The position numbers were made by a program, and so were the translations under genes. A stretch of 64,000 nucleotides of DNA from an uncultured Gammaproteobacteria bacterium (lineage in GTDB: Bacteria > Patescibacteriota > Patescibacteriia > UBA11705), in contig CAZQEI010000002.1 in the NCBI GenBank assembly GCA_964592195.1, positions 77,240 to 141,239 of the forward strand, in the 5' to 3' direction. Shown here in pieces: positions 1 through 64,000 of this stretch. Under the pieces are notes generated by a model. The model was not told the origin of the DNA. It made no database searches and worked only from the letters and a program-made list of their open reading frames with translations. Each line of letters opens with the position of its first letter. Within the stretch, counting starts at the first letter, position 1.

Positions 1-175
1 TAATATTTACAAAAGTAACGACCACTTCAGCAAGAAACAACAATAGAGCTTGTCGAGCGTGATATTGAGCAAAAGGACTTTCTTTGGCTAAGAGTAACGG
101 AGCTAAACATAAAATTCCCAGGTAACCAACCGCCGCAATCATTTTATGTTCCTTGATATCTTTTTCATCAAACAT
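1..175 (-). CDS. hypothetical membrane protein (partial, 3' end outside window)
   Basis: Minus-strand ORF starting with ATG at 175 and running off the window edge; translation MFDEKDIKEHKMIAAVGYLGILCLAPLLLAKE... is hydrophobic. Confidence 0.3.
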   Translation of the reverse strand, partial: MFDEKDIKEHKMIAAVGYLGILCLAPLLLAKESPFAQYHARQALLLFLAEVVVTFVNI

Positions 176-193
176 ATAGTTTTTAATTATTTA

Positions 194-574
194 TTATTCT
201 AAAGACAAAGCTTCGTAATGAATGAACTTGGGTTCAGCGTTAATTATTTCCACGACTACCACATCAAATTGAATCTCCTTATCCGTATCATTTTCCATTA
301 AATAGTATTCGATCGCAGTATTGATCGCTTGTAATTTGAAAAATGTTACCGCCTCTTCTCCCCAACCCGTGCTGTGGTTAACGCGCGTTTTCACTTCGAC
401 AAATAACAAAGTCTGGTCATTTTCCATGATCAAATCAATTTCACCGCGACGACAACGGAAATTTGCGACCACTGGCTTCCAATTTTTCTTTTCTAAATAC
501 GCTTGCGCCAATTCCTCGCCCCACTTACCTAAACGCTTTTTGTATTTGGTGTTTAACATTAAAAAGACAACCAA
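194..574 (-). CDS. YraN/UPF0102 family endonuclease
   Basis: 126 aa; GEELAQAYLEKKNW...RCRRGEIDLIMENDQTLLFVEVKTR matches the UPF0102 (YraN) consensus. Confidence 0.65.
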   Translation of the reverse strand: MVVFLMLNTKYKKRLGKWGEELAQAYLEKKNWKPVVANFRCRRGEIDLIMENDQTLLFVEVKTRVNHSTGWGEEAVTFFKLQAINTAIEYYLMENDTDKEIQFDVVVVEIINAEPKFIHYEALSLE

Positions 575-801
575 CTGCCAAGAGTGGCATTCAATAAATC
601 ATCCTGCAATCCAGCAACAACAATCGCTCCGAGAATAACTACCAAGACACCAACAATCTTGTAAAAAGTCCAACTACCACTGGTAAAAGTTTTTTCTGCA
701 AACTCAATTGGTCCAATCAAATCTATCGCCCACTGAGTTCGCCAAACGCAAATAAATCCCGCACCCAAAATTAAGAGTCCAATTATAATACGTCCTATCA
801 T
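559..801 (-). CDS. small membrane protein
   Basis: 80 aa with two predicted TM helices; no recognisable motif. Confidence 0.35.
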   Translation of the reverse strand: MIGRIIIGLLILGAGFICVWRTQWAIDLIGPIEFAEKTFTSGSWTFYKIVGVLVVILGAIVVAGLQDDLLNATLGSWLSF

Positions 802-947
802 ATGCCTAAATTATAGCAGATTTATACATCTCTGTTAATTGATTTATCCAGTTGCTTTATTGATTTCTTGCTTTTTTACTAAACTACCCATTGACAAAAT
901 GATCCCAATCTCCTAAACTAATAAATCCCCTAACAACGGAGGAACCC

Positions 948-1202
948 ATGGATAAACAAATCATCTGCGATAAATGTCATCATCCTATGATCATGATCCC
1001 AGGAGATAGTTCGAACAATCAGACCAAGGTATATGGTTGTGAAAATTGTGGGGCTACAAAAAAACTGAACGATGGCATGTTGTGCCAGACACCGAAAGAA
1101 AAGACTGATCCTCAAGATCGAAACATGTATCCGCCAACATTCACCAATAAACCAAATGCCCAAGGATGCCCAGCTCATTCCACTAACAGATATCAATTTT
1201 AA
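948..1202 (+). CDS. zinc-ribbon protein
   Basis: 84 aa with CxxC...CxxC pairs (CDKCHH...CENCG); followed by a terminator. Confidence 0.45.
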   Translation: MDKQIICDKCHHPMIMIPGDSSNNQTKVYGCENCGATKKLNDGMLCQTPKEKTDPQDRNMYPPTFTNKPNAQGCPAHSTNRYQF

Positions 1203-1225
1203 CCTCGGAAAATCCGAGGTTTTTC
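1203..1225 (+). terminator. rho-independent terminator
   Basis: cctcgg-aaaat-ccgagg hairpin followed by a T-run. Confidence 0.7.
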
Positions 1226-1327
1226 AATAAATTTCATCATTGACAAACAGTTAATTTCATGTAATAATATAGCTTAATTTGATCGTTAACAACCCACAGC
1301 GCCCGATGAACGGGTCGAGGAGGTTTC

Positions 1328-2449
1328 ATGATTCAGATTGATCGACGACCGTATGATAGATTGAGTTCCTTGGTAAAATTACTAATTCAACAGGACATTC
1401 TCAGTCGTCAAGCGTTTGCAGTTTGGAAAAAGAAGCAAGTTCCCCTGCTCAGCAACATTTTTCAGTATGAACAGAAGAATGGCATGCCCAGCATTGATCA
1501 ATTGATTAGCCTAGACTTTCATCCCGAGTTGCCATTAATTCTTCTGAACTATTCAACCGTTGCCCACAATACTTTGCATGAATATCCTGAAGGTTGGACT
1601 CCTGTTCTACGTGCTTGTCGCGGTTTGGTGATTGATTTCGATGGTTATGTTGTTGGTCTACCCTTCCTCAAGTTTTTTAACTACCTCGAACATGCAGAGA
1701 CCAAGCTTCTTCCTAATTTGAAGTTCACAGCAACCAAGAAACATGATGGTCACTTGGGAATCATTTTCCAATATCGCGGACAAATGGTACTGACTACTCG
1801 TGGTCGGTTTGCCAGTCCGAGCAGTAAACTGGGAAATGAGATGCTGAAAACTTGCATTAATCAATATTGGAACGTTAATCCTTCGCTTTGTTTGTTGGTA
1901 GAAATGATTCATCCTGACACGCAAGTTTTGACCAATTACTTTGGCAAGGTTAAATTTGTTTTGATCGGTGCCACTGACGCAGAATCTTTTGTTGACTATG
2001 GTGATGATTATGAAACTTTAACTAAGATTGCGATCGCATTTGATATTGAACTGACGGAACAATGGGATGGGTATAATCTCAAAGATCTTATCACATGGAT
2101 GAAAGATCGATCTGTTGATAATCAAGAAGGGTATGTCATCACCTTCAGCAATGGACTGCGTGTCAAAGTCAAGTTTGAAACATACATTGGTAAGATGGTC
2201 GCTGCCAAGCTTTCATACAACTATCTAATGCGACGGTTATTGTCCGGGAATACCAAAAAGATGCTCCTAACTTTACCTGAAGAAATTCATGACACTGCCA
2301 TGCGCATGCTTGGTGAAATTCTCATTCTGCTGTCAACGCCGGGCGAGCCCAAAGACCGCTGGCGTGCATTATACACTCTCGAAGGTGACAATGCCTCCAA
2401 CACTTTCAAAAACACCTGTCGCGAATTTGTAAAAACTTTCAACCATTAA
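1328..2449 (+). CDS. ATP-dependent RNA ligase-like nucleotidyltransferase
   Basis: 373 aa; motif I TKKHDGHLG (KxDG), motif IV QEGYVITF, motif V GLRVKVKFE are in the order expected for the covalent nucleotidyltransferase (Rnl/ligase) family. Confidence 0.5.
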   Translation: MIQIDRRPYDRLSSLVKLLIQQDILSRQAFAVWKKKQVPLLSNIFQYEQKNGMPSIDQLISLDFHPELPLILLNYSTVAHNTLHEYPEGWTPVLRACRGLVIDFDGYVVGLPFLKFFNYLEHAETKLLPNLKFTATKKHDGHLGIIFQYRGQMVLTTRGRFASPSSKLGNEMLKTCINQYWNVNPSLCLLVEMIHPDTQVLTNYFGKVKFVLIGATDAESFVDYGDDYETLTKIAIAFDIELTEQWDGYNLKDLITWMKDRSVDNQEGYVITFSNGLRVKVKFETYIGKMVAAKLSYNYLMRRLLSGNTKKMLLTLPEEIHDTAMRMLGEILILLSTPGEPKDRWRALYTLEGDNASNTFKNTCREFVKTFNH

Positions 2450-2454
2450 AAAAC

Positions 2455-2482
2455 TATCTCCAATCTTGGAGATTTTTTTATT
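2455..2482 (+). terminator. rho-independent terminator
   Basis: tctcca-atct-tggaga hairpin followed by ttttttta. Confidence 0.7.
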
Positions 2483-2701
2483 TTTCATTTTTTCCGTTTC
2501 CCCGGACTACGATCCGGGGTCTCATATTTCAAAATCACCACAACTAATTGAGATCCCCGCATACGCGAGGAAAGAGGTGTGATGATTTTTTCGTTTCCCC
2601 GTACCCCGCGAATTTATTCATTGATCCGAGGTTTAAATAATATATTCCTTCGCCTTTTCTCTTTATTCTCATTATCTCATTTTCTCAAATATAAAAGAGC
2701 A

Positions 2702-3310
2702 TCAATGATGCTCCCATATTACTTTACACTCACCTTCTTCATTAAACCCAATCCCCAATCTCCCCAATCGCTCAACTGCTTCTTCTCTCGTTAAATCTTT
2801 ATCAACAATTGCCACTTGGATTCTCAAACAAATATCAATCTTCCAAGTTTTCGGTACCTTTTTTTCATCCACTCCAGCATAAATTTCCATGGCACGATGC
2901 ATGTAACCATCGCGAATCAAACAAGACAATACCCTGCGAACATCACGACCTTTTTCATGTTCACATTCTCTCATTCGGTATGGATTAAGATCATGTTCAA
3001 TCCACGGATAAATCTTCGGGGTATTCAATTTATTTGCAACATCGATCATCTTTTGGTTTTTGACTTGCTTAGAAAATTTCAAACCAAGTTTATATTCCAT
3101 ATTAGCCAAAACACATTCAAAAAAATCCCGATCATCCACATACTTCATCTTGCAACAAGCCGTTCGATTACTTTTTACCTGACAAAACTTTTCCGGATTA
3201 GACAACGATATTCCTTTTGGCTTTGCCTCAACTGAAGATGACAGAAATACCATCAACAAAAGAATTACTAAGTTGATTTGCATGGCAATCTCCTGGTTGT
3301 TAAGGTTCAA
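2702..3310 (-). CDS. secreted Cys-rich hypothetical protein (paralog A)
   Basis: 202 aa; N-terminal signal-like segment; FCQVKSNRTACCKMKYVDDRDFFECVLANMEY block shared with the neighbouring ORF. Confidence 0.5.
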   Translation of the reverse strand: MNLNNQEIAMQINLVILLLMVFLSSSVEAKPKGISLSNPEKFCQVKSNRTACCKMKYVDDRDFFECVLANMEYKLGLKFSKQVKNQKMIDVANKLNTPKIYPWIEHDLNPYRMRECEHEKGRDVRRVLSCLIRDGYMHRAMEIYAGVDEKKVPKTWKIDICLRIQVAIVDKDLTREEAVERLGRLGIGFNEEGECKVIWEHH

Positions 3311-3375
3311 GTCAATATAATTTTAACTAAATAAAACACTTCCGTCAAAAAAGACGCTGTTGGCGTCTTGATCAT

Positions 3376-3984
3376 TTACTTATTCACACACTCTTCTCTA
3401 TCATTAAAATACACACCATATGGTTTAACTCTTTCATTGGCCTCGACCAAAGACACTCGCTTCGCCACGACCTCCGGCTCCATATAGTGACAAATCATGC
3501 GCTTGAAATCAATCAATTCCAGTCCAACTGGGCGAGATTGAAATACTTCCGCAGCGCGTTTGGTATGACCTTCGTACAGCAGGCACGCTACTTGAACTCT
3601 AGCATCTTTATTATCAACACCTTCACAGCGCCATTGACGATGAGGATTCTTGTCCATTTCTTCCGTCAGATTCCCCATACCCCAGAGCATATTCAATTCA
3701 TCCGCGTAATGCACTCGAGCATCATCACTAGCCATCTTGGCCAAAGTCGAAGCTTCTGAATATTCACGACTAGCAACCAAACAATTAAAGTAATCAACAT
3801 CTGTCTGATAGTCCATACGACAACAAGCTTTTCGTCCTTCATTCAAACCAAGACAAAAATTCTTATACACGTTCATTTCAGTAGTTACTTTCTTATCAAA
3901 TATCATCCAATACGGTTTCTGATCTTCAGCTAGAATAAGAGAGGAATAGCCACAAATCACCAAAATTAACGCTTTTCGGCTCAT
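3376..3984 (-). CDS. secreted Cys-rich hypothetical protein (paralog B)
   Basis: 202 aa, same length and Cys spacing as 2702..3310 (FCLGLNEGRKACCRMDYQTDVDYFNCLVASREY). Confidence 0.5.
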   Translation of the reverse strand: MSRKALILVICGYSSLILAEDQKPYWMIFDKKVTTEMNVYKNFCLGLNEGRKACCRMDYQTDVDYFNCLVASREYSEASTLAKMASDDARVHYADELNMLWGMGNLTEEMDKNPHRQWRCEGVDNKDARVQVACLLYEGHTKRAAEVFQSRPVGLELIDFKRMICHYMEPEVVAKRVSLVEANERVKPYGVYFNDREECVNK

Positions 3985-4080
3985 ATTGCCTCCTTGGAAT
4001 TGTTGTTGTTTGTGAAATTGCCAAAGATCTTTAACTGATTAATATACATTAAATCTTTATTTTTGTCAATGTGCCAATAA

Positions 4081-4674
4081 TTAACGTTTCTTTTCATCTG
4101 CCAAAAAACATTTATCATCATTAAATCTCTCTTTCCATTCCTCCGGATTGCCATAATCAGCAAATTCACTATACCAACCATGATTAAATTTTGGCTTATG
4201 TGCGGCCTTAATTGGACACCAATATCGTTCCGTTCTTCCAGCGATTTCAACGGCGTAGGCAAATAAACCATTTACATAAGTACAATAAACGCAATGCACC
4301 TTTTCAATCCAATTCAAGTAATCCAAGAATTGACGATCATAAACAATAAAATCTCTTCGTTTAACTTTTGGGATGTGATAAAGAGAAAAAGCTACTGCGT
4401 GATACAGTGAAAGAAACACATCCAAAATTAACGCTGGAATTATCATCATGTAAATAAAGGGTAGAGACAAGACATGCCTAATATGTTTTGGAATAACATA
4501 TTTCCAAGCAGGAATTTTAAAACTTTTATTCCTCTTACGAATGGCCTCCAAAAAAACCACCTTCTTACCGGCAAAATAAAAGCCATATTTTTCCGCCATC
4601 TTGTTATACTTTTCAGATAATTGCTTATTCAACGCGGCAATTTTGTCTAACAAATCTTTGATACTTTGGTTCAT
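4081..4674 (-). CDS. hypothetical membrane-associated protein
   Basis: 197 aa ORF with one hydrophobic stretch; no recognisable motif. Confidence 0.4.
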   Translation of the reverse strand: MNQSIKDLLDKIAALNKQLSEKYNKMAEKYGFYFAGKKVVFLEAIRKRNKSFKIPAWKYVIPKHIRHVLSLPFIYMMIIPALILDVFLSLYHAVAFSLYHIPKVKRRDFIVYDRQFLDYLNWIEKVHCVYCTYVNGLFAYAVEIAGRTERYWCPIKAAHKPKFNHGWYSEFADYGNPEEWKERFNDDKCFLADEKKR

Positions 4675-4790
4675 AAAGTTAACTAAGTTTTAATAGTAAC
4701 ATGAGTATAGCATAAATTTATATTTTTTGAAGCCTCTTTTTCAATCAAAAAAGGGTGACACGATCGTCACCCCCCTTTCATATAATTTAT

Positions 4791-5399
4791 TTAATCTCTT
4801 GTCGATCTCTTCTTCACTCTCCAAATTAGGAACATCAGTCCCGAAGTCGACGGCACGGCTCGACCCAGGTAAATCCACGAAAAGATATCGTTGTTCACCC
4901 AGGCTGGATAGACCGCACACAACGTCGCGAGGAGCACCGCTCCCCAGACGACCAGAGACTCAGTGCATTCCTTCGCTTTCAACAGCTTCTTCACCGTAGC
5001 GAAGTAAGCGATCAGGGCAATGCTCTGCACCAAGCCATAGGATATCAAAGCGTCTTTCGTAATCATCCAGAATACCACGATCACGGCGCCAGAAAATAGA
5101 CACCACTTCTGAACAGTATCGAACGCTACATTAAGCGTGTGGTTGCGAATATTGGTTACCAGAACGCCGATCAAGATGGTTGAAATGTTAAAGACACCAG
5201 CCACGACCGCGATATTGGCCGTCCACGACTTGTTCGGGTTTGACCAATACATAATAAAGGACAAAGAGATAACCACGAGCATCAGAATCCAGGTGGCCAA
5301 GACCGGCTTGGTCACGCCATGCCAGGTCAACCACACGTAGTAAAACGCTGAAACGATCATCATGACCACCGTACCCACGACCATGGCGCCGTATAGCAT
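4791..5399 (-). CDS. integral membrane protein (GC-rich gene)
   Basis: 202 aa with about six TM helices; GGAGG RBS 7 nt upstream of the ATG; local GC about 50% versus about 35% genome average. Confidence 0.45.
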   Translation of the reverse strand: MLYGAMVVGTVVMMIVSAFYYVWLTWHGVTKPVLATWILMLVVISLSFIMYWSNPNKSWTANIAVVAGVFNISTILIGVLVTNIRNHTLNVAFDTVQKWCLFSGAVIVVFWMITKDALISYGLVQSIALIAYFATVKKLLKAKECTESLVVWGAVLLATLCAVYPAWVNNDIFSWIYLGRAVPSTSGLMFLIWRVKKRSTRD

Positions 5400-5576
5400 A
5401 TCAGCACCTCCAGTTTGTTAGTGTTTTTTGATGTAACTTACCACACTTTTGCTTGTGAACATACCACTAGATAACCATTATATTATATCAAATTTTAACA
5501 TTTTTGTCAATAGGTGTTTATTCAACGATTTTCACCTTAAAATAAACAAAAACACTGACTCTCGTCAGTATCTTTA

Positions 5577-5663
5577 TGGTGCCCAGGAGAAGACTCGAAC
5601 TTCCATACCCTTGCGGGTGCTACCACCTCAAGGTAGTGCGTCTACCAATTTCGCCACCTGGGC
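5577..5663 (-). tRNA. tRNA-Leu (anticodon GAG)
   Basis: Reverse complement gcccaggtggcgaaattggtagacgcactaccttgaggtggtagcacccgcaagggtatggaagttcgagtcttctcctgggcacca: 7-bp acceptor stem, long variable arm, anticodon loop cuUGAGgu, CCA end. Confidence 0.8.
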
Positions 5664-5704
5664 ATAATCTAATAATCAAATTGTTGCGTCCCCTGCACCA
5701 CATA

Positions 5705-5782
5705 GGGTGAAGGGCCATGAACCCAACGTGGTTCATGGTACCAATTTCGTTAGCCCTGTCGAATGACAGGGCCACCTGGGCA
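5705..5782 (-). pseudogene. degenerate tRNA-Leu 5' fragment interrupted by two hairpin insertions
   Basis: Reverse complement begins tgcccaggtggc...cgaaattggta like the adjacent tRNA-Leu, but carries inserted hairpins ccctgtcattcgacaggg and ccatgaacc-acgttg-ggttcatgg and has no 3' acceptor strand. Confidence 0.55.
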
Positions 5783-5816
5783 GATACGCTTCAAGGCGAC
5801 CTCGAAGCGACTAGAA

Positions 5817-6005
5817 CTATTCTACACTAATTGCTTGAACTGGGCAAGCGTCCTTGGCTTGGTTGATTTTATCCGAATATTGATCGTAAGCGACATCTGG
5901 TTTGACCCCCGCCTTATTATCTCCTTCGAAAACAAACACTTCTTCAGCCATGGCAATGCAAGATCCGCACCCAATGCACTTTTCCTTGTCTACTTTTGGT
6001 AACAT
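5817..6005 (-). CDS. 4Fe-4S ferredoxin
   Basis: 62 aa; CIGCGSC...ACP motif. Confidence 0.65.
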   Translation of the reverse strand: MLPKVDKEKCIGCGSCIAMAEEVFVFEGDNKAGVKPDVAYDQYSDKINQAKDACPVQAISVE

Positions 6006-6009
6006 AGTT

Positions 6010-6798
6010 TTATTTTATATTAATATTCTTTGATTTACCTACAATCACTTTTAACTTTTTGTTGGCTAACTTCACCGCGACAGGTGTTTTGACCACCTTA
6101 TACTCATCTATCATGATCGGTAAGTATTCAAAACTCTTGATTTCAAAATTCACACCTTGAATAACACTATCCACCATGGAGTCGCGATTCTTGGTGAAAT
6201 ATTTTTTCCAGCCTTCAGGTATAATATCACTTTTGAAAACTAAATCCAAGCGTCCATCTTGAGCCGATACTTTGTTCATCAACTCATCCACATTTGACTC
6301 GGCGAAGTTTGAATTGTAAACAGCCACTTGTGAACAACCAGGTCGAGTCATGACACGATAACCTTGATGATTAATTGTTAAACGATCAATGTTTTTATGA
6401 ATTTTTAAATTAGTAAAAAAATAATGTTCCCCTACTTGCCCTAAATCAAATTCGGAGATTATTCTAGCCGCAATCACATCGCAAGCTTTTTCTTCCTGCG
6501 GGATGCCGAGGTTCTCAGCAATTTGATTATCCGGACCAATGGGAATAATTCCCAAAGTTAAACCGTTTTTTGTTGCCACATCTACGGCTTTCAAAAATGT
6601 TTTATCATTACCAACCACAATCACAGTTTTGGTGCCACGCTTGGCTTCATCATTAACGAGAGCTTCAATATTCTTTAGCAACGACAATCTTTCGTGTTTG
6701 CCTTGAATGTCCAAATCCAAAAGACCGGTTTTTATTTTATCCAAAACTTTTTCGTATTTTCTATCGTTCAAAAAGCTGTCGTATAAATAATAATACAT
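6010..6798 (-). CDS. diacylglycerol-kinase-like lipid kinase (DAGK_cat/YegS-like)
   Basis: TKTVIVVGNDKTF...GIIPIGPDNQIAENLGIP resembles the DAGK catalytic-domain consensus (GGDGT / iiPlGTgNdfAr). Confidence 0.45.
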   Translation of the reverse strand: MYYYLYDSFLNDRKYEKVLDKIKTGLLDLDIQGKHERLSLLKNIEALVNDEAKRGTKTVIVVGNDKTFLKAVDVATKNGLTLGIIPIGPDNQIAENLGIPQEEKACDVIAARIISEFDLGQVGEHYFFTNLKIHKNIDRLTINHQGYRVMTRPGCSQVAVYNSNFAESNVDELMNKVSAQDGRLDLVFKSDIIPEGWKKYFTKNRDSMVDSVIQGVNFEIKSFEYLPIMIDEYKVVKTPVAVKLANKKLKVIVGKSKNINIK

Positions 6799-6828
6799 AA
6801 AAACCGTAACCAGTTTTCCCTTTAAAGA

Positions 6829-7236
6829 TTATTGATTCTCAGCTTCAGATTCTAATTCTTTCACTTTTACACCGGAAGAGGCTTCTCCCATAGTGCAACG
6901 ACCATTAAAAGTCGCACCAGCATTTATCACTACTTCACCGGCATTAACGTCGCCAGTCACCTTAGCGGTTTCGGCCAATTCAATTCTACCATTAACTGAA
7001 ATATTACCAACTACTTCGCCACAAATGTAAGCATCCGCTGCTTTCACATCGGCTTTGACCTTAGCTTGAGCACCCACACGTAAACTTTTTTCTGTTTTCA
7101 AACTACCAGAAACTTCCCCCTCAACAACAATGTTACCATTACTGACCAAATCACCTTCGATTTTGATCGTACTGCCGATGATTGTGTCATCGATTTGATT
7201 ACCATTTAATCCCTCCTGATCTTTTGGTCCAAACAT
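6829..7236 (-). CDS. bactofilin
   Basis: 135 aa with repetitive beta-helical pattern (G.I.VEGEV.G.L....L.V...A.V.GDV...) typical of the bactofilin (DUF583) domain. Confidence 0.6.
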   Translation of the reverse strand: MFGPKDQEGLNGNQIDDTIIGSTIKIEGDLVSNGNIVVEGEVSGSLKTEKSLRVGAQAKVKADVKAADAYICGEVVGNISVNGRIELAETAKVTGDVNAGEVVINAGATFNGRCTMGEASSGVKVKELESEAENQ

Positions 7237-7323
7237 ACGAATATTTTTAATTATTGAACTATGTTATATATATTAATCTCTCTTACCTGTTTTGTAAAGG
7301 AATCATGCCTGCAACGCTATCCG

Positions 7324-7356
7324 CTGATCAATGTTCTATGATCAATGTTCAATGAC
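7324..7356. promoter_or_regulatory. tandem TGATCAATG / ATTGATCAAT palindromic repeats upstream of the bactofilin gene
   Basis: gctgatcaatgttctatgatcaatgttcaatgacc; same 9-mer family as the block upstream of rpsL. Confidence 0.5.
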
Positions 7357-7359
7357 CTC

Positions 7360-9075
7360 CTACATTTCACTTAATCCATCGATATTTAACAACTGCAAAC
7401 CTTGCAAAAGCACAGTTTTTGTCTGTTTTACCAAGGCTAACCGAGTGGCACGCAATTTCATTCCCACATTCAAAATCTGTTGCGCATGATAAAAACTATT
7501 AAACAATTGAGCTAAATCAAGCAAATATGTGCACAAGATTGCCGGTTGATATTTTTCTCCACTGTGAACAATAGCTGATTCAAATTGACCTAAATGCTTA
7601 ATCAAATTTTGTTCTTCTTTAGAATTTAACAATGAATAATCTTTCGGCATAAATCCTGACCACCATCCCGCCTTACGTTCCAGTGAATTCAACCGGGCTA
7701 AACAATACAATAAATATGGTCCGCTGGCGCCATCAATGGCTGTGGCTTTTTCCATGTCAAAAACAATTACCGAGTTATTTTCATATTTCAACATGAAGAA
7801 TTTAATGGCTGCCAAAGCAATTTTTTCCGAAACCTCATTCATCTTTTCCTCTGACCAATCTGCATGTCTTTTCTTGGTTTCTACCATGACTTTCGACTTA
7901 ACTGCCTCAATAAAATCTTCCACCGGAACCACGTTACCTTTACGCGAAGCCATAGCTCCATCCGGCAAAGTAACAAAGTCATAACTGACATGAACCTTTT
8001 CTTTATTTTCGTAACCTAGTAAATCTAATAACTTGAAAACTTGTTTTAAATACAACGATTGACGATTATCAACAACATAAATTGATTGGTCTACTCCAAA
8101 TTGGTCAAACTTTTTCTTTCCCAAAGGCAAATCCTTAATTCCATACAAAACATTTCCATCAGATTTAACCAACACTAAAACTTCTAAACCAAGCTCTTTC
8201 AAGTCCGCAATAATCGCTCCTTCACTTTCTTTGATTTGCTGCACCTGTTTTTTATCCATGATCTCTTTCAATAACACGCGGCCCGCTTCTTCTTCTTCAC
8301 TTTCCCAAAACCATTCATCAAACTTTATATTTAATCTTTCGTAAATGTTTAAAAAAGCTTGAAAACTTTGTTCCTTTGAAGATTTCCATAAACCGTAAAA
8401 ATGCGGATCATGTTCTTCAATCTTTTTCTGCACCGCGGAAACTTCAGTCATGGCGTCGGGATTTTCCGCAATCGCATTGACTGCGGCTGTATACATTCTT
8501 CCGAAAAACTTCGCTTCTGATTCACCTTCTTCATGCTTCATTTCAGGATTAAACTTGTCTACATACCACAAACATTTGGCCACATGCACACCGGAGTCGC
8601 CAATATAATTCACAGGAATAACATTATTTCCCAAAGTTCTAAAAATATTCACCAAACTGGCGCCCAAAAAAGCCGTTCGCAAATGTCCCACATGAAACTC
8701 TTTATGCGTGTTGGGTTGAGAAAATTCAATCATCACTTTCTTCCCAGTCGCGGGTAAACAAATCGACTCGGTCAATATTTTTTTATTCCACCAATTTAAA
8801 TCCAAGAAAAAATTCACATACGGACCAATGGCTTTCACTTCTGACCAACAAACATCAGGCGCGCCATTCAGTTTTTCAACAAATTCTTTAGCCAAATCAA
8901 CCGGATTTGCATGCTTGTCTTTGGCCAATTCAAACATCGGCCAGGCCCAATGACCCATTTCAATTTTTGGTGGTTCAGATAAAAGCTTATAGTCAACTTT
9001 AACATCTAAAACCTTTTCTATATCTGAAACTATTTGTAATTTAATTTTTTCCATATTATTTTTTATCACGTTCAT
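7360..9075 (-). CDS. argS: arginine--tRNA ligase
   Basis: 571 aa; class I HIGH region FHVGHLRTAFLG matches the ArgRS signature HVGHLRS; MASRKGN KMSKS-like motif; C-terminus ...LSEM as in ArgRS DALR domains. Confidence 0.85.
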   Translation of the reverse strand: MNVIKNNMEKIKLQIVSDIEKVLDVKVDYKLLSEPPKIEMGHWAWPMFELAKDKHANPVDLAKEFVEKLNGAPDVCWSEVKAIGPYVNFFLDLNWWNKKILTESICLPATGKKVMIEFSQPNTHKEFHVGHLRTAFLGASLVNIFRTLGNNVIPVNYIGDSGVHVAKCLWYVDKFNPEMKHEEGESEAKFFGRMYTAAVNAIAENPDAMTEVSAVQKKIEEHDPHFYGLWKSSKEQSFQAFLNIYERLNIKFDEWFWESEEEEAGRVLLKEIMDKKQVQQIKESEGAIIADLKELGLEVLVLVKSDGNVLYGIKDLPLGKKKFDQFGVDQSIYVVDNRQSLYLKQVFKLLDLLGYENKEKVHVSYDFVTLPDGAMASRKGNVVPVEDFIEAVKSKVMVETKKRHADWSEEKMNEVSEKIALAAIKFFMLKYENNSVIVFDMEKATAIDGASGPYLLYCLARLNSLERKAGWWSGFMPKDYSLLNSKEEQNLIKHLGQFESAIVHSGEKYQPAILCTYLLDLAQLFNSFYHAQQILNVGMKLRATRLALVKQTKTVLLQGLQLLNIDGLSEM

Positions 9076-9559
9076 CTCGCAGACGATCCAACTTTTCCAA
9101 AATACTTTCTTCCTTGGCGAGAATAGTATCTTGTTTATTCAATATTTCATTTTCCATTTCCTCACTTTGTTCAATTTCCATCAATAAATCATCTTCCTCC
9201 CGATCAATTTTACGAGTAATATCTTTTTCCAATTTACGATATTGCACGGTGCTGATCATTGAAATAATTCGAGCAATAAACAACGCCAAGAAAATAAAAG
9301 ACAGAATCAGAGTTAAAAAGCATAATATGCGCCCAGCCATGGTAACAGGATACAATCCAGCCGCGCCACCCATGAAGTAAATACTCTCAATCCCGCGCCA
9401 CGCATCATTCAATGAAGTGATTTGTGGATTGGTTCGATACTCAAAAATATAGAATAACATGTCAGCGATAGCCAACCACATGATAAAAGCAAAAATCAAA
9501 ATGGCTAACAAAATATAACCGCGTCGCCGCACCAATAATTTCTCTTCATGATCATGCAT
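9056..9559 (-). CDS. membrane protein with C-terminal coiled coil
   Basis: 167 aa; two TM segments followed by a charged heptad-rich tail; overlaps the argS start by 20 nt. Confidence 0.4.
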   Translation of the reverse strand: MHDHEEKLLVRRRGYILLAILIFAFIMWLAIADMLFYIFEYRTNPQITSLNDAWRGIESIYFMGGAAGLYPVTMAGRILCFLTLILSFIFLALFIARIISMISTVQYRKLEKDITRKIDREEDDLLMEIEQSEEMENEILNKQDTILAKEESILEKLDRLRDERDKK

Positions 9560-9571
9560 AAATTTTTCTTA

Positions 9572-9657
9572 CCCTCCATAGCCTTGTGCGAAGGAGGGTT
9601 GTCCTCCGTAGCTTTTTTAACCTCCGAAGTTTTAACGAAGGAGGTAGCGAAGGAGGA
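9572..9657. repeat. CCTCC...GGAGG hairpin cluster (family GTCCTCCG-N-CGAAGGAGGAC)
   Basis: ccctccatagccttgtgcgaaggaggg and gtcctccg...gaaggaggat; related copies at 14633..14660 and 16169..16230. Confidence 0.7.
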
Positions 9658-12600
9658 TTATTTTAATTCTTCAAGCTGTCGAGTAAGTACTTGTTGCTTT
9701 TCATTCGCATCAGCCAGTTTTTGTTTTTCTTGAGTAATAATATTTTCCGGTGCGTTTTTCACAAATTCTTCGTTGTTCAACTTTTTATTCAAACTGTTTT
9801 GATAGTTAACCACATTCTCAAGTTCATCCGCCAAACGAACTTTTTCTTGTTCCACATCTACTAATTCAGCCAAAGGAATAAACGCTTCTACCCCAGAAAC
9901 AACTAAGGATGCCGATTGAGCCGGTTTTTCTTCTGCCCAAATTAAATTTTCAACTCGCGCCAAGAATTGAATCATGGTTTGATTATCGCGAATTAAGTTA
10001 CCATCGTTTTTTACCACTAAACTAACCTTTGTAATGGGATCAACATGATAAGCTGAACGCACATTGCGAATACCGGTAACCACTGCTTGCAAACGCGCGA
10101 AGTTAACTAAAGCATCTTCATTTACAAACTTCTTTTCTGCTTTTGGCCATTCAGTCATCATTAAACTTTCTTTTTCATCGAGCAATGCCCAAATTGCCTC
10201 AGTAACAAATGGTAAGAATGGGTGCCACAATGTCACTAAAGTTTTCAGCACATAAAACAAAATTGCTTCTTTATCTTTTTCTACTTTCGCAATTTCCAAA
10301 TACCAATCAGCCAGATCACTCCATGTAAAATTGCGCAAAGTTTCCGCCGCGGCGGAGAAATCATATTGGGCGAAATTATTTTCCACTTGCTTTTTTACTT
10401 CTTCAACACGAGCCAATATCCATTGGTCTGCCAAAGTTTTTGGTTCAACTTTACCTAACTGCTTATCTTCCAAACTAGTAATTATATACCGAGAGATATT
10501 CCACAGTTTGTTAACGAAGTTTCTGGTGCCTTCAATTTTTTCCAGGTAGAAACGAGCATCATTACCAGGAGTATTTCCAACTAGCAAAGACAAACGCAAA
10601 GCATCAGTACCATATTTTTCAATCATTTCAATCGGATCAATACCATTACCCAATGATTTGGAAAATTTTCTACCTTTATCATCACGCAAAATGCCATGAA
10701 TATACACATCTTTAAATGGAATTTCATCTAAAGCATAAGTGGTCATCAAAACCATGCGCGCTAACCAGAAAAATAAAAGTTCATGGCCCATTTGCATCCA
10801 AGTAGTCGGATGATAAGTTTTTAAATCTTTTGTTTTATTCGGCCAGCCTAAAGTTGAGAATGTCCATAAACCTGAACTAAACCAAGTATCAAGAGTATCA
10901 GCATCTTGATAAACATCCGTTGAACCGCAGTGACAAGTCACTGGAGTAGTTTTAACGGTCACGGATTGACCAGGATCAGGGTAAGTAAAAGCGTATATTT
11001 GTTCATTGGTTAAATTTTCTTGGAAACCTTGCACCACGCGCAAAACATCACCATGGGAGAAAACTAAAATTGTTTCACCGGGATGGTTTTTCCCCATTTC
11101 GCGCATGAAATCATAAACTCGATTTCTCAAAGATTCAAACGATTCAATCCCGCGAGGTGAATCCTTTTCCCACATAGAAAAACTGGTTCTGAAATTCACA
11201 AAATCATCATTATCTTTACCTTCAAATTCACCGACACCCACTTCTTTCAAGCGTTCATCAGTATTGACTGGCAAATCAAATCTCTCAGAAAACATTTTCG
11301 CTGATTCTTGCGTTCGTTGTAATGGTGAAGCATAAATGGCGGCAAACTTCGTATCTTTCAATCTAATCATCGCATCTTCAATATTTTGACGACCCTGGGT
11401 AGTTAATGGATTATTATGATTGTTTGGGTCTGCATTTAAAATATTAGTCGTATTACCCACACACTCACCATGACGATGAAAAATAAAAGTGGTTGGTGGT
11501 TGGGCCACGCAAATCTTCTCATTACACTTCTTACAATACCAAACAGGAATACGATGTCCCCACCACACTTGGCGAGAGATACACCAATCATGCAACTTAT
11601 CAATCCAATTCAAATAATTCTTTTCAAAACGTTCTGGAGTAATCTTAATTTTTTCCTTGCCATTCAATCCGGTAGTCACCGCTTCGCGCATTAAATCTTT
11701 TAAAGTTTTATCTTTACCGGGAATTTCTTTATTAACATTCACAAACCATTGCGTCATGGGCAAAGATTCCACAACATCACCAAAACGATCAGAAGTTCCC
11801 ACAGTTTGAGTTATTTCCTCTTCAGAGATTAACAAACCTTGTGCTTGTAATTGTTCCACAACTTTTTCTCTAGCTTGTTCCACGGTTAATCCGGCAAACT
11901 CGCCGAAGGAAGATTCAATTTTCCCTGCCGTATTAATTACTGGAATCAATTCAATGGGATCACCATTGGCTTTTTGTTTTTCATACATTTCAAAATCAAC
12001 CGAACTATGCGCTGGAGTCACACCTAACGCACCGGTACCAAACGCGGGATCAACTCCTTCGTCAGCAATGACTTTCAATTTCAATTTAATATCACCGACA
12101 AAATTTACTTCAAAGGTTTTACCAATATAGTCTTTGTAACGCTCGTCGTTTGGGTTAACTGCCACAGCAGTATCCCCCAACTTGGTTTCTGGTCTAGTTG
12201 TGGCAATGGCAAATGGGAAATCATGACTATATTTAAAAGTCCAAAATTTGGCTTTTCTTTCTAATGATTCCAATTCATCATCACTGCAGGTTGATTGACC
12301 AACTACGGACCAATTCACCACTCGATAACCGCGGTAAATTAAACCATCAGAATACATTCTCTCAAAAATAGTACTAACAGCTAGACTTCTTTCATCGTCA
12401 AAAGTATAGGCTAAACGGCTCCAATCGCAACTGGTACCCATTCTTTTAATTTGAGAAATAATCGTGCTTTTGCTCTTTTCCGCGTAGTCACGAACAACAT
12501 TTAACAATTTTTGTCGGCCTAATTCTTCGCGAGGATGAGCCATACCTTCAGCAATTAAATTCTTTTCAACTCGAGCTTGAGTCGCGACCGCCGCATGATC

Positions 12601-12870
12601 AGTACCGGGTAATAACAAAACTTGTTTACCATTCATCCTTTGGTAACGAGCCATGACATCCATTAAACTATTCTCCAAAGCATGTCCCAAATGCAAAATA
12701 CCGGTCACGTTTGGTGGTGGCATCATGATGGAGAATGGTTCGGCAAACAATTTTTTATGGGTATCAGGGTTGAAATAATCTGATTCTAACCATTTTTTAT
12801 AAATATCGCCTTCGTAATCCGCAGGATTATAGGCAGAAGGTATGTTTTTCATATGGTAATATTTTATCAT
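9658..12870 (-). CDS. valS: valine--tRNA ligase with an inserted histidine-phosphatase-like domain
   Basis: 1070 aa; PPPNVTGILHLGHAL and KFSKSLGN class I motifs, CP1 editing region and C-terminal coiled coil. About 185 extra residues (aa ~460-645) sit between WYCKKCNEKIC and CHCGSTDVYQDADTLDTWFSSGLW and contain RHGE, SPLQRTQESA and SHG motifs. Confidence 0.9.
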   Translation of the reverse strand: MIKYYHMKNIPSAYNPADYEGDIYKKWLESDYFNPDTHKKLFAEPFSIMMPPPNVTGILHLGHALENSLMDVMARYQRMNGKQVLLLPGTDHAAVATQARVEKNLIAEGMAHPREELGRQKLLNVVRDYAEKSKSTIISQIKRMGTSCDWSRLAYTFDDERSLAVSTIFERMYSDGLIYRGYRVVNWSVVGQSTCSDDELESLERKAKFWTFKYSHDFPFAIATTRPETKLGDTAVAVNPNDERYKDYIGKTFEVNFVGDIKLKLKVIADEGVDPAFGTGALGVTPAHSSVDFEMYEKQKANGDPIELIPVINTAGKIESSFGEFAGLTVEQAREKVVEQLQAQGLLISEEEITQTVGTSDRFGDVVESLPMTQWFVNVNKEIPGKDKTLKDLMREAVTTGLNGKEKIKITPERFEKNYLNWIDKLHDWCISRQVWWGHRIPVWYCKKCNEKICVAQPPTTFIFHRHGECVGNTTNILNADPNNHNNPLTTQGRQNIEDAMIRLKDTKFAAIYASPLQRTQESAKMFSERFDLPVNTDERLKEVGVGEFEGKDNDDFVNFRTSFSMWEKDSPRGIESFESLRNRVYDFMREMGKNHPGETILVFSHGDVLRVVQGFQENLTNEQIYAFTYPDPGQSVTVKTTPVTCHCGSTDVYQDADTLDTWFSSGLWTFSTLGWPNKTKDLKTYHPTTWMQMGHELLFFWLARMVLMTTYALDEIPFKDVYIHGILRDDKGRKFSKSLGNGIDPIEMIEKYGTDALRLSLLVGNTPGNDARFYLEKIEGTRNFVNKLWNISRYIITSLEDKQLGKVEPKTLADQWILARVEEVKKQVENNFAQYDFSAAAETLRNFTWSDLADWYLEIAKVEKDKEAILFYVLKTLVTLWHPFLPFVTEAIWALLDEKESLMMTEWPKAEKKFVNEDALVNFARLQAVVTGIRNVRSAYHVDPITKVSLVVKNDGNLIRDNQTMIQFLARVENLIWAEEKPAQSASLVVSGVEAFIPLAELVDVEQEKVRLADELENVVNYQNSLNKKLNNEEFVKNAPENIITQEKQKLADANEKQQVLTRQLEELK

Positions 12871-13018
12871 AATACTATGTCAAATACAACATTTTATGCC
12901 TATTTCAAACAAAAATTGACAACAATTCTTGATTATTGCCTGGTGGATAAATTATTGACAGTTCTCTATAATTTCGGTAACATTACTAATTACCTAGTAA
13001 ATAAAGCAACTCAAACAC

Positions 13019-14152
13019 ATGGCTCTCTCTGACTCACAGCAAATCTACGAAGCGCTCAAGAATTCTCAAAGCGCTCTCATCACTTTCAAAAAAGAACACG
13101 ACGGCGACGCGGTCAGTGCGGGTTTAGCTCTTTCTTTACTATTGAAAAAATTGGATAAAAGTCATGACTTGGTTTGTCATGATTTTGTTATGCCCAAACA
13201 ATTCAACTTTCTTCCTGGAGCAGATCAAGTTAAGCCTCATATTCCAAACTTAAGAAAATTCATTATCAGTCTAAATACAGGTAAAGTTCAGGCTCCAAAA
13301 GTGGACTTCAACCAACTGGAAAACGAACTGCAAATTATCATCGAACCGGAAAAAGGCACTTTCCTACCTCATGACATTTCCATGAGCAATACCAAGTATC
13401 GCCATGATTTGATTATCACTTTATCAACTCCGGACTTGGACGCTTTACACACGGTTTACGATGATCACACTGATTTCTTTTTTAACACTCCAATTTTGAA
13501 TATTGATCATAGTCCGGAAAATGAAAACTATGGACATTACAATTTAGTTAACGTAACAGCTACCTCTGTTTCTGAGTTAGTTTATGATTTAATTGAAAAA
13601 ATTGATTTATCTTTAATCGATGAAAAAATCGCCACCTGTTTATTAACTGGTATGATTGTTAAAACCAAAAGTTTCAAAACCCAACGTGTTACTCCCAAAA
13701 GCTTAAGCATTGCCAGTCAATTAATGGCCATTGGAGCTGACCGTGAATTAATCATTCGCAACTTATATCAAACTCGGTCAGTTAACACCTTGAAACTTTG
13801 GGGACGAACATTACAAAAAATTCAAACCAACCCGGCCAATCAGTTGGCATGGTCTTTCATTACTCTCAATGATTTTCAAGATACTCAAACTCAACCTGAT
13901 GATATTACCGACATTATCGATGAAATGATAACGAACATTCCTTCGATTGAATTGACCTGTTTATTTTATGAAAAATCCGATGGACAGCATTGTTTAATAA
14001 AAAGCGAGGGTAAGCATAACTTACCAGACCTTTTAACTGAATATAAACCAGTCGGCAAACACGACCAAGTCCATATTCATTTAAAGGAAAGTGCACCTAA
14101 CGATTTATTGCAACATTTAGGCCAAATTTTGACCCCGGTCTTCACAAAATAA
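13019..14152 (+). CDS. DHH-family phosphoesterase (NrnA-like)
   Basis: 377 aa; KEHDGDAVSAG (DHH motifs I-II), NIDHS (degenerate DHH), GG-rich DHHA1-like C-terminus. Confidence 0.55.
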   Translation: MALSDSQQIYEALKNSQSALITFKKEHDGDAVSAGLALSLLLKKLDKSHDLVCHDFVMPKQFNFLPGADQVKPHIPNLRKFIISLNTGKVQAPKVDFNQLENELQIIIEPEKGTFLPHDISMSNTKYRHDLIITLSTPDLDALHTVYDDHTDFFFNTPILNIDHSPENENYGHYNLVNVTATSVSELVYDLIEKIDLSLIDEKIATCLLTGMIVKTKSFKTQRVTPKSLSIASQLMAIGADRELIIRNLYQTRSVNTLKLWGRTLQKIQTNPANQLAWSFITLNDFQDTQTQPDDITDIIDEMITNIPSIELTCLFYEKSDGQHCLIKSEGKHNLPDLLTEYKPVGKHDQVHIHLKESAPNDLLQHLGQILTPVFTK

Positions 14153-14217
14153 TAATATTCTGCTATTATATTCACAGGCTATTCAATGCTCTTTCAGTCA
14201 AAACTTTATAACGGGTT

Positions 14218-14249
14218 TACCATGAACCCGAACGCAGTGAGTGGTTCAT
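14218..14249 (+). repeat. CCATGAACC...GGTTCATGG hairpin immediately 5' of tRNA-Ile
   Basis: ccatgaacc-cgaacgcagtgagt-ggttcatgg; the same stem occurs inside the degenerate tRNA-Leu copy (5718..5743). Confidence 0.7.
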
Positions 14250-14326
14250 GGGCCTGTAGCTCAGTTGGTAAGAGCACCACTCTTATAAAGTGGGGGTCCT
14301 GGGTTCGATCCCCAGCAGGCCCACCA
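14250..14326 (+). tRNA. tRNA-Ile (anticodon UAU)
   Basis: gggcctgtagctcagttggtaagagcaccactcttataaagtgggggtcctgggttcgatccccagcaggcccacca; Ile-type acceptor stem gggcctg/caggccc; anticodon loop cuUAUaa; CCA encoded. Confidence 0.75.
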
Positions 14327-14375
14327 CTAAACATAAAATTCGTAGATTTGTAGCAAATTCGTAATTCGTAGTCTT

Positions 14376-14500
14376 GGGCAACTAGCTCAGTTTCCGCCAA
14401 AGGCGGATCAGCCTATGGCTGAGGTTAGAGCGACTCGTTGACGTCGAGTAGGTCAGAGGTTCTGCGCCAAAGGCGCATCAGCCTCCGGCTGAGACTCCTA
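14376..14500 (+). pseudogene. degenerate tRNA-Val copy interrupted by hairpin insertions
   Basis: gggcaactagctcag-[ttccgccaaaggcggatcagcctatggctga]-ggttagagcgactcgttgacgtcgagtaggtca-[...tgcgccaaaggcgcatcagcctccggctgagactcc]; no 3' acceptor strand. Confidence 0.6.
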
Positions 14501-14535
14501 CGTTTTATACATTAATAATTTTATACACAAATTTA

Positions 14536-14612
14536 GGGCAATTAGCTCAGTTGGTTAGAGCGACTCGTTGACGTCGAGTAGGTCAAAAGTTCGAATCTTT
14601 TATTGCCCACCA
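14536..14612 (+). tRNA. tRNA-Val (anticodon GAC)
   Basis: gggcaattagctcagttggttagagcgactcgttgacgtcgagtaggtcaaaagttcgaatcttttattgcccacca; anticodon stem actcg/cgagt, loop uuGACgu. Confidence 0.85.
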
Positions 14613-14660
14613 TTTTTCGCGGAGCGAAAAATGTCCTCCGTAACTTTAGTGAAGGAGGAC
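14613..14660. repeat. twin hairpins atttttcgc-gga-gcgaaaaat and gtcctccg-N14-gaaggaggac after tRNA-Val
   Basis: Perfect inverted repeats; duplicated after the second tRNA-Val locus (16153..16230). Confidence 0.75.
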
Positions 14661-14738
14661 AAAATAAAATTCATGATTTTGTCGTGATTTTTTGTTATCA
14701 AAAAACTCGGCTGATTAACCGAGTATTGTTATTTTATT

Positions 14739-15815
14739 CTAATTCGCCAAATTCTTCGTAATTTCATCGATGATTTCCGTGGCACGCTTCTGGCCAATGC
14801 CAGGAATATCGATCAGATCAAGAACAGACATACCCTTGAGCTCAGCCACGATTTGAAGGCCAATAGTCTTCAACGGATGCAGATGATGACCGGTCAGCTT
14901 GGTGAATTCCGGCAAACGATCGATCGGCAACGAAATCAAACGAGGATCAAACACCACCACTTTCTCATCCCCCACCGCATCCTCTTCACGCACAACCACG
15001 GAAGGTGACTTAAGTCGACGTTCACGCATTGCTTCCCACTCTTCAAGCTTCATAGCTCTCACTTCATGAGTATTCTTATCCGTAATCATGAATTTACCTG
15101 CCTTGATGAGCTCCACCATGGCGACAAAATCAACCTGAAGCAAATTCAAATCCTTCAAATATTGCAAACTAACCAATTCAAGCAACTGCTTAAGAGGAAT
15201 TTCATAAGTAACACCGTCTTGAAGGATAACCATAATTTTACCATAACGAGTAAAACGGTAACGCTTATAAGGATTGGGATCTGCTATCAGTCCGGAAGGA
15301 TGAGCCATCACGAATTCACGCAAAAATTCACGTGCTTCATCGAGCGGCTCTTTGAGCACAGATAGAGCGTCTTGAGCTCGCTGAACCACACGGGCCTTGG
15401 CCACAAAGTTGCGCAGAGAATCTTCACCAATGTCCTTCTCAGCATCACTCAAGGCTTCCAACTGAATATCACGAATTTTCACATTCAATTTGGCCTGCTC
15501 AGACAACAGCTCTTGAAGTCTCAGCTTCCGTTCCAAATCAAGAAATTCACGATTCTTCTTGGCATGAGTCTCAACCAATTTCTTATGCTGTTCAGTCAAC
15601 TTGGCAATCTTCTTCTCAGCAGATTCGCGCTTTTTATCAGGCATACCATCAACCAAGGCATTCTTCGCTTCTTCCAATTCAGAATATTTAGCCTCAATAG
15701 CATCAACCAACTCTTTCAATTTTCCCGCTAATTCATCAACCTTTTGCTTCAACGATTGAGCCATTAGTCCCTCCACTGGTTTTGACCGGTTTATTCCCGG
15801 TCTGTTAATGAACAT
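14739..15815 (-). CDS. coiled-coil protein with C-terminal helix-hairpin-helix motif
   Basis: 358 aa; long charged heptad region; C-terminal IPGIGQKRATEIIDEI (HhH). Local GC about 45%; sits between the two tRNA-Val loci. Confidence 0.45.
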   Translation of the reverse strand: MFINRPGINRSKPVEGLMAQSLKQKVDELAGKLKELVDAIEAKYSELEEAKNALVDGMPDKKRESAEKKIAKLTEQHKKLVETHAKKNREFLDLERKLRLQELLSEQAKLNVKIRDIQLEALSDAEKDIGEDSLRNFVAKARVVQRAQDALSVLKEPLDEAREFLREFVMAHPSGLIADPNPYKRYRFTRYGKIMVILQDGVTYEIPLKQLLELVSLQYLKDLNLLQVDFVAMVELIKAGKFMITDKNTHEVRAMKLEEWEAMRERRLKSPSVVVREEDAVGDEKVVVFDPRLISLPIDRLPEFTKLTGHHLHPLKTIGLQIVAELKGMSVLDLIDIPGIGQKRATEIIDEITKNLAN

Positions 15816-15914
15816 GAATTCATATATTACATCAATATCCCTCTTGTGTCAACTCTTGCATAAACTACATATTTTGATATAATTACAGCGTTGTTTTGTA
15901 ATATTTGCAATTTC

Positions 15915-15991
15915 GGGCAACTAGCTCAGTTGGTTAGAGCGAACGGTTCACGTCCGTTAGGTCAAAGGTTCGAATCCTTTGTTGCCCACCA
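15915..15991 (+). tRNA. tRNA-Val (anticodon CAC)
   Basis: gggcaactagctcagttggttagagcgaacggttcacgtccgttaggtcaaaggttcgaatcctttgttgcccacca; anticodon stem aacgg/ccgtt, loop uuCACgu. Confidence 0.85.
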
Positions 15992-16025
15992 TTTTAAATT
16001 CACTCCAATGTGATTTTTTGTTTAT

Positions 16026-16152
16026 ACAACTAGCTCAGCCCCAAAGGGGCCCCTTCGGGGTTGGTTAGAGCGAACGGTTCACGTCCGTTAGGTCAAAGGT
16101 TCTGCGCCAAAGGCGCATCCGCCTCCGGCGGAGACTCCTTTAGCGCCCACCA
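16026..16152 (+). pseudogene. degenerate tRNA-Val copy with D-loop and T-loop hairpin insertions
   Basis: acaactagctcag-[ccccaaaggggccccttcgggg]-ttggttagagcgaacggttcacgtccgttaggtcaaaggttc-[tgcgccaaaggcgcatccgcctccggcggagactcc]-tttagcgcccacca; the acceptor strands are not complementary. Confidence 0.6.
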
Positions 16153-16230
16153 TTTTTCGCGGAGCGAAAAATGTCCTCCGACTTGTCAACCGAAGCTTTA
16201 GCGAAGATTGAAGCTTCAGCGAAGGAGGAC
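16153..16230. repeat. twin hairpin element (second copy of 14613..14660, longer loop)
   Basis: atttttcgcggagcgaaaaat then gtcctccg...gaagctttagcgaagattgaagcttc...gaaggaggac. Confidence 0.75.
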
Positions 16231-16386
16231 AAACTTATATAACACGATCTTTCGTGTTTTTGTTTTACTTCTTACATTTTTCAATCCCGCATCCTGATCC
16301 CAATACCCATATACCCATTTACCACTCCTGTTTACTTCCCTCCTCATCCTAGGTATAATTAAACATATATTAATCAAAAATATTAT

Positions 16387-17313
16387 ATGCAAGAAGATCC
16401 AAACAAAGTTTCAACGCCAGAAACTATCAAAACTCCAGAACAAGCTCATAATAATAAACAAAAAGATCTACCCGAAAATCATCCTGGTCCAAACACCAGA
16501 GAAGAATTTTATCAAAAAGTAAATAAACTTGAACGCGAATTTCAAACAGCAATTGCCGATAAAAAAATATCACCAGAACTAAAAAAAGAACTTGAATCAA
16601 AACTAAAAGAAGAAATTGCAATGGAAAGAAGATTATATGAAAAAAATCTTACTTTACCAGAAAGAATTAAGGGCAGCTATACTGACGGCATTGACCGAAT
16701 ATTTCATCAATTAAAAACTGACCCAGGTGCCATCGAACGTGTGAAATTTGCTTTATCTCTGATAATAGCTGACACCACCATTGCCCAACACATGGGAGAC
16801 AATACCCAAGATAAGTTATTTGCTGACCTTGATGCTTGCGCTTTATTAAAAGACAAAAACGAATTTACTCAAGCCATGTCAAAAGCACTTGAGCCGCTAA
16901 TCAATTGCAATTTGGCAATTCCCAGACAGTTTGAAGATATCCAGGCAAGGGCTTCAATGACACATTTTATACCCCTCAATGATCGATTATCGTATGGAGT
17001 TGGTGGGCCATATGCTCATTTTCACCTAGCTCCATCATATACCATTCCGAAAGAAGAACTCAGAGAAATGTTTTTAGATGGCATGAAAAAACTAGCAACT
17101 GTTACAAAAGATAATCCCGATATTAAAGTGATAACTGGATCATCCTGGATTGTTGCTACCAAATCTTATAGCGCAATGCTAAAATCCATTGGTTTTGAAA
17201 TTGAAGATGTCTCTGATGAAGAAAAACAAATGTATTTTCCTGACGAAACGAGAGAAGTAAAAAAAGCTGTCATGTCACGCGAAAAATTCATTGAAACCTT
17301 TGATAAAAAATAA
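16387..17313 (+). CDS. hypothetical protein
   Basis: 308 aa; first gene of a tightly packed three-gene + strand operon. Confidence 0.45.
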   Translation: MQEDPNKVSTPETIKTPEQAHNNKQKDLPENHPGPNTREEFYQKVNKLEREFQTAIADKKISPELKKELESKLKEEIAMERRLYEKNLTLPERIKGSYTDGIDRIFHQLKTDPGAIERVKFALSLIIADTTIAQHMGDNTQDKLFADLDACALLKDKNEFTQAMSKALEPLINCNLAIPRQFEDIQARASMTHFIPLNDRLSYGVGGPYAHFHLAPSYTIPKEELREMFLDGMKKLATVTKDNPDIKVITGSSWIVATKSYSAMLKSIGFEIEDVSDEEKQMYFPDETREVKKAVMSREKFIETFDKK

Positions 17314-17314
17314 T

Positions 17315-17530
17315 ATGTGTCTCACCATCCCCGCCCAAATCATCAGCATCAATCAATTCCAAGCTCAAGTCCGCCATGGTCGAGATAATTTTGAATTTAC
17401 TGTTAACATTGCCGCCTTGCCAAATGCCAAAGTTAATGACTGGGTGCTAACCGCTGCTGACTTGGCCGTACAAATTGTTTCACAATCTGAAGCCGAAGAA
17501 ATAATCAAACTTCATCAACATGAAAAATAG
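17315..17530 (+). CDS. HypC/HybG/HupF-family small protein
   Basis: ATG is 1 nt after the upstream stop; starts MCLTIP (HypC N-terminal Cys2 signature MC[LI][AG][IV]P); NDWVLTAADLAVQI resembles HypC GQWVLVHVGFAM; about 71 aa. Confidence 0.5.
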   Translation: MCLTIPAQIISINQFQAQVRHGRDNFEFTVNIAALPNAKVNDWVLTAADLAVQIVSQSEAEEIIKLHQHEK

Positions 17531-18284
17531 CTTCAACAACTCGGGTTTTTCATTATGTTGCCGTTATGCTTTTATGCCCAATAAACTTCGTTACTGCGGC
17601 GGTGATCAATATGAAAAACTTTTAACCTATGGAGCGGCGGATGAAAATGATCCGCTTTTAGCTGATTGGTTAAAAGAATTTGAAACTCTCTACCCATACC
17701 TGCAATTTATTGCCACAGAAAATAAAATTTTGAATCCATTCGAACAATCAGTCGTGGAAGCTTATTGGCTTGGTAACAATTTACTAAATAAAATTGAAAA
17801 AAATAAATTCTATCTTCACCTAGCTGAAAATTTAAAACTAAAAAAAAGATTACCTCCCCAACAATTTGAACGTCTACTCACCAGATTAAATGCGCTGTGC
17901 ATTCCCCATCACAACTTCCATGTTATAAATCTTTGGCTCATGAACCGCGACTTACCTCCCGAAATCTCAATTTCAACCATGGATAATTGTCGTATTAACT
18001 CGGGAAAAATCACTAAAATTGAAAATGATACAATTTCCATAGAAACTGAACAACTAATTTATTCAAATAAAAAAATGGCCTTATCAAAACCACTTATAAA
18101 AAAAATTAATTACTCTATTTCCAATCATCAGTTCATCCATTCTCCGCAAATCAATGACATTATTTCTTTTCACTGGAATTTTGCCTGCGATAAAATCACA
18201 CCAGAACAAGCAAAACATTTGAAATACTTTACTCAGTTGGCAATCAACTCATTTAACCAAACGAACCAAATAATCCCAGGCTAA
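17520..18284 (+). CDS. hypothetical protein
   Basis: 254 aa; overlaps the HypC-like gene by 11 nt; N-terminal Cys cluster CCRYAFMPNKLRYCGG. Confidence 0.45.
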   Translation: MKNSFNNSGFSLCCRYAFMPNKLRYCGGDQYEKLLTYGAADENDPLLADWLKEFETLYPYLQFIATENKILNPFEQSVVEAYWLGNNLLNKIEKNKFYLHLAENLKLKKRLPPQQFERLLTRLNALCIPHHNFHVINLWLMNRDLPPEISISTMDNCRINSGKITKIENDTISIETEQLIYSNKKMALSKPLIKKINYSISNHQFIHSPQINDIISFHWNFACDKITPEQAKHLKYFTQLAINSFNQTNQIIPG

Positions 18285-18989
18285 TAATTCTTTACCAAAA
18301 TTGTACTTAACCCAAGACATTACAAAAGATAAACATTCATCAATCACCACCTTCTTTACTGCCAGATGATCAATGGCTCGCCATTCATCAGCAAACGCAA
18401 TTCGCAACAATCTCAAACAATCGCAAGAGATTGTTTTTTTTTCCACGTCTTCGCGTTGACAGACAATACCATTTTCTTTGAAACCAAAATAAACTTGGTG
18501 CTCTAAATGTTGTCCACAAATAGCACAATTATCTAATCGACTTTCATAACCTAAATATTTTATCAAACGAATCCCAAAAATTAAAACTACTATCTTTTTC
18601 TGATAACTATTTTTAGCTAATTTTAGCCAATTTATTATATCTATTAACCACCCCCAAATTTGTTCATCTTTCTCCGACGCCATTAAACATTTCAATAACA
18701 TATCATTTATTGCCATCATAAAAGGATAATTTTCATCCAAATCCAACTCAAAATTATTTACCAACCTGGCAGTAGCCAAGCGATCCATAAATTTTGATCT
18801 AGCAATCATTGTATCCACCACTCCCCAGCAACTGAGATGTCCAATATTTTTGCTTTTTATTTTTTTGGTTCCAATAGAAACCACATCCACACGACCGAGT
18901 TCCCGAGTCAACAGCGTAAAAAGACTGTCGTTTTCCCGCCAGTCCCTTCTTTGCAATACTATTGCTTCAGTTCGCCAAGTCTTACTCAT
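18249..18989 (-). CDS. recO: DNA repair protein RecO
   Basis: 246 aa; N-terminal OB-fold-like region (EAIVLQRRDWRENDSLFTLLTRELGRV) and C-terminal C4 zinc motif (CAICGQ...CDC). Confidence 0.65.
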   Translation of the reverse strand: MSKTWRTEAIVLQRRDWRENDSLFTLLTRELGRVDVVSIGTKKIKSKNIGHLSCWGVVDTMIARSKFMDRLATARLVNNFELDLDENYPFMMAINDMLLKCLMASEKDEQIWGWLIDIINWLKLAKNSYQKKIVVLIFGIRLIKYLGYESRLDNCAICGQHLEHQVYFGFKENGIVCQREDVEKKTISCDCLRLLRIAFADEWRAIDHLAVKKVVIDECLSFVMSWVKYNFGKELLAWDYLVRLVK

Positions 18990-19387
18990 ATACGATCAAG
19001 ATATGATTGCAAAATTACCGCCGCAGCCACAGAATCATCATCACCTCCGCGAGTATCAGAATATTGTTTTTTTACACTATTAAACATGGAAGTTGAAAAT
19101 CGCTCATCTTCAAAGTGAACTGGCAACCCCAGCCCTTTCAGCTCATCAATAAAATCCGTATACTTTTTATTTTGAGAATCATTCCCTGCCAAACTTTTTG
19201 GTTGCCCAACAACAAAAGCTTCAATATTTTCTTCATTTACTATCTTAACGAGACTGTCAATAACTTTTTCGCTGTCTCCAAATTGTAAAATAATAAAAGG
19301 ACTGGCAACTTTTACTTCGTCACTACCTATAGCAACTCCCACTTTTCTTTCACCCCAATCTATTCCTAAAAACATCATATTATTCAC
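18986..19387 (-). CDS. ruvX: Holliday-junction resolvase-like YqgF/RuvX
   Basis: 133 aa; LGIDWGERKVGVAIGSDE matches the YqgF N-terminal consensus. Confidence 0.8.
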   Translation of the reverse strand: MNNMMFLGIDWGERKVGVAIGSDEVKVASPFIILQFGDSEKVIDSLVKIVNEENIEAFVVGQPKSLAGNDSQNKKYTDFIDELKGLGLPVHFEDERFSTSMFNSVKKQYSDTRGGDDDSVAAAVILQSYLDRI

Positions 19388-20144
19388 CAGTTAAAATAAT
19401 CGTGCCCTTATTTGTAATGGCTAAAGAGTTTTCAAAATGCGCCGATAAGCTTTTGTCTGCTGTTACATACGTCCAATCATCTTCAGCTATTTCCAAAGTA
19501 TAATCACCCATTGTGACCATTGGCTCGCAAGCAATCACCATCCCTTCCTTTAAAATCAGATGATAATGTTTCATCACATAATTTGGTAATTGCGGGTCTT
19601 CATGAATTTCATAACCAACTCCATGACCAACTAAAGACCGGACCACTCCAAACCCATTTTTCTCAATATGATCCTGAGCCAAGCGAGATAAATATTGCCA
19701 ATCCACACCAACCCCAGCATTCTTTTCAATTAAAACTAATGATTCCCTGGTTACATTGATCAAACGTTGAGCTTCTTTATCTATTCTTCCCACGCCCACG
19801 GTAATGGCCATATCAGTGTGTAGACCACCTTTGGCTGGATATTTCATGCCAATATCCAAACCAATGATATCCCCTTCCTGGAGAATCATGTTGGCCTTGG
19901 GGATACCGTGCACCACTTCATCATTCACAGAGGTGCATAATGATGCTGGGTATGGTGGTTCCCCATAGTTTTTAAATGATGGAATACCGCCTGCTTCTAA
20001 TATTAACTTTTCTGCCACTTGATCGAGTTCCAAGGTTGTGACCCCAGGCACGACTAAATCTGCGACGCGATATAAAATTTCGTGCAGACGTTTTCCGCCT
20101 TCACGTAAAATTTGTATTTCCTCTGGACTTTTATATGATATCAT
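19380..20144 (-). CDS. map: methionine aminopeptidase type I
   Basis: 254 aa; KSPEEIQILREGGK...VVHGIP...HGVGYEIHE MAP motifs. Confidence 0.9.
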   Translation of the reverse strand: MISYKSPEEIQILREGGKRLHEILYRVADLVVPGVTTLELDQVAEKLILEAGGIPSFKNYGEPPYPASLCTSVNDEVVHGIPKANMILQEGDIIGLDIGMKYPAKGGLHTDMAITVGVGRIDKEAQRLINVTRESLVLIEKNAGVGVDWQYLSRLAQDHIEKNGFGVVRSLVGHGVGYEIHEDPQLPNYVMKHYHLILKEGMVIACEPMVTMGDYTLEIAEDDWTYVTADKSLSAHFENSLAITNKGTIILTGE

Positions 20145-20791
20145 TTTATTAGTTTAATAATTTCCTTTGTTACTGCCTCAATCGATTGATCAGCATCCAC
20201 AAAAGCAAAATTGATTAGATTATTTTTATTCTGTTTAAAATATTGAATTACAGGCGCAGTTTGTTCGTAATAAATTTTGATACGACGTTTGATTACTGCC
20301 TTCTTAGAATCAGAACGAATATACAATTTCTTACCACATTCATCACAAATACCTTTATGCTTCGGTGGATCAAATTTAACATGATACGTACGGCCACAAG
20401 AACACACTCTACGACCATTAATACGCTCAATAATCTTGTCATCGCTTAAATAAATTTCAATAAAATACACCTTCGCTTTTTCATGGTTAAATAAATGGAA
20501 CAATTTATCTGATTGCTTAAAATTTCTTGGATAACCATCAAATAAATAGTTTGCAGACTGGTCTTTTTTTATTGCTTTAAATACAATGTCATCTACAATA
20601 TTATCAGAAACCATCTTACCAGTTTTGACTAAGTGATTGATCTTCTTACCTAAAGCAGTTTGTTTTTCAATTTCTTGGCGTAAAAACACACCAGGTTGAA
20701 TCAATTTAGCTTTCAATTTTTTCTCTAAAACTTCAGCCTGAGTTCCCTTTCCAGAACCTGGGGGACCAACTAAAATATACGCTCGTTTCAT
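20141..20791 (-). CDS. adk: adenylate kinase
   Basis: P-loop VGPPGSGKGTQA; zinc lid CSCGRTYH...CDECG. Confidence 0.9.
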   Translation of the reverse strand: MKRAYILVGPPGSGKGTQAEVLEKKLKAKLIQPGVFLRQEIEKQTALGKKINHLVKTGKMVSDNIVDDIVFKAIKKDQSANYLFDGYPRNFKQSDKLFHLFNHEKAKVYFIEIYLSDDKIIERINGRRVCSCGRTYHVKFDPPKHKGICDECGKKLYIRSDSKKAVIKRRIKIYYEQTAPVIQYFKQNKNNLINFAFVDADQSIEAVTKEIIKLIK

Positions 20792-20892
20792 AATATTTGT
20801 TTAATTTATGCTATAACTATATCAAATCATCTCCTAATCGTCAAAAAAAGACCTCCTAAACGGAAGTCTCTTTTCTATGTTGAACATTATCT

Positions 20893-22164
20893 TTAAAAGT
20901 TTTCGTAATCACGCATGGACAACTGAGAGTCTACCTGTTTCATGGTTTCAATGACCACACTTACTACGATTAAAATGCTTGTGCCACCGATTGCCATAGA
21001 TTGCATACCTAATCCACCTTGCACCAACAATGGTAGAATTGCAATGATTGCCAAGAACAAAGCGCCCATCAAGGTTATTCTACTAATAGTGTTTTGCAGA
21101 TAATGTGAAGTATGCTCGCCTGGACGAATACCAGGAATAAACGCACCATTTTTTTGCAAATTATCAGCGATTTGTTGTGGATGGAATATCACTGCGGTAT
21201 AGAAGTATGTAAATCCAAATACAAATATAAAGTAAAGAATTCCATGAACCACATTATTTTGAAAAACATTCAAAATCCATTGACCAACGTTCACGATAAA
21301 TTCTGTTTTTGCTCTCACCATGAATTGTGCAATCATGGTTGGAAACATAATAATCGAAATCGCGAAGATAATCGGAATTACACCGGCTTGATTAACGCGT
21401 ATAGGTAAATGAGTATTAGTACCTCCGAACATACGATTGCCACGAACACGCTTGGCATAGGAAACAGGTATATTTCTTTGAGCTTCAGAGATAAGGACCA
21501 CACCCACAATTGTTACAACCGCAATCGCGGCAAACACTAACAACGTAATAATTTGATCCTTGCTAAAATTAATCAAAGTTCTTTGAATCATTTGAGGAAT
21601 ACTAGTAACAATACCCACAAAAATCAATAATGAAGTTCCATTACCCAATTTCTTTTCTGTAATTAATTCACCTAACCACATCAAGAAGATCGTACCAGCT
21701 GTAACCGTCAAAATCATCACAAACATATTAAAAGCAGAAGTGTCTTGGATAATCGGTTGAGAAGAGCGTAATAATAAATTAATCATCGCGTAAGCTTGTA
21801 AGATAGCTAATGGAACAGTTGCCCATCGGGTATATGCATTAACCTTCTTACGACCAGCTTCTTCTTTCATCATTTCTTCCAATTTAGGCACAATCATTGC
21901 CAACAATTGAAAAATAATTGAAGAAGTAATATATGGGGCCACACCAAGCATGACGATGGAAAAATTTTCCATACCGCCGCCAGAAAACAGATTTAATAAA
22001 CCTAAAATTTGGTTAGACGAGAAAAATTGCTTCAAATTTTCAGCATTAACACCAGGTATCGGAATATGGGCCGCAAATCGGAAAACCACCAATAATGCTA
22101 AAATATACAGTAAATTATTTCTAATTTCGCGAACTTTCCAAATTTGTGAAATTTTCTCCCACAT
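20893..22164 (-). CDS. secY: preprotein translocase subunit SecY
   Basis: 423 aa, 10 TM helices, conserved SecY blocks (GGTSLLIFVGI, IPIIFA). Confidence 0.9.
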   Translation of the reverse strand: MWEKISQIWKVREIRNNLLYILALLVVFRFAAHIPIPGVNAENLKQFFSSNQILGLLNLFSGGGMENFSIVMLGVAPYITSSIIFQLLAMIVPKLEEMMKEEAGRKKVNAYTRWATVPLAILQAYAMINLLLRSSQPIIQDTSAFNMFVMILTVTAGTIFLMWLGELITEKKLGNGTSLLIFVGIVTSIPQMIQRTLINFSKDQIITLLVFAAIAVVTIVGVVLISEAQRNIPVSYAKRVRGNRMFGGTNTHLPIRVNQAGVIPIIFAISIIMFPTMIAQFMVRAKTEFIVNVGQWILNVFQNNVVHGILYFIFVFGFTYFYTAVIFHPQQIADNLQKNGAFIPGIRPGEHTSHYLQNTISRITLMGALFLAIIAILPLLVQGGLGMQSMAIGGTSILIVVSVVIETMKQVDSQLSMRDYENF

Positions 22165-22208
22165 GTGTTTGAAATTTTATTTTAAATTAAACCAACACTC
22201 TAATTATA

Positions 22209-22673
22209 TTACTCTTTTTCTTCGGTTTCAACGGCTGGAACAATTACCTTACCCCCAGCTTTTTCAATCAACTCTTTGGCTCCAGCGGTCACGCGGCAAC
22301 CTTCAACAGTCACGGCCACGCTGATTTCACCTCGTTTCAAAATTTTAACTGGGATAGCCAATGTCGCGATTACCATTTTTTCAAACAAAATCACTGGAGT
22401 GACTGTATCCCCGGCTGCAAAAATGTTAAGAGTAGACAAAGACACTTCCTGAATTTCAGATCTTGGTTTATCACCCTTGTATTTAGGAAAATTTGATAAA
22501 TTGTGTTTGAAACCTTTATACTTCAAACCTTTTTTACCACCGGAACGAGAGCGCTGCCCTTTACAGCCACGTCCACTAAAACTACCATGTCCAGTCGCAT
22601 TACCACGACCAACACGAATATGTGTTTTGCGAACCCGAGCATCCGCCTTTAAATTATGTAATCCAAATGCCAT
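22209..22673 (-). CDS. rplO: 50S ribosomal protein L15
   Basis: RVGRGNATGHGSFSGRG motif. Confidence 0.85.
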   Translation of the reverse strand: MAFGLHNLKADARVRKTHIRVGRGNATGHGSFSGRGCKGQRSRSGGKKGLKYKGFKHNLSNFPKYKGDKPRSEIQEVSLSTLNIFAAGDTVTPVILFEKMVIATLAIPVKILKRGEISVAVTVEGCRVTAGAKELIEKAGGKVIVPAVETEEKE

Positions 22674-22692
22674 ATAGTTAATATTATTTCAC

Positions 22693-23349
22693 TTACTTGG
22701 AAGTCTCTACAACTGCAGTTTCGGCTTTCGCTGTAGCAGGCTCTTCAACTTTTTCTTTTACAGGCTTGCTATCGATATTCTTTTTATCAAATGGAGCCTT
22801 TTTATCACTACGAGATCGATCATTTGGTTTGTTTCCCAAAGCAGGCTTTACCAACTTTTGCAATTTTGTTCCACGCACAACAAATTGATCAACCGCTTCC
22901 ACCAAAGCACGTACATTATTAATTTTGTTATTACTACCCAAAATTTTACAAGTAATATTCGGTACGCCAGCTAAATCTAAAACCATACGAATGGCCCCAC
23001 CAGCTTTAATACCAGTACCTTCTGGAGCTGGTTTCAACAAAATTTTAGCTGCCTTTGATTTGATATAAAGTCTGTGAGGAATGGTGTTTTTGACAATCGG
23101 AATTTCAACCATGTTTTTCTTGGCTTGATTAACAGCTTTATTAATGGCAATACTGACATCAGCACCTTTTGCCAAACCAATACCAAACTTGCCAGCTCGA
23201 TCACCAATCGCTACGCAGGCTCGAAAACGCATACGTTTACCACCGGCCATGACACGCGTTACGCGCGCCAAATCAATTACCCGTTGGTCAAATTCTTTTT
23301 CTTGATTGGGTCGTTGAGGCCCTCTTTTCTTTGACTTTGATTTATCCAT
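22693..23349 (-). CDS. rpsE: 30S ribosomal protein S5 (N- and C-terminal extensions)
   Basis: S5 dsRBD and C-terminal domain; followed directly by rplO, so no L30 gene. Confidence 0.85.
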   Translation of the reverse strand: MDKSKSKKRGPQRPNQEKEFDQRVIDLARVTRVMAGGKRMRFRACVAIGDRAGKFGIGLAKGADVSIAINKAVNQAKKNMVEIPIVKNTIPHRLYIKSKAAKILLKPAPEGTGIKAGGAIRMVLDLAGVPNITCKILGSNNKINNVRALVEAVDQFVVRGTKLQKLVKPALGNKPNDRSRSDKKAPFDKKNIDSKPVKEKVEEPATAKAETAVVETSK

Positions 23350-23367
23350 ATTAGTAATTTCTTATAA

Positions 23368-23727
23368 TTAAAACTTTAAGCCACCTTCTCTCATACCCTC
23401 AGCCAATGACTTCACCCGACCGTGATATTTATAGCGACCTCGATCAAAAACAATATCTACAATTTTTACTTCCGCCGCGCGTTGAGCCACCAAGGTGCCC
23501 ACCGCCTTTGAAAGTTCAATTGGCTTCAATTTTTTATCTTTGATTTCTTTAGAATTGGCCGCGACTAAAGTTTTACCAACTGTATCATCGATAATCTGGA
23601 TATTGATATGCTTAGCGCTACGAAAGATCGAAGCTCTAGGTCTTTCGGTGGTACCATAAATCTTGGCCCGAACTCTCGCTCGACGTCTTTCATTTCGTTC
23701 TTTTTGTTGCTTTTGAATATTCGGCAT
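23368..23727 (-). CDS. rplR: 50S ribosomal protein L18
   Basis: 119 aa L18 signature. Confidence 0.85.
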
Positions 23728-23747
23728 ATTATTTTATCAAATTTATA

Positions 23748-24293
23748 TTATTCGGATTTAGTCACAGACTTACCAGCCTTGCGTCGGATGACCTCATCAA
23801 CATATTTAATTCCTTTGCCATTATATGGTTCTGGTTTCTTAATTTTTCGAATATTGGCAGAAACTTGTCCGACTAATTCTTTGTCAATGCCGCTAACACT
23901 GATGATGTTTTTCGCGACTTCGACTTTGATACCTTCGGGTAATGGGAAAATTACTTGGTGAGAGAAACCAACGTTCAGAGTCAACTTATTAGTTCCAGCT
24001 TCAGCCTTGAAACCCACGCCATTAATTTCCAATTTTTTCTCGAATCCAGCCGTTACCCCAATTATCATATTAGCAATTAAATTGCGATACAATCCCCAAA
24101 GCGCGCGTTCTTTTTTATTTACTTCATTTTTTACCGTCACAGTGATTACATTGTCAGCTATAGCCAATTTCACCAAACGATTGATTTCACGACGTAATTC
24201 ACCTTTAGGACCTTTGACAATCAAAAGCAAATCATCCAAGGTGACTTGCACGCCCGCCGGAATTACGATCGGTTGTTTTCCAACTCTAGACAT
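23748..24293 (-). CDS. rplF: 50S ribosomal protein L6
   Basis: 181 aa, two L6 repeats. Confidence 0.85.
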   Translation of the reverse strand: MSRVGKQPIVIPAGVQVTLDDLLLIVKGPKGELRREINRLVKLAIADNVITVTVKNEVNKKERALWGLYRNLIANMIIGVTAGFEKKLEINGVGFKAEAGTNKLTLNVGFSHQVIFPLPEGIKVEVAKNIISVSGIDKELVGQVSANIRKIKKPEPYNGKGIKYVDEVIRRKAGKSVTKSE

Positions 24294-24315
24294 ATAATGT
24301 TAGTATTGATAAATA

Positions 24316-24702
24316 TTAGTATAGTTCACAAATTACTTCTCCGCCGACTTGTTTTTCTTGCGCCTCTTTGCTGGTCAACAAACCTTTGGAAGTTGAAATA
24401 ATAGCTACTCCCAAACCATTAAGGACTTCCGGTAAATTCTTGTGACCAACGTAAATACGACGACCGCCGGTACTGACGCGTTGAATATTCTTGATATGAG
24501 GTGTGCGACCAACGTATTTCAAAGTCAAAATGATGGTGCCTTTATTTTCATCATTCTTCTCGATTTTAGCCAAATACCCTTCGCGTACCATAATTTCCGC
24601 CAACTGTAATTTCAGTTTGGAATATGGGATAGCCACGGTCAATTTCTTGGCCATTTGGGCATTTCGGATTCTTGTTAGCATGTCCGCTATTGGATCTGTC
24701 AT
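24316..24702 (-). CDS. rpsH: 30S ribosomal protein S8
   Basis: MTDPIADMLTRIRNA start typical of S8. Confidence 0.9.
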   Translation of the reverse strand: MTDPIADMLTRIRNAQMAKKLTVAIPYSKLKLQLAEIMVREGYLAKIEKNDENKGTIILTLKYVGRTPHIKNIQRVSTGGRRIYVGHKNLPEVLNGLGVAIISTSKGLLTSKEAQEKQVGGEVICELY

Positions 24703-24743
24703 AAAGTTATTGAATGTTTAATATCCTAAATTTAACAAGTTAT

Positions 24744-24929
24744 TTACCAACTACTGCGGGTCAAACCAGAGATTTCACCTCGTTCCGCCAATTCCCGCAC
24801 GCAAATACGACATAAGTCGAACTTTCGCAAATAACCGTGATTTCGACCACAACGCCAGCAACGGCGCACGATGCGAGTAGAAAACTTAGGCGTTCTTTTT
24901 GATTTTGCAATTCTAGCTTTTGTTGCCAT
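24744..24929 (-). CDS. rpsN: 30S ribosomal protein S14 type Z (zinc-binding)
   Basis: 61 aa, CWRCGR...CRIC. Confidence 0.85.
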
Positions 24930-24947
24930 ATTTAATAAATATTCTTA

Positions 24948-25490
24948 TTAATCTTTCTTAAAAGGAAATCCCAACAATTCCAGTAATGCCAAACCTTCTT
25001 TTTGGCTCTTGGCAGTAGTTCCGATACAGACCTCCAAACCATGAATCTTTTCAATTTCATCCGGACGAATTTCAGGAAACGCCAAATGTTCTTTAAAACC
25101 TAAATTATAATTACCTTGGCGATCAAAAGACTTAGGATCAATACCACGGAAATCTTTGACACGAGGCAAAGTAACTTTAACTAATTTTTCCACAAAGTCC
25201 CACATCCGAGTACCACGTAAAGTCACTTTCATACCAACTACCATACCTTCACGAACTTTAAAGTTAGAAATAGATTTTTTCGCTAAAGTACGAACTGGTT
25301 TTTGACCGGTAATACGTTGAAAATTACTTTCCACCGCTTCCAAAAAGTTAGCATCTTTCGTATTGGCACCAATGCCGATATTAAGAACCACTTGCTTTAA
25401 AGCCGGTACTTGCATAGGATTCTTGTAACTAAAATCAGTCATCAATTGCTTAACTACCTTTTCTTTATAATATTTTTTTAATTCTGACAT
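24948..25490 (-). CDS. rplE: 50S ribosomal protein L5
   Basis: 180 aa L5. Confidence 0.9.
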   Translation of the reverse strand: MSELKKYYKEKVVKQLMTDFSYKNPMQVPALKQVVLNIGIGANTKDANFLEAVESNFQRITGQKPVRTLAKKSISNFKVREGMVVGMKVTLRGTRMWDFVEKLVKVTLPRVKDFRGIDPKSFDRQGNYNLGFKEHLAFPEIRPDEIEKIHGLEVCIGTTAKSQKEGLALLELLGFPFKKD

Positions 25491-25506
25491 ATTTATGTAT
25501 GCTTAA

Positions 25507-25872
25507 TTAATCGATGACTTCTTTACAATGCTTGCAGATACGAACCTTCTTCTGAGATTTCTTATCTGTATCCAGGACTTTAAACCCAACTCGAACTGGA
25601 CGGTTACATTTTGGGCAAACCAACATTACATTGGAAACATTCATTGAACCTGGGAAAGAAATACGTTGTCCTTTTTCACCAGCTTTCTTTGGTTTTAAAT
25701 GTTTGATTCTCAAATTTAAACCTTCAACCACCACTCGATCAGTTGCTTTGATAACTTGTAGAACTTTTCCTTGATTGGTTTTGTCCATCTTTTCACCAGC
25801 AGCAGTTCGCTTCACGCGATCCTTACCAGCCACAATTTGGACTTTATCACCTTTTTTAATTTTAGTAATCAT
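25507..25872 (-). CDS. rplX: 50S ribosomal protein L24 with C-terminal zinc-ribbon extension
   Basis: KOW motif KKGDKVQIVAGKD; extra C-terminal CPKCN...CKHC. Confidence 0.8.
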   Translation of the reverse strand: MITKIKKGDKVQIVAGKDRVKRTAAGEKMDKTNQGKVLQVIKATDRVVVEGLNLRIKHLKPKKAGEKGQRISFPGSMNVSNVMLVCPKCNRPVRVGFKVLDTDKKSQKKVRICKHCKEVID

Positions 25873-25897
25873 ATCTCTGTATAATTTAGGGATTCAA

Positions 25898-26269
25898 TTA
25901 TAAGACTTCTGGCGCCAAAGAAACAATCTTGGTAAAGCCGTGTTTGCGTAATTCACGCGCCACTGGGCCAAACACACGAGTACCCTTTGGTTCCAAAGTT
26001 TTCTTATCAACAATTACGACCGCATTGTCATCAAAACGAATATAAGTACCATTGGCACGACGAGTTTCCTTGTGGGTTCGGACAATCACCGCATGCACCA
26101 CTTCACCTTTTTTCACCGCTGAGTGCGGTTTGGCTTCTTTAATGGAACAAGTGATAATGTCTCCCAATCGGGCATAGCGTTTTTTATAACCACCCAAAAC
26201 CTTGATGCACTGCAATTTGCGGGCACCAGTATTATCGGCTGATTTTAGCATTGTTCGATGTTGAACCAT
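25898..26269 (-). CDS. rplN: 50S ribosomal protein L14
   Basis: 123 aa L14. Confidence 0.9.
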
Positions 26270-26286
26270 ATATCCATTATCTAAAT

Positions 26287-26562
26287 TTATTTAATTTTTT
26301 CGATTATGCGATAACGCTTGTCCCGGCTAATTGGTCGGCATTCTTCAATCACCACTACATCCCCTACTTTATAAAGACTTTGAGGATTATCAGCTTTAAA
26401 CTTTTTGCTGCGTTGTAATTTTTTGCCATAAACCGGATCAGTAATGACTTCTTCAACCTTAACTACCACGGTTTTAACCATCTTATTGCTAACTACCGTG
26501 CCGGTAAAACGACGAAAATTTTTAGTTTTTTGTTCAGTCATATTATTTATCGTTGCGTTCAT
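26287..26562 (-). CDS. rpsQ: 30S ribosomal protein S17
   Basis: 91 aa S17 OB fold. Confidence 0.8.
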
Positions 26563-26734
26563 TGATTATGGTATTGATCCGGGCAATGAGTTTCTTGACT
26601 TGGCGTAACTCTCGAACATTCTTGAGTTGATTGTTCGCCACTTTGAAATTCAAATCTTGAAGTTTGACTGAAGAGTCAACTAACAAATGTTTCAAATCTT
26701 CAATTTTTTTATCTTTTAATTCGCTAAGCTTCAT
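26543..26734 (-). CDS. rpmC: 50S ribosomal protein L29
   Basis: 63 aa helical; position between rplP and rpsQ. Confidence 0.7.
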   Translation of the reverse strand: MKLSELKDKKIEDLKHLLVDSSVKLQDLNFKVANNQLKNVRELRQVKKLIARINTIINERNDK

Positions 26735-26758
26735 ATACCCGAAATTATTTAAATTAAA

Positions 26759-27178
26759 TTATTGTTTTTTCATAATAATCTTCGTCTTGACTGGCAACTT
26801 ATGAGAAGCACGATTTAAAGCTTCTACCGCAATCGCCTGTGGCAAACCGCTGATTTCGAACAACATGGTACCGGGGCAAACATTGGCCACAAAATACTCT
26901 GGCGCACCTTTACCAGAACCCATGGTAAAATGAGTACCCTTGGAAGTAACTGGCTTATCTGGAAAAACTCGAATCCAAATTTTTCCGCCCTTCTTCATAA
27001 AATATACAATCGCCCGACGTGCGGCTTCCAACTGACGAGAGCTGACCCAAGACGCCGACATGGCTTTCAAACCAAACTCACCAAAATCCAAAGTTGTAAT
27101 GGTGGTGGCTGGGGAAATACGGTTTAATCCGCGACCCTTTTGCCATTTGCGATGTTTTACTTTTTTCGGTATTAACAT
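26759..27178 (-). CDS. rplP: 50S ribosomal protein L16
   Basis: 139 aa L16. Confidence 0.9.
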   Translation of the reverse strand: MLIPKKVKHRKWQKGRGLNRISPATTITTLDFGEFGLKAMSASWVSSRQLEAARRAIVYFMKKGGKIWIRVFPDKPVTSKGTHFTMGSGKGAPEYFVANVCPGTMLFEISGLPQAIAVEALNRASHKLPVKTKIIMKKQ

Positions 27179-27200
27179 ATTGTATTATCTAATTACTATT

Positions 27201-27887
27201 TTACTTGTCATTTTTTTCCACACTTTTTTCGTCCTTAACACTACTCTTGAAAACATCACCCTTATAAATCCAAACCTTAATGCCAATCACACCATAAGTG
27301 GTATAAGCACGTTCTTCCGCGTAGTTGATATCAGCACGAATAGTATGTAGTGGTAATTTACCAGAAACTAACATTTCAGAACGAGCAATTTCCGCTCCAT
27401 TCAAACGTCCGCCGATAATCACTTTAATACCTAATGCGCCAGAGCGTTCAACTTTTTGAATGGCTTGCTTCATCGCGCGTCGAAAAGCCACACGTTTTTC
27501 AATATCAAATTTAATCCCTTGAGCAATCAATGCCGCATCCATAGAAGGATTGGTGATTTCTTTTATATTTACATTAACTTTAATGTTCTTGTTTTTTACA
27601 AATGAACGGCTGATTTTCTTTCTCAATTCTTCTACCCCAGCACCACCCTTGCCAATAATTACACCCGGACGAGCAGAATGAATAGTCACGCTAGTATCTT
27701 TTGCTGATCTTTCAATTTCAATTTTAGAAATAGAAGCATCGAGCAACTTTTTACGCAAATATTCTCGAATTAAAACATCTTGCATTAAAATTTCTTTAAA
27801 ATCTTTTTCACGCTTGGCAAACCAACGAGAATCCCAAGTGTTGAGAGCTTTTAAGCGAAATACTATTGGATTGATTTTTTTACCCAT
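27201..27887 (-). CDS. rpsC: 30S ribosomal protein S3
   Basis: KH and C-terminal domains; 228 aa. Confidence 0.9.
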   Translation of the reverse strand: MGKKINPIVFRLKALNTWDSRWFAKREKDFKEILMQDVLIREYLRKKLLDASISKIEIERSAKDTSVTIHSARPGVIIGKGGAGVEELRKKISRSFVKNKNIKVNVNIKEITNPSMDAALIAQGIKFDIEKRVAFRRAMKQAIQKVERSGALGIKVIIGGRLNGAEIARSEMLVSGKLPLHTIRADINYAEERAYTTYGVIGIKVWIYKGDVFKSSVKDEKSVEKNDK

Positions 27888-27893
27888 ATTTTT

Positions 27894-28496
27894 TTAACCT
27901 GATTTTCTTTGAAATATTTTCTTCAAAAAGCCCTTATCTTTCTTGGACTTTCTATCTAAATTTTGTTTATTGCGATGTTTTCCTTGCATACGAACATCAA
28001 TAATCTCTTGGCCCTTTTCATCTGTAAGTGCTTCGGAAACAACCGAATTTTCATCGTTCACTACTTCTCCTACGGTTTCCAAAGCTTCTTGTTTAGGAGC
28101 ACGCTTGGCTTTTTCTACTTTTTCAGCTGATTTACCAACCGTTTTCTTTTCAGCAGAAGTTGGAGTTATTTCATCTAAAATAATAATAACATGAGAAGTT
28201 TTCTTCTTGATCGGAGTCGCGCGACCCATAGCTTTTGGCATCCAGCGTTTCAAAGCAGGACCTTCATTAACTTGAATAGTTTTAATAAATAAATTGTCGC
28301 GTTTAAGCTCAAAATTATTCTCCGCATTGGCCACACCGGAATTAACCGCGGTCAAAATCATACGGGCCGCTTTTTTATTCAAAAACGTTAACTGTTCAAT
28401 CGCTTTCACGACTGGCATTTTACGAATGATACCCGCGATCAAACGCGCTTTACGCGGTGCGGTGCGGATATATTTGGCTTGGACTTTCACTTCCAT
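27894..28496 (-). CDS. rplV: 50S ribosomal protein L22 with ~90-aa Lys/Glu-rich C-terminal extension
   Basis: L22 core in residues 1-110; 200 aa in total. Confidence 0.8.
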   Translation of the reverse strand: MEVKVQAKYIRTAPRKARLIAGIIRKMPVVKAIEQLTFLNKKAARMILTAVNSGVANAENNFELKRDNLFIKTIQVNEGPALKRWMPKAMGRATPIKKKTSHVIIILDEITPTSAEKKTVGKSAEKVEKAKRAPKQEALETVGEVVNDENSVVSEALTDEKGQEIIDVRMQGKHRNKQNLDRKSKKDKGFLKKIFQRKSG

Positions 28497-28525
28497 ATAT
28501 TATTTACATTTTTATAAGAATAACC

Positions 28526-28810
28526 TTATTTCTTACTATCTAAATCTTTTTGCATCTTACCACCATGTTTGATGAACTTACGAGTAAGAGAAAACTCTCC
28601 TAACTTATGACCAACCATATTTTCTACCACACGCACTTCAATATGAGTTTTGCCATTATGCACTCCAAAGATAAAACCAACCATTTCCGGAGTGATCGTG
28701 CATTCACGAGACCAAGTTTTAATTACGGTTTTGTCATTGGCCTTCATTTTAGCGACTTTTTTTAATAATCGCTCATCAACGTAAGGTCCTTTTTTTAAAC
28801 TTCTTGACAT
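28526..28810 (-). CDS. rpsS: 30S ribosomal protein S19
   Basis: 94 aa S19. Confidence 0.9.
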
Positions 28811-28821
28811 ATTCTATAATA

Positions 28822-29652
28822 TTATTTCTTTCTGCGTTGCATTATTAACTTATCGGAATGTTTTTTGCGTCGAGTCTTGACTCCCAAAGCCAATTTTCCC
28901 CATGGGGTTTTTGGCGCTTTCAAACCGATAGGATTGGCACCTTCACCACCACCGTGTGGGTGATCAACAGGATTCATGGCTTTACCACGAACCGTCGGAC
29001 GAATACCCATATGGCGTTTACGACCAGCTTGACCAACCTTAACGTGCATAATTTCCGCGTTGCTGACTTGACCAATAGTGGCCATGCAAATTCTCGGAAT
29101 CATGCGAACTTCAGAAGACGGTAATTTCACTTGAGCATAATCTCCATCAATAACCATCAATTTTGCTTGGGCTCCAGCCGAACGAACCATTTGACCGCCA
29201 CGACCTGGAACTAATTCAATATTATAAATCATGATACCAGCTGGTAAGTTCTCTAAACGAGTGCTGTTACCTGGTTTGATTTCTACTTTATTTTGAGAAG
29301 ACATAACAGCATCACCAACATGTAAATCTGCTGGAGCTATAATGTATCGTTTATCTCCATCTTTATATTGAATCAAAGCAATACGAGCATTACGATTCGG
29401 ATCATATTCGATTGTTTTAACAGTACCCGGAACATCAAATTTATCACGTAAAAAATCAATTAAACGAATAAATCGTTTGTTGCCGCCACCAATATGACGA
29501 ACAGTGATTTTTCCTGTATTATTACGACCGCCAGATTTCTTTTTGATCATAGTCAAAGACTTGACCGGCTTAGTGGAAGTAATATCAGAAAAGTCATCGA
29601 CGCTCATATTGCGACGACCATTGCTTATTGGTTTGTATACTTTGATTCCCAT
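28822..29652 (-). CDS. rplB: 50S ribosomal protein L2
   Basis: 276 aa L2. Confidence 0.9.
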
Positions 29653-29680
29653 AAATGTCTATCTAAGAATATTGAATTTA

Positions 29681-30118
29681 TTAAACACCTTCGTAAATCT
29701 CGATTTTTTCGTTAGCTGGCAAAGTCACAATGGCTTTTTTCCAGGAAACTTGTTGGCCAGCAGTGCGACCACGACGTACAATTTTTCCAATTTTCATGAC
29801 CATATTAACTTTAACAGGATTAACACCATAAACGTTTTTGATCTTCTTTATCACTTCCGATTTCGTTGCATTCATTGGAACAGCAAAGACATATTTGTTT
29901 AATTGCGCCAAATCAGCCGCCTTTTCAGTGATAACCGGGTGCATCAAAACACGAAAAGCGTCTTTATCGGATTTTTTATGACCTTTTGAAGAAGCTTTAA
30001 CAACCTTTTTCTTTTCTTCTGGTTCAACCTTAACGTCAGCGTCAGTTACTTGAGTTGTAGCCGCTTTATTCGCTTCTTGTTCTTCGTCTTGTTTAAATAT
30101 TTTATTGATTAAACCCAT
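29681..30118 (-). CDS. rplW: 50S ribosomal protein L23 with N-terminal charged extension
   Basis: L23 core in the C-terminal 95 aa. Confidence 0.75.
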   Translation of the reverse strand: MGLINKIFKQDEEQEANKAATTQVTDADVKVEPEEKKKVVKASSKGHKKSDKDAFRVLMHPVITEKAADLAQLNKYVFAVPMNATKSEVIKKIKNVYGVNPVKVNMVMKIGKIVRRGRTAGQQVSWKKAIVTLPANEKIEIYEGV

Positions 30119-30129
30119 ATTGATAAATC

Positions 30130-30771
30130 TTATTTCTTCTTGGTCACTAAAACCTTATCCAAAGCCGCTAAAGCCGGCTGAGCAATGACTAAATGTTTAT
30201 ATTTTAATACTGTAGCTACATTCAAGTCCTTGGCGTTAATGGCTTCTACTTTAGGTAAATTTGCCACAGACTTAGCTAATTGAGTATTCATTTTTTCTAC
30301 AACAACCAAAACACTCTTGGTAACATCTAAATTTTTCAACAAGGAAACCAAAGTCTTAGTTTTAAATTCTGCTACTTCTAATTTATCTACTAATTTAATT
30401 TCATTTTCTTGGCAACGGCCAGTTAAAGCCATCAACAAAGCCTTGCGTCTAACTTGTTTATTGATCTTAACTTCGTAATTTCGATCATTGCGAGGACCAA
30501 AAGTCACACCACCACCAACCCATAACGGTGAGCGAATAGAACCGGCACGAGCTCGGCCAGTGCCTTTTTGTCGCCATGGTTTTTTACCACCACCACGAAC
30601 TTCACCACGTGTTTTGGTGTGCGCTAAATTCAAACGAGCAGAAGCTTGCATGGAAATAACCACTTGTTGAATAACCAACGGATTAATTTTCACACCAAAG
30701 ATAGCCGCATTTAAAGCAACTTCTCCAACAGCTTCACCTTTATCATTATAAACTTGTACTTTTTTATCCAT
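30130..30771 (-). CDS. rplD: 50S ribosomal protein L4
   Basis: 213 aa L4. Confidence 0.85.
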   Translation of the reverse strand: MDKKVQVYNDKGEAVGEVALNAAIFGVKINPLVIQQVVISMQASARLNLAHTKTRGEVRGGGKKPWRQKGTGRARAGSIRSPLWVGGGVTFGPRNDRNYEVKINKQVRRKALLMALTGRCQENEIKLVDKLEVAEFKTKTLVSLLKNLDVTKSVLVVVEKMNTQLAKSVANLPKVEAINAKDLNVATVLKYKHLVIAQPALAALDKVLVTKKK

Positions 30772-30776
30772 AAAAT

Positions 30777-31676
30777 TTATTGAGCATTAGTAGATGTTTC
30801 CGTCTTTTCCACCTCAGTGGCAACTGGAGTAACGTCTTCAGGTTTAACTTCTTCAACAGCTTCAGGAGCTTCGACGACCGGAGCTTCTGCAACTTGAGTT
30901 TCCACTACTGGGGTTTCAACTACAGGAGTTTCTTCCACCACAACATTTTCCACAACTGGTGTTTCAACTACTGGAGCTTCTACTTCAATCACTGGTTCAA
31001 CTGCAGCCACAGGTACTTCAACTACTGGTTTTACAATTTCAAAATCACCTAAACCACGAACTTGTAACAAACCGTTACGAGCTCCTGGTACAGCACCTTT
31101 AACATATAAAGCTTCATTATCAACAGCAATAACTTCTAAATTTTGAACAGTGACTTGATCATTCCCCATACGACCGCCCATACGCTTACCTTTAAACACG
31201 CGTTGAGGACCAGTACAACCAATGGAACCAGGCATACGTAATTGATCTTTGTGACCATGGGATTTTTTACCTCCGGCGAATCCGTGACGTTTAACTACAC
31301 CTTGAAAACCGCGACCCTTTGTCACGCCTTCCACATTCACCATATCTCCAGGAGTAAATATCATGGGACTAATTTCATCACCTTCGTTAACTTTTGACCA
31401 AACCGGGTCATTTACCGTAGCCCGAAACTCTCGAACAAAACGGAAATTACCGTGACCAAATTTTTGGAAAACTCCCAAGAGCGGCTTTATCACCTTGGCT
31501 TTTTGGCCAAATCCACATTTAAATGCCACATAACCATCCCGATCTTCAGTCTTTTTTTGCAATACTAAACACGGACCCGCTTGAATCTTGGTAACGGGAA
31601 CAACCGTGCCATCCGCCTTAAAAATCTGCGTCATGGCGATTTTTTTTCCTATAATGAATTTCATAAAATTTTCCAA
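30777..31676 (-). CDS. rplC: 50S ribosomal protein L3 with repetitive C-terminal extension
   Basis: L3 core about 210 aa, then about 90 aa of (E)TPVVE / APVVE repeats. Confidence 0.85.
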   Translation of the reverse strand: MENFMKFIIGKKIAMTQIFKADGTVVPVTKIQAGPCLVLQKKTEDRDGYVAFKCGFGQKAKVIKPLLGVFQKFGHGNFRFVREFRATVNDPVWSKVNEGDEISPMIFTPGDMVNVEGVTKGRGFQGVVKRHGFAGGKKSHGHKDQLRMPGSIGCTGPQRVFKGKRMGGRMGNDQVTVQNLEVIAVDNEALYVKGAVPGARNGLLQVRGLGDFEIVKPVVEVPVAAVEPVIEVEAPVVETPVVENVVVEETPVVETPVVETQVAEAPVVEAPEAVEEVKPEDVTPVATEVEKTETSTNAQ

Positions 31677-31681
31677 AAATA

Positions 31682-31713
31682 AAGAGCTGGACTCAAGCGA
31701 AGCCCAGCTCTTA
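31682..31713 (-). promoter_or_regulatory. stable hairpin between rpsJ and rplC (possible attenuator or terminator)
   Basis: agagctgg-N16-ccagctct; on the minus-strand transcript it is followed by atttttgg. Confidence 0.3.
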
Positions 31714-31839
31714 CTGGCTATATCTTAAGTCTCTTAAGTTAATCTTAGAATAAATCGAACTCTTTTCTCCCCTTTCCATTATTGGCTAATGACACTTCGA
31801 AACCGGTTATCATCAACCGCCAAAAGAAAAGCAATGATT

Positions 31840-32172
31840 TTACATTTTAATTTCCACATCAACACCTGCTGGTAAGTTGAGGTTTTGCAACGCATCAACT
31901 GTTTGAGCGGTAGGATTTAGGATATCAATCAAACGTTTGTGAATGCGCATTTCATATTGATCACGAGCATCCTTGTGGACAAAAGTAGAACTATTAACAG
32001 TTAACTTCTTTTTTTCCACTGGTAACGGAATTGGACCAGCCACTTCCGCCCCTGAACGTTCACTCGCTTCAATAATTGTGCGGCAGGATTGATCAATGAT
32101 CTTGCTATCGTAAGCGCGAATCTTGATTCTAATCCGTTGAACGTCTGATTTTTTTTCTTTCTTATCTGACAT
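31840..32172 (-). CDS. rpsJ: 30S ribosomal protein S10
   Basis: 110 aa S10. Confidence 0.9.
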   Translation of the reverse strand: MSDKKEKKSDVQRIRIKIRAYDSKIIDQSCRTIIEASERSGAEVAGPIPLPVEKKKLTVNSSTFVHKDARDQYEMRIHKRLIDILNPTAQTVDALQNLNLPAGVDVEIKM

Positions 32173-32188
32173 GCGATTGGAAATTAAA

Positions 32189-33382
32189 TTAGTTAACGAT
32201 CTTGCTGACTACACCGGCACCAATCGTCTTGCCACCTTCACGGATAGCGAAACGTTGTTGTTCTTCCAAAGCGACTGGAGTCATCAACTTAACTTTCAAA
32301 CTATTGACGGTATCACCAGGCATAACCATTTCAGTACCTGTAGGTAAAGTCACATCACCAGTAACATCAGTGGTACGGATATAGAATTGTGGTTTGTAAC
32401 CGTTGAAGAATGGCTTATGGCGACCGCCTTCATCTTTTGTCAAAATATAGACTTCGCATTCAAATTCAGAGTGAGGAGTGACGGTTCCCGGTTGAGCCAA
32501 GACTTGGCCACGTTCTACGTCTTCCTTTTTAATACCGCGAATTAACAAACCAGCATTATCACCAGCTTGACCTTCGTTCAAAGTCTTATTAAACATTTCA
32601 ATACCAGTAACTACGGTCTTTTGAGTATCGCGTAAACCGATAAGTTCGACATCATCATTGACATGAACAATACCACGTTCAATTCTACCAGTCACAACAG
32701 TACCACGACCTTCAATAGAGAATACATCTTCAACTGGCATCAAGAAAGGTTTAGCGGTTTCGCGGATAGGTTCTGGAACCTTAGTATCCAAAGCATCTAA
32801 TAAATCTTGAATGGATTTTCCCCAAACTGGATCATTTGGATTTTCCAGAGCCTTCAAAGCTGAACCACGAATAATTGGAGCTTCAGCACCTGGATATTCA
32901 TATTTGGTTAACAAATCACGGCATTCTTCTTCAACCAAATCAATCAATTCTGCTTCTTCAACCATGTCGCATTTATTCAAGAAAACCACAATATAAGGAA
33001 CGCCTACTTGGCGAGCCAAAACAATGTGTTCACGAGTCTGAGGCATAGGACCATCAGTCGCGGCCACCACCAACACAGCACCATCCATCTGAGCAGCACC
33101 AGTGATCATGTTCTTAACATAATCGGCGTGCCCTGGGCAGTCAACGTGTGCATAATGGCGATTAGCAGTTTCATATTCAACGTGAGCAGTGTTAATTGTA
33201 ATACCACGAGCCTTTTCTTCTGGGGCCTTATCGATATCATCAACTGAGAGAGGCTTTGCGCCACCTTTTACTGCTAAATAGTTCAAAATAGCGGCCGTTA
33301 AGGTCGTCTTACCATGGTCAACGTGACCAATTGTACCCACGTTAACATGGGGTTTTGTGCGTTCAAATACTGCTGCTGACAT
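32189..33382 (-). CDS. tuf: elongation factor Tu
   Basis: [19 protein letters not shown] GTPase motifs. Confidence 0.95.
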
Positions 33383-33555
33383 GTTTTTATTCTCCTGAAT
33401 TGCGGCCCTCGTAAGCGCTAAAGCTTGTTTGAGGTTTTAGCCAGCCACAACCAATTATTTATTTTTTAAATTAATATCGGGAATATTATAACAAATTATA
33501 AAAATAATGCAAGAGTGCCTAGAAAATCAGCCAAAAAGGCTAAAATTTGCTGTTT

Positions 33556-33867
33556 TTAATCTACCGGTTCAAGGTAATATTCATCTTCACTTGTTCCAAT
33601 ATTATCGCTTATTTTAGCATTTTCTTGAGACAGATAAGCTACAGAATCCAACTCATCAGATTGACTCATTCGCCACTCGGCAATATCGGCATTAATTTTG
33701 TCAATTAATTCCTCTTCTGTCAACTCTTCAACTTTCTGTTGAGTATCAATTAAAGCTTCAAAATCCTCCACTGGCATCACGACATAGGTTTGATTGTCTT
33801 TTTCAACAAACATTTTCCCCCCTACACGAGATAAAAGTTGAAAGATCCGATCTAAATTGATAGCCAT
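33556..33867 (-). CDS. small acidic hypothetical protein inserted between fusA and tuf
   Basis: 103 aa, pI very acidic; codirectional with and tightly placed after fusA. Confidence 0.4.
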   Translation of the reverse strand: MAINLDRIFQLLSRVGGKMFVEKDNQTYVVMPVEDFEALIDTQQKVEELTEEELIDKINADIAEWRMSQSDELDSVAYLSQENAKISDNIGTSEDEYYLEPVD

Positions 33868-33872
33868 ATAAT

Positions 33873-35948
33873 TTATTTCTTATCACCTTTTATTTTCTCC
33901 ACCAAGCTATTTGGTACTTCATTATATTGAGAAAATTCCATAGAATAACTAGCTCGGCCTTGGGTCAAACTACGAACTGTAGTGGCATAACCAAACATTT
34001 CTGATAAGGGAACTTCAGCATGAATAACCTTAGCTCCAGCACGATCACTCATTTCATTGATCTGACCACGACGAGAACTCAAGTCACCAACCACATCTCC
34101 CATAAATGATTCAGGTGTCACGACTTCAACTTTCATGACTGGTTCCAAAAGTACGAGGTCAGCTTTCTTGGTAGCATCTTGCAAGGCCATAGAAGCCGCA
34201 ATCTTAAACGCTGCTTCAGAAGAATCAACTTCGTGATATGAACCATCAAACACAGTGACTTTAGTATCGATTAATTGATAACCAGCCAACACACCACGAT
34301 CCAAAGCTTCTTTCACACCCTTTTGAATAGCTGGAACATATTCACGTGGCACCACGCCGCCTTTAATTTCATCCACGAATTCAAAACCTTTACCGCGTTC
34401 TTGAGGCTCAACTCGTAACCAACAATGGCCATATTGACCACGACCACCAGATTGACGAATATATTTACCTTCGGCTTCGGCCATTTTCTTGATAGTTTCA
34501 CGATAAGCAACTTGTGGACGACCAGTATTGGCCTCCACGTTAAATTCGCGCTTCATACGATCAACAATAATTTCCAAGTGTAATTCACCCATACCAGCAA
34601 TAATGGTCTGATTAGATTCTTCATCTGTTCTAACACGGAAAGTTGGATCTTCTTCAGACAATTTTTGTAAAGCCACACCCATGCGTTCTTGATCACCCTT
34701 AGTTTTCGGTTCAATAGCAATAGAAATAACTGGCTCTGGGAAGGTAATATTTTCCAAAATAACTTGAAAATCTTCATTACATAAAGTATGACCAGTGAAA
34801 GTACTTTTCAAACCAATGGCAGCCGCGATTTCACCAGCATACACTGCATCCACATCTTCACGATGATTGGCATGCAAACGGACAATACGACCAATACGTT
34901 CTCTTTCTCCAGTAGTGGTATTAACCACATAAGAACCAGATTGCAAAGAACCTTGGTACACGCGGAAAAAGGCTAACTTACCTACGAATGGGTCAGTCGC
35001 GATTTTAAACGCCAAAGCCACAAACGGAGCATCATCGGTTGGTTTTATTTCAATCATTTTCTCCAAATCATTGGCATCGTGCGCTTGTAAAGTAGGAACA
35101 TCTAAAGGTGAAGGTAAATATTCAGTCACCGCATCCAACAATTTTTGAACACCTTTATTTTTTAACGCAGAGCCGCACATAACTGGGACTAATTTATTAT
35201 CAATCACAGCTTGGCGTAAAACGCGTTTCAAATCAGCGACTTCAATTTCTTCAGCCGCTAAATATTTATTCATCAAAACTTCATCGTTTTCAACGATGGC
35301 TTCGATTAACTTTGAACGATATTCTTCTACTAATGCTTTCATGTCTTCTGGTACATCGCTTTCCACCATATCCAAACCTAAATCATCATTATAAACAGTG
35401 GCTTTGCGAGTAAACAAATCGACAATACCCTTGAAAGTTTCAGCCGCGCCGATTGGCAATTGAATGGGATGAGCTCTATGAGCCAAACGATCATGAATTG
35501 TTTTCAAATCAAAATAGAAATCTGCACCCATGCGATCCATTTTATTAACAAAAGCAATACGAGGCACATGATATTTATCCGCTTGGCGCCAAACAGTTTC
35601 TGATTGGGATTCTACACCGGCCACGCCATCAAACACCACCACACCGCCATCCAAAACACGCAAGGAACGTTCTACTTCTGCAGTAAAGTCCACATGCCCT
35701 GGAGTATCAATTAAGTTAATCCGGCAGTTATTCCAAAAGCAGGTAGTGGCCGCGGAGGTAATAGTAATACCGCGTTCGCGTTCTTGTTCCATCCAGTCCA
35801 TAGTGGCTTCACCTTCATGGACTTCACCGATTTTATGTTTTTTGCCAGTATAAAACAAAACACGTTCTGACACAGTGGTTTTACCAGCGTCGATGTGAGC
35901 GATAATGCCGATATTTCTAGTTTGTTCTAGAGTGTATTCACGAGGCAT
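33873..35948 (-). CDS. fusA: elongation factor G
   Basis: 691 aa; [20 protein letters not shown] domains II-V. Confidence 0.95.
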
Positions 35949-36075
35949 AGAGTTATAATTGAGTAACCAGTAACTGGTAACCAGTAACTAGTACAGAGAA
36001 TTATTTATTTTATTATTTTTACTAATGGTTAAAAAACAATGTCACTCGCGAAAGATCGGAGCAACATTATTTTGA

Positions 36076-36570
36076 TTATCGTGCAAAGTGAGCGAAAGCG
36101 CGATTGGCTTCAGCCATACGATGAACATCGGCTTTCTTCTTGATCGCATCACCTTCGTTTTTATAAGCTAAGATAATTTCATCCGCTAATTTGGAACACA
36201 TTGGTCGGCCTTTTTTGTTACGAGCCGCGCCAATTAACCAACGATAGGATAATGCCAATTTGCGTTCACCACGAACTGGGAACGGGACTTGGTAGTTCGC
36301 GCCACCGACACGGCGACCGCGGACTTCGATTTGAGGGGTAATATTTTTGATCGCTTGATCAAAGACGTGCAAAGAAGTGATACCTTCTTCACCTTCGATT
36401 TTCTTGTCTTTGATAGCGGCTTCTATAATATCAAAAGCATCATAAACCACGCCTTGAGCAATGGATTTCTTACCTTGATACATTATATAATTGATAAGTT
36501 TTTCCACTGGAACGCTATTGAAACGAGCGTCAGCTTTGATCTTTCTTTTTGGGGCTTTTTTACCACGCAT
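36076..36570 (-). CDS. rpsG: 30S ribosomal protein S7
   Basis: 164 aa S7. Confidence 0.9.
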   Translation of the reverse strand: MRGKKAPKRKIKADARFNSVPVEKLINYIMYQGKKSIAQGVVYDAFDIIEAAIKDKKIEGEEGITSLHVFDQAIKNITPQIEVRGRRVGGANYQVPFPVRGERKLALSYRWLIGAARNKKGRPMCSKLADEIILAYKNEGDAIKKKADVHRMAEANRAFAHFAR

Positions 36571-36590
36571 ATATTATATTTTGCCTAAAA

Positions 36591-37034
36591 TTACTTAGAT
36601 TTTGGCGCAGCAGCTCCGGCTTTCGGACGCTTCGCTCCATATCGGGAACGGCCTTGACGACGGGCCTCTACCCCTTGAGTATCAAATACACCACGGACGA
36701 TCTGGTAACGAATACCAGGTAAATCTTTGCGGCGACCGCCACGAATCATCACGATGGAGTGTTCTTGTAAATTGTGACCTTCACCCGGAATATAAGCGGT
36801 AACTTCTTGACCATTGCTCAAGCGAACACGAGCGATTTTACGCAAAGCGGAGTTTGGTTTTTTCGGGGTGGTGGTGGTAACTTTTAAACACACGCCACGC
36901 TTAAAAGACGCGCCCTTAGCGAGCGGGTGAGAATGTCGTTTGAGTGAATTTAAGACAGATTGCAAAGCCGGGGTCTTAGATTTGTTTTTCTTTGATTGCC
37001 GACCCTTGCGAACTAATTGATTGATTGTTGGCAT
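36591..37034 (-). CDS. rpsL: 30S ribosomal protein S12
   Basis: 147 aa; S12 core plus a short basic C-terminal tail. Confidence 0.9.
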
Positions 37035-37171
37035 AATACAACAAACACCAGCCAGTGATCAGCCCCTCATTGGCTAATGAGTTTTAATATGAATATTCTT
37101 GATATTCTTCTATTTAATTAAGGTGCTTGCAGTTTATCATGGAGGTAAAAATAAGTCAAGCGGTCAGTGAA

Positions 37172-37308
37172 CATTGATCATTGATCATTGATCACGGAAA
37201 ACAGGAAAAAAACAAAGACTAAATACTTATGTGATTACGGATTACTTACTGTCGAAAAAGAAGACAAACGGTCATTGACCATTGATCATTGATCATGGAT
37301 CATTAATC
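37172..37308. promoter_or_regulatory. two blocks of tandem CATTGATCA (ATTGATCAAT palindrome) repeats upstream of rpsL
   Basis: acattgatcattgatcattgatcacgg (37172..37194) and gtcattgaccattgatcattgatcatggatcattaatcaag (37273..37308), about 80 nt apart. Confidence 0.6.
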
Positions 37309-37331
37309 AAGAAAAAATGAAAAAACTGGAA

Positions 37332-38282
37332 TTAATCCATTCGGACATCAAAACTGCAGGCGAGGCGGCACCCTAACCGCCAAAAATTGCTTCCAGAAGC
37401 CTCAGAGACAAAACTCAGGCGATTAGAATCAAAAGGGGCCCAACCAACACGCGGGATACGAAGACCGAAAAAAGGTCTCACAGAACCGGGCAACCAAGTC
37501 CAACCATTACAATCTAAATGTTTTCCAGTTCTACGATAGTATTCCCTCTGATAGACTAAATACTCTGACTCTGACAAGCCGTACACGCTGTATTTTTTAA
37601 ATATTCCACCTGGTAATTTTAAGTCATCGAGGGATTTTCCCACTGTAGACTTACATAATTCATCTTCTTCCAATTCCTGCAAATCCTTGGTTAATATTAT
37701 TCTAAACCCGATACTTGTATCTACACTGCCTTCGAAGTCACCGTAATTTTTGTAATCAGGACTTCGTTGTGTTCCTGAATAACCTGAGCTCATCAACTTA
37801 TGTAATTTCGCATAGCGTTCATTCTTTGTTCCCGTTATCTTACCGCTCGCATCTTTAATTACTTCTGTCTCACCTACCAAACCTTCGGGAATAATTATCA
37901 TATGATCAAAGCCCAATTCAGTAATCAGTCTTTCCATTTCTTTTTGTTGTTCTTTGGTTATTGTAATCGTATCAGGCAGATTGACCCAATCAACACCTGT
38001 TTTTTGATAAAAGTCTCGATAATGTTCCAAGCGTTCTTTCAAGTTAAATTCAATCTTTCTCCCCTCTTTGGTCTTAGCTGAGACAATCTGAATTTCCGGT
38101 TCTTTAACAACAGAAGAGTATTGTTCAACCAAATTCAATGCGTCCTTCACGTAATCAGGATTATTGGCCATGCCTCGTTTGCCTTTAGATAATTCTCTTA
38201 ATCTATCATTAATATCAACCAAGGCGGCACCTGTTTTGGGATCGCTATTGAAAGTTAAATTTTCATTTAACTCAAATGACAT
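37332..38282 (-). CDS. hypothetical protein
   Basis: 316 aa ORF; no recognisable motif. Confidence 0.4.
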   Translation of the reverse strand: MSFELNENLTFNSDPKTGAALVDINDRLRELSKGKRGMANNPDYVKDALNLVEQYSSVVKEPEIQIVSAKTKEGRKIEFNLKERLEHYRDFYQKTGVDWVNLPDTITITKEQQKEMERLITELGFDHMIIIPEGLVGETEVIKDASGKITGTKNERYAKLHKLMSSGYSGTQRSPDYKNYGDFEGSVDTSIGFRIILTKDLQELEEDELCKSTVGKSLDDLKLPGGIFKKYSVYGLSESEYLVYQREYYRRTGKHLDCNGWTWLPGSVRPFFGLRIPRVGWAPFDSNRLSFVSEASGSNFWRLGCRLACSFDVRMD

Positions 38283-38297
38283 AGTTTATTATTTACC

Positions 38298-38343
38298 AAG
38301 AGATTGCCACGCCCCTCAATTCTTTCGAGGCTCGCAAAAGAGA
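38298..38343 (+). repeat. GAGATTGCCACG-hairpin-CTCGCAAAAGAG element, copy A
   Basis: agagattgccacg-cccctcaattctttcgagg-ctcgcaaaagag; 16 nt upstream of the minus-strand start at 38282. Confidence 0.85.
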
Positions 38344-38367
38344 ATGCTATTTTGACTATCATTTTAA

Positions 38368-39009
38368 CTAAAATATAATACGATAAACAAAATCAATCAC
38401 CCACTGGAACAAGTGGCCGAAGATATTCACACCGGCAAAGTTATCTAGGATTAAAAGGAATAACAGAATAAAAGGTCCTTTGGTTTCTAGGAACAAAGCA
38501 ATGTGACTATATTTTGAAGAATTTAATAAAGCGAACAAGAACTTAGAGCCATCTAATGGTGGTAATGGAATCAGGTTAAAAACCATCAAAATGACGTTGA
38601 TAATAACTAAAATGTGCAAAAACTGAATCAACAAGTTTTCAGCTGGTAATAAACCCTGAAAAACGATTAATCTCAAAGCTAAACCGCCAAGCGTTGCCAA
38701 AATTAAATTGGAAAACGGACCGGCCATGGCGACAAGCACAGAATCTCGGCGATAGTTACCAAAATTGTAGGGGTTAAAAGGCACTGGTTTTCCCCAGCCA
38801 AAGCCGGCAATTAATAGAACTGCCATACCCAAACCGCTGATATGGGATAACGGATTTAAAGTTAATCTTCCCATTGACTTGGCCGTATGGTCGCCAAGCA
38901 AATAGGCGGCTAAAGCATGGGAAAATTCGTGAAAAGTTAAAGCGATCACAATGGCGCAAAGCCAAGCGATAAAAACGAGCGGGTCGGTGAACAAAGTTTG
39001 GATAATCAT
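38368..39009 (-). CDS. membrane zinc metalloprotease (site-2-protease/M50-like)
   Basis: 213 aa polytopic; HEFSHAL (HExxH) in the first TM region. Confidence 0.5.
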   Translation of the reverse strand: MIIQTLFTDPLVFIAWLCAIVIALTFHEFSHALAAYLLGDHTAKSMGRLTLNPLSHISGLGMAVLLIAGFGWGKPVPFNPYNFGNYRRDSVLVAMAGPFSNLILATLGGLALRLIVFQGLLPAENLLIQFLHILVIINVILMVFNLIPLPPLDGSKFLFALLNSSKYSHIALFLETKGPFILLFLLILDNFAGVNIFGHLFQWVIDFVYRIIF

Positions 39010-39055
39010 ATGATAGTTTATAAGTTAATAAGTGAGTAAGTTCTTAAGTAAAAAA

Positions 39056-39087
39056 GTCCCGCTGGGCGGGATCCCGCCTTGCGGGAC
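39056..39087. repeat. TCCCGC/GCGGGA double-hairpin element (copy 1 of 3)
   Basis: gtcccgctgggcgggatcccgccttgcgggac; related copies at 51335..51366 and 60040..60062. Confidence 0.75.
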
Positions 39088-39123
39088 AAAAAAACAAGAA
39101 AACAAAAAAACAAATTTATGAAT

Positions 39124-39163
39124 AGAGATTGCCACGTCCCGTTAGATCGGGACTCGCAAAATA
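39124..39163 (+). repeat. GAGATTGCCACG-hairpin-CTCGCAAAA element, copy B
   Basis: agagattgccacg-tcccgttagatcggga-ctcgcaaaat. Confidence 0.85.
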
Positions 39164-39286
39164 ATTATAATACTTTAGTTAATTATATAACATTTATGAG
39201 GATTTCCCAAATGTGGCGGGGTGGGACTTGATTTTTTTATGAATGGCTGTTATAGTATTAGCACTTAAATTCTAATCATAAATGAT

Positions 39287-39463
39287 ATGAGTCGAAAATG
39301 TGATATTTGCGGACGTGGTCCACAATCCTCCGTTTCGGTCAGCCATTCCAAAATTGCTACCAAACGCGTATTAAACATCAATCTTCACACTAAAAAAATC
39401 GATCAAAAGACTGTCAAAATGTGCAGTGTTTGTTTGAGAACTCGGAATAAAGCTAGTAAATAA
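39287..39463 (+). CDS. rpmB: 50S ribosomal protein L28
   Basis: 58-aa ORF below the ORF-track cutoff: MSRKCDICGRGPQSSVSVSHSKIATKRVLNINLHTKKI... matches the L28 N-terminal consensus (MSR.C...GK.P..GN.VSHA.N.TKR...PNL); C-terminal CSVC. Confidence 0.7.
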   Translation: MSRKCDICGRGPQSSVSVSHSKIATKRVLNINLHTKKIDQKTVKMCSVCLRTRNKASK

Positions 39464-39531
39464 GTTGTTACCGATATACCGATAGTTACTGATTTTACAG
39501 ATTATTACGGATTCATCACAAAAAAATAAAA

Positions 39532-39556
39532 CCCCGCTGGAAGGCGGAGTTTTTTG
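39532..39556 (+). terminator. probable rho-independent terminator after rpmB
   Basis: ccccgct-ggaa-ggcgg stem followed by agtttttt. Confidence 0.45.
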
Positions 39557-39626
39557 TTAACTTAATATTATGAGAGGTTAAATCTTTACATACCGACCAC
39601 TACGTTTACCTGTATTACAAAAATTA

Positions 39627-40115
39627 TTACATGGAGAAATGAAAAAGGTAATTATACATTAACCAAATACCCCAGGCAGACAAAAGCAGTGGCCCAAATA
39701 AAATTAAATTGAAAACATTTAATTCTGATTCTTTATACGATTTATAGAAATAATAAACAGTTACAAACAAGAAGACAAAAACACTTAACAAAATAGGTAA
39801 AATTGCAAATAATCCGGAGGGAAACATTAACATTATCCCAAGTAAAAATACTGGGACAAACAAACCCATTTTCCAGCGCCAGTGTTTATTTTTCTGAGAC
39901 CAATCCTTGTAACTGGCGGTTAATAATATTGGAACACCAAACAACGATAAAATCATTCCGCAAGCAGTAACGGGTAAAGCCCACGACCAATAATAATTTC
40001 CTGGACTCCAGAAGCCATGTTGCGTGGCAGGGAGAAAAATACTTATAAGAAAAATAGAGACTCCGATTAAAAGTGGAGAGAGAACGAGCAAGAGCAATTT
40101 ATTGTTTTGAGACAT
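39627..40115 (-). CDS. integral membrane protein
   Basis: 162 aa, four TM helices. Confidence 0.4.
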   Translation of the reverse strand: MSQNNKLLLLVLSPLLIGVSIFLISIFLPATQHGFWSPGNYYWSWALPVTACGMILSLFGVPILLTASYKDWSQKNKHWRWKMGLFVPVFLLGIMLMFPSGLFAILPILLSVFVFLFVTVYYFYKSYKESELNVFNLILFGPLLLSAWGIWLMYNYLFHFSM

Positions 40116-40120
40116 ATTTA

Positions 40121-40155
40121 AATTACGAATTTACGAATCTGTTACGAATGTGTAC
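40121..40155 (+). repeat. 35-nt direct repeat (left copy) flanking the NTase cassette
   Basis: attacgaatttacgaatctgttacgaatgtgtacg, identical at 41369..41403. Confidence 0.9.
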
Positions 40156-40164
40156 GAATTATCA

Positions 40165-40899
40165 TTATTGATTTAAATATTTTTTCAGTTCATCCACAAA
40201 CAAACTTTCATTATCGATAAAGTTTTCTTTTCTATATTTCAATGCAGTTTGAATTAAATGATCAGAAGATTCTCGCGCCGCGATTTGTTCAAAAGAATGG
40301 GTTGGCAACTCTCCTCTGTTTTCTTGTTGCATGGAAACCAACCAAAAAAATTCTTTAATTAATGTTTTAAAATCAATTTGTTTATTCTCCCATGCAGGAA
40401 TATAACCATTCAGAATAACTTTAATTTCATCTTGAATAGTTTGTTCCAAGTCTCGTTGAGGAAATTCAGCCGGATTCAAAGGCGTGCCATAAATTATTTG
40501 GCATTCATTTAACTTGGCTAACATACGGTCTGGTTTGGCACGCAAATCAGGTTGAATATCGGTAGGCGTAGCCAATTGATTATGTTCAAACTCCCATAAA
40601 GATAAAGGAATGGCCGCCACTGGTTCAATAGCTGAACCATTAAGCGCAAAGACAGCATCTTCATCTTCGTTATTTCTCACAATTGGAACCATATCCACAT
40701 CACTTCCCTCTTTCATTTCACGACGGACAAAACTGCCTTTGATATAAATAGCTATTAAATTTTCTTTCGGGACAGTGGCAATAATTAAATCACGAGCGTG
40801 TTTAACAGCTTCAATGGCTTTTGATTCGATTGGGGTAATATTTTCCCACGATTCCCAAAAGTTAAAATCCGGAATTTGAATTTGTTCAGATTGATTCAT
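40165..40899 (-). CDS. nucleotidyltransferase-domain protein (Pol-beta superfamily; ANT/Lnu-like architecture)
   Basis: 244 aa; IYIKGSFVRREMKEGSDVDMV = GS-x9-[DE]h[DE]h NTase signature, followed by a ~170-aa helical domain as in aminoglycoside/lincosamide nucleotidyltransferases. Confidence 0.55.
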   Translation of the reverse strand: MNQSEQIQIPDFNFWESWENITPIESKAIEAVKHARDLIIATVPKENLIAIYIKGSFVRREMKEGSDVDMVPIVRNNEDEDAVFALNGSAIEPVAAIPLSLWEFEHNQLATPTDIQPDLRAKPDRMLAKLNECQIIYGTPLNPAEFPQRDLEQTIQDEIKVILNGYIPAWENKQIDFKTLIKEFFWLVSMQQENRGELPTHSFEQIAARESSDHLIQTALKYRKENFIDNESLFVDELKKYLNQ

Positions 40900-40940
40900 A
40901 TAAAAATTATTTTAGACAAGTGGCAGCAATATTATAGTTA

Positions 40941-40984
40941 AGAGATTGCCACGGCCCCCGCCAGCGGGGTCCTCGCAAAAGAGT
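40941..40984 (+). repeat. GAGATTGCCACG-hairpin-CTCGCAAAAGAG element, copy C
   Basis: agagattgccacg-gcccccgccagcggggtc-ctcgcaaaagag; stem changed to ccccg/cgggg. Confidence 0.85.
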
Positions 40985-40990
40985 GTATTA

Positions 40991-41365
40991 TTATTTACAA
41001 CGTTCAACCAAGCGCAGAGATTGTTCGGTGGTCATTAGAGGGGTGATTATTTTTTCCAATTCAATTCGTTTATCGTCCGGCAAATTTGCAAGTTTACCAG
41101 TGATAGCCGTCATCACACGTTCAACGATAAAATTGATAGTATTGCGCGTGATAGATTCTTTATCGCGAATTGGTTCATCATTAATCTTAATCTCTGGTAA
41201 TACAGCGATTGAATCAGCCCAATCATCGAGTTGTTGACGATAAGGTTGACGAATTTTGTCGTATTCAATATCAAAAATAAACAACGCCCCGAAAATAACA
41301 TTCATCGTTTCTCGTTCACGACGACGTTGTTCGAGCAATTGTTGGCGGATTGGATCTTCATTCAT
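40991..41365 (-). CDS. hypothetical protein (second gene of the NTase cassette)
   Basis: 124 aa helical ORF; ATG sits just inside the right direct repeat. Confidence 0.35.
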   Translation of the reverse strand: MNEDPIRQQLLEQRRRERETMNVIFGALFIFDIEYDKIRQPYRQQLDDWADSIAVLPEIKINDEPIRDKESITRNTINFIVERVMTAITGKLANLPDDKRIELEKIITPLMTTEQSLRLVERCK

Positions 41366-41368
41366 ATA

Positions 41369-41403
41369 ATTACGAATTTACGAATCTGTTACGAATGTGT
41401 ACG
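41369..41403 (+). repeat. 35-nt direct repeat (right copy) flanking the NTase cassette
   Basis: Identical to 40121..40155. Confidence 0.9.
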
Positions 41404-41463
41404 CCATATCATTCGATATGGCTGTCATGTCGAATGACATGACGAATTATTAATGTGGAATAA

Positions 41464-42264
41464 TTATTTATTAACAATGGTTTGTCGTTTATTTTTAATG
41501 TGATGATAAACAAACCAAGTGCCGGCGATCAACAATAGGACGGCAACGGTGATGGTGAAATATTCGGTATAATGACGAACCGTGGCCCAATTTTTTCCAA
41601 GGATCCAACCAAGGTAAGTTAAAAACGAATTCCACAGAGTTGCGCCAATTAAAGTATAAACAATAAATTTACTTAACTTCATTTTCCCCATACCAGCAGG
41701 CAAAGAAATCAAATGACGAACAATAGGGATGAAACGGCTTATAAAAATAGTTCGCTCCCCTCTTCGAGCAAACCAATGTTCAGTTTTTTGTAAATCTGTG
41801 GCATCCAACAAAAAGTATTTCCCAAATTTATTTACAAAGCGATGGCCGCCGTAATAACCAATATAATAGGAAAATAAGGAACCGATAATGCTTCCTATTG
41901 AGCTAAATAATATTACCAGCCAAACATTTAAGTTACCCTGAACAGCAAGAAATCCGGCGAAGGGCATGACTAATTCTGACGGCACAGGAAAGATCATGCT
42001 TTCCATTATCATTAACAATAAAACTCCTGGGTAACCAAGGTATTCAATAATGCTTGAGATTAATTGACCGGCGTGAGTAAGAGATTGGATAAGGAGGGAA
42101 AGCCAGTTGGGGGGTAAGAAATAAAAAAAGAAAACAAGAAAGCAAAAAAGCAAGGCAACACCTGTAAGAGGAACTGATTTTCGCGTAGGACGAGGCCAAA
42201 CGCGCCATGGACCACTAGGTCGTTGGCGAAAAAAAGAAATAAATGAGTTTAGATGTTTTTTCAT
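41464..42264 (-). CDS. DedA/SNARE-associated family membrane protein
   Basis: 266 aa; LLLMIMESMIFPVPSELVMPFAGF matches the DedA core motif. Confidence 0.6.
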   Translation of the reverse strand: MKKHLNSFISFFRQRPSGPWRVWPRPTRKSVPLTGVALLFCFLVFFFYFLPPNWLSLLIQSLTHAGQLISSIIEYLGYPGVLLLMIMESMIFPVPSELVMPFAGFLAVQGNLNVWLVILFSSIGSIIGSLFSYYIGYYGGHRFVNKFGKYFLLDATDLQKTEHWFARRGERTIFISRFIPIVRHLISLPAGMGKMKLSKFIVYTLIGATLWNSFLTYLGWILGKNWATVRHYTEYFTITVAVLLLIAGTWFVYHHIKNKRQTIVNK

Positions 42265-42330
42265 TTGATTAATATGTTTAAGTGACTAGTGAATAGTGAC
42301 TAGTGACCAGGAACTAGTACATGGAATTTA

Positions 42331-42834
42331 TTATTTAATTAAATCGGCAACGAAATATTTGGTTAGTAAATTCCAGGCGAAGTTGGAGTGGATGGCGGCA
42401 AAGACGGCGGAACTTTCTCCTCCGCAATAATCATAAATTTTTTGCTTTCCACCCGGATGGTTACCAATATAGGTTGTCACATTATAAACTTTGCTGTTTA
42501 CAATTAAATAACAATCATTGGGTGAATTGTGCGCTGAAACTTGCGCTGCAGTTAATCCCGCGGCTGGTGCTGGTGTATTTACGACTGGATTAGGTTTATT
42601 AACTGGAGTATTTACAACTGGCGCTGGTTTATTAGTTGGAGTATTAACTGCAGCGACTGGTTTATTGACCGGCGAGTTAACTGGCTTAGTTGGTTGATTG
42701 ACGACTGAATTATTCACTGGTGGATTATTAAGTGAGATTGACGTTGGATTCAAGTTAACGCCAAAACCCACACCGATCAAACCAGCAACAATGACTAAAA
42801 AGATAACTAACACGAGCCAAGTAATTTTTTTCAT
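42331..42834 (-). CDS. secreted or membrane-anchored cytochrome b5-like heme-binding protein with Pro-rich linker
   Basis: 167 aa; N-terminal TM/signal; PVNKP/NTP repeats; C-terminal YNVTTYIGNHPGGKQKIYDYCGGESSAVFAAIH matches the cyt b5 HPGG heme-binding motif. Confidence 0.5.
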   Translation of the reverse strand: MKKITWLVLVIFLVIVAGLIGVGFGVNLNPTSISLNNPPVNNSVVNQPTKPVNSPVNKPVAAVNTPTNKPAPVVNTPVNKPNPVVNTPAPAAGLTAAQVSAHNSPNDCYLIVNSKVYNVTTYIGNHPGGKQKIYDYCGGESSAVFAAIHSNFAWNLLTKYFVADLIK

Positions 42835-44690
42835 ATTAATTCTTGTTGTATAGCTACTAATTTATTATAATATTTTTTTATTCTATTATATTTCTCAAAA
42901 ATATTCCCTGTTTCCGTACTTATAGGATCATCAGATCTGATAAGGTCATTTCTACCATTTAATGCCAATTCATATTTAAGACCAAGAGCTTTTCCATACA
43001 AATCATCATACTGCTCATTTACTCTGGCGGCCTTAACGCACACTTTTTTTATTATCTCCAATCGTTTATCTATCGGTAAAGTATAAAAATCCTCATGACG
43101 ACAATAAACTTTTAATAATTTAGTAAAGTCATCTTCAGTTATTTTATGCCCAAGAGAAAGGTGTAAATAACCATCCTGCATTTCTTGCATTTGCTGTATG
43201 GTTGACACCCAATTTCTTAATTGAGCAGATATCTCTGAAAAATTGTCCGAGAAATCCAATGGTAAAATTAGGTTTTTAATTATAATCGGAGAAAATCTTC
43301 GATTAACTACTTCTTGAATTTTAGCAAAAACCTCTTTGTCTATTTCTATCGGCAAGATTTTTATTTTTTCTCTATCCTCCACTCTCGACGCATGAACAAA
43401 AGATTGATTATCTTCAAAGCCCAATTGAACTAACCCATCAAAAATCGCCTGCAATTCATCCAATATCACAATAATCGGTTCCATTCTCAAATAATTACTA
43501 CTTAAACTTCTTTCTAAATATGCTTCAAGCTCCACAACCTGAAAGGGCGATACATAATCCTCCGCTTTTTGATGTACTATTTCCGGGTTTCTAATTAATG
43601 ACAACAAAACAGATACCGGAATTACTTTTGTATTCTTAAATAACCACCACCACTCAAAATCTTCAGAAAAAATCCGGTTTTCATCAAACTCTTCTTTCGA
43701 TGTATCAATTAACTTTAATCGGTCAGATAAATCAGCCAAATTTTCACTCACAGAAATAATCGGCCACAAGGTTTTGGCAGGAACATCAAAATATTTCAGT
43801 CTCAATAGCTCATTCATCACTTGTCGCCAGTCAGGACTATAATGCTCCCGAAAAATTTTATCTGGATCAAACATTTTATCGCTAAAAATCCCTCCCGGAT
43901 TAAGGCAATATTCCCCATGCTTGGCATATGCCGCTAACTCATCCAAGGCTCTCCAGTCGCGCATTTTCCGACCAACCACATAACGTGAGTAAAACAAATG
44001 TTGAAGTTCATGATCAACCACGTCTTGACCAACGCCAGCTTTAATAAACCCAAGCTTCCGATTAAAAACAAATAATCGCTTATCCCAACCTTCGTGCATT
44101 ACCATTACAGGTGTTTTATGTGCCAAACCTACAGTAGTTGAATTGGCAATTTCATCATACGGAGATAAAGTTTGATAATCTTCATCTCGCAAACATTCCA
44201 CAATTACAAAAGGTGGTCGATCAGCATGAAAAATATAATCCTTGGGGTCTTTGCTAATTACCGGCAAAAATCTTAAAAAACTCTTTTGCAAAATATCGTC
44301 GTCTTTTAATAATTTCCACGGCTCCGGCGATTGATCAACCACATAATCTCCAGTAGCTGAAGCGCGCATAAATTCTTCACTGGATGTATACAAAACTCTA
44401 ATGGCTTCAATTTCATCACCAACATCTGAGATCCAATCATTCACTCCCGCCTCTATCCAACTCTTTTGCATCTCACTCGCCTTGGCTCCCAATTTTCGAG
44501 CCTCAGTTAAAATTCTTGCAACTATTTCCGGCTGTCCCAAATTAGGATTTTCCCATAAAACTTTTTCCGCCACTTCCAAAAGCACCTCCATAGTTTGGCG
44601 ATGATATTCTTTTTTTATTTCCGGTTGACTCTTTTCCCTAGCAATCTGAGCCGGATCTTTTTCTTTAATTAATGGTCGTAACTCAAACAT
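42831..44690 (-). CDS. HExxH-motif protein (putative gluzincin-like metallopeptidase), paralog 2
   Basis: 619 aa; VDHELQHLFYSRY...DELAAYA; collinear similarity to 44697..46589 throughout; 4-nt overlap with the downstream gene. Confidence 0.5.
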   Translation of the reverse strand: MFELRPLIKEKDPAQIAREKSQPEIKKEYHRQTMEVLLEVAEKVLWENPNLGQPEIVARILTEARKLGAKASEMQKSWIEAGVNDWISDVGDEIEAIRVLYTSSEEFMRASATGDYVVDQSPEPWKLLKDDDILQKSFLRFLPVISKDPKDYIFHADRPPFVIVECLRDEDYQTLSPYDEIANSTTVGLAHKTPVMVMHEGWDKRLFVFNRKLGFIKAGVGQDVVDHELQHLFYSRYVVGRKMRDWRALDELAAYAKHGEYCLNPGGIFSDKMFDPDKIFREHYSPDWRQVMNELLRLKYFDVPAKTLWPIISVSENLADLSDRLKLIDTSKEEFDENRIFSEDFEWWWLFKNTKVIPVSVLLSLIRNPEIVHQKAEDYVSPFQVVELEAYLERSLSSNYLRMEPIIVILDELQAIFDGLVQLGFEDNQSFVHASRVEDREKIKILPIEIDKEVFAKIQEVVNRRFSPIIIKNLILPLDFSDNFSEISAQLRNWVSTIQQMQEMQDGYLHLSLGHKITEDDFTKLLKVYCRHEDFYTLPIDKRLEIIKKVCVKAARVNEQYDDLYGKALGLKYELALNGRNDLIRSDDPISTETGNIFEKYNRIKKYYNKLVAIQQELI

Positions 44691-44696
44691 ATTAAA

Positions 44697-46589
44697 TCAT
44701 TCTTTTGCATTTACAAGTGCCTCTTTCATTTTATCGCGAAGAGCCACGAGCATTTCAATACTCTTATAAATATTTATATTTAAATACTTTGAAAGCTGTA
44801 AATCACCCTGATCCCAAGGTTTCCCCAAAGATACCAGCTCAGATTGCACCGTACCAAGTTCGCTCAATAAATCCTTTCGCTCATCCATCATTTTCAAAGT
44901 TTTTTCAGTAAGCTCTTTTACAATGGAAGCCCTTTTCTCTAATGTCAAATTTACGAAATCATCACCGCCGCAATATGTTTTCAACAAAGCATTAAGATAC
45001 TCAAGCTCAATATCTTGATTGTCACGTAACCAAGTGAATTTATTTTCCATACTGTCTATCGCCTTCAATTGCGATTCCAAGGATCGCAAGAAAAGAACCA
45101 CAGAATGGAAATCTCCGGAAAAATTTTTCTCTATGTCTAACGATCCCAAAGCACCACAACTAAAATTTTGATTTACCATTTTTTGCAATTTTTCAATAAT
45201 ATCAGGATAAATATTAATAAAAAAACCACCAGTCTTAGCTTTTAAACTCAAATCATTTTCATCTTTATATCCAAGTTCCGTCAAACCCTGAAAAACACCC
45301 TGTAAATCGCTAAGCATCAAGATAATAGGATCTAAATAACGATTGGCACTCTTTAAACATTTCTCCAAGTACGGATTTAATTCATTGGATTGGAAGTAAG
45401 TCATAGCGGCTGAGGCGGCAAAACCCAAACTAGCTGGTGTCGCTTTTTTCTTCACATCCGGTGAAAGCTCGGCATGATGTTTAAAAAACCAAGGCCAATC
45501 AATATCCCCTTTTTTTATCCGACTAGAATCAAAATTATCTGGATCAACCTTTACTTTCTGTAAACGAAATTTTAAATCCGCCAAATTTAAGCTGGTTGAA
45601 ATTATTGGCCAAAGAGACTTCGCTGGGACTTCATGATATTGCAATCGCAACAATTCATCTCGAACCTCTCTCCAATATTCATCATATCGATGCTTAAATA
45701 TCGCCTCGTCATCAAGACGGACATTACTAAAAACGCTATCTGGTTTTATACAATACTCACCCCCTTTAGCATACGCCGCTAATTCATCAATAGCACGAAC
45801 ATGAAAATATTTACGAGGTGCAACATATCGATTATAAAAAAGATGTTGCAATTCGTGATCACGCACCGATCTATCAACCCCACCCCGAATAACACCAATT
45901 TTACCAACAAAGGCTTCCAATCTAGGATCCAAGGGTTGATCCATATTAACAGGACGCAATTTTTGAGAATTGATAAACGCTAAACCATTGCTACTATGAC
46001 GACTTGAGGCAGATTCATCATAGGGAGACAACGCTTGATAATCTTTTATATTAAAGCATTCAATAATAATAAAAGGTGGACGATTCACATGAAAACGAAA
46101 ATCCCGACGATTACTACTTTCCACAGGTAATAAGGCCAATAAACTTTCTTTTAAATCTCGATCATCTTCTAATAACTTCCAAGGCGAATCATTATTATCT
46201 AGCGCTTTAACTCTAGAAGGACGAGAACTATTCTCATATAAAGCACGGATGGCATCAATCTCTTTCCCTATATCTAAAGTCCATTCATCCACCGATTCTT
46301 CCACCCACCGACGTTGAGTCTCACTAGCGTGAGCGCCAAATTCCCTAGCAGAGGATAAAATTTTATCCACTAATTCTGGACGACCAAGATTGGGGTTTTT
46401 CCACAATACTTTTTCAGCTTCACGCAAAATAATTTCCATTGCCTGAATATGGTATTCTCGTTTAATGCCTATGTCATTCTTTTGTCTAGCCACCAGCTCT
46501 GCGCTTTTATTTGGTTGTATTAATGGGTGTAAGGTTTCAAACATATTAAAAATTAAATTCTTCTGAATGAATATTCTTGCGATTGACAC
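44697..46589 (-). CDS. HExxH-motif protein (putative gluzincin-like metallopeptidase), paralog 1
   Basis: 630 aa; RDHELQHLFYNRY...DELAAYA; shared blocks EAEKVLW.NPNLG.PE, RPPF[VI]I[VI]EC, YAK.GEYC. Confidence 0.5.
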   Translation of the reverse strand: MSIARIFIQKNLIFNMFETLHPLIQPNKSAELVARQKNDIGIKREYHIQAMEIILREAEKVLWKNPNLGRPELVDKILSSAREFGAHASETQRRWVEESVDEWTLDIGKEIDAIRALYENSSRPSRVKALDNNDSPWKLLEDDRDLKESLLALLPVESSNRRDFRFHVNRPPFIIIECFNIKDYQALSPYDESASSRHSSNGLAFINSQKLRPVNMDQPLDPRLEAFVGKIGVIRGGVDRSVRDHELQHLFYNRYVAPRKYFHVRAIDELAAYAKGGEYCIKPDSVFSNVRLDDEAIFKHRYDEYWREVRDELLRLQYHEVPAKSLWPIISTSLNLADLKFRLQKVKVDPDNFDSSRIKKGDIDWPWFFKHHAELSPDVKKKATPASLGFAASAAMTYFQSNELNPYLEKCLKSANRYLDPIILMLSDLQGVFQGLTELGYKDENDLSLKAKTGGFFINIYPDIIEKLQKMVNQNFSCGALGSLDIEKNFSGDFHSVVLFLRSLESQLKAIDSMENKFTWLRDNQDIELEYLNALLKTYCGGDDFVNLTLEKRASIVKELTEKTLKMMDERKDLLSELGTVQSELVSLGKPWDQGDLQLSKYLNINIYKSIEMLVALRDKMKEALVNAKE

Positions 46590-47826
46590 CGAGAGTAATT
46601 AATTCCTTGGTCAAGCTGGTAATCATTCTCGGCGGGGCACAGATATAAATTTGTTTTTTGATAATCGGTTCAGAAATTTTTGCAATCACTTCCGCTTCTA
46701 AACGACAATTTTGGTCAGAGTAGAAAGTCATCATCCGAACTCCCGGAGCAAAGGACTCCAACAATTCCCGATAAACTAATTGGGTTTTATTTTTGGCGCT
46801 ATAATACAAATCAATATCACCGGCTTTGGGTTTCAAAGCTTTGAGACGACTAACAAAGGGAGTAATTCCAATACCGCCAGCTATCCAAATTTGATTATGA
46901 ACATCATCATTATTTGGAAAAAATTGACCAAATTGACCGTCAACCGTCACCATTGAACCGATTAATTCATTATCAATTTTACCAGTATAATCTCCCAAGT
47001 TTTTTATTGTTAATGTTAAAAACTTTTCATTGGGACTGGAAGAAATAGAAAAGGGATGACTTTCACGACTGATTTTTTTATTTTTAATTTTAATAAACAC
47101 ATATTGACCGGCTTGAAAATTCATAGCATCTCCTACGGGTAACATTTTCACCTCAACAATATTATCAACCAACTTCACCACTTCATCAATCTTGTAAATA
47201 AATTTCTTTCTAAATGGATTATTTAACAATGTGTGATAAATAAATAATATTAAAGCTACAAAAATAATAGTTAAAATGTAAACACGCAGGGGCCAGAAAC
47301 GAGAAACATCGCTGGCAATTAACCAAATATGCAAACCAGCCAAGAAGAATGCCAAACCCATAAACTTGTGCGTCCATTTCCACCAATGGTAACGAGGTTT
47401 CAAATACAAGGTTAAAACAATTAAAATGATCAATAAGGTTAGAGCGAAGATGCCCCAATTAATTGACCAGACATCACCCGGCAATAAAAAGCCAGCCACG
47501 GCGGAGAGAACATTCCCGGTGTATTTTGGGATTAATAATAACGGATGGCACAATAAAAGAATGAAACCGACTTGACCTAGATTGTTATGTTGTGCGTAAA
47601 CACGATTTAAACCGGCGTAAAGTTTATCAAATATTTTTAATCGCGCGCTTAAAATCAAACTTAACGCAAATAAAACTGTACCGACCAAACCGCAGATTTG
47701 TCCGAAGTTGGCCAGAGTGGTAGTTAAATTACTAAAGCGAGCAACCGGAGCTGGGGCAAAGAACCACAAAATAACTGGAATAATTAACAATATAAGTATG
47801 GTAAGGTTAATTTTATTTTTGTTCAT
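46546..47826 (-). CDS. NOX/ferric-reductase-family flavocytochrome (bis-heme TM domain + FAD/NAD(P)-binding domain)
   Basis: 426 aa; His pairs AQH...CHP and WTH...GLH 13-14 residues apart in TM helices; HPFSISS FAD motif; GGIGITP NAD(P)H motif; C-terminal CAPPRM; overlaps the next gene by 44 nt. Confidence 0.6.
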   Translation of the reverse strand: MNKNKINLTILILLIIPVILWFFAPAPVARFSNLTTTLANFGQICGLVGTVLFALSLILSARLKIFDKLYAGLNRVYAQHNNLGQVGFILLLCHPLLLIPKYTGNVLSAVAGFLLPGDVWSINWGIFALTLLIILIVLTLYLKPRYHWWKWTHKFMGLAFFLAGLHIWLIASDVSRFWPLRVYILTIIFVALILFIYHTLLNNPFRKKFIYKIDEVVKLVDNIVEVKMLPVGDAMNFQAGQYVFIKIKNKKISRESHPFSISSSPNEKFLTLTIKNLGDYTGKIDNELIGSMVTVDGQFGQFFPNNDDVHNQIWIAGGIGITPFVSRLKALKPKAGDIDLYYSAKNKTQLVYRELLESFAPGVRMMTFYSDQNCRLEAEVIAKISEPIIKKQIYICAPPRMITSLTKELITLGVNRKNIHSEEFNF

Positions 47827-47846
47827 AATTGAAAAAGGTAAGCTTT

Positions 47847-47893
47847 AGAGATTGCTTCGTCACCCCGCTAAGCGTGGTTCCTCGCAAATGAGG
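47847..47893 (+). repeat. GAGATTGC-hairpin-CTCGCAAATGAG element, copy D (divergent)
   Basis: agagattgcttcgtcaccccgctaagcgtggttcctcgcaaatgagg; 20 nt upstream of the NOX-like gene start. Confidence 0.7.
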
Positions 47894-48006
47894 GAATGTT
47901 ATCCTATTAATATACAATTTACTGATGATGAATATTTCCCCGGGATCAAATTCAGGGTATTGACAGCATCGCTGTCAACTACGGGATGGGTGGGGTGGGA
48001 AATATG

Positions 48007-48354
48007 TTAAATTAATTTTATTTTGATACCTAAAACTCCGTATTTTTGTTCTTCTTCTGTGGAATAGAATTGGTGCAATAAATCAAGTAAAGCCTGTTTG
48101 TCGTTGTTTTCAGCACCAAAAGTGGACAAGGGGAAATCCGCAATCAAATCATTAAAATTCTGATAGCGCAAAAGTCCAGTGACTTCGACGGATAATTTTT
48201 CCGTTAACTCAGGCATACAGGTAAACTCAATAGTATCGCCAAGGTTAATTAACTGACGTTTTTCATCGAATAAACGGAGTTCGATGGTTTTCGTGCCTCT
48301 TTTGATCGCGATGAATGGGGCGGATTGTAGTTTCATTTCATGATGCATAGACAT
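48007..48354 (-). CDS. ASCH-domain protein
   Basis: 115 aa; FIAIKRGTKTIELRLFDEKRQLINLGDTIEF matches the ASCH beta-barrel consensus. Confidence 0.5.
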   Translation of the reverse strand: MSMHHEMKLQSAPFIAIKRGTKTIELRLFDEKRQLINLGDTIEFTCMPELTEKLSVEVTGLLRYQNFNDLIADFPLSTFGAENNDKQALLDLLHQFYSTEEEQKYGVLGIKIKLI

Positions 48355-48393
48355 TGACCCAGCTGCTCGCGAGCGGTTGGGTTGACCAACGAT

Positions 48394-48426
48394 AAAATAT
48401 TGCGCATTACTGCGGTAAATGTTATT
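48394..48426 (+). repeat. 33-nt direct repeat (left copy)
   Basis: aaaatattgcgcattactgcggtaaatgttat; identical copy at 49061..49093. Confidence 0.9.
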
Positions 48427-49075
48427 TAGCTGAAACTTTTAACGAAGCATGATCAGGATCAATTTCAAATTTTACATTTCCTGTTTCTAATGCTTTTTTC
48501 ACTGAATCCAACATTGCCAACTCATCTTGAGCTTGTTTTCTATATCTTTCCAAAGAATCTTCATATCTTTCCGGATTCGCTTGCATATCTCTCAAAGTGT
48601 TTTCTCGTGTCGCTCGCATATAGGCCTCAACTGTCCGCGCCACCGCTTTCTTCTCATCAACAGTCACTCCTTGCCATAAATCCTGACTTGTTTTTTGTTG
48701 CTCATCTTTGGCAGGTAAAAAACGGTACAATTTGGGACGGAGAGGCTGGACGCTATATCTAATCCGAGAAGAAATAGTTGAATCTAATTTTTTCGGAATT
48801 ATATTTATATCGATCCAAATACCATAAAATTTATTTGCGCCCATTAACCCGGTAAATTCAACTTTTTCATAAGCGTCAATACTCTCAATAGCATGCCCGC
48901 TATGTTCTATAATCTTCGCCAAGACACCACTACCTTTTAACATAAGAAAAATAATACCTGCCGCACGGTTACATTTTTCTTCCTCCGTGGCCTGCGATTC
49001 TAAGCCTTGGCCTAAATTTTTAAAAACATTATAAAAACTCTGGACTGGATTCTTCATAATAAAAATATTGCGCAT
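48422..49075 (-). CDS. hypothetical protein
   Basis: 217 aa; exactly bracketed by 33-nt direct repeats; the annotated ATG lies inside the right repeat. Confidence 0.4.
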   Translation of the reverse strand: MRNIFIMKNPVQSFYNVFKNLGQGLESQATEEEKCNRAAGIIFLMLKGSGVLAKIIEHSGHAIESIDAYEKVEFTGLMGANKFYGIWIDINIIPKKLDSTISSRIRYSVQPLRPKLYRFLPAKDEQQKTSQDLWQGVTVDEKKAVARTVEAYMRATRENTLRDMQANPERYEDSLERYRKQAQDELAMLDSVKKALETGNVKFEIDPDHASLKVSAK

Positions 49076-49093
49076 TACTGCGGTAAATGTTAT
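49061..49093 (+). repeat. 33-nt direct repeat (right copy)
   Basis: Identical to 48394..48426. Confidence 0.9.
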
Positions 49094-49311
49094 GATTTTT
49101 TTATCAACAGTAACCTTTCAAAATATTTTTCACCGAAATTTCCAAATTTTAACTGCAAATTGTCAAAATTTCGTCAGTTTATAACCAATAAACCTCCTCA
49201 ATTTTTACAATTTTCGTTTAGAAAATTTTTAAATCTCGCTGTAATAAACATTTTAAAAGCTTCCTGTTATATTATACAGGAAAATAAACAAAATCGGAAA
49301 TCTAACGAATT

Positions 49312-51360
49312 ATGGAATTTAAGCTAAAATCTGATTACAAACCAGCTGGGGATCAACCAAAAGCGATTGATCAACTGATTTTTGGTTTGGGAAAGAAGCA
49401 ACGGCATCAAACTTTGTTGGGCGTCACCGGTTCAGGCAAGACGTTTACAATTGCAAATGTAATTAACAAAGTGCAAGAACCAACGCTAGTCATTGCCCAC
49501 AATAAAACGCTGGCTGCTCAGTTATGTAATGAATTTCGTGAATTCTTCCCAGAAAATGCGGTCGAATATTTTGTTAGTTACTATGACTATTATCAACCCG
49601 AAGCTTATATTCCTTCTTCCGATACTTACATTGAAAAAGAATCACAAATTAACGAAGAGATTGATCGACTGCGCCATGCCTGCACACAGTCTTTACTTTC
49701 ACGAAAAGATGTAATTGTTGTAGCGTCAGTTTCCGCGATTTACAATCTTGGTTCACCTCGGGAATATGAAAGCGTACTATTACACTTTGAGCAAAATCAA
49801 AAAATCGATCGGCGCGAAATGTTAGAAAAATTGGTAGCCATGCAATTCAATCGAACGAACAGTGACTTGTTACGTGGCACTTTTCGATTAACCGGCCAAA
49901 TATTGGAAGTGATGCCAGTAAATGAAGAAACCATTTTCCGATTTGAAATTGCAGAAAAAATTGTTAGTATTGAAAAAATCGATCCAGTTAGTCGCAATGT
50001 CATTACCACTGTTCACGATGTCTGGTTATTCCCAGCTAAACATTATGTTTTAAATCCCGACGTACGTGATCGTGCGTTTGAAAAAATCAAAGGAGAATTG
50101 GATGAGCGTTTAGTAGAATTCAACAAAGAAGGTAAATTGCTGGAAGCTGAAAGATTAAGCCGCAGAACACGATATGATTTGGAGATGATTAAAAATGTAG
50201 GCTTTTGCAGTGGCATTGAAAACTATTCTTTATATTTTGAAGAACGAGAACGCGGCACTCCCCCATTTACATTATTAGATTACTTCAAAGAGTGTTCTCC
50301 GGATTTTTTAACTGTGGTCGATGAATCGCACGTGACATTACCGCAAATTCGCGGCATGTATTTTGGTGACCGCTCAAGAAAAGATACTTTAGTGGAACAT
50401 GGTTTTCGTTTACCGAGCGCCAAAGATAATCGACCGTTAACCTTTGACGAATTCCACGAACGAGTTAACCAAATGATTTTTGTTTCTGCCACACCAGCTG
50501 ATTTAGAATACAAAATTTCCGATCAAATCGTAGAACAAATCGTTCGTCCAACTGGATTAATTGACCCAGAAGTAATTATTAAACCAGTAACAGCAGATCA
50601 AAATAGTCCATCCCAAATTGATGATTTAATGGATCGCATTCATGATCGTGTTGAGAAAAATGAACGTTGTCTGGTTACAACATTAACTAAAAAGATGGCC
50701 GAGGATTTAACTGATTATTTAAAAAAGAAAAACATCAAAGTCAGTTATTTGCATAGCGACATTGATACGCTGGAAAGAATTCAAATCATCACCGATCTTC
50801 GTAAAGGAGAAATCGAAGTCATCGTCGGGGTTAATTTACTGCGTGAAGGTTTAGACATGCCTGAAGTTTCGTTAGTGGCTATTCTCGACGGTGACAAAGA
50901 AGGTTTCTTGAGAAATGATACTAGCTTGATTCAAACCATCGGACGCGCGGCGCGTAATGCGAACGGACAAGTATTAATTTACGCTGATAGAATTACTGAT
51001 TCAATCAAACGTGCACTAGAAGAAACCAATCGTCGTAGAATTATTCAATTACAATATAATAAAGATCACGGGATAACGCCGAAGACGATTGAGAAAGCGA
51101 TTAAGAATATTCTTGAGGAATTTGGGCTGACTGCTGGGAAGAATAAAGAAAGAAAGCAAGAAAACAAGAAAACAAATAACGCATTGAAAATTGAATTAGA
51201 AGTGGACAAGAGACCGGTGGCGGAAATTATTAAAGAAAAAGAAAAGCAGATGAAAGAGGCGGCGAAGGCGTTGGAGTTTGAGTTGGCGGCACTGTTGAGG
51301 GATGAGTTGCGGGAGTTGAAGAATAAGAAAGCAAGTCCCGCAAAACGGGATCCCGCCTAG
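49312..51360 (+). CDS. uvrB: excinuclease ABC subunit B
   Basis: 682 aa; GVTGSGKT Walker A, helicase motifs, beta-hairpin, C-terminal UVR domain; the last 9 codons lie within a repeat element. Confidence 0.95.
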   Translation: MEFKLKSDYKPAGDQPKAIDQLIFGLGKKQRHQTLLGVTGSGKTFTIANVINKVQEPTLVIAHNKTLAAQLCNEFREFFPENAVEYFVSYYDYYQPEAYIPSSDTYIEKESQINEEIDRLRHACTQSLLSRKDVIVVASVSAIYNLGSPREYESVLLHFEQNQKIDRREMLEKLVAMQFNRTNSDLLRGTFRLTGQILEVMPVNEETIFRFEIAEKIVSIEKIDPVSRNVITTVHDVWLFPAKHYVLNPDVRDRAFEKIKGELDERLVEFNKEGKLLEAERLSRRTRYDLEMIKNVGFCSGIENYSLYFEERERGTPPFTLLDYFKECSPDFLTVVDESHVTLPQIRGMYFGDRSRKDTLVEHGFRLPSAKDNRPLTFDEFHERVNQMIFVSATPADLEYKISDQIVEQIVRPTGLIDPEVIIKPVTADQNSPSQIDDLMDRIHDRVEKNERCLVTTLTKKMAEDLTDYLKKKNIKVSYLHSDIDTLERIQIITDLRKGEIEVIVGVNLLREGLDMPEVSLVAILDGDKEGFLRNDTSLIQTIGRAARNANGQVLIYADRITDSIKRALEETNRRRIIQLQYNKDHGITPKTIEKAIKNILEEFGLTAGKNKERKQENKKTNNALKIELEVDKRPVAEIIKEKEKQMKEAAKALEFELAALLRDELRELKNKKASPAKRDPA

Positions 51361-51366
51361 CGGGAA
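51335..51366. repeat. TCCCG/CGGGA double-hairpin element (copy 2), forming the uvrB C-terminus and stop
   Basis: gtcccgcaaaacgggatcccgcctagcggga encodes ...SPAKRDPA*. Confidence 0.8.
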
Positions 51367-51529
51367 AAGCAATAAAGCAAAAAACAATTCCATACTACGG
51401 AAAAGATGGATTGGAATTAAGAATTAGGAATTAAGGGGAAAAGGATTAGCGACTAGGGACTAGGAATTAGGTATGAGGTATGTTGGATGAGGTACTGGCG
51501 GCTAGGGGCATGGGATGATTGACTTAATT

Positions 51530-51570
51530 GAGATTGCCACGTCCCGATAAATCGGGACTCGCAAAAGAGG
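51530..51570 (+). repeat. GAGATTGCCACG-hairpin-CTCGCAAAAGAG element, copy E
   Basis: gagattgccacg-tcccgataaatcggga-ctcgcaaaagagg; followed by TTGACA-17-TAAGAT. Confidence 0.85.
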
Positions 51571-51660
51571 TAGTCTAAAAAATTGACAAAGACGGTGGAA
51601 TTAAATAAGATAAAGCCAAGTTCTTTAGCAACCAATAACCACAAACCAAAGGAGATCTTC

Positions 51661-52230
51661 ATGAGTGATGAAGGAAAACAAGAAAAACATACATTATCCA
51701 TTGCCCAAATATTTCAGTTCGAAGGTGCTTCTCGATTGAAAAATCCAAGATCAAATAAACAAGAAGCGGCTAACGTGTTGAAAATTGGGAAAGAAATCAA
51801 GCGACGCCAACGATTGGCGGAAAAGATTTCTAAACGAATTGAAAGAATGACCAGATCGCTACGCAATGAATTGTTCGAAGTGCAACAAGATATTGCCAAG
51901 TTGAATCAGCTTCAAATGTTAGCCACGAAAAAAACGTTCGCGACTTTTAAGGAACTACTCGAAGCTTGTTTCCCGGAGCATACGATCGTTCAAGATGGCG
52001 CAAGCTACTACGCCGATGAAGTAAAGCCAGAAAATTTTATTGCCAAGGATGAAAAAAATTACTTCATGAATTTCACTTATCACTACTGTCCGCATTGCGG
52101 TTATGTAGTGGGAGCGGCGAGGGAACAAAAGTTTGATGATATCGAATTACTGTCCGGCAGTGCTGGAAAACATTATTTTTGCAGTTTGTGTGATAGACAA
52201 ATTCACACTGAGACGTTTGTTCAAAGTTAA
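51661..52230 (+). CDS. hypothetical protein with C-terminal zinc ribbon
   Basis: AAGGAG RBS 7 nt before the ATG at 51661 (the ORF track opens earlier at 51583); basic coiled-coil region; CPHCG...CSLC. Confidence 0.45.
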   Translation: MSDEGKQEKHTLSIAQIFQFEGASRLKNPRSNKQEAANVLKIGKEIKRRQRLAEKISKRIERMTRSLRNELFEVQQDIAKLNQLQMLATKKTFATFKELLEACFPEHTIVQDGASYYADEVKPENFIAKDEKNYFMNFTYHYCPHCGYVVGAAREQKFDDIELLSGSAGKHYFCSLCDRQIHTETFVQS

Positions 52231-52237
52231 AAAATAA

Positions 52238-52263
52238 TTCTAGGGGAAAACCCTAGTTTTTTA
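52238..52263 (+). terminator. rho-independent terminator
   Basis: ctagggg-aaaa-ccctag hairpin followed by ttttttatt. Confidence 0.8.
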
Positions 52264-52413
52264 TTACCAATATACTGATTAATTACCCCGAAGGTGGCCA
52301 TTTGGGACTGATTTTACACCTGCCGACAGGCAAGGATTGTTCCGGATATTTAAAATTAAATTAATACAGAACTGCAAAAAAACAAAAAACAGGAGTAATA
52401 TCCTGTTGTTTAA

Positions 52414-52992
52414 TTATACCGGGAACCACTGATTCATCTTGCGAGCAATAGCGCACAAATTTTGTAAGACAACTTCTTTCTCGTTGATCAATTGGAATCT
52501 GATTTTGTAATCACCTTCTTCGATCAGCTCACCACCTTCGATTAATGGCACTGCAAATCGTCTTAAATAATTCATATCACCGCAAAACCGACGATGATAA
52601 TTAATGACTTTCGGACTCTCAGTCAAGCTCATTAATTCTATAGATACATTGATAGTCAGTGTATGTATCAGTTTTCTCTCATCTGTTTCAGCCTTCACTT
52701 CAACAATAATTATTTTGCCCAGCAAATCAACATAGTCGGTATATTGCTGGCATCCAAGATCTTCGGCCGAATAAATAGCGGGAAAACCAAATTCGTTATC
52801 ACACAAATAACGTTTATCGAAATCTTGAAGAGTGTAAAAACCCAAATGTCCGACTACAAATCGCTGTTCAAAAAATTTTACCAATTCAGCGACATCAACC
52901 GGACAATAATGTTCGTGGGAAATACAAACATTTTCATCCTCAAATGTCATGTCGCACTTATTACAGAGGTGGACGACCTTTTTATTGGGCAT
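52414..52992 (-). CDS. hypothetical protein with N-terminal zinc-finger-like motif
   Basis: 192 aa; CNKCDMTFEDENVCISHEHYC. Confidence 0.4.
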   Translation of the reverse strand: MPNKKVVHLCNKCDMTFEDENVCISHEHYCPVDVAELVKFFEQRFVVGHLGFYTLQDFDKRYLCDNEFGFPAIYSAEDLGCQQYTDYVDLLGKIIIVEVKAETDERKLIHTLTINVSIELMSLTESPKVINYHRRFCGDMNYLRRFAVPLIEGGELIEEGDYKIRFQLINEKEVVLQNLCAIARKMNQWFPV

Positions 52993-53115
52993 GGTTTATG
53001 TCCTTTGTTAATGAGCAAGGGTATCTTATAGTTAAAAAAACAAAAAAGCAAGAAAACAAGAAAGCAAAAAAATAAAAAAACAATACAGGGCTACCGATGC
53101 TACTGATATTTATTT

Positions 53116-53154
53116 GAGATTGCCACGTCCCGCTTTGCGGGACTCGCAAAAGAG
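53116..53154 (+). repeat. GAGATTGCCACG-hairpin-CTCGCAAAAGAG element, copy F
   Basis: gagattgccacg-tcccgctttgcggga-ctcgcaaaagag. Confidence 0.85.
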
Positions 53155-53219
53155 TGAAAATAGGAAAATACACCCCTTGGAATAATAAAAAAAATCCCGA
53201 GATTATCGGGATGATTTAA

Positions 53220-54026
53220 TTAGAGCAATTGATGGGACAAAGGAACGTAGGTAAGAACGAGGAAACAGTTGGTCATTTTGAATTCTTCATTGGAGAAAAT
53301 GTTGGGATTATCAATCAATGCTTGATTGGTTTCGTTTCGGAAGTGATGTTCGTCAGCATAAATATCATGAGCCACGATCTTTTTCCAATTGTCATTGATT
53401 AAAGTATTGGCCATAACACTAAACACTCGAGCAAAAGATTCAACCTTATCACCCAGACTCTCTTCAATCATTTGTTCAAGGTTGCCTGAGGCAACCTCAA
53501 ACTTTGCTTCCAAAGCAATATCCACTCCCCTATTTTCAATCACAATTCTACCCAGAGAAACGTTGCAATTGAAACTGGAAGACAACGAAATCGTTTCGGA
53601 AATCAAGTTTTGATCAACAATAGTACCTTCTTCATACAAATAGACCAATCGTTTATGCGAATCGATAATACCAACTCGAGTCTTGTTTTCATCTTCGAAC
53701 TTCAATGCCACTAACTTATAAGTACACCCAATGAGAAACATGGCTGTAAACACTACGGCAACAACACTGATTATGATAAAGACAGACGAGGACGCAAAGG
53801 CAAAAAATGAAATATATCTGGACAACCTCAAGATTAAGACAATAACCCATACCAGGATGACCCAGACTATCAGTTTTGGCATATACTTCTCAAATATATT
53901 CCCCGCATGAGTGGAACGAGAAAGCTGAGTATATATTTCAGCCGCTTTAACTTCCGTCACCGGTTCATAACTTCCGATAGCTACGATGGTATCAGGCATG
54001 CGAGCCTCCTTTTTCCTGTGATTCAA
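53220..54026 (-). CDS. membrane protein (two TM helices plus C-terminal soluble domain)
   Basis: 268 aa; overlaps the upstream gene by 35 nt. Confidence 0.4.
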   Translation of the reverse strand: MNHRKKEARMPDTIVAIGSYEPVTEVKAAEIYTQLSRSTHAGNIFEKYMPKLIVWVILVWVIVLILRLSRYISFFAFASSSVFIIISVVAVVFTAMFLIGCTYKLVALKFEDENKTRVGIIDSHKRLVYLYEEGTIVDQNLISETISLSSSFNCNVSLGRIVIENRGVDIALEAKFEVASGNLEQMIEESLGDKVESFARVFSVMANTLINDNWKKIVAHDIYADEHHFRNETNQALIDNPNIFSNEEFKMTNCFLVLTYVPLSHQLL

Positions 54027-54714
54027 TTTTCTTCAAAGTGAGAACCATCCCCTTCTGACTCAGACATTCGAAAATGCGACGGCTCAGATTGTTCTGCTTA
54101 TCGAAATATTCCTGGTCAAAATTAGCCGACTTCACTCTCTCCACCGATAATGAGTGAATGGCTTTCATGTCCGCCAACAGATCATCGGGAAAGAATCCTT
54201 CAGTATTCTTCAGATGATTAAAATCATACAAGTGATTAAAAACCGAATACATAATTGAAGTAATCAGATGTTCCTGGCTTTCAACATTAGCACGAATTAC
54301 ATCAGTAGCATTTGCCATTCTACACGGGATAATTGGTACCTGAATTTTCTGACCCGGCTCAAACAAACAGGCGGGAATAATCTGACCCAAGAACAAATGT
54401 TTATCTTGCAACTGACTCAAAAAACCCAGAATTGCTTCATGAAGCTCTGCTTCACTCGGATATCTAATTAACTGAATAAATAGATCACACATTCCGCTAT
54501 GAGGATCGCTAGGATAAGTTTTGTAGCCAATAGTTCCCACTTGATCGCCATCAGCATCGACAACAATCGCGCGATGATTCTTTTCCCGGTCATAATCATG
54601 CATGTCTGCCAGAGCAAACCAATCCAAGGCATCGAATGGGATACCTGCGAGCTCAAATAGTGTTAACCCATTTTTTTCAATGACTTTGATCTCGACATGA
54701 CCAAGGTCGGGCAT
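53992..54714 (-). CDS. hypothetical protein
   Basis: 240 aa; AGGAGA RBS upstream; no recognisable motif. Confidence 0.4.
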   Translation of the reverse strand: MPDLGHVEIKVIEKNGLTLFELAGIPFDALDWFALADMHDYDREKNHRAIVVDADGDQVGTIGYKTYPSDPHSGMCDLFIQLIRYPSEAELHEAILGFLSQLQDKHLFLGQIIPACLFEPGQKIQVPIIPCRMANATDVIRANVESQEHLITSIMYSVFNHLYDFNHLKNTEGFFPDDLLADMKAIHSLSVERVKSANFDQEYFDKQNNLSRRIFECLSQKGMVLTLKKIESQEKGGSHA

Positions 54715-54771
54715 GGGGGTCTCCTGTTGATGGGTTTTGGTAACTGGGTGCTGGAAGCGAGAGAAAGAAAG

Positions 54772-54801
54772 CCCGCCAGAGGCGGATCAGCCTCCGGCTG
54801 A
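54772..54801. repeat. 30-nt double-hairpin element (CGCC-aga-GGCG + CAGCC-tcc-GGCTG), copy 4
   Basis: cccgccagaggcggatcagcctccggctga; other copies at 14394..14422, 14463..14492 and 16103..16132 (the tRNA-embedded ones). Confidence 0.8.
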
Positions 54802-54928
54802 CAAGAAAACAAATAACTGATTGTCAAAGGACTGATGAATTTAACATATTTGATAGGGAAAGTCAAAAAGAAATAGCGAACAGCGATTAGCGGTAAGCGC
54901 ATAGGGTTGAAAACTAGCAAGGATAGCA

Positions 54929-54975
54929 GTGTCGCCCTTCGAGGGTTTGCTCATCGCAAACCACCTCAGGGTGAC
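54929..54975. promoter_or_regulatory. long imperfect palindrome ending 9 nt before a TTGACA-17-TAATAT promoter
   Basis: tgtcgcccttcgagggtttg-ctcatcgc-caaaccacctcagggtgaca; second copy at 56963..57014. Confidence 0.65.
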
Positions 54976-54984
54976 ATTATATAA

Positions 54985-55013
54985 TTGACAATAAGGCAAA
55001 GGTATATTAATAT
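54985..55013 (+). promoter_or_regulatory. sigma-70-like promoter (TTGACA-17-TAATAT)
   Basis: attgaca-ataaggcaaaggtatat-taatat upstream of 55082..55963. Confidence 0.5.
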
Positions 55014-55081
55014 GCAATATTGCCTGTAAATTGACAAATGAACCAACAACAACAACGCCGTGAAGGCGTGGAGGAGGTCGC

Positions 55082-55963
55082 ATGAGTCCACGATTTGCGA
55101 TTACGACGGACGTACACTTGGATCGAGAGGTTATTGATGTTTTGACGACCAAACCTGAAGAGGTGTCATTTGAAACACTTTTGGCTAAGGCGAATGAAGT
55201 ACTGACCAGTTTATTGAAGAGTCATGCGTTCAAAGAATATCTCAAAACTTGTGAAAAAGGGCAACAATCTAATGATGTGAATTTATTTCTCGATGGTTGG
55301 GGAAATAGAATGGTGATTCGTGATGACCAAATACAAATCTTTAAAGCTGGGAAAATTTTACCACTGAAGACAGAGGCAGATCTTATCGATTTTGAAGACA
55401 CCGCTGATCTACTCATTGCCTTGCGACAACTGCAAACAGTCAGTACCTTTATTCGACGTGTTCAATTTTGTGGCCATGGCGTATTAAACATGAGGATGGT
55501 TGAAAGTTGGAAAAAGGAAATGTTTAGGAATGGTGAGATTCGGATTGCCGGAGTTAGTATGAACACTAGTAGTGTTAACAATGTATCTCATGAACTAATG
55601 CACCGATTGCATAAAATGCAGTTCACGCCCAGCATGGCGAGTTATAATACTATTTCCATTGATGACCAACATTCGCTACTTAATTTCGTCAAATACGCTG
55701 AGGATAAAAATATTCCCTACTTAGTAATCTTTGACCTGTGGCCGAGCGATGCCTTGGCTATCAATATGTTGTTCAATCGTTTTTCTGATTCGCAACGAAG
55801 ACATGTTTTTGCATTGTATCACCTCACTAAAGAGACGGTAAAGCAAGATGGTTATGACCCGGAGCTGGTAAACAAGGTTAACATCGACGATCTCGTTGGT
55901 TGGGATAATAATCATTTGTTGGGTCTGGTGGAAGAAATGAACCCCGAAAAGCAGGAGGGTTAA
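55082..55963 (+). CDS. hypothetical protein with HExxH-like motif (paralog 1 of a tandem pair)
   Basis: 293 aa; GGAGGAGG RBS; VSHELMHRLH; N-terminal TTDVHLDREVIDVL and central KANEVL blocks shared with the next ORF. Confidence 0.45.
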   Translation: MSPRFAITTDVHLDREVIDVLTTKPEEVSFETLLAKANEVLTSLLKSHAFKEYLKTCEKGQQSNDVNLFLDGWGNRMVIRDDQIQIFKAGKILPLKTEADLIDFEDTADLLIALRQLQTVSTFIRRVQFCGHGVLNMRMVESWKKEMFRNGEIRIAGVSMNTSSVNNVSHELMHRLHKMQFTPSMASYNTISIDDQHSLLNFVKYAEDKNIPYLVIFDLWPSDALAINMLFNRFSDSQRRHVFALYHLTKETVKQDGYDPELVNKVNIDDLVGWDNNHLLGLVEEMNPEKQEG

Positions 55964-56857
55964 ATGAGCCGACCGAAAATTCAACAAACAACTGATGTTG
56001 TGATCGACAATGTTTTGCGAGAAATTCTTTTTCCGAAAAAGCAAAACAGAGAACCGCAATCATTACTACGTCTATGGTTTAAGGCAAATGAAGTTTTTGG
56101 AAAACTAACAAACAGCAAATTTTTCGTTCAAATCCTGGAAAATTGTCGACAATCTCTAGAATCTGATGACATAAGAATTTGTTTGGAAGAACCATACGGT
56201 GTAAATATTACTATCAAAAATACTTTGGAATTGATCCATTGGCCTGAATTGACTTGTCCGTTTATTACAATTACGGATCTTTCAACGATTAAAGAGTTTG
56301 AACACATTGATTCCCTATGTAAGCTTCTGGAGCAATGGCAAACAACTGAAAGTTTCTTCAGATATTTCTGCAATATGTTCATTCCCAGAATTGATTTTAC
56401 TGAAGATGATATGTTGAATGAAGCGATAGTCAATGGGGTAATTCATGTGATTACTATTTACCCTAAAGAGGAAAGCCCTCAAATTAAATCTAGAGTTTGG
56501 GAATTGATTGATAGGCTTAAGGCATTGCAATTCAAGGTTTTTGATCGGGGAATCTTTACCTCAGTTTCCACACCGGAAGTTTTCAAAGCTTTTGTTAACG
56601 AGATTAAAGCAGCAGGACATAATTATATAATCGTTTTTGACACAACGCCGTCTGGCGCGAAGGAACTCAATCCGTATTGCAATGCCCTCGAGGAAGCTAA
56701 GGATATTCTCCATATGATTTGTCACTGGGGAGATAAAGAGCCAAACCGAAACTGTGGCTATCCTAAATGGTTAGTGACTGGTCCGGATCTCAAAAAGATT
56801 CTCTTTATGAATGATTTTGAATATAGTCTGTTCATTGAAGATATGGACAAACCGTAA
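55964..56857 (+). CDS. hypothetical protein (paralog 2, no HExxH)
   Basis: 297 aa; ATG follows the upstream stop with no intergenic gap; TTDVVIDNVLREIL, KANEVF, YIIVFDTTPSGA correspond to blocks in paralog 1. Confidence 0.45.
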   Translation: MSRPKIQQTTDVVIDNVLREILFPKKQNREPQSLLRLWFKANEVFGKLTNSKFFVQILENCRQSLESDDIRICLEEPYGVNITIKNTLELIHWPELTCPFITITDLSTIKEFEHIDSLCKLLEQWQTTESFFRYFCNMFIPRIDFTEDDMLNEAIVNGVIHVITIYPKEESPQIKSRVWELIDRLKALQFKVFDRGIFTSVSTPEVFKAFVNEIKAAGHNYIIVFDTTPSGAKELNPYCNALEEAKDILHMICHWGDKEPNRNCGYPKWLVTGPDLKKILFMNDFEYSLFIEDMDKP

Positions 56858-56962
56858 AAATTTAACAGCTGGAAATCGGCTGTTTTTTCATTACGGATAT
56901 ACGGATTTGTTACCGATATTACCGATTTTACTGATTACTGAGGTGGGAGCGATGGATGGGAT

Positions 56963-57014
56963 TGTCGCCCCTCGAGGGTTTTGTCCTTTGGTCAAAACCA
57001 CCTCGGGGTGACAA
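56963..57014. promoter_or_regulatory. long imperfect palindrome (second copy) ending 8 nt before a TTGACA-17-TAAATT promoter
   Basis: ttgtcgcccctcgagggttttg-tcctttggt-caaaaccacctcggggtgacaa; both arms carry the same extra T relative to copy 1. Confidence 0.65.
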
Positions 57015-57022
57015 TTTGCGCA

Positions 57023-57051
57023 TTGACAAAAATGGCAAAATTGGATAAATT
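57023..57051 (+). promoter_or_regulatory. sigma-70-like promoter (TTGACA-17-TAAATT)
   Basis: ttgaca-aaaatggcaaaattgga-taaatt upstream of the HAD gene. Confidence 0.5.
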
Positions 57052-57095
57052 AATTATTACAAACTGTTCTTTCAATCCAACAAAAAGGAGAGAGG

Positions 57096-57920
57096 ATGCG
57101 TAAAAGCGACGCGATAAAGCTGGTGGTTTCTGATTTGGATGGAACGATGGTGGGTGATGGGTTTCCTTTGGAAGCGAACATTGCAGAGCTGTACAGGTTG
57201 AAAAATCTGGGAATCAAAACTACCATTGCCACCGGTCGTCCCTTCCCTATCGCGATAAAAGCGTTCAACACTGATTGTCTCACTGGCCCGTTAATTCTGG
57301 ATAATGGAGCACTGATTACTGAACTGGATGGTCAACCAATTTACTACAAAGTGGTGCCGCAACAAACGATTGACTATGTTTTGTCAGTTGCCAATCATCC
57401 GCTAGTTGGGATTGTGGCGTTTGTGCCATTGGACGGGAATCATACTATTCATCAATATGTGGCTGATCGCGATGAAGCGAAAAGAATGAATGAACTTTAC
57501 CATTGGGCGGAAAGAGTCACTACTTATGATTTGAATCAATTGCGTGTTTGGTTAACGACTATGCGAACCAGTAAAGTGGTGGTGGTTTTGCCGAAGCATT
57601 TCCCTGAATTACCAACTCCCCCTGATTCAATTTGCCACTGCAATAGTTTGTTCGGAACGACGAGATGCTATGACATCATGGCTGGAGAAGTTGACAAGGG
57701 TCAAGCAGTCATGAGAATTACAAGTCTCTTGCATTTGGAATTATCTAATGTTGCAGTAATTGGAAATGATCCGAATGACCGTGGCATGTTCAAATTGCCC
57801 CAAGTCAAAAAGATTTTTGTTCGTGGTAGTGCGAATGTGGTGGATGATTTGATGAAGATGGCGGATATTGTAGTTAACCCGATGGAGTTGCCTTACTTGT
57901 TGAGACACCTAAGTCATTGA
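57096..57920 (+). CDS. HAD-superfamily hydrolase, Cof-like (subfamily IIB) phosphatase
   Basis: 274 aa; motif I VSDLDGTM, motif IV VIGNDPNDRGMF, cap domain of about 100 aa. Confidence 0.65.
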   Translation: MRKSDAIKLVVSDLDGTMVGDGFPLEANIAELYRLKNLGIKTTIATGRPFPIAIKAFNTDCLTGPLILDNGALITELDGQPIYYKVVPQQTIDYVLSVANHPLVGIVAFVPLDGNHTIHQYVADRDEAKRMNELYHWAERVTTYDLNQLRVWLTTMRTSKVVVVLPKHFPELPTPPDSICHCNSLFGTTRCYDIMAGEVDKGQAVMRITSLLHLELSNVAVIGNDPNDRGMFKLPQVKKIFVRGSANVVDDLMKMADIVVNPMELPYLLRHLSH

Positions 57921-58132
57921 TCAATCGTTGAAATGAAATTCTAAGCACTAAATCCCAAATTCTAAAGTTGGAATATTATTTAAAAAAAACGAAAGCTCAA
58001 AGAACAAAAAACCATCAAACGATGGTCTTTTTATTTATGCAAAAATTTATGATACTAGATCCACCACTGATCAATTACTATTCTTTTCTGGGTCTGGGGT
58101 GAAAGGAATGGATAGGATGGTTTTTAAACAAT

Positions 58133-58534
58133 TTAATTGATCGCTTTCATGGTGTATTGGGCAGTGATTTTTTGGAGTCGGTCGAGATGTTCGTTTTCCA
58201 AATTTTCCAAGGTGGAATAGAAAGATTCGTAGATAACAGTTTTTTGTTTAATATCAAACGGGTCAATTTTACGTAAACTTTTTTGTAATGCTTCATCAGC
58301 CTGAGCTTTGCGATCTTCGATTTCATTTTCCAATTTAACAATTTCATTATCAAAAGCAAGAACCAAATCATTGTATTGTTCACCGCGACGAGAAAGTTCG
58401 TCGGCCAACAGTTCATCAAAACGATGATAAAACTCATCAGTTTCTCCGACACTATTCAACAAACCGACTAATTCAATTTTATCCTTATCATTAAGAAAAG
58501 ATGATTGTATAAGTGTAATTAATTCGTTATTCAT
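58133..58534 (-). CDS. hypothetical coiled-coil protein
   Basis: Start moved to the MNNELIT Met at 58534, 4 nt after the upstream stop; the ORF-track start at 58627 would overlap the upstream gene by 89 nt. Confidence 0.35.
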   Translation of the reverse strand: MNNELITLIQSSFLNDKDKIELVGLLNSVGETDEFYHRFDELLADELSRRGEQYNDLVLAFDNEIVKLENEIEDRKAQADEALQKSLRKIDPFDIKQKTVIYESFYSTLENLENEHLDRLQKITAQYTMKAIN

Positions 58535-58538
58535 ATAA

Positions 58539-59441
58539 TTATCTTTTAGCTGGGTGATGAGTAATTTTACTGTTAGCTCGACGGGATTGAGCCGCATGGT
58601 ATCCACTGGCAGGAATATCATACACAACTAATTTCCCAGCCTTCCAGGCTATCAAACCTAAATATTTAGCAATTCCAGTTGCTACATTTCCAATTAACTT
58701 AAATGGTCTTAATGTATTAAACTGTTTTATTAAATCAATTGGTCCTTTCCAAAAAGTATGTGACAATAAATCCCAACCACTGGTTTTAATATTTTCAACA
58801 GCTGAACTACTCAACTTCATTCTTTCAATTCCCTTTTCATGACATTTCATCAAGTCCGTATATTGCATAATCTTTTGCATATCAGCGGCGATTTCAGGAT
58901 GAGTAGTTAAAATAGTTGGGATGTCGTCTCCATTCGCACTCATTTCTGTTTGCAAACGACCAACTATTTCTTGCATATTAGCAACATCTTGAGAGATTTC
59001 ACTAACTCGCATGTCTAATCGATGAGATTTTTTTGATGATTTATCGAAATCAGGAAACTTATCTCCCATCATGGATTGCATATCTTTTTTCACCCCTGAT
59101 CGATATTTATCATCAATGGTCGGCGGAACAAATGGCCTAAAATCATAACTTAAATGCGGATCATTCTCAAGTCCTTTGACATTATTCTTCCCCATTAATA
59201 ACACTTCTAAATCAACCCTAGTTTGTTTCCACCCCTCCGCCTTCGGACCAAAATATCGTCTAGGCAAATGACCTAAGTCTTCCATAAAAACTCTTTTACC
59301 AGCCTCATCTTCATTTATTCTTAATCTGCGAATATGTTCTTTTTGACGTTTTTCAAAAGAAGCTACTCTGGGAGTAAAAATAGACTTAGCCGCATTAGAA
59401 GCCACTTCACCTACTTTATCTAAAAATCCACCTGGAGCCAT
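58539..59441 (-). CDS. hypothetical protein
   Basis: 300 aa; no recognisable motif. Confidence 0.4.
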   Translation of the reverse strand: MAPGGFLDKVGEVASNAAKSIFTPRVASFEKRQKEHIRRLRINEDEAGKRVFMEDLGHLPRRYFGPKAEGWKQTRVDLEVLLMGKNNVKGLENDPHLSYDFRPFVPPTIDDKYRSGVKKDMQSMMGDKFPDFDKSSKKSHRLDMRVSEISQDVANMQEIVGRLQTEMSANGDDIPTILTTHPEIAADMQKIMQYTDLMKCHEKGIERMKLSSSAVENIKTSGWDLLSHTFWKGPIDLIKQFNTLRPFKLIGNVATGIAKYLGLIAWKAGKLVVYDIPASGYHAAQSRRANSKITHHPAKR

Positions 59442-59620
59442 ATTTTTGTATATTAACTATATTTATATTATAACACAATTTTAAGAATAAAGCAAGATTA
59501 GCGATTAAACTTTAGAGAGTTGGAATTATGAATTAAGAATTAAGGGATTAACAACTAAATATCACTGACGATATTATACCATATTTTGATAAAATAAAAA
59601 AATTGCGCAGAATTACGCAA

Positions 59621-59908
59621 TTATTGATAGTCAATTTTCCATTCGAAAACACCTTGGTAGGTGGCGCGCTGGATACACAGTGGGTTAATTGAAAAACCTC
59701 TTTTTACCAAAGCATTCACAATAGCTCCAGCTAAAGTGGCAGATACTCCCCTTTTATAAGCGCAAAAAACCATTCGTTCTTCTAAGGCAGTTAATTCCAA
59801 ACGAACACAACATTCATCATTTTCCAGTAACTGTCTAGTAATTTTTTCTCCAATGTCTACGGTACTTAAATTCAGTAATTTCAACGGGCGACCGTTTAGG
59901 ATGGCCAT
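59621..59908 (-). CDS. hypothetical small protein
   Basis: 95 aa. Confidence 0.35.
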   Translation of the reverse strand: MAILNGRPLKLLNLSTVDIGEKITRQLLENDECCVRLELTALEERMVFCAYKRGVSATLAGAIVNALVKRGFSINPLCIQRATYQGVFEWKIDYQ

Positions 59909-60039
59909 TCTGTTCTCCTTAGGGTTGTAGTTGAATTACTGATCTACGGATTACTACGGATACTACAGATAAGACATCAAATAAATGAACTAATACGAAT
60001 ATATTAGATTATTATAGCGAGATAAGCAAGTTCCGCAGA

Positions 60040-60062
60040 GACGGGATCCCGCCTAGCGGGAA
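60040..60062. repeat. TCCCGC-cta-GCGGGA hairpin element (copy 3, truncated)
   Basis: gacgggatcccgcctagcgggaa. Confidence 0.7.
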
Positions 60063-60114
60063 AAGCGAGATCAGCGAGATAAGTATTGAATATTATTAAA
60101 ATAAAAAATTATTA

Positions 60115-60143
60115 TCAAAAAAGTCCCCAGCGATATGGGGACA
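60115..60143 (-). terminator. rho-independent terminator (gtcccc-N8-ggggac with T-run on the minus strand)
   Basis: aaaaaagtccccagcgatatggggac; the same hairpin recurs at 61145..61172 and 63001..63025. Confidence 0.7.
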
Positions 60144-60172
60144 GTCTTTCATTTTTAATAAGTCGTATTCAA

Positions 60173-60976
60173 CTAGTTATCTTCACGTTTCTCCAAACCC
60201 TGGATCCTGCCTGTAGGTCGGAAACCACCGCGAAGATCTTCAGACGGTCCTAGATGGTAGCATTTAGGTTCATCTTCACACTCTTCGTTGAGTTCATTCC
60301 AAATCATCTTACCGCGACAGCGACACTCCGCTTTCTTGGTGTCCCAAGTAGCACCTGGGCAACGAGGTTCACACAATTCCCGAGATGTCGACCACTTGGT
60401 AGACGGATCTTTGCAACGAGATTCACACATCAATGATTTCCCGTTAAAAATCTCACTTTGCAAACACTTCGCCGGCCTCGAATAGTCAGCCTTCTTCAAG
60501 TCGATCAGTTCCTGAACAGACAAACAAAGCTTGTATTCAGAGGAAAAGACCTTTCCCTGTTCGCACTCGCAAGAATTGGTCGTCTCTACATATTGCTGCG
60601 CTGCCGGACAAATCTCGTGGCACTTATCATGTTGCCAAGTAAAACCTGCTTTACAAACAGAAACGCAAGATTTGGTTCCCGAATCCCACTTCTTACCTTC
60701 AGTAGAATGGCACAGAGGAATACAAAGATTTACATTATCCTGCATCATATCTGGCCTAAATCCCTCACGACATGTCGGCCGACATTGACCGCTGGAACCG
60801 TGATAAGAATCATTATAAGCATAGTATGTCTGACCTTCAGGACACTTTCTGAGAGATGCACGATAGTCTGAATTCATCTTATTCAGCTCATCCACCACGG
60901 ATCTATCATAGTAATAACCACCAGCGCACTGGCTCATGACCATGAGAGAGACGATCAGGACAAGGTGACGTAGCAT
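60173..60976 (-). CDS. secreted Cys-rich protein (EGF/furin-like Cys repeats), GC-rich gene
   Basis: 267 aa; signal peptide MLRHLVLIVSLMVMSQCAG; more than 30 Cys in C-x-x-G-x-x-[WY]-like repeats; AAGGAGG RBS; local GC about 50%. Confidence 0.55.
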   Translation of the reverse strand: MLRHLVLIVSLMVMSQCAGGYYYDRSVVDELNKMNSDYRASLRKCPEGQTYYAYNDSYHGSSGQCRPTCREGFRPDMMQDNVNLCIPLCHSTEGKKWDSGTKSCVSVCKAGFTWQHDKCHEICPAAQQYVETTNSCECEQGKVFSSEYKLCLSVQELIDLKKADYSRPAKCLQSEIFNGKSLMCESRCKDPSTKWSTSRELCEPRCPGATWDTKKAECRCRGKMIWNELNEECEDEPKCYHLGPSEDLRGGFRPTGRIQGLEKREDN

Positions 60977-61079
60977 GGGGACCTCCTTGGCCGTCAGGCC
61001 GTCAGTTGGGGATGTGCCGAGCCTGAGAAACGGAAAACATCACTAAAACACGTTAAATTTTCAAGTTACAAGACACATA

Positions 61080-61108
61080 ATTATAGCACATACTTATAAT
61101 AAAGTCAA
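61080..61108 (-). promoter_or_regulatory. consensus sigma-70 promoter TTGACT-17-TGTGCTATAAT
   Basis: Minus strand reads ttgact-ttattataagtatgtgc-tataat; lies within a ~100-nt cassette repeated at 62888..62990. Confidence 0.7.
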
Positions 61109-61144
61109 TCATTTTGTATAATATTTTGCTTATTTTAAATGTAA

Positions 61145-61172
61145 ACAAAAAAGTCCCCAGCGATATGGGGAC
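61145..61172 (-). terminator. rho-independent terminator (same hairpin family)
   Basis: aaaaaagtccccagcgatatggggac downstream of 61221..62285. Confidence 0.7.
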
Positions 61173-61220
61173 TCCCTTTCAAGGTAGTTAAACAATTAAG
61201 AACAGGATCAGAACGACAAG

Positions 61221-62285
61221 CTACTTCGGGACACAGGTGTCGGTAGCGTCGTCGTACTTGCCGTTCGGGCAGGGCGGTTCTTCATGAGAGCACAGCTCGT
61301 AGACCGCGATGCCCTGGTCCTCTTCGACCTGGCAGAGGAACTCGCGGATACAGCTGGTCGAAAACCGAGCAACACGACACATCGCGAGTCCACCATCTTC
61401 CGTCAGATTGAAAGAGATACTACGGTACCCCTCCCAAACCGGGAAATCCCACCTAGTGACGAAATCCGTCTGGTTGTCGTAGGTCAGCTTCAGCTTCTTC
61501 CCTCCGAGGAACGCCCACACGGTGCGACCGTTCACGACCACGAACTTGTAGGCGCTGAGGCCGTTCATGTTCGGCCAAGCCTCATAGGACGGGCTGGCCG
61601 CGTTCGCGAACGCCGTGACCGTCGGGTGGGAGGTGTCGAGCCTCCTGAGGTTCTTGATGTACCGGAAGCCCTCGACGTCCTCGTCGCAGACCTTGTAGAT
61701 CTGGACGGAGTTGTCCCACATGCGGCTGACGGCGCACAAATCGGTGTTCATCGCGCCGAACGAACCGTGGAACCGGCCCTTGAAGTTCTTCTGGTACGAG
61801 AACTTCAGGTTGTGCTCATCGATTACCTCGGGGTTGGACTCCTTGAGGGAAGGATCAACGGAGTTGTAGGACGCGGTCCAGATGACCACGTCGGACAAGC
61901 CCTTGAACACCGGCAAGTAGGCCCTGCCGCCCTCTTGTTCATCATCGTAGAACCTGGCCTTGACCCCCTTGCTGGGGAGGTAGACCCAGAGCTCTTCGCC
62001 GTTCACGAGGACGAACTGGTAGTCGGCGATGTCGAGCGACTCGGTCCAGACCTTGTAGTAGACTTCCTTCGCGATCAGGAAGTCACCGACCTTGGGGTAC
62101 TTCTGGTACCGGCAGTCGTCGAGGCCGGGCCACGAGTCGGTGTCGCCGCAGAAGCCGTCATGGTCCGGATCGGACTGGCCTTCCTGGCAGATGCCGAGCA
62201 TGCACAGACCGGCGGTGGCGACGGACGGGAACGAGAGCGCCACGAGCGCGAGCACCAGAGCCGAGAACAGGGAGCGACGCAGCAT
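61221..62285 (-). CDS. secreted protein with internal duplicated module, high-GC gene
   Basis: Start set at MLRRSLFSALVLALVALSFPSVATA (signal peptide), preceded by ggccAAGGAGGtcccc identical to the RBS context of 60173..60976; two copies of an IYKVCDEDVEGFRY / AVYELC module; GC about 60%. Confidence 0.55.
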   Translation of the reverse strand: MLRRSLFSALVLALVALSFPSVATAGLCMLGICQEGQSDPDHDGFCGDTDSWPGLDDCRYQKYPKVGDFLIAKEVYYKVWTESLDIADYQFVLVNGEELWVYLPSKGVKARFYDDEQEGGRAYLPVFKGLSDVVIWTASYNSVDPSLKESNPEVIDEHNLKFSYQKNFKGRFHGSFGAMNTDLCAVSRMWDNSVQIYKVCDEDVEGFRYIKNLRRLDTSHPTVTAFANAASPSYEAWPNMNGLSAYKFVVVNGRTVWAFLGGKKLKLTYDNQTDFVTRWDFPVWEGYRSISFNLTEDGGLAMCRVARFSTSCIREFLCQVEEDQGIAVYELCSHEEPPCPNGKYDDATDTCVPK

Positions 62286-62361
62286 GGGGACCTCCTTGGC
62301 CACAAAGGCCGTGTGTGGGGACACCAGCAACCACTAAATTGATTACTGGAATAATTCACAC

Positions 62362-62829
62362 TTAGAATTCCTGACACACAAAGCAACCTCGATCCTCATT
62401 CTTTGTTTTATACATGCGACAACCAAGACGAGGTGTATTCAATAATCGATAGCTTTCATCCGCAATCTGCTGATGCCAGGGTTTACGAAAATGTTCATTC
62501 ACGTCGTAAACATATTGTTCTTGTTCTTTCGAACTGCAAACAACAGAAAACTGCTTACCAGATATATTTCTCCATTTGGTAAAAGCCCCATTTGCATGAC
62601 TGACTCCATATTCTTCAACTGCGGCATAAAAAATATTATAATCACGATCATCCTCAAGGGTGCCCCAACAATCAGCTACCAAGTCAGCCAGGGCTTCTGA
62701 CATAACATGATCACGCTGGATATCCAGAGCATCATATTCCGATGGGGAATTACAGGCCTGATTGCTATTTTCCAGTGGAGCAGAACAACCCAGAAGAAGA
62801 ACGAACAGCACCAACCATGACAATCGCAT
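62362..62829 (-). CDS. putative lipoprotein
   Basis: Start at MRLSWLVLFVLLLGCSAP (lipobox LLGC) with AAGGAGG RBS; 155 aa; directly upstream of 61221..62285. Confidence 0.45.
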   Translation of the reverse strand: MRLSWLVLFVLLLGCSAPLENSNQACNSPSEYDALDIQRDHVMSEALADLVADCWGTLEDDRDYNIFYAAVEEYGVSHANGAFTKWRNISGKQFSVVCSSKEQEQYVYDVNEHFRKPWHQQIADESYRLLNTPRLGCRMYKTKNEDRGCFVCQEF

Positions 62830-62931
62830 GTTGACCTCCTTAGCCTGATGGCTAGAGTTGAGTAGGTTTAGGATCCTAGAGAACAAAAATGTCACTAAAA
62901 CACGTTAAATTTTCAAGTTACAAGACACATA

Positions 62932-62960
62932 ATTATAGCACATACTTATAATAAAGTCAA
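62932..62960 (-). promoter_or_regulatory. consensus sigma-70 promoter TTGACT-17-TGTGCTATAAT (second copy)
   Basis: Identical to the promoter at 61080..61108. Confidence 0.7.
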
Positions 62961-63000
62961 TCACTCCGTACTAAATTTTGCTTATTTTAAACAATAATTT

Positions 63001-63025
63001 AAAAAGTCCCCAGAGATACGGGGAC
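63001..63025 (-). terminator. rho-independent terminator (gtcccca-gagatac-ggggac)
   Basis: Third copy of the hairpin terminator, downstream of 63074..63681. Confidence 0.65.
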
Positions 63026-63073
63026 TTCCTTTCAATGTAGTTTATCAATTACGAACAGGAGAGGGACGGCGAG

Positions 63074-63681
63074 CTACTTCGTCTCGGGGGGAGGAAGCGG
63101 CTCGTCGTAGCACTCGACCGGCAGGGACGCGTAGTACTCGAAGACCTTGAGATCCTCCTGGCAGACCTCGTAGATCTCGACACCTTCGCGACTGGCGACC
63201 GAACACATCTGGAGGTTGGTCTGCCCGATCTCCGATCGACCGCAGTTGTGGGTCTTGCGGTAGGTCATGAGGACCTTGCCAGGCTCGGGGTTGAACTCGA
63301 TGGTATTGACCCCGACGAAGACCGGGAGCACGAAGATCGTCTCGTCTGCCCGCCTCTGGTCGACCGGGATCACGAACGACATGAGGCCCACGTTGAACCA
63401 CATGCGCTCGCCGCCGTCGGTGACGACGAGGTTGAGCTCGCCGAGTCGCCGGTTGATCTCGTCGTTGCCCTTGGGCCACTCGCCCTTGGCGGAGATCTGG
63501 AACAGGCACACGATGTCACCGGCCTCACAAGCCGGGGGGAGAGAGATCTCTCCTTTCGGCCCGATGATGGCCAGCCCCCCACACTTGGCGGCGGGGGTGA
63601 AGGCCACCCACACCGTCACGAACAGTGCCGCGAGCATCGCACCCAGGGTCAGAGCCTTTTCCTTGCGCGAATAGATCTTCA
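63074..63681 (-). CDS. secreted or membrane-anchored protein, paralog of the C-terminal module of 61221..62285, high-GC gene
   Basis: Start at MKIYSRKEK with cgAAGGAGGattgg RBS; N-terminal TM/signal LTLGAMLAALFVTVWVAF; C-terminal IYEVCQEDLKVFEY matches IYKVCDEDVEGFRY; GC about 60%. Confidence 0.5.
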
Positions 63682-63834
63682 TCCAATCCTCCTTCGTCCA
63701 GCGACCAAACGCCAGACATTGCGCACCATCTCGAACCAGAACCAGCACTGCCTGAGAACCAGAGCGCGATGCGATCCCAGCCGAAGCCGGGAGTTATGGA
63801 TTTATTGACGTAAAAGATCAATTACTAACCGTTC

Positions 63835-63863
63835 ATTATAGCATGTTTTATAATAAATGTCAA
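63835..63863 (-). promoter_or_regulatory. sigma-70 promoter TTGACA-17-TGCTATAAT (third copy, diverged cassette)
   Basis: Minus strand reads ttgaca-tttattataaaacatgc-tataat. Confidence 0.6.
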
Positions 63864-63920
63864 TGGGTAAAAATGGCAAAATGGCTTATTTTAGATAAAA
63901 ACAAAATATTATACTCACTC

Positions 63921-63958
63921 AGAGATTGCCGCGCCCCGATGCGGGGCTCGCAAAATAG
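63921..63958 (+). repeat. GAGATTGCCGCG-hairpin-CTCGCAAAA element, copy G
   Basis: agagattgccgcg-ccccgatgcgggg-ctcgcaaaatagg; stem switched to ccccg/cgggg. Confidence 0.85.
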
Positions 63959-64000
63959 GTAGCATTTTTCAGCCGACTGCCAACCTTCGCTGAAGCTTCG

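Follow-up and report, generated by a model that had tools for sequence, protein, structure and literature searches.

The window analyzed here, a stretch of 64,000 nucleotides, belongs to a Patescibacteria (CPR) bacterium near Falkowbacteria/Kuenenbacteria and carries a valyl-tRNA synthetase (ValRS) gene, valS, with argS downstream and a divergently oriented gene of the DHH family (Table 1). The gene order DHH-valS-...-argS-...-bactofilin is common to the window and to locus L081, and since the DHH gene is conserved as a synteny marker, this is the resident valS locus. A second valS was not found within the 64-kb window. The open reading frame proposed by an earlier, sequence-only reading of this DNA was confirmed; in the NCBI version of the same protein (P0121) the start lies 6 codons later. 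A gene for an Rnl1-type RNA ligase is also encoded in the window, 8 kb away.

Table 1. Features of the valS locus, with positions in the 64-kb window.
Feature	Position	Strand	Basis
argS, arginyl-tRNA synthetase, downstream of valS	7360..9075	-	Pfam
valS open reading frame, 1070 aa + stop, with the nested domain inside	9658..12870	-	ORF call, HMMs, Foldseek
ValRS C-terminal part, aa 646-1070	9661..10935	-	sequence, Pfam
KMSKS motif KFSKS, aa 735-739	10654-10668	-	located in translation
Zinc knuckle, second Cys pair C646-H-C648	10927..10935	-	sequence, alignment
Nested histidine phosphatase domain, aa 460-645 (186 aa)	10936..11493	-	Pfam, model
Pfam envelope of His_Phos_1, aa 463-633	10972-11484	-	PF00300
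H606 of SHG, second catalytic His	11053..11055	-	sequence, alignment A3
E543 of RLKE, general acid/base Glu	11242..11244	-	sequence, alignment A3; pairs with PhoE RLRE
R519 of SPLQR, phosphate-binding Arg	11314..11316	-	sequence, alignment A3
N473 of the catalytic set	11452-11454	-	sequence
RHG motif: R466, nucleophile H467, G468	11467..11475	-	sequence, alignment A3
ValRS N-terminal part, aa 1-455	11506..12870	-	Pfam tRNA-synt_1 stretch 23-456
Zinc knuckle of CP3, first Cys pair C448-K-K-C451	11518..11529	-	sequence, alignment
HIGH motif HLGH, aa 60-63	12682-12693	-	located in translation
DHH-family gene, divergent from valS	13019..14152	+	Pfam, synteny

The N-terminal part of the protein comprises the first half of the Rossmann fold, the HIGH motif, the CP1 editing domain, in which H288 and D292 are invariant in the alignment, CP2, and the start of CP3. 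The C-terminal part contains the DTLDTWFSS motif, the second Rossmann-fold half, KMSKS, the anticodon-binding domain and a C-terminal coiled coil, with Pfam matches to Anticodon_1 at aa 815-951 and Val_tRNA-synt_C at aa 1005-1070. Both valS equivalog HMMs scored well above their cut-offs (NF004349, 956.6 bits against 704; TIGR00422, 880.9 against 612.1), each matching in two stretches that flank an insert. In a Foldseek comparison the predicted ValRS model matched 1gax_A with E=1.8e-67 and a TM score of 0.87 normalized to the target. Judged by its sequence, with all expected parts present and the DHH-valS-argS synteny conserved, the gene product is the ordinary valyl-tRNA synthetase of its host. 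The intact motifs, the synteny and the lack of a second valS in the 64-kb window suggest that Val-specific aminoacylation has been kept despite the insert.

The sequence-only reading had described this ValRS as about 190 aa longer than usual, which holds because the median length is 1068 aa for insert-bearing and 886.5 aa for insert-less close relatives; ValRS proteins of about 1070 aa exist among the relatives surveyed. As had also been proposed, the additional sequence lies at the zinc knuckle, namely between its two Cys pairs at the tip of the CP3 hairpin. The stretch preceding it is GHRIPVWYCKKCNEKIC (aa 438-454), and the conserved ValRS block resumes at aa 646-677. In the alignment, the insert has sharp boundaries relative to ValRS proteins that lack it; one of these, P0151, has the hairpin GEEIYCGTEAPEG at the matching place. 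The GC content of the insert (0.38-0.39) does not differ from that of the remainder of valS.

In the Pfam scan of the 1070-aa protein, tRNA-synt_1 was broken into two stretches with His_Phos_1 between them. PF00300 matched over profile positions 2-173 of 194 with 120 bits, the gathering score being 21.7 (E=1.3e-34), and the 186-aa insert excised from the protein reached the same score as the whole, so that the match is far beyond chance. All signature peptides quoted in the sequence-only reading were found at their places: FIFHRHGECVGN (aa 462-473) carries the RHG motif, YASPLQRTQESA (aa 513-524) SPLQR, and ILVFSHGDVLRVV (aa 601-613) SHG. The full set of six catalytic residues (R466, H467, N473, R519, E543, and H606) is present, aligns to PhoE, and is invariant in alignment A3. 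A confident predicted model places the insert in a separate alpha/beta phosphatase fold with a central sheet as in PGM/PhoE. The domain stops at the last beta-strand and has no C-terminal tail. It belongs to the small branch-1 histidine phosphatases of the PhoE/PspA/CobC type, is complete and, from its residues, apparently active, probably via a phospho-histidine.

Several other explanations of the insert were considered and rejected. An ordinary expansion of CP2 or the zinc knuckle is ruled out by the full His_Phos fold. An intein is not indicated, as the Pfam scan of the ValRS protein gave no Hint/intein family, the C-terminal junction (...KTTPVT|CHCG) lacks His-Asn and splice-junction residues, and the insert is a complete enzyme fold. 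Against an assembly chimera or a chance motif stand the strong Pfam match, the continuous reading frame, the homogeneous composition, and dozens of independent homologues; the architecture is met again in dozens of separate assemblies and is therefore not a chimera. The suggestion that the domain might be the remnant of a mobile insertion is disfavored because the catalytic residues are conserved to 88-100% across inserted copies, and for the valS studied here and most of its relatives this conservation rules out decay.

The nearest structural neighbors of the domain are metabolic small-molecule phosphatases acting on phosphoserine, 3-PG-type substrates and ribazole phosphate. PspA is a phosphoserine phosphatase and CobC an alpha-ribazole-5'-phosphate phosphatase. 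Scores for dPGM equivalogs stayed below their cut-offs (NF038349, 94.2 against 225; TIGR01258, 33.3 against 81.7), the bacterial dPGM models giving 23-36 bits against cut-offs above 300. The same was found for CobC (TIGR03162, 88.4 against 162.9; NF011580, 60.4 against 250) and for the PspA-type phosphoserine phosphatase model, and no NCBIfam phosphatase equivalog reached its cut-off. Identities as phosphoglycerate mutase, CobC, PspA or SixA were rejected on these grounds, and because the respective equivalog cut-offs were not reached, no substrate was transferred from PhoE, PspA, CobC or GpgP.

A His_Phos domain was found in 26 of the 120 nearest ValRS relatives and in 81 of the 119 nearest relatives of a fused isoleucyl-tRNA synthetase (IleRS). 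Every named fused relative belongs to the Patescibacteria. Nested copies occupy at least four different internal sites in ValRS and IleRS, sometimes with 2-4 copies. The RHG motif is altered in a few of them (RYG in P0144, RHY in P0184, RHR in P0133), with loss of the nucleophile in P0144, and half of the fused relatives lack the zinc-knuckle cysteines altogether. One further ValRS has an alpha/beta-hydrolase at CP3, which shows that CP3 is intrinsically permissive to insertion; the ratio of His_Phos to other inserted domains in ValRS is 26:1. Close relatives without the fusion exist, indicating that it is dispensable there. The relatives were arranged in neighbor-joining trees without support values. 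NCBI labels the fused proteins only as 'class I tRNA ligase family protein', and a literature search, with most subscription journals outside its reach, turned up no account of a synthetase combined with His_Phos or with NUDIX. The sequence-only reading knew of no such ValRS insertion; this stands as far as published descriptions are concerned, but the insertion is common in ValRS of Patescibacteria and more so in IleRS. The nested phosphatase in ValRS is thus a real architecture, widespread in Patescibacteria and apparently undescribed.

Free-standing homologues of the domain also exist. In 6 of 8 loci examined, a small and non-random sample of contigs, a free His_Phos gene of about 190 aa follows directly downstream of argS, usually just before ileS. 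The genes argS, HisPhos and ileS often form a tight operon with gaps of 1-9 nt. In an orthologous locus the domain is nested in ileS and the free copy is absent, so that nested and free forms are complementary. In L090, ileS looks split because a read of low quality contains an in-frame stop, and not through a split at CP3. NUDIX hydrolase genes share some of these loci; in the 64-kb window neither NUDIX boxes nor further RHG motifs were found. Two-component genes lie beside some loci (HisKA in L081, a response regulator in L088). With free copies at argS/ileS and others nested in ValRS/IleRS, the phosphatase is linked to class Ia synthetases both genetically and physically.

At roughly even odds (about 0.5) we favor a bifunctional ValRS, in which tRNA-Val charging is combined with phosphomonoester hydrolysis and the phosphatase works with class Ia synthetases, preferably on a nucleotide-type substrate. 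One protein would carry out both reactions, and hydrolysis would pass through a phospho-histidine intermediate on H467. The phosphatase probably works jointly with the synthetases and is not merely lodged there, because two paralogous synthetases acquired it repeatedly and elsewhere it is transcribed together with synthetase genes. As its substrate we prefer, as a guess, a phosphomonoester of nucleotide type made or needed at the synthetase, e.g. AMP/NDP-type products. By analogy with mycobacterial MutT1, the phosphatase may act downstream of the NUDIX hydrolases of shared loci.

The domain could instead be a passenger, i.e. an ordinary PspA-like or PhoE-like metabolic phosphatase from a conserved translation-gene cluster that reduced CPR genomes repeatedly captured into a structurally tolerant loop, without functional link to aminoacylation. 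This is conceivable but doubtful, since nesting one domain within another is mechanistically more demanding than joining the two end to end and yet affected at least four internal sites in two paralogous synthetases. Moreover, His_Phos far outnumbers other inserted domains in ValRS and is found in most of the IleRS relatives, the free gene is closely packed between argS and ileS, and nested and free copies replace each other in orthologous loci. A healing of tRNA 3'-ends in cis appears unlikely. Here, the phosphatase would free the CCA end of a blocking 3'(2')-phosphate before aminoacylation, the block stemming from NUDIX-type clipping of a toxSAS 3'-pyrophosphate or from a nuclease. To our knowledge, no branch-1 histidine phosphatase acts on RNA ends, the nearest structural relatives are all small-molecule enzymes, and there is no obvious reason for a need limited to Val and Ile (and Arg by neighborhood). 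Nested domains also show no excess of positive charge over free ones (mean net charge -3.5 for the ValRS copies), although this is weak evidence. In favor of such healing are the tethering of the domain to the catalytic body, where the acceptor end is bound, its operon association with, or nesting in, three class Ia synthetases, the NUDIX partners in the same loci, and the RNA ligase gene in the window. Furthermore, pyrophosphorylation of the tRNA CCA end by toxSAS toxins, which blocks charging, is documented (10.1101/2021.04.30.441581, PMC11559606).

A wider version, to which we assign a low probability, assumes a synthetase-coupled repair or clean-up module in Patescibacteria, namely a histidine phosphatase, often together with NUDIX, that is either transcribed with argS/ileS or placed in the CP3 loop of ValRS/IleRS. 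This module would restore chargeability by acting in cis on tRNA 3'-(pyro)phosphate or on synthetase-bound nucleotides, and would possibly be a counter-measure to CCA-pyrophosphorylating toxins. Quite improbable in our view is a protein phosphatase or regulatory module that dephosphorylates the synthetase or a partner, for example by undoing the inactivation of synthetases by kinases of the HipA/HipT type or through SixA-like removal of phospho-His, or that has a mainly structural or dimerization role. The protein phosphatases SixA, PGAM5 and Sts in the superfamily, the two-component genes beside L081 and L088, and the few copies retained after loss of the nucleophile, as in P0144, would fit such a role.

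Few enzymes are as conserved as the aminoacyl-tRNA synthetases, and the catalytic bodies of the bacterial ones are generally regarded as carrying next to no additional enzyme domains. A second, predicted and apparently active enzyme inside the catalytic body of ValRS, recurring in IleRS across much of the Patescibacteria, a huge and poorly understood bacterial radiation, departs from this picture. Nesting in ValRS and IleRS together with the tight argS-phosphatase-ileS operon in fusion-free lineages points to an unrecognized activity linked to tRNA charging. Such fused genes are essential, and annotation pipelines downgrade them to 'class I tRNA ligase family protein' or 'hypothetical protein'; estimates of CPR genome completeness and metabolic reconstructions can be distorted as a result. 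As a natural domain-insertion site, CP3 may also be of use in synthetase engineering.

Among known systems, the MutT1 nucleotide hydrolase of mycobacteria (PDB 3FJY, 9CXX) combines a Nudix and a histidine phosphatase domain in an end-to-end fusion without a synthetase; the 64-kb window has no NUDIX, and the likeness would be one of function. PhoE (1H2E/1EBB), PspA (4IJ5), CobC (6E4B/6NRU), and GpgP (6S2Q) are free-standing, whereas the domain described here is spliced into ValRS. NF040702, an isoleucine--tRNA ligase containing an N-acetyltransferase domain, provides a precedent for an extra enzyme on a class Ia synthetase, but the match was sub-threshold and the domain added there is a GNAT, not a His_Phos nested in CP3. 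Similarly, NF005567 (bifunctional RNase H/acid phosphatase of the Rv2228c type), also a sub-threshold match, joins a CobC-like His_Phos to a nucleic-acid enzyme, the host being RNase H and not ValRS or IleRS. We know of no second enzyme in CP3 of any solved or described ValRS. The T. thermophilus ValRS-tRNA complex (PDB 1GAX) matches the whole synthetase scaffold from HIGH/KMSKS to the coiled coil, the 186-aa catalytic domain within the CP3 hairpin being extra. In T. thermophilus IleRS, CP3 binds zinc, and a Cys4 zinc motif is present in some species (PMC7191050). Throughout the class Ia synthetases CP3 has the same position as linker between CP2 and the second Rossmann-fold half and normally comprises 20-60 residues of variable topology, whereas here its hairpin has been opened around an entire enzyme.

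The window valS gene encodes a complete valyl-tRNA synthetase (ValRS) and, nested in the CP3 subdomain of the same protein, a complete and catalytically equipped predicted histidine phosphatase. The histidine-phosphatase-like block described in the sequence-only reading was confirmed, and all peptides quoted there were recovered at the positions given. In Pfam, tRNA-synt_1 matches in two stretches interrupted at residue 456, and His_Phos_1 (PF00300) covers aa 463-633 with 120 bits (gathering score 21.7, E=1.3e-34), a score that is unchanged for the 186 excised residues by themselves. The whole protein passed the valS equivalogs NF004349 (956.6, cut-off 704) and TIGR00422 (880.9, cut-off 612.1), in each case in two stretches flanking the insert. 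Insert boundaries are clean in alignment with insert-less ValRS, and base composition over the insert is unremarkable. The domain is located between C448xxC451 and C646xC648, within the zinc-knuckle hairpin N-terminal to the DTLDTWFSS motif. In the structural literature this element is named the CP3 subdomain, which bridges CP2 and the second Rossmann-fold half; zinc is bound by CP3 of T. thermophilus IleRS but not by that of others, and the topology varies by species (PMC7191050). The class I motifs are intact (HIGH as HLGH, aa 60-63; KMSKS as KFSKS, aa 735-739), the invariant His and Asp of the editing domain are kept, and Anticodon_1 and the ValRS coiled-coil arm are both present in Pfam. 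An AlphaFold2 model derived from 93 homologs was confident throughout (mean pLDDT 92.1, pTM 0.86; pLDDT 93-98 in the insert) and aligns structurally with 1GAX, the ValRS-tRNA complex of T. thermophilus (E=1.8e-67, TM 0.87 on target).

Features of the window and of loci from relatives (L0xx, contigs of relatives)
Sequence	Feature	Position	Strand	Details
Window	Rnl1-type RNA ligase ORF	1328-2446	+	373 aa; RNA_lig_T4_1 (PF09511), E=7e-11
Window	predicted membrane ORF	9056-9559	-	167 aa; between valS and argS, 20-nt overlap with argS
Window	valS	9658-12870	-	1070 aa
Window	nested His_Phos domain	10936-11493	-	aa 460-645
Window	tRNA-Ile (UAU)	14250-14326	+	ARAGORN
Window	tRNA-Val (GAC)	14536-14612		
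Window	tRNA-Val (CAC)	15915-15991		
L084	argS, 51-aa ORF, His_Phos, IVP, ileS			
L085-87	argS ... His_Phos, two NUDIX genes, IleRS with nested NUDIX			
L085	IleRS with nested NUDIX	9129-12564	+	aa 226-325, PF00293, E=5e-15; also in L086
L088	argS, 51-aa ORF, His_Phos			
L090	argS, His_Phos, convergent ileS			
L090	ileS with in-frame stop	2682-5609	-	
L091	truncated flanks			match ArgRS C-terminus and IleRS N-terminus
L092/93	argS, His_Phos, ileS			gaps 1 and 9 nt
L092	argS, His_Phos, insert-less ileS; free gene the sole His_Phos copy	4341-9471		
L095	argS ... ileS with nested His_Phos	3895-11456		

The catalytic set of the insert is complete (R466, H467, N473, R519, E543, H606), and its best solved relatives by sequence are PhoE (E=1.6e-16) and CobC. 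None of the NCBIfam equivalogs dPGM, CobC, PspA and GpmB reached its cut-off on the insert. The domain is thus a short phosphatase-type member without a tail, and homology does not reveal its substrate. Conservation was assessed in 201 aligned domains, comprising 64 ValRS-nested, 79 IleRS-nested and 58 free or tandem copies. In the ValRS- and IleRS-nested copies, respectively, the residues are kept as follows: R466 (62/64, 77/79), H467 (63/64, 77/79), N473 (62/64, 72/79), R519 (64/64, 78/79), E543 (56/64, 75/79) and H606 (61/64, 79/79). These rates are indistinguishable from those of the 58 free or tandem copies. Mean pairwise identity is 35% for inserts vs 58% for synthetase cores; retention of the active site despite this faster divergence argues for a working phosphatase rather than the remnant initially considered. 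Exceptions are the database proteins P0144 (RYG, nucleophile lost), P0184 (RHY) and P0133 (RHR).

PF00300 was detected in 26 of the 120 best full-length ValRS matches. Their median length of 1068 aa vs 886.5 aa for the others bears out the excess of about 190 aa noticed earlier. A HMMER search with the insert and its flanks against 1.84 billion cluster representatives yielded 14 matches below 1e-30, and many long proteins aligned over the whole 250-aa query with 30-36% identity. To classify insertion sites, all matches were compared segment by segment with ValRS-N, insert and ValRS-C. The CP3 hairpin of ValRS hosts 53 His_Phos copies, a second site about 35 aa beyond it, after ...STLGWP, hosts 6 (e.g. 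P0205, P0167, P0198), and a third, after aa ~384, hosts 4. Among seven checked representatives of the long proteins that match ValRS weakly, five are IleRS (TIGR00392 passed) with 1-2 His_Phos_1 either at the equivalent point of CP3 or between catalytic core and anticodon-binding domain, and two are ValRS with multiple copies; beyond these seven, assignment to ValRS or IleRS is a score heuristic. Single proteins can carry 2-4 copies (P0247, P0249). Multi-copy synthetases were P0247 (a ValRS fragment with four), P0249, P0250, P0368, and the IleRS P0269 and P0279 with two each. Free-standing proteins of ~400 aa with two His_Phos domains in tandem are common. When one fused IleRS served as the query, 81 of its 119 nearest relatives contained PF00300; names included Kerfeldbacteria, Uhrbacteria and 'Patescibacteria group'. 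NCBI labels fused proteins 'class I tRNA ligase family protein' or 'hypothetical protein', although the window protein passes a valS equivalog cut-off. Such labels could make the essential valS and ileS look absent in CPR genome reconstructions.

In a neighbor-joining tree of synthetase cores, calculated without support values, ValRS with a CP3 insert are scattered among insert-less sequences in six or more places. The core of fused P0131 shares 80% identity with insert-less P0151 and at most 64% with any other fused ValRS, and the P0184 core is 74% identical to insert-less P0238. P0131 and P0151 differ by a precise indel within the hairpin (WYRGEEI followed by YCGTEAPEGDGW vs WYK...[His_Phos]...YCDTEAPEGDGW). 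Core and insert identities correlate weakly (Spearman 0.16). In the insert tree, the window domain falls inside a coherent clade of ValRS inserts only, GWP-site inserts form a separate clade, and IleRS inserts are intermixed with free proteins of ~190 aa. Together with the differing sites, this pattern points to several independent nesting events and/or frequent loss. The zinc motif is not required to host the domain, since its cysteines are absent altogether in about half of the fused ValRS.

Eight free-standing homologs of ~190 aa were found solely by similarity to the insert, and their contigs were inspected. In 6 of the 8 loci the free gene lies immediately 3' of argS; the other two contigs are too short or uninformative. 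L092 and L095 represent one syntenic block (L20, IF3, SmpB ... argS ... ileS, RecO, CLIPPER), and when 19 kb of L095 were searched with the profile in six-frame translation, no His_Phos turned up besides the nested one. Free and nested states are thus complementary in the single orthologous locus pair compared. Together, the argS-adjacent loci and this pair make the phosphatase a conserved companion of genes for class Ia synthetases, either as a tightly packed operon member or as a nested domain. The stop in the ileS of L090 falls precisely on the YPHCWRC motif's conserved Trp; given X residues in the read, it is probably a sequencing error, not recoding or a split gene.

The window valS is the resident housekeeping gene. 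P0121 at NCBI differs from its product only in starting 6 codons downstream. Candidatus Falkowbacteria, Kuenenbacteria and Uhrbacteria are the closest relatives with a name, and insert-less neighbors belong to Magasanikbacteria/Uhrbacteria/Parcubacteria, which places the window in a Patescibacteria (CPR) bacterium. The gene order (divergent DHH-family gene, valS, small membrane ORF, argS, bactofilin) matches that of L081, a related 1.08-Mb contig (DHH, valS, tyrS, argS, ..., bactofilin), and no second ValRS-like ORF was found in the 64-kb window. Here valS with its nested copy adjoins argS on its upstream side; the intervening ORF showed only a sub-threshold match, to DUF3169. Two tRNA-Val genes lie near valS, and the Rnl1-type ligase, an RNA-repair-type enzyme, is encoded ~8 kb away. 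AUA in bacteria is normally decoded by a lysidine-modified CAU tRNA; the presence of a UAU tRNA-Ile therefore suggests a TilS-independent strategy.

Full-text literature searches yielded no paper on a histidine phosphatase or NUDIX domain within a synthetase. Public databases already contain fused sequences, and their component families are both well known. Three things seem to be undescribed: the architecture itself, with a predicted active enzyme nested in CP3 of ValRS and IleRS; its wide occurrence in Patescibacteria; and the argS-His_Phos-ileS operon.

The recurrent internal nesting in two paralogs, the tight operon and the complementarity of free and nested forms suggest that the protein would be bifunctional, ValRS plus phosphatase, and that the phosphatase may work together with class Ia synthetases. 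A rival role is repair in cis of a tRNA CCA end that bears a phosphate or pyrophosphate. Toxins with matching chemistry are documented (10.1101/2021.04.30.441581, PMC11559606), but the nested domains are not basic and their relatives act on small molecules. The domain might also be a metabolic passenger enzyme lodged in a permissive loop, as close relatives do without the fusion and CP3 can also host another enzyme: in P0212, a Patescibacteria ValRS of 1062 aa, an alpha/beta-hydrolase (PF06821/PF00561) replaces His_Phos in the hairpin, by which CP3 is a putative general insertion hotspot. A protein-phosphatase or structural role is a further rival. For a phosphatase linked to the synthetases, a nucleotide-type phosphomonoester is the favored candidate substrate class. 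PhoE/CobC-like enzymes accept nucleotide-like substrates, NUDIX hydrolases occur at the same loci and even nested in IleRS, and MutT1, an enzyme combining Nudix and His_Phos, is among the structural neighbors of the nested domain.

Follow-up and report, generated by a model that had tools for sequence, protein, structure and literature searches.

Split tRNA copies beside intact tRNA genes

The DNA analysed here, termed the window, is a 64-kb (64,000-nt) stretch of contig CAZQEI010000002.1 (assembly GCA_964592195.1) from an uncultured bacterium of the Patescibacteriota. Two regions around a tRNA-Ile/tRNA-Val operon each contain an intact tRNA-Val gene and, directly beside it, a degenerate copy whose D- and T-loops are split by GC-rich hairpins (Table 1). 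ARAGORN and Rfam call only tRNA-Ile(TAT), tRNA-Val(GAC) and tRNA-Val(CAC) in this region; neither degenerate copy is called, and no other Rfam family matches at E values up to 10 apart from noise. The copies lie inside tRNA operons, between promoter-like and terminator-like sites.

Table 1. Coordinates of the tRNA genes, split copies and hairpin modules in the window (a slash in a motif marks the point of insertion).
Position	Strand	Feature	Description
about 5690-5782	-	Third hairpin-split copy	tRNA-Leu nt 1-10, 11-21 and about 22-27 separated by three other hairpin inserts; directly upstream of the intact tRNA-Leu(GAG) at 5577-5663
14129-14169		Promoter-like site	Precedes tRNA-Ile(TAT)
14250-14326	+	Intact tRNA-Ile(TAT)	First gene of the operon
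14376-14502	+	psi-tRNA-Val copy 1	tRNA positions 1-56 plus a decayed 3' part; mosaic: nt 7 matches Val-CAC, anticodon arm matches Val-GAC, T-stem closer to Val-CAC and copy 2; acceptor 3' strand lost
14393-14422	.	30-nt double-hairpin module	TCCGCCAAAGGCGGA + TCAGCCTATGGCTGA, between D-loop nt 17 and 18 of copy 1
14463-14492	.	30-nt double-hairpin module	TGCGCCAAAGGCGCA + TCAGCCTCCGGCTGA, at GGTTC/GACTC (T-loop nt 56/57) of copy 1
14536-14612	+	Intact tRNA-Val(GAC)	Partner of copy 1
14613-14661	+	Shared tail	Hairpin TTTTTCGC-GGA-GCGAAAAA (14613-14631), then hairpin GTCCTCC...GGAGGAC
14705-14724		Terminator-like hairpin	Bidirectional
14739-15815		Protein gene between the two regions	Weak HhH match; somewhat higher GC
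15915-15991	+	Intact tRNA-Val(CAC)	Partner of copy 2
16027-16152	+	psi-tRNA-Val copy 2	tRNA positions 4-76; 5' GGG replaced by ATA and acceptor 3' GTT by AGC, so no acceptor stem; ends in CCA
16039-16060	.	22-nt mini double hairpin	CCCCAAAGGGG + CCCCTTCGGGG, between D-loop nt 15 and 16 of copy 2
16103-16132	.	30-nt double-hairpin module	TGCGCCAAAGGCGCA + TCCGCCTCCGGCGGA, at GGTTC/GACTC (T-loop) of copy 2
16153-16230	+	Shared tail	As at 14613-14661 (first hairpin 16153-16171), with a longer second hairpin
16241-16258		Terminator-like site	
39057-39086	.	Sister module	Intergenic; TCCCGCTGGGCGGGA + TCCCGCCTTGCGGGA
51336-51365	.	Sister module	Overlaps the 3' end of uvrB, which ends inside it
54772-54801	.	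GCC-type 30-nt module	Free intergenic copy
60031-60061	.	Sister module	Intergenic; closely similar to the one at 51336

The observation in the earlier note that prompted this analysis, of degenerate tRNA-Val copies with hairpin-split loops, unpaired acceptor strands, a common T-loop insert, a free copy of that insert and a common tail, is confirmed, and the inserts, given there as 22-36 nt, are more regular than described. Each insert consists of two abutting perfect hairpins, and the two T-loop inserts differ only by one compensated base pair (A-T against C-G). Exact removal of the inserts restores agctcagtt/ggttagagc in the D-loop and a 7-nt T-loop, TTCGACT, and by our reading of the alignment the anticodon arms are identical to those of the neighbouring intact genes (33/33 and 42/42 nt). 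The shared tail extends over 48 nt at 92% identity; in the first region it follows the intact tRNA-Val(GAC) and not the degenerate copy. The pattern is far beyond chance, with 0 matches in 100 shuffled sequences, and the window holds 21 GC-rich triloop hairpins against a mean of 1.25 in shuffles. The third split copy, beside tRNA-Leu, was not recognised in the note.

The interpretation offered in the note is only partly supported. Its suggestion that the small hairpins are an insertional element favouring tRNA loops holds, and two conditions set in advance as capable of overturning it did not do so: the copies are not valid intron-containing tRNAs, and the inserts are not confined to these loci. 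The proposal that gene 14739-15815 was bracketed by duplicated tRNA sequence after site-specific integration is refuted by synteny. Relatives that lack any degenerate copy (loci L001 and L002 of those retrieved for comparison, designated here by L numbers) have the same gene, an orthologue of 50% identity, in the same neighbourhood, with ValRS carrying a His_Phos insert, DHH, tRNA-Ile(TAT)+tRNA-Val(GAC), this gene and DUF6390. Furthermore, each degenerate copy pairs with the intact gene right next to it and not with the copy across the gene. The note also missed the in-frame copies inside protein genes and the link to a small nuclease gene in other genomes described below.

A dispersed double-hairpin module

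The 30-nt module is a near-palindrome of two 15-nt hairpins of the form T[C/G]NGCC-NNN-GGCN'[G/C]A, centred on GA/TC. At least four further doublets occur in the window, and four copies in the 64 kb are of the GCC type. In a collection of bacteria with one genome per species we found more than 117 loci, a lower bound, against about 9 expected by an estimate that assumes equal base frequencies; the hits span Patescibacteria, Ignavibacteriota, Bacteroidota, Omnitrophota and Gammaproteobacteria. The stems pair in 115-123 of 123 sites, and the variable pair is C-G, A-T, T-A or G-C. The module lies between genes, in tRNA-derived DNA, and in frame inside essential genes, where it is a 10-codon insert read as F-SAxGGSASGG in a class I aaRS, DnaN, MiaA, a GT4 enzyme and T9SS tails. 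It therefore behaves as an insertion element. The 22-nt CCCC-type and the TCCCGC-type doublets were not found in the 265 loci retrieved.

Several simpler accounts of the module were ruled out. An adapter or assembly artefact is rejected because the stems vary with compensated pairs, copies lie in frame in conserved genes, and the hits come from many independent projects, including an isolate genome of Marivirga. An intrinsic terminator is rejected because the flanks are a T-run before and an A-run after. A small peptide gene (PPKADPPxAE or SAKGGSASGG read as a mini-ORF) is rejected as the general explanation, since the same module sits in tRNA loops and in AT-rich spacers in either reading frame. 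The orientation of the module relative to the tRNA is uninformative because the module is a palindrome. Searches of the literature found no description of the module or of GIY-YIG genes with split tRNA copies.

Of the 117 genome loci, 16 have a tRNA within 600 nt, against about 6 expected by our estimate. In metagenomes, more than 120 loci have the doublet in a T-loop context. Of 130 hits to GTTC plus the module, 47 have a called intact partner tRNA whose 3' part matches (46 upstream, 23 anticodons, 28 identical over 16/16 nt), and another 18 have the repeat without a called tRNA. Tandem arrays occur in L142, L179 and L200, and the syntenic relative L246 has a module-split 3' fragment of tRNA-Ile(TAT). 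However, only about 10% of module copies in the set selected without regard to flanks sit in tRNA-derived DNA; most free copies have just T-rich/A-rich flanks, and only 2 of 123 have a full T-loop box, indicating that the module has a life beyond tRNA genes.

Association with a small GIY-YIG nuclease gene

In other genomes, a gene for a GIY-YIG protein of roughly 80 aa often sits between or beside the intact tRNA and its module-split copy. A GIY-YIG ORF lies within 250 nt of the module at about 20 places in the metagenome loci, which were selected by the module, and at about 4 places in the genome loci. Six GIY-YIG homologues chosen solely for how long their contigs were, without regard to the module, all sit by an intact tRNA plus a hairpin-stuffed copy of it, and five of the six have a doublet in a T-loop. 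The associated proteins are 78-112 aa with PF01541 only; their best PDB hits are the UPF0213 proteins BH0048 and EF2693, followed by SLX1. A profile search found no GIY-YIG ORF in the 64-kb window, and 33 of the 46 upstream-partner cases show no nuclease gene nearby, though many of those contigs are short.

The closest precedent is SegB of phages T4 and T6, a free-standing GIY-YIG homing endonuclease encoded in the tRNA gene cluster (PMC13096335). SegB cleaves within tRNA genes at RAWTSGAAC, the reverse complement of which, GTTCSAWTY, is the T-loop box, the exact place where the module sits here, and it drives homologous recombination-dependent tandem amplification of tRNA plus segB, like the arrays in L142 and L200. 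The tandem duplication of tRNA (parts) is likewise seen in the window, where each split copy is in tandem with its intact partner. SegB, however, is a phage protein with a C-terminal region beyond the catalytic domain (a truncated SegB-short is used in PMC13096335), whereas the proteins associated with the module are cellular, UPF0213/SLX1-like and catalytic domain only, lacking the DNA-binding domain of SegB. The pattern of T-loop plus module has no hit in 2.9 million viral contigs, and a hairpin module splitting the spare copy has not been described for SegB.

Several other systems share individual features. Rickettsia palindromic elements (Ogata et al. 2000) are palindromic selfish DNA tolerated in frame inside protein-coding genes and inside RNA genes, with no transposase of their own, and the module resembles them in this behaviour only; they are about 100-150 bp and confined to Rickettsia, while the module is 30 bp, has the same sequence across phyla, is low in copy number and is tied to tRNA duplicates. 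REP/REPIN elements moved by RAYT transposases and IS200/IS605-derived PATEs are short hairpin-forming repeats that often occur as inverted doublets and insert without a target duplication; REPs are species-specific, high in copy number, extragenic and accompanied by a RAYT gene, whereas the module has the same sequence across phyla, is low in copy number and lies also inside CDS and tRNA-derived DNA, and no transposase-like neighbour recurs beside it. The double-hairpin elements and GC clusters of fungal mitochondrial DNA (Paquin et al. 2000) are GC-rich double hairpins dispersed in AT-rich genomes, including inside RNA genes and next to tRNA genes, but they are organellar, differ in sequence, and are not known to be linked to tRNA duplication or to a GIY-YIG catalytic-domain protein. 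Genomic islands integrated at tRNA genes by tyrosine integrases (Williams 2002) likewise leave an intact tRNA followed by a direct repeat of its T-arm-to-3'-end segment with the boundary in the T-loop; here there is no integrase, little or no cargo (6-50 nt, or one 80-aa ORF), and a conserved 30-bp palindrome at the junction that also occurs at non-tRNA sites. Archaeal intron-containing, split and permuted tRNA genes can be interrupted at non-canonical positions, including the D- and T-loops, but rely on bulge-helix-bulge motifs and give functional tRNAs; here the host is bacterial, the acceptor stems are lost, and by inspection alone each insert is two perfect 4-6-bp hairpins abutting the loop bases, with no 3-nt bulges flanking a 4-bp helix.

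Proposed origin of the split copies

We propose that the two split tRNA-Val sequences and the copy beside tRNA-Leu are dead tandem duplicates of the neighbouring tRNA genes, co-transcribed with them, and relics of a nuclease-linked, tRNA-duplicating element, a reading to which we assign a probability of roughly 55%. What the analysis itself establishes is the dispersal of the module across many bacterial phyla as an apparent insertion element, the wide recurrence of an intact tRNA beside a module-split copy, and the association of that arrangement in other genomes with the small GIY-YIG gene. The nuclease step is inferred: cleavage of tRNA genes at the T-loop box GTTCGAATC is deduced only from the position of the module at GTTC/GAATC and by analogy with SegB. 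In this view, recombinational repair would then produce tandem (partial) tRNA duplications, the essential copy staying clean while the redundant copy carries the module exactly at GTTC/GAATC, which would destroy both the tRNA and the presumed cut site and break up the repeat; recombination among the Val genes would explain the mosaic copy 1. The window would hold nuclease-less relics of such events, or copies acted on in trans. It weighs against this view that the intact partner keeps GTTCGAATC and so would stay cleavable, and that the D-loop inserts and the tRNA-Leu copy use other hairpins and other sites, as do the absence of a GIY-YIG ORF from the window and from the vicinity of many upstream-partner cases, the lack of the SegB DNA-binding domain in the small proteins, and the small share of module copies in tRNA-derived DNA.

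A less likely alternative is that the double hairpin is an autonomous REP-, RPE- or MITE-like palindromic element, moved by an unidentified enzyme, that inserts at TTY/RAA-type sites and persists wherever it does no harm, be it intergenic DNA, in-frame loops of proteins or any redundant tRNA copy, the GIY-YIG cassettes merely supplying such copies without a direct role in insertion. The location of most module copies outside tRNA-derived DNA with only T-rich/A-rich flanks, the in-frame copies in unrelated genes, the presence of modules without a GIY-YIG gene in the window, and the many module-bearing tRNA duplicates with no nuclease gene nearby are consistent with it. On the other hand, no transposase or RAYT recurs next to the module, the only recurrent neighbour family being GIY-YIG; copy number per genome is low; the module is nearly always present in the spare copy at GIY-YIG loci chosen without regard to it; and it sits exactly on the motif that a GIY-YIG enzyme is known to cut. 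It is unlikely that the split copies are functional structured RNAs, tRNA-shaped scaffolds with stable GC hairpins grafted onto the elbow that could act as a stabilising leader or trailer for neighbouring transcripts (the nuclease mRNA in other genomes), as a decoy for tRNA-targeting enzymes or as a cofactor of the domain-less nuclease. Their co-transcription with tRNAs, folding much better than shuffles (z-scores of -3.3 to -4.3), compensated stem changes, anticodon arms identical to the partners while the acceptor ends changed in blocks, and position directly 5' of the nuclease ORF in type 1 loci would fit such a role. However, nothing but the module is constant across loci: anticodon loops are disrupted in L144 and L258, the anticodon arm is deleted in L189, and many copies are only a T-arm plus 3' end; stem compensation is also expected for a DNA palindrome, and Rfam offers no match.

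The two remaining readings are very improbable. The tRNA-derived repeats and identical tail on both sides of a single gene of somewhat higher GC might suggest attL- and attR-like scars, but besides the synteny described above there is no integrase, the gene has only a weak HhH match, and the repeats belong to two different isoacceptors. Least likely of all, the copies could be working tRNA genes whose inserts are removed from the RNA as introns or intervening sequences, as the restoration of canonical loops might suggest; yet after exact excision ARAGORN still calls nothing at default settings, the acceptor stems have 1 of 7 or about 5 of 7 pairs counting G-U, the partner genes already supply both anticodons, and in 117 loci only one copy (L066) becomes callable after excision.

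More tentatively, the roughly 80-aa UPF0213/SLX1-like GIY-YIG proteins, a widespread family of unknown function, and the 30-bp module may together define a class of selfish elements, found across bacterial phyla, that lives in tRNA genes. Instead of hiding in a self-splicing intron, such an element would solve the problem of an essential target by duplicating it, and would disable and immunise the spare copy by inserting a palindrome exactly into the nuclease's T-loop recognition box; the palindrome would then spread by break repair to T-loop-like motifs elsewhere, including in frame into essential proteins. A more radical and much less likely extension is that the hairpin-decorated tRNA copy is the specificity subunit of the domain-less nuclease.

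If the proposed reading holds, it assigns a biological role to the UPF0213 GIY-YIG family, which has solved structures but no known function, as tRNA-gene-associated selfish nucleases of cellular genomes, extending what was recently shown for phage SegB. It would also reveal a third way for a homing-type element to occupy an essential gene, namely target duplication plus a site-killing palindrome rather than an intron or intein. It would explain a recurrent annotation puzzle in candidate-phyla and other environmental genomes, that of uncallable tRNA-like sequences, tRNA 3' fragments and odd 10-residue SAxGGSASGG inserts in conserved proteins, and it gives a simple sequence signature for finding such elements.

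Hairpin-split tRNA copies and their genomic setting

The window is low in GC (about 38%) and is of the Patescibacteria type, with a ribosomal-protein/EF-Tu/EF-G block and DUF6390; its relatives are environmental assemblies. Its valyl-tRNA synthetase (ValRS) carries an inserted histidine-phosphatase domain (His_Phos_1), which is also present in two related loci (L001 and L002) and which we read in the sequence of a Saccharibacteria enzyme at locus L056, although the Pfam query of that locus did not reach the region. In the segment 14218-16230, ARAGORN and Rfam call three tRNAs but nothing at the two degenerate copies. The tRNA-Ile has the anticodon TAT (UAU), an uncommon way for bacteria to read AUA, and this is conserved in the relatives L001-L003 and L246. 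Toward the end of the window the GC content rises and long ORFs overlap on both strands, none of which matches Pfam, so this part may be foreign or non-coding DNA.

Positions of the tRNA genes, split copies, hairpin modules and neighbouring features in the window
Position	Strand	Feature	Details
5577-5663	minus	tRNA-Leu(GAG)	intact
5690-5782	minus	third split copy	directly upstream of tRNA-Leu(GAG); tRNA-Leu nt 1-10, 11-21 and about 22-27 in order, separated by three hairpin inserts of other sequence
5711-5734		hairpin CCATGAACC...GGTTCATGG	inside the tRNA-Leu copy
9658-12870	minus	ValRS	His_Phos_1 inserted at residues 463-633
14222-14251		hairpin CCATGAACC...GGTTCATGG	abuts the 5' end of tRNA-Ile(TAT), overlapping its first two G residues
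14250-14326		tRNA-Ile(TAT)	intact
14376-14502		tRNA-Val copy 1	tRNA positions 1-56, then a decayed 3' part
14393-14422		insert, 30 nt	between D-loop nt 17 and 18
14463-14492		insert, 30 nt	T-loop 56/57
14536-14612		tRNA-Val(GAC)	intact
14739-15815		358-aa gene	only weak HhH matches
15915-15991		tRNA-Val(CAC)	intact
16027-16152		tRNA-Val copy 2	tRNA positions 4-76
16039-16060		insert, 22 nt	D-loop 15/16
16103-16132		insert, 30 nt	T-loop 56/57
39057-39086		sister doublet	TCCCGC type
39131-39160		hairpin ttgccacGTCCCG...CGGGACtcgcaa	intergenic, another dispersed family
49312-51360		uvrB	3' end overlapped by a sister doublet
51336-51365		sister doublet	TCCCGC type; overlaps the stop codon of uvrB
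53121-53149		hairpin ttgccacGTCCCG...CGGGACtcgcaa	intergenic, another dispersed family
54772-54801		free module
60000-64000		GC-rich segment	49-52% GC
60031-60061		sister doublet	TCCCGC type
63927-63953		hairpin ttgccacGTCCCG...CGGGACtcgcaa	intergenic, another dispersed family

The copies are real and very regular. Each 30-nt insert consists of two abutting 15-nt hairpins with 6-bp stems and 3-nt loops, and excision of the inserts restores agctcagtt/ggttagagc (slash, insertion point) and the 7-nt T-loop TTCGACT. The two T-loop inserts differ only by a compensated A-T to C-G pair. The anticodon arms equal those of the adjacent intact genes, whereas the acceptor strands were changed in blocks (GGG to ATA, GTT to AGC, or the 3' strand lost). 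Copy 1 is a mosaic in which nt 7 is as in Val-CAC, the anticodon arm is as in Val-GAC and the T-stem is nearer to Val-CAC and copy 2, indicating recombination among the Val sequences. Promoter-like and terminator-like sites place each copy inside a tRNA operon. After exact in-silico excision ARAGORN still calls no tRNA at default thresholds; the copies are therefore not intron-containing tRNAs.

A hairpin scan of the window found 21 GC-rich triloop hairpins, against a mean of 1.25 in shuffled sequences, including the free module and the three sister doublets. The uvrB ORF ends ...KKASPAKRDPA with its stop codon in the loop of the second hairpin of the doublet, so the insert has remodelled the C-terminus. 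With the copy beside tRNA-Leu(GAG), which the earlier note had missed, three of the four tRNA genes in the window have a hairpin-split copy directly adjacent.

Distribution of the module and its tRNA context

The pattern GCCARAGGCNNATCNGCCTNNGGC hits more than 117 loci in a one-genome-per-species collection, against about 9 that we estimate by chance assuming equal base frequencies, and the hits span Patescibacteria, Ignavibacteriota, Bacteroidota, Omnitrophota, Gammaproteobacteria and others, including an isolate genome. The stems pair in 115-123 of 123 sites, while the third pair varies among C-G, A-T, T-A and G-C. The module is an imperfect 30-bp palindrome centred between the GA and TC of GATC and thus has no orientation; its flanks are T-rich before and A-rich after, roughly TT[T/C] and [A/G]AA, and most free copies lack T-loop flanks. 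It also lies in frame in protein genes, where it contributes ten codons (F-SAxGGSASGG) and often sits at T-loop-like DNA such as CCGTTC/AATCC. In eight loci examined (L056, L212, L180, L036, L143, L160, L167 and L223) it follows a TTC codon in most cases and adds SAxGGSASGG (SAGGGSAFGG in L143) to a class I aaRS, DnaN (the DNA polymerase III beta clamp), MiaA, a GT4 glycosyltransferase and T9SS C-terminal sorting domains. No transposase recurs near the module, and the viral contigs searched hold only 10 copies, none of which is in a T-loop context.

In the genome set, 16 of 117 loci have a tRNA within 600 nt, compared with about 6 that we estimate from the tRNA density of those loci. A metagenome scan for GTTC plus the module, which returned at least 120 loci, shows one dominant architecture, in which an intact tRNA is followed by a 6-50-nt linker and then by a partial copy made of a short T-stem 5' strand, GTTC, the module, RAATCC, the T-stem 3' strand and the acceptor 3' strand. 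Of 130 hits, 47 have a called intact partner with a matching 3' part; of these, 46 partners are upstream, 23 anticodons are represented and 28 are identical over 16 of 16 nt. A further 18 hits have the repeat without a called tRNA, and 28 are unrelated coding matches. Tandem arrays also occur, in the loci L142 (366-nt period), L179 and L200 (118-nt period), and the syntenic relative L246 (ValRS-DHH-tRNA-Ile(TAT)) carries such a fragment of tRNA-Ile. Some split copies (in L189, L144, L256 and L258) carry five or more hairpin inserts, including in the anticodon loop; in L189 the anticodon arm is missing between the D-loop and T-loop modules, as if the two modules had recombined.

Association with a small GIY-YIG nuclease gene

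A GIY-YIG ORF of roughly 80 aa lies between or beside the intact gene and the split copy in four loci of the genome set (L066, L116, L120 and L024), and within 250 nt of the module at about 20 places in the metagenome loci. To remove the selection on the module, we took homologues of one such ORF and looked up six, chosen only because they sit on long contigs. All six sit next to an intact tRNA plus a hairpin-stuffed copy of the same tRNA, and five of the six have a doublet in a T-loop. In several Patescibacteria (L256 and L258-L264) the unit of GIY-YIG, tRNA-Gln and split copy lies immediately downstream of dnaX, a recurrent position. The proteins match PF01541 only, and their best solved relatives are the UPF0213 proteins BH0048 and EF2693, then SLX1. 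Three architectures appear: split copy, then ORF, then intact gene; intact gene, then ORF, then split copy; and ORF-less forms like those in the window, which contains no nuclease gene.

No paper in the literature searched describes the module or this association. However, a 2026 study shows that SegB of phage T6, a GIY-YIG homing endonuclease in the tRNA cluster, cuts inside tRNA genes at the motif RAWTSGAAC and drives recombination-dependent tandem amplification of tRNA plus segB (PMC13096335). The reverse complement of that motif, GTTCSAWTY, is the T-loop box, and the module sits exactly in its middle.

Proposed origin of the split copies

The analysis establishes that the copies are dead tandem duplicates of tRNA genes, that an exact palindromic insertion module sits at defined loop positions, that this module is a dispersed insertion element with a sequence conserved across phyla, and that the architecture recurs and is strongly associated with a UPF0213-type GIY-YIG gene. 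The most likely mechanism beyond this is inferred. We propose that the nuclease breaks tRNA genes at the T-loop box, and that recombinational repair creates tandem (partial) duplicates and mosaics. In this view the redundant copy, but never the essential one, carries the module, which would kill the tRNA, remove the presumed cut site and interrupt the repeat, thereby stabilising the arrangement. The module may reach other T-loop-like sites by repair templated from a split copy. As no nuclease gene is present in the window, its copies would be relics or be served in trans.

Alternatively, the module could be an autonomous palindromic element that merely accumulates in spare tRNA copies. This fits the many copies outside tRNA-derived DNA, but neither the absence of any recurrent transposase nor the near-constant presence of the module at the nuclease loci. 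A role of the split copies as functional RNAs fits the co-transcription indicated by the promoter-like and terminator-like sites and the strong folds, but is weakened because nothing but the module is constant among copies. The intron reading is refuted by the excision result, and the integration reading by synteny: the orthologue (50% identity) of the gene between the two Val loci lies in the same neighbourhood in relatives where tRNA-Ile and tRNA-Val(GAC) are 4 nt apart and no copy exists; the gene is resident, not cargo.

The earlier note had described intact tRNA genes accompanied by degenerate, hairpin-interrupted copies, and this observation is confirmed and extended here. Its interpretation is supported only in part, being right about an insertional hairpin element and wrong about site-specific integration. 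Selfish palindromic inserts and GIY-YIG nucleases at tRNA genes are both known; what differs here is that a palindromic module splits the spare copy of a tRNA gene and that in other genomes this arrangement is associated with a UPF0213-type gene. The proposed mechanism is clear and testable, and the feature bears on a large protein family of unknown function.

Follow-up and report, generated by a model that had tools for sequence, protein, structure and literature searches.

Seven oriented hairpins in a Patescibacteria chromosome belong to a cross-phylum REP-like repeat family that is probably recognized by Ssn GIY-YIG nucleases

By following up a set of structured repeats in a 64-kb stretch (the window) of a Patescibacteria (CPR) chromosome, kin to Falkowbacteria, we found that its seven copies are members of a REP-like family of dispersed DNA hairpins spanning many phyla, in whose genomes an identical set of 20 conserved bases flanks variable hairpins. 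The association of this family with nuclease genes suggests that it is probably the recognition motif of small single-domain Ssn GIY-YIG nucleases, and of the CGTC-tagged REP type.

Seven copies in the accessory half of the window

By searching the window with the pattern GAGATTGCNNCG-N(8-30)-CTCGCAAA, we found seven matches, all on the + strand (at 38300, 39125, 40942, 47848, 51530, 53116 and 63922), compared with none in 100 shuffles of the window. In full, all seven read GAGATTGC-NN-CG, variable hairpin, CTCGCAAA on that strand. This bears out the original prediction of seven copies in one orientation, confined to the accessory half. The starts it gave were nearly right, being off by 0-2 nt, and its hairpins were correct, that is tcccg/cggga with differing loops, ccccg/cgggg in copies 3 and 7 and cctc/gagg in copy 1. 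When scanned over the 64-kb window with filters off, a covariance model recovered only these seven, at 37-41 bits; the next match scored 13 bits and no eighth copy was found in the window. All copies lie between 38.3 and 64 kb as orphan singletons bracketing accessory genes. Intergenic DNA amounts to ~5.0 kb in the first 38 kb vs 4.0 kb in the remainder, and we estimate p ~0.003 for the clustering of all seven copies after 38 kb.

The copies are given here as their minus strand, which is the structured, purine-rich one, with the covariance-model (CM) score and the z of the DNA fold. Copy 1 (38300..38342; CTCTTTTGCGAG-CCTCGAAAGAATTGAGGGG-CGTGGCAATCTC; CM 37.0 bits), whose fold is weak (z 0.2), lies between an M50 protease gene (stop 38368) and a 316-aa ORF (start 38282). 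The same M50 gene (start 39009) is on one side of copy 2 (39125..39164; TTATTTTGCGAG-TCCCGATCTAACGGGA-CGTGGCAATCTC; CM 40.3 bits, z -3.3), with a divergent L28 gene (39287) on the other. Copy 3 (40942..40983; CTCTTTTGCGAG-GACCCCGCTGGCGGGGGC-CGTGGCAATCTC; CM 40.1 bits, z -1.9) is preceded at 7 nt by the stop of ORF 40991-41365 and followed, 42 nt on, by a start at 40899, while copy 4 (47848..47892; CTCATTTGCGAG-GAACCACGCTTAGCGGGGTGA-CGAAGCAATCTC; CM 39.1 bits, z -1.3) separates an ASCH-domain ORF from a ferric-reductase-like ORF. Copy 5 (51530..51569; CTCTTTTGCGAG-TCCCGATTTATCGGGA-CGTGGCAATCTC; CM 41.0 bits, z -4.2) is antisense to its neighbours, since both uvrB (ending at 51360) and the next ORF (starting at 51583 or 51660) are on the + strand. 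Copy 6 (53116..53154; CTCTTTTGCGAG-TCCCGCAAAGCGGGA-CGTGGCAATCTC; CM 41.4 bits, z -3.2) has a terminator-like hairpin (53194-53212) on one side and, on the other, T-rich octamer tracts that precede a start at 52992. Finally, copy 7 (63922..63958; CTATTTTGCGAG-CCCCGCATCGGGG-CGCGGCAATCTC; CM 39.7 bits, z -2.5) is near the end of the window.

Fold, covariation and spread of the family

Across the family, the structured purine-rich strand reads 5'-(Y)GTC-W-TTGC-GAG-(hairpin, often with tandem G.A)-CG(A/T)R-GCAAT-CTC. When folded as ssDNA, five of the seven window copies share one two-tier hairpin (z -1.9 to -4.2), copies 1 and 4 being the weak ones. In an alignment of 69 family sequences, the outer stem TTGC/GCAA (4 bp) is invariant, and the junction holds G13-C35 in 69/69 and A12.G36 in 67/69. 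The claim that compensatory changes keep the hairpin was confirmed in the inner helix of this alignment: 84% of its cells pair vs 70% in shuffles, and its covariation score is 0.21 vs 0.055, neither value being reached in any of 500 shuffles, while slid controls were only 20-57% paired. The cells that are not Watson-Crick are mostly tandem G.A/A.G, jointly so in 21/69 sequences. Since the two purine mismatches (G.A/A.G) are invariant, they point to folding of one strand, and the purine-rich strand was the more stable one in 229 of 252 elements.

We found the family pattern in no fewer than 118 stretches, drawn from many phyla with Patescibacteria among them (L034, L042, L060 and L081). GAC follows CTCGCAAA directly in ~80% of matches (G 107, A 103 and C 115 of 136), the tag being CGTC in 57 and TGTC in 61 of the 136. 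The NN variants are TT (79), CA (24) and CG (22), the same as in the window, and copy 4 has CGAA, like the family majority. One copy sits in frame inside a gene, the uvrC of L060. At syntenic Falkowbacteria loci, the element has no counterpart.

Orientation, promoter and RNA readings

The original prediction favoured a promoter-proximal operator or leader RNA, with six copies placed 16-125 nt upstream of minus-strand starts. The placement holds roughly for six copies (17, 115, 42, 21, 123 and ~100 nt) and fails for copy 5, which lies between two + strand genes. The six copies are near such starts because they are intergenic in a region that has 23 of its 28 genes on the minus strand. In other genomes, the element is oriented at random, whether judged by neighbouring genes or by GC skew: among 118 loci, the window excluded, (-,-) contexts number 25 and (+,+) contexts 23, in addition to 11 convergent and 5 divergent ones. 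This randomness speaks against the element acting as a promoter or leader, a role for which start distances of 17-123 nt and the lack of a consistent -35/-10 in the window offer no basis either. Likewise, these loci show no preference for insertion in 5' regions, as convergent pairs outnumber divergent ones.

A transcription factor that binds the conserved flanks on dsDNA and controls the downstream minus-strand genes would account for the six copies upstream of start codons, for the A/T-rich hexamers that follow some copies and for a promoter predicted on the minus strand just upstream of copy 2 (39210-39182). We nevertheless consider such an operator highly improbable. First, the flanks form neither a palindrome nor a direct repeat, and binding to duplex DNA has no need of a variable hairpin kept by covariation. 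Second, the copies lie at varying distances from start codons, and promoter-like sites in the region (66 vs 52.8 +/- 6.6 in shuffles) are neither clearly enriched nor consistently placed. Third, orientation is random elsewhere and the downstream genes are functionally unrelated.

All seven copies point in one direction, with the purine-rich strand on the transcribed strand of most local genes, which makes an effect at the RNA level conceivable. As for some REPs, the purine-rich hairpin could stabilise the mRNA of minus-strand operons, or serve in their intergenic spacers for processing or protein binding. For 6/7 copies, the structured strand has the sense of the flanking genes, copy 1 being inside an operon (25 nt past a stop, with the next start 17 nt on), some positions are G.U-compatible (G11 opposite T37 in 22/69) and many REPs are transcribed, as Di Nocera et al. 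(PMC3733652) suggest. However, the 25 vs 23 split in other genomes and the antisense position of copy 5 speak against this reading, as does the linkage of the family, described below, to a nuclease specific for ssDNA that does not bind RNA. In the window, only 4 tRNAs reached Rfam gathering thresholds, and nothing overlapped the hairpins at E up to 5, in line with the original expectation that no known ribozyme or riboswitch would match. No copy was called by a terminator scan, and an intrinsic terminator is excluded by the absence of a U-run (T-run in the DNA) after the hairpin on either strand. Taking these observations together, we regard a cis role in RNA as unlikely. A sub-threshold SscA match (39046-39133; 30.3 bits for a gathering threshold of 60) touches the first 9 nt of copy 2 only.

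Linkage to Ssn genes and likeness to known repeats

The sole recurrent neighbour of the element is a GIY-YIG gene, which adjoins it in L014 and L026. In 80 metagenome loci chosen for relatives of the element-linked GIY-YIG gene, the covariance model matched 71, and the density of elements was 2.26 per kb at <=100 nt from the GIY-YIG gene vs 0.01 per kb at >800 nt, a more than 200-fold enrichment within 100 nt of small GIY-YIG genes that comes mainly from Flavobacteriaceae-like relatives of one protein, P0121. This protein of 100 aa has PF01541 as its only domain and is 48% identical (E 3e-31) to a 94-aa SsnA homologue of N. gonorrhoeae, itself flanked by 9 canonical NTS repeats. SsnA is a ssDNA-specific and strand-specific nuclease that cuts upstream of NTS and is inactive on dsDNA and RNA (Chenal et al., Nat Commun 2025, PMC11893778).

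The family and the SRM/NTS repeats of that study are alike in several respects. Each consists of oriented hairpin repeats, 30-45 nt long, that carry a 5' YGTC tag, begin the stem with A/T pairs and keep a C behind the palindrome, and both are intergenic, dispersed and dense on both sides of a single-domain GIY-YIG gene (~95-100 aa). As for the SRM hallmarks, the window has a hairpin-forming inverted repeat of 20-50 nt in many copies (seven, with covariation and DNA folds), and in the family the repeats flank an SsnA-like single-domain GIY-YIG gene (~94 aa). The C directly after the palindrome, critical for SsnA binding in Neisseria (PMC11893778), is present as GCAAT-C in 7/7 window copies and invariant in alignment A1. 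By contrast, (C/T)GTC directly 5' of the palindrome, found in ~80% of the family, is absent from the window copies, which have CTC (five), CTA or TTA one base farther from the stem than the GTC of the family. Nor does the 64-kb window, part of a 148.8-kb contig, hold an ssn gene or any GIY-YIG gene, Pfam searches of neighbouring ORFs included.

Sequence and architecture also set the two apart, with TTGCGAG...GCAATCTC in the family vs ATTCCCGCG...GCGGGAATCY in NTS, and a two-tier hairpin with an invariant G.A/A.G junction and a free inner hairpin of 4-40 nt vs an 8-bp stem with a 4-nt loop. The published SRM pattern HGTCWYN(0-2)YYVSBRHN(0-5)WNVSBRGN(0-2)RNCYNB, which does match NTS sequences, fitted 0/263 elements and had no match in the window; the assignment to Ssn therefore rests on our own linkage analysis. 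With no Rfam match and no fit to this pattern, we read the family as a further class of Ssn motif, of an already known kind. A motif related to it surrounds an Ssn gene on a Planktothrix agardhii plasmid (L207), as TGTCATTCTGAG..CGAAGAATCTC. It shares the tag, the GAG/CGAA junction and the CTC tail, whereas its outer stem differs in sequence and covaries (TTCT/AGAA vs TTGC/GCAA); in these data it is known from that one locus.

CGTC-tagged REPs, which include Neisseria dRS3 and Rickettsia RPE-4/-6 (Di Nocera et al., BMC Genomics 2013, PMC3733652), are a second relative. As described there, they share with the family a terminal CGTC/TGTC/CCTC tag (TGTC and CCTC being their tag variants), an A/T stem foot, a short unpaired 3' tail, an intergenic location with occasional in-frame copies in genes and the lack of a dedicated transposase. 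The tag is found in the family and, as NCTC, in 5/7 window copies. CGTC REPs form mainly head-to-head dimers, to which the mostly head-to-head close pairs of the family (HH 27, TT 13, HT 18) may correspond; the window copies are seven singletons. According to the same description, CGTC REPs have a perfect 8-9 bp stem opening with two A/T pairs, a 4-5 nt loop and a CCA tail, a rule that the family does not follow, with its 4-5 bp outer stem (TT/AA foot), purine mismatches, 4-40 nt insert and CTC tail; the comparison with CGTC-1 to -4 is based on these published descriptions. The original prediction was to give way to a match in Rfam or a repeat database: Rfam offers none, but the literature (PMC11893778 and PMC3733652) explains the class.

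The second alternative of the original prediction, a REP/MITE-like mobile hairpin, came close as regards REP-likeness; no target duplication and no 5' preference accompany it. In its transposon form, functionally unrelated to Ssn, the element would be a non-autonomous one, either a REP/REPIN dependent on a RAYT (HUH tyrosine transposase) or a MITE dependent on a DDE transposase. In favour of this are its dispersal as an intergenic hairpin repeat, the head-to-head dimers seen elsewhere and its lineage-specific presence. GTAG REPs/REPINs share with the family short dispersed intergenic hairpins, dimers and a small nuclease-type partner gene flanked by the repeats, and they are bound as ssDNA by the partner protein. 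[quoted passage not shown] Moreover, the hairpin aside, the element lacks terminal inverted repeats, and none of the seven junctions shows a target-site duplication. We thus judge a transposon of another kind to be quite improbable. Mobility is hypothetical, since neither presence/absence polymorphism nor target duplication was found.

Proposed activity and wider meaning

If the family is an Ssn motif, its active form would be the purine-rich strand as ssDNA, made up of the 5' tag (GTC in the family, CTC here), the TTGC/GCAA stem, the G.A / A.G / G-C junction, the free hairpin and the (T)CTC tail. The recognition surface appears to be the conserved G.A junction, tag and tail around the free hairpin. 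By analogy with Neisseria SsnA and NTS, the nuclease would bind the folded strand and cut a few bases 5' of the tag when this strand is exposed in DNA uptake, replication or repair, and cutting might then alter recombination of the flanked segments. We infer that the window copies may be bound or cut by such an enzyme, presumably encoded in the same genome. In Neisseria, cleavage depends mainly on the three bases upstream of the palindrome (PMC11893778); with CTC, CTA or TTA in place of GTC, the window copies could therefore be bound uncut, or serve a variant enzyme.

More tentatively, and with rather less confidence than in the motif itself, the family might represent a major cross-phylum Ssn motif class missed by the SRM definition, with a G.A core and a nested variable hairpin, whose derived Patescibacteria CTC form would mark the borders of accessory blocks. 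As Patescibacteria are thought to depend on DNA uptake, the motif and a matching nuclease could then decide which single strands, incoming or replicating, undergo recombination there; alternatively, the copies could be decoys that are bound uncut.

The description of Ssn nucleases dates only from 2025 (Chenal et al., Nat Commun 2025, PMC11893778). No site-specific enzyme had been reported before them to cut ssDNA alone, and every motif-enzyme pair is a potential ssDNA tool. A very widespread motif class tied to Ssn genes, TTGCGAG...GCAATCTC, is missed by the published search pattern, and it extends into Patescibacteria. For annotation, these data advise caution with promoter or riboswitch readings of such hairpins, and the repeat explains common spurious small ORFs. 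In the window, for example, it gives rise to a reading '..RDCHAP..RGSQK..'.

Seven copies of a hairpin repeat and their setting

By searching the window with the pattern GAGATTGCNNCG-N(8-30)-CTCGCAAA, we found seven matches, all on the + strand (38300, 39125, 40942, 47848, 51530, 53116 and 63922; copies 1 to 7), against none in 100 shuffles, and both conserved 12-mers were in excess of expectation. The sequences are as the original prediction had given them, including the paired switches from tcccg/cggga to ccccg/cgggg and cctc/gagg, and a covariance model (CM), a kind of check that it had proposed, run on the window without filters, returned the same seven copies only (37-41 bits). The next match, at 13 bits (3217-3294), is a tail half only. 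Relaxed mismatch scans of the window for degenerate copies gave only noise (62 matches vs about 44 in shuffles), Rfam had no match at the copies at gathering thresholds or up to an E of 5, and a full-text literature search with the conserved 11-12-mers retrieved unrelated primers only. Every copy lies beyond 38 kb; intergenic DNA is slightly more abundant in the first 38 kb. No target duplication was found at the window copies. The repeat itself makes two spurious + strand ORFs (38164-38355 and 39079-39231, reading ..RDCHAP..RGSQK.. and ..RDCHVP..RDSQ..), a kind of annotation artefact already known from such repeats.

The window is bacterial chromosome with 36-41% G+C, four tRNAs and a minus-strand block of ribosomal protein, EF-G and EF-Tu genes. 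A phage origin was rejected: megablast of 36-60 kb against a phage collection gave no match, and the S12-S7-EF-G-EF-Tu-S10 block is that of a bacterial chromosome. A tRNA-Ile with anticodon TAT (14250-14326), an uncommon means of reading AUA, lies beside two tRNA-Val genes. The genes adjoining the copies are mutually unrelated (M50 protease, nucleotidyltransferase-like, ferric-reductase-like and ASCH-domain ORFs, uvrB, and several without a Pfam match). The M50 protease, encoded between copies 1 and 2, shows 66-69% identity with Falkowbacteria/Patescibacteria proteins, and the synteny L28 - M50 - S12 - S7 - EF-G is common to relatives. Since the element is absent from the 13-20 kb searched around the syntenic genes of these relatives, its abundance in the window is lineage-specific.

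A one-strand hairpin found in many genomes

An exact pattern scan with one genome per species found at least 118 stretches, those listed being from Chloroflexota, Bacteroidota, Omnitrophota, Cloacimonadota, Ignavibacteriota, Nitrospirota, Proteobacteria and several Patescibacteria. As we estimate that about 400 matches would arise by chance in 596 Gb for 18 fixed bases and a 23-length gap, family membership requires further features. First, GAC directly follows CTCGCAAA on its 3' side in about 80% of the matches listed. Second, the free NN is TT, CA or CG in 125 of the 136 elements listed, and the same three variants occur in the window. Judged by these sequence features, GAC-bearing matches with a window-type NN are real relatives; the roughly 20% lacking GAC (e.g. 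in Synechococcus and Altiarchaeota) may be due to chance. Close pairs in the family are head-to-head in 27 cases, tail-to-tail in 13 and head-to-tail in 18. Among the fetched loci, no clean empty site was found that would show presence/absence polymorphism. In a Doudnabacteria locus (L060), an element copy (3434-3472) lies within a 610-aa uvrC-like ORF (2427-4256) without interrupting the reading frame, which recalls the REP (dispersed hairpin repeat) and RPE insertions in repair genes (Di Nocera et al.).

The sequence of the element on its purine-rich strand (minus in the window) is 5'-(Y)GTC-W-TTGC-GAG-[centre]-CG(A/T)R-GCAAT-CTC. In a family alignment of 69 sequences, the outer stem TTGC/GCAA is invariant, G13-C35 is found in 69/69 and A12 faces G36 in 67/69, and G11 is opposite A (36), T (22) or C (11). 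The original prediction had argued from compensatory changes that the pairing is under selection, and in this respect it was right: all five inner pairs have changes on both sides, 84% of the inner-helix cells are paired (70% in shuffles), with a covariation score of 0.21 vs 0.055; neither value was reached in any of 500 shuffles. Slid controls had 20-57% of cells paired. The repeat is thus genuine, has a structure and is under selection. Moreover, the unpaired inner cells are mostly tandem G.A/A.G (jointly in 21/69), which is possible only on the purine-rich strand, and of the two strands it is the more stable in 229 of 252 elements; the fold is accordingly that of one strand, the purine-rich one. 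When folded as ssDNA, five window copies form a two-tier hairpin (z -1.9 to -4.2), and copies 1 and 4 are weak.

Orientation relative to genes bears on the function that the original prediction had preferred, a promoter-proximal operator or leader-RNA module. Outside the window, the orientation relative to neighbours is (-,-) for 25 elements and (+,+) for 23, and among all 136 elements, including those of the window, 11 lie between convergent gene pairs and 5 between divergent ones. In other genomes, orientation and local GC skew are likewise independent (59 vs 56). That the element occurs in either orientation relative to both genes and GC skew speaks against a role as promoter, operator or leader. 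Within the window, copy 5 is flanked by two + strand genes, and a promoter scan found no consistent -35/-10 arrangement following the copies. With all seven copies co-oriented (two-sided p about 0.016), an RNA-level effect of copies in minus-strand operons retains a modest probability; no terminator was called at any of the seven. A replication-strand bias was rejected on the same independence from local GC skew elsewhere, and the co-orientation in the window follows from no rule of the family at large.

Association with genes for putative GIY-YIG ssDNA nucleases

All-against-all clustering of the ORFs around the 136 elements gave a sole recurrent neighbour, a small GIY-YIG protein (loci L014 and L026). 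In L014 the gene is decayed and lies between two element copies; in L026 it encodes a protein of 100 aa (P0121) with PF01541 only. In a test from the protein side, we collected relatives of P0121 from metagenomes (80 loci, flanks up to 3 kb). Strict element copies were present in 36/80 loci and, with few exceptions, no more than 350 nt from the gene; their density was 2.26 per kb in the nearest 100 nt vs 0.01 per kb beyond 800 nt. With the CM, we obtained 281 matches in 71/80 loci. Searches with the GIY-YIG protein against PDB and NCBIfam gave weak UvrC-type matches only. A 94-aa N. gonorrhoeae protein has 48% identity to P0121 (E 3e-31), and nine canonical NTS repeats surround its gene.

Neisseria SsnA is a 94-aa GIY-YIG protein that binds the NTS CGTCATTCCCGCGMAVGCGGGAATCYRG only as ssDNA and on one strand only, cutting a few bases upstream; binding depends critically on the C that follows the palindrome, and cleavage on the three bases that precede it (Chenal et al., PMC11893778). 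The system reduces transformation by NTS-bearing DNA, and SsnA homologues with their own motifs are widespread (PMC11893778). A 2026 preprint uses SsnA as a benchmark only. According to Di Nocera et al. (PMC3733652), who defined them, CGTC-tagged REPs carry CGTC/TGTC/CCTC as a terminal tag, with A/T pairs at the stem foot and a short tail, form mostly head-to-head dimers without a dedicated transposase, and range over Proteobacteria, Chlorobi, Bacteroidetes, Spirochaetes and Thermotogae. Our family follows the plan of these repeats, with the tag, the A/T-footed stem, the C after the palindrome and, probably, mostly head-to-head dimers; it differs in sequence, in its two-tiered hairpin and in its variable centre. 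Of 263 elements, not one matches the published search pattern for Ssn-related motifs.

The element is most likely not of a new kind and falls within the known CGTC-type REPs and Ssn-related motifs; it is outside the published motif definition and occurs here in a Patescibacteria genome. No GIY-YIG gene is present in the 64-kb window, and the seven copies are most likely orphan members of the Ssn-type hairpin repeat class. Recognition would be of folded ssDNA on the purine-rich strand, through the invariant frame of tag, stem, G.A junction and tail, and the centre of the hairpin would need only to pair. The tag of the window copies is CTC (five), CTA or TTA, one base farther out, vs GTC in the family, and such copies may be bound but uncut, or may be sites of a diverged enzyme.

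Related motifs accompany other Ssn genes. On a Planktothrix plasmid, a sister motif whose outer stem covaries (TGTCATTCTGAG..CGAAGAATCTC) flanks the Ssn gene, a Spirosoma Ssn gene has the motif TGTCATCCCGAGG.., and eight tandem copies with a 109-nt period lie beside the Ssn gene of locus L150 (70-1192). Loci L150, L207 and L206 indicate that many Ssn motif classes lie outside the published pattern.

Other repeats in the window

Both copies of a 46-nt repeat with 93% identity and four TTACGAAT-like units (40121-40166 and 41368-41413) are directly upstream of minus-strand start codons (40115 and 41365); as a shared operator or promoter, this repeat is a better candidate than the seven-copy element. 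Minus-strand tracts of 8-nt period (GTTTTCTT/GCTTTCTT) may be UP-element-like promoter tracts: those at 39086-39117 and 53026-53090 are just upstream of minus-strand gene starts (39009 and 52992), and those at 42112-42160 and 51134-51190 are inside called ORFs (41464-42264 and uvrB). A double hairpin, GTCCCGC..GCGGGA-TCCCGCC..GCGGGAC, with A/T-run flanks and a terminator-like call (39045-39108, 51324-51387 and 60041-60066), is similar in its core to that of the Neisseria NTS (TCCCGC/GCGGGA) and to the inner hairpins of copies 2, 5 and 6.

The region 60000-64000 resembles a foreign or repeated gene block: its G+C is 49-52% vs 35-42% elsewhere in the window, its ORFs have no Pfam match, and it contains a duplication of about 200 nt (61034-61228 / 62886-63081) and hairpins AAAAAAGTCCCCAGCGATATGGGGAC at 60107, 61137 and 62990. 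A perfect 32-nt direct repeat AAAATATTGCGCATTACTGCGGTAAATGTTAT (48394-48425 and 49062-49093) brackets a 217-aa ORF (48422-49075) and may delimit a cassette or duplication. Finally, the interval between the S12 gene and a 316-aa ORF holds two 48-nt copies 108 nt apart (37147-37302), both with heptamer runs (TTGATCA)n.

Follow-up and report, generated by a model that had tools for sequence, protein, structure and literature searches.

Two identical direct repeats enclose a short two-gene segment in the stretch of 64,000 nucleotides analyzed here (the window), and the question raised by this locus is whether they are the ends of an inserted cassette or belong to the starts of the genes beside them. 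The first-pass annotation had favored insertion and had suggested that the enclosed genes, one of which encodes a nucleotidyltransferase (NTase), could be a resistance determinant or a toxin-antitoxin pair. The features on which the answer depends are the following.

39627..40115, minus strand: 162-aa multi-pass membrane protein, the next gene downstream of repeat copy L
40121..40156, minus strand: repeat copy L, with a 36-nt identity to copy R
40165..40899, minus strand: 244-aa two-domain NTase, with an N-terminal Pol-beta NTase domain and a C-terminal helical bundle
40940..40984, minus strand: GAGATTGCCACG...CTCGCAAAAGAG element that has a G+C hairpin at its center, located between the NTase and 124-aa genes
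40991..41365, minus strand: 124-aa predicted helical protein that contains no histidine
41368..41403, minus strand: repeat copy R, which reads CGTACAC-ATTCGTAA-CAG-ATTCGTAA-ATTCGTAA-TT on the minus strand
41403..41443, minus strand: two 8-bp hairpins (loop sequences AUUC and GAAU) that follow the DedA stop codon and precede copy R
41464..42264, minus strand: DedA/VTT-domain membrane protein, the upstream neighbor of the segment
14339..14372, plus strand: third, divergent copy of the element, ATTCGTAG-ATTTGTAG-caa-ATTCGTAA-TTCGTAG

Both open reading frames of the segment stand as first annotated (40165-40899, 244 aa, GSFVRREMKEGSDVDM; 40991-41365, 124 aa; both on the minus strand), and all genes at the locus lie on this strand. 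The exact identity between the repeats is 36 nt long (40121-40156 and 41368-41403). The 35-mer described in the first-pass annotation does occur exactly twice, at 40122-40156 and 41369-41403, with its left copy originally placed one base off; the number of matches expected in dinucleotide shuffles was 0.00, compared with the two observed. Likeness reaches 46 nt at 93%, and when one 3-nt indel is allowed, the segment common to both copies grows to 54 nt around copy L (40113-40166) and 51 nt around copy R (41363-41413). Its order is AATGATA, three mismatches, the 36 identical nucleotides, TAA present or absent, and ATATG, so that both start codons lie inside it. Read on the minus strand, the repeat is made up of arrayed ATTCGTAA boxes. 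Copy R stops 2 nt short of the ATG that opens the 124-aa gene, in agreement with the earlier remark that the right repeat abuts this start. A full fourth box, ATTCGTAC, stands ahead of copy L. This copy has 2 nt in common with the stop codon of the NTase gene, and its end is separated by 5 nt from the ATG of the gene for the 162-aa membrane protein; the shared segment around it occupies the entire 49-nt spacer behind the NTase stop codon. The closeness of the left copy to this second ATG was absent from the first-pass annotation.

As RNA, the region of copy L shows no structure (z = +1.8), and the element is not palindromic at this locus, where copies L and R are solitary arms without a partner. 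Structure is predicted next to copy R, where the hairpin pair at 41403..41443 scores z = -4.5 and the 3' half of its second hairpin overlaps the shared segment. The GAGATTGCCACG sequence between the two genes is present at 40942-40953, as first reported; the GAGATTGCCACG...CTCGCAAAAGAG element to which it belongs is one of ~8 copies in the window and represents a dispersed intergenic family distinct from that of the ATTCGTAA boxes. A search of the 64-kb window with a hidden Markov model of the arm retrieved only three copies of the ATTCGTAA-box element, all of them intergenic. The third copy has the canonical architecture of the element family and is located 12 nt behind tRNA-Ile and 3 nt ahead of a tRNA-Val-like sequence; no general association between the element and tRNA genes was seen beyond this copy.

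A scan of species-representative genomes for three boxes returned more than 118 stretches among the matches listed, against a chance expectation of at most ~3 by our own estimate. The four-box architecture recurs in Patescibacteria, Omnitrophota, Bacteroidota, and other phyla (phyla are the labels given to the metagenome-assembled genomes by their submitters), and 42 matches have the common arrangement ATTCGTAA-ATTCGTAA-nnn-ATTCGTAA-TTCGTA(G). The arm in the window matches the arms of these elements. The boxes are four 8-mers with a spacing of 8-11-7/8, and since both spacings, 8 and 11, leave a remainder of 2 on division by 3, TAA stop codons appear in all three frames. The element is A/U-rich, and the start codon comes directly after it. 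Elements were found 3-24 nt upstream of the bona fide starts of murF, ftsK, dnaJ, ruvB, glyA, ddl, and rpoA, and the same placement was observed for fusA, eno, secF, ftsH, dnaK, thiC, and frr. One S10 operon (locus L053) has elements ahead of five of its cistrons, another locus (L075) has them ahead of rpmC and rplN, and fusA (L069), apgM (L059), and ftsK (L021) are flanked by elements. Up to 9-12 arm matches were counted per locus (≤8 kb). The orientation of the arms is biased toward start codons: 17 of 54 solitary arms have the ATG of an open reading frame of at least 100 aa no more than 30 nt downstream, compared with 1 of 54 in the reverse orientation and 8.8% for random positions. The family appears to be undescribed. 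Literature on miniature inverted-repeat elements (MITEs) and promoter motifs in CPR bacteria and on the box strings themselves yielded nothing relevant, and Rfam searches at relaxed thresholds, which covered the window region and three element-rich loci, returned spurious miRNA-hairpin matches only. An origin of the element in phages was rejected, as no canonical elements were found in IMG/VR viral contigs. ECF-sigma sites, CpxR/PhoB-like operators, dif/Xer sites, attC, and RAYT-REP were dropped as readings of the element because its sequences depart from the respective consensus forms. As a passing thought, the boxes may bear some resemblance to the 16S rRNA 3' minor domain.

Taken with the anatomy of the locus, these observations favor, at a probability of roughly 55%, a reading in which a four-box ATTCGTAA gene-start element, from a dispersed intergenic and intercistronic family, occurs here twice, and the repeats are not the ends of a cassette. 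Each copy would form the last ~40 nt ahead of a minus-strand start codon on a Patescibacteria-type chromosome; copy R would serve the 124-aa gene together with the NTase gene that follows, and copy L the 162-aa membrane gene. The NTase and 124-aa genes would then be residents of the chromosome, placed between one gene start and the next, rather than cargo delimited by recombination. At both ends the shared segment reaches past the boxes that define the family, a sign of a segmental copy. The two copies would owe their identity to the transfer of this ~51-54-nt stretch (AATGATA, the boxes, and ATATG) from one of the gene starts to the second, probably as a case of leader or promoter reuse. That elements also precede cistrons in the interior of ribosomal operons suggests a role at the RNA level, and we infer that the element works chiefly in the mRNA, where it would be a standard 5' leader or a spacer between cistrons. 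Shine-Dalgarno sequences are mostly absent from the genes of the window. The low number of elements, three in 64 kb, weighs against this reading.

A rival reading, in line with the earlier proposal, is an excisable two-gene cassette of 1,247 bp, in which a circle carrying one element copy and the 124-aa and NTase genes integrated in Campbell fashion, by homologous or site-specific recombination with a chromosomal element upstream of the membrane gene, and left attL- and attR-like direct copies. The 36/36 identity within a 51-54-nt shared segment whose outer flanks differ is what hybrid junctions would produce, and recombination between the copies would cleanly restore an element followed by the membrane gene. 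The NTase family is patchy across DPANN archaea and Patescibacteria (best non-self match ~54% identical) and the 124-aa gene is a near-orphan; exact 36-nt identity around such a pair is also an expected trace of recombination-mediated insertion. However, the window proteins searched, which included every open reading frame of at least 100 aa in 37.3-51.4 kb, yielded neither an integrase or transposase Pfam domain nor any recombinase, the element has no palindrome here, and homologues of the NTase elsewhere have no flanking repeats like those at this locus. GC3 and codon use of both genes are native or better than the average (z(LL) of +1.9 and +0.7), and their composition looks native. Because the element family also flanks core genes and operon cistrons, flanking by the element is uninformative as evidence for a cassette. 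The claim that the repeats delimit an inserted module was thus not supported, given a family that lies upstream of or around core genes at more than 118 loci in many phyla; that the 35-mer might prove to be a common intergenic repeat with no tie to cassette boundaries had been named at the outset as an outcome that would speak against the claim, and at the level of the family this is what was found. Similar to integron gene cassettes (attC) and pdif/Xer modules, the segment is a small (~1.2 kb), recombinase-free unit between repeated sites, but it differs from them in lacking an integrase, an attC-like palindrome, and a dif-like 11-6-11 site, and in that the repeat lies at the 5' end of the genes, adjoining the ATG, in a family that flanks core genes. 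We regard insertion as a cassette as unlikely. No close relative genome for the locus was found in metagenome scans with the 32-mer core, DedA, and the membrane protein: the 32-mer had no match in JGI metagenomes, the best non-self match of DedA was only 61-68% identical, and the 162-aa protein, which has no Pfam family, had no confirmed relatives in JGI metagenomes. Exact-protein look-ups for the NTase, membrane protein, and DedA of the window returned no record.

The nature of the enclosed genes bears on the same question. The NTase was modeled by AlphaFold2 (AF2) with a pLDDT of 94.8, and the best Foldseek matches of the model were ANT(9), ANT(4'), and AadA (E from 7e-7 to 3e-4), with TM scores of 0.50-0.58 at 11-18% identity. 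Its N-terminal domain carries the motif G55-S56...D67-x-D69, and these four residues are invariant across 34 homologues. AF2 and Foldseek hence uphold the description of a Pol-beta-type NTase that matches aminoglycoside nucleotidyltransferases in size and in its two-domain layout; against the Pfam Polbeta model the sequence scored E = 3.5e-5 with 24.3 bits, below the cut-off of 26.9. The protein is alike ANT(9) (6sxj/6xz0), AadA/ANT(3'')(9) (5g4a), and ANT(4')-Ia (1kny) in its length of ~250 aa and in having a Pol-beta NTase domain that carries G-S...DxD at the N terminus and a helical domain at the C terminus. This resemblance, with the nearest fold among ANT(9), ANT(4')-Ia, and AadA and the conserved motif retained, is what could be said for an aminoglycoside or lincosamide nucleotidyltransferase gained as a mobile resistance gene. 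Against it stand the modest TM scores and low identity given above, and the failure to reach any curated resistance-family cut-off: NCBIfam ANT models gave 12-20 bits compared with cut-offs of 193-545 (19.7 vs 340 for ANT(9); 15.2 bits for ANT(3'')-I, with a cut-off of 500). A profile search of PDB sequences returned nothing below E = 0.07. Furthermore, homologues of ~50% identity are solitary chromosomal genes amid housekeeping genes in DPANN archaea and Patescibacteria, and unlike the known ANTs, the family is conserved in the chromosomes of these groups. Membership in a resistance family is accordingly not borne out, and a resistance cassette is very improbable. On the basis of its model, the NTase is predicted to be a well-folded member of an uncharacterised ANT-like family common to DPANN archaea and Patescibacteria.

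The second suggestion was that the NTase and the 124-aa protein form an MNT-HEPN-type (type VII) toxin-antitoxin or defense pair. The two genes do adjoin on the same strand, as an NTase gene next to the gene of a small helical protein does in type VII systems, and the NTase domain is weakly similar to MntA and to the PADLOC NTase models. However, the 124-aa protein cannot contain the HEPN Rx4-6H motif because there is no histidine in its sequence, and the NTase scored only 15.3 bits with the MntA_antitoxin model, compared with a cut-off of 60. At 244 aa and with its own C-terminal domain, the NTase is also about double the size of a minimal MNT (~100-140 aa), and a hairpin element lies between the two genes. 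Adjacency is not conserved from either side: NTase homologues occur without a partner gene in four other contexts (L001, L002, L123, L124), and the 124-aa family is rare, with two weak homologues of ~130 aa (common motif IFxALFIxDIExDKI), both of which neighbor CYTH or cupin genes and never an NTase gene. The 124-aa protein had no Pfam, NCBIfam, or PADLOC match, and its single-sequence AF2 model was of low confidence (pLDDT 63.5). Since the 124-aa protein is without the HEPN motif and its homologues have other neighbors, the toxin-antitoxin pair is rejected; this reading is already contradicted, and we assign it next to no probability.

The repeats might also be functionless. They could be selfish REP- or MITE-like remnants, single arms of a palindromic mobile element which inserted into two short intergenic spacers, with their proximity to start codons reflecting where insertions are tolerated or targeted. 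In other genomes, the elements form palindromes of ~75-85 nt with near-identical copies within a genome, some of them inside operons, and stop codons in all frames are typical of repeats tolerated in tight spacers. Short, multi-copy sequences confined to intergenic and intercistronic spacers, including those in operons, and often imperfectly palindromic with near-identical copies per genome, are also the hallmark of REP/BIME, ERIC, and Correia-type repeats. However, the arm of the ATTCGTAA element consists of four direct 8-mer boxes rather than a single hairpin, its solitary arms point toward start codons, and box sequence and spacing recur over several phyla, whereas the known families of these repeats are, to our knowledge, species- or genus-specific. 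The bias of solitary arms toward downstream starts (17 compared with 1) also argues against purely selfish repeats, and a shared segment that exceeds the element on both sides and includes the ATG fits a segmental copy better than two insertions. No transposase is so far known to be tied to the family. Taken together, a functionless remnant seems quite improbable.

A comparison for the gene-start reading is offered by putative mobile promoters, or promoter reuse (Nijveen et al. 2012, PMC3575422), in which highly similar upstream sequences precede non-homologous genes in one genome. At the present locus, two unrelated genes are preceded by the 54/51-nt shared segment, which runs into the ATG of each. 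Unlike those sequences, the element here has no sigma-70-like hexamer pair, and any promoter activity is putative: a sigma-70 scan detected no minus-strand promoter site in the element, and because it finds none, promoter, leader, and purely selfish repeat are not separable. A broader extension of the gene-start reading, which we put forward only tentatively and consider doubtful, is that the ATTCGTAA-box elements are undescribed cross-phylum portable modules for gene starts and intercistronic spacers that also serve as homology patches for gene capture. Such a module would comprise the four 8-mer boxes with stops in all frames, followed directly by a Shine-Dalgarno sequence or start codon; it would set translation initiation or mRNA processing, including in ribosomal-protein operons, and genes like the NTase pair may have been captured at these elements or given a ready-made start by them.

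In summary, a small gene pair of accessory appearance cannot be called a mobile cassette, resistance gene, or toxin-antitoxin system on the strength of identical direct repeats on either side. The outcome for the first-pass annotation is a correction, in that the repeats at this locus are most likely gene-start elements. A repeat family common to several phyla of mostly uncultivated bacteria would be unusual, and, if functional, the element would provide a rare handle on the organization of gene expression in Patescibacteria and in other lineages without Shine-Dalgarno-led initiation.

The repeat pair is best read, with a probability of about 0.55, as a reused gene-start element that brackets two resident genes and belongs to a dispersed, apparently undescribed family of ATTCGTAA-box sequences. 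The first-pass annotation had proposed a cassette with a resistance or toxin-antitoxin function, an interpretation that is largely unsupported. Its two identical 35-nt repeats were confirmed, with exactly two occurrences of the 35-mer in the window (40122–40156 and 41369–41403; 0 expected by chance), but the left coordinates were one base off, and exact identity spans 36 nt (40121–40156 and 41368–41403). The genes of the neighborhood all lie on the minus strand:

39627–40115, minus: 162-aa membrane ORF, with its ATG 5 nt after the end of the left repeat (copy L)
40165–40899, minus: nucleotidyltransferase (NTase) ORF of 244 aa, with its stop codon overlapped by copy L
40991–41365, minus: 124-aa ORF, with its ATG 2 nt after the end of the right repeat (copy R)

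The abutment of copy R on the start of the 124-aa gene had been recognized. A second abutment had been missed: copy L, which occupies the entire 49-nt spacer downstream of the NTase gene, abuts the ATG of the membrane gene. This alters the interpretation of the repeats. Read along the transcript, one element comes first, then the 124-aa and NTase genes, and then the other element and the membrane gene. Two strong hairpins that follow the DedA membrane protein gene precede copy R (z = −4.5), and the copy L region has less structure than shuffled controls (z = +1.8). Another intergenic family, also dispersed and ∼45 nt long, is represented at 3281, 38300, 39125, 40942, 47848, 51530, 53116, and 63922, with most copies directly downstream of minus-strand genes, a position that suggests a terminator or processing element. 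Its flanks (GAGATTGCCACG ... CTCGCAAAAGAG) are constant, whereas the G+C hairpin at its center varies in sequence with compensating changes. Nearby, two tandem paralogues of 619 and 630 aa (42831–44690 and 44697–46589, minus strand) match no Pfam family, and each carries a HELQH (HExxH-type) motif; they may be uncharacterized metalloproteases.

The ungapped similarity of the two copies extends to 46 nt (93%). Pairwise alignment of the minus strands gives a shared segment of 54/51 nt, composed of AATGATA, three mismatches, the 36 identical nucleotides, a 3-nt indel (TAA), and ATATG, so the duplication reaches into both start codons. Because the shared segment reaches past the boxes that define the family at either end (AATGATA; ATATG), the copies appear to be related by segmental copy or recombination and not by two independent insertions. 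Either copy may be the source: the first box is more complete in copy L, and the hairpin, of which AATGATA is part, is intact in copy R. The main rival, insertion by recombination at the element (e.g. integration of a 1,247-bp circle in the Campbell manner), would likewise leave 36 identical nucleotides and divergent outer flanks; we consider it unlikely. Ordinary core genes elsewhere are also flanked by the element family. The window proteins examined, among them all ORFs of 100 aa or more at 37.3–51.4 kb, yielded no integrase or transposase domain, and no close relatives that would allow an empty-site comparison came up in the collections searched. The NTase and 124-aa genes have native GC, GC3, and codon usage, with codon log-likelihoods (+1.9 and +0.7 sd, respectively) that both exceed the window mean.

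On the minus strand, the repeat is an array of 8-mer boxes, (ATTCGTAC-AC)-ATTCGTAA-CAG-ATTCGTAA-ATTCGTAA-TT. A scan of a GTDB set (one genome per species) for three ATTCGTAA boxes with short gaps returned at least 118 stretches, part of which are plain tandem repeats, against a chance expectation of at most ∼3 estimated from base composition. The common architecture, ATTCGTAA-ATTCGTAA-nnn-ATTCGTAA-TTCGTA(G) with 8-11-7 spacing, accounts for 42 among the matches listed, in metagenome-assembled genomes (MAGs) labeled as Patescibacteria (Moran-, Falkow-, Staskawicz-, Parcu-, and Saccharibacteria), Omnitrophota, Bacteroidota, Bdellovibrionales, and others. An inverted partner arm (…TACGAATTTACGAATCTnTACGAATATACGAAT…) is frequent in the family and creates a 75–85-nt palindrome. 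The plus strand of the window repeat (ATTACGAATTTACGAATCTGTTACGAATGTGTACGAAT) is nearly identical to partner arms elsewhere, which makes the window copies solitary arms of the family. The arm HMM matched just three places in the window: both repeats and, at 14339–14372, a divergent copy with the canonical architecture. This third copy has tRNA-Ile on one side and a tRNA-Val-like sequence on the other. The latter (14376–14530, plus strand; GAC anticodon) matches the intact tRNA-Val at 14536–14612 in its 5′ acceptor, D, anticodon, and T-stem regions, contains hairpin inserts of ∼30 nt in the D-loop (tccgccaaaggcggatcagcctatggctgag) and T-loop (tgcgccaaaggcgcatcagcctccggctgag), has no clear 3′ acceptor strand, and was not called by ARAGORN or Rfam; a pseudogene and an unusual interrupted tRNA are both possible.

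Family members elsewhere sit at the starts of core genes. Bona fide N-termini of murF, ftsK, dnaJ, ruvB, glyA, ddl, rpoA, fusA, eno, secF, ftsH, dnaK, thiC, and frr lie 3–24 nt downstream of arms. In S10/spc operons, elements precede five S10-operon cistrons in bacterium AUK254 (L053; examples in this locus are those ahead of rplB, rpsS, rplP, rpsQ, and rplN) and rpmC and rplN in a Patescibacteria locus (L075), and in another (L016) they occur between rpsC and rplP and elsewhere. In all three loci, these are ATTCGTAA-box palindromes of ∼70–80 nt between consecutive ribosomal-protein cistrons, and in each case a Shine-Dalgarno (SD)-like sequence ends the right arm, 3–8 nt from the ATG. Elements also flank fusA (L069), ftsK (L021), and apgM (L059; two direct copies, 1,307 bp apart). 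Of 54 solitary arms, 17 have, in the 30 nt downstream, an ATG that opens an ORF of 100 aa or more, compared with 1 of 54 in the reverse-orientation control and 8.8% at random positions. Ordinary genes are thus normally flanked by the element. At the family level, the repeat proves to be common between genes and independent of cassette boundaries, an outcome that the first-pass annotation itself had named as refuting its reading.

The NTase matches Pfam Polbeta and NTP_transf_2, both below threshold, and has 88 non-self homologues (∼240 aa, 35–54% identity) in DPANN archaea and Patescibacteria, among which G55-S56 and D67-x-D69 are invariant. Its confident AF2 model (pLDDT 94.8) is closest among solved structures to two-domain ANT(9), ANT(4′)-Ia, and AadA (TM 0.50–0.58, 11–18% identity). 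By sequence, it does not belong to these families (NCBIfam ANT_9, 19.7 bits versus a cut-off of 340), and its profile, run against PDB sequences, returned nothing under E = 0.07. The suggested resistance function is unsupported and unlikely. The homologues were solitary among housekeeping genes in all four contexts examined (L001, L002, L123, and L124), and no ATTCGTA boxes were found at these loci. In L001, an Uhrbacteria MAG, an unrelated direct repeat of ∼62 nt (3507–3568 and 5831–5892, ending TTGTTATAGAAT) precedes two gene starts by 9 nt and brackets a glutamate dehydrogenase gene and the NTase homologue, which makes it the second instance of gene-start reuse among Patescibacteria genomes.

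The ORF annotated as a 124-aa helical protein stands, with helicity predicted at low confidence. The protein contains no histidine and hence no HEPN Rx4-6H motif, and an exhaustive search found just two weak homologues (∼130 aa), one with a neighboring CYTH gene and the other with a cupin gene. With no HEPN motif, and with homologues of neither protein adjacent to those of the other, the proposed toxin-antitoxin or defense pairing was rejected. In L127 (199–1279), the closest homologue (P0211) is followed by the CYTH-domain gene, again a nucleotide-processing enzyme downstream; with two cases, this recurrence may be due to chance.

The window encodes EF-G, EF-Tu, SecY, ArgRS, ValRS, and UvrB and a bacterial str-S10-spc ribosomal operon that lacks L30, with L15 immediately after S5. 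The missing L30 and the homologue labels fit a Patescibacteria (CPR) chromosome. The valyl-tRNA synthetase (9658–12870, minus strand) has a histidine-phosphatase (His_Phos_1) domain inserted at residues 463–633, and three tandem ORFs of 202, 197, and 202 aa without a Pfam match (3376–5399, minus strand) may be a lineage-specific paralogue array. Most window genes, including those for ribosomal proteins, have no SD sequence, and their starts follow A/T-rich contexts (e.g. ...ATTAT-ATG).

In SD-using hosts, the last box of the element runs into GGAG or AAGGA, and in the SD-poor host of the window it runs directly into ATG. Spacings of 8 and 11 between boxes both leave a remainder of 2 on division by 3, so that three successive TAA close all three forward frames; in reverse orientation, all frames are open. 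The element may act at the RNA level, as a leader, spacer, translation start context, or processing site: its position before internal ribosomal-operon cistrons favors such a role over a promoter at each site. A sigma-70 scan found nothing in the element. It may instead be a promoter, or a selfish REP/MITE-like repeat without a role. The element has no match in IMG/VR viral contigs, no Rfam family, and no mention found in full-text literature searches. This apparently undescribed ATTCGTAA-box family is the part of the locus that deserves follow-up.
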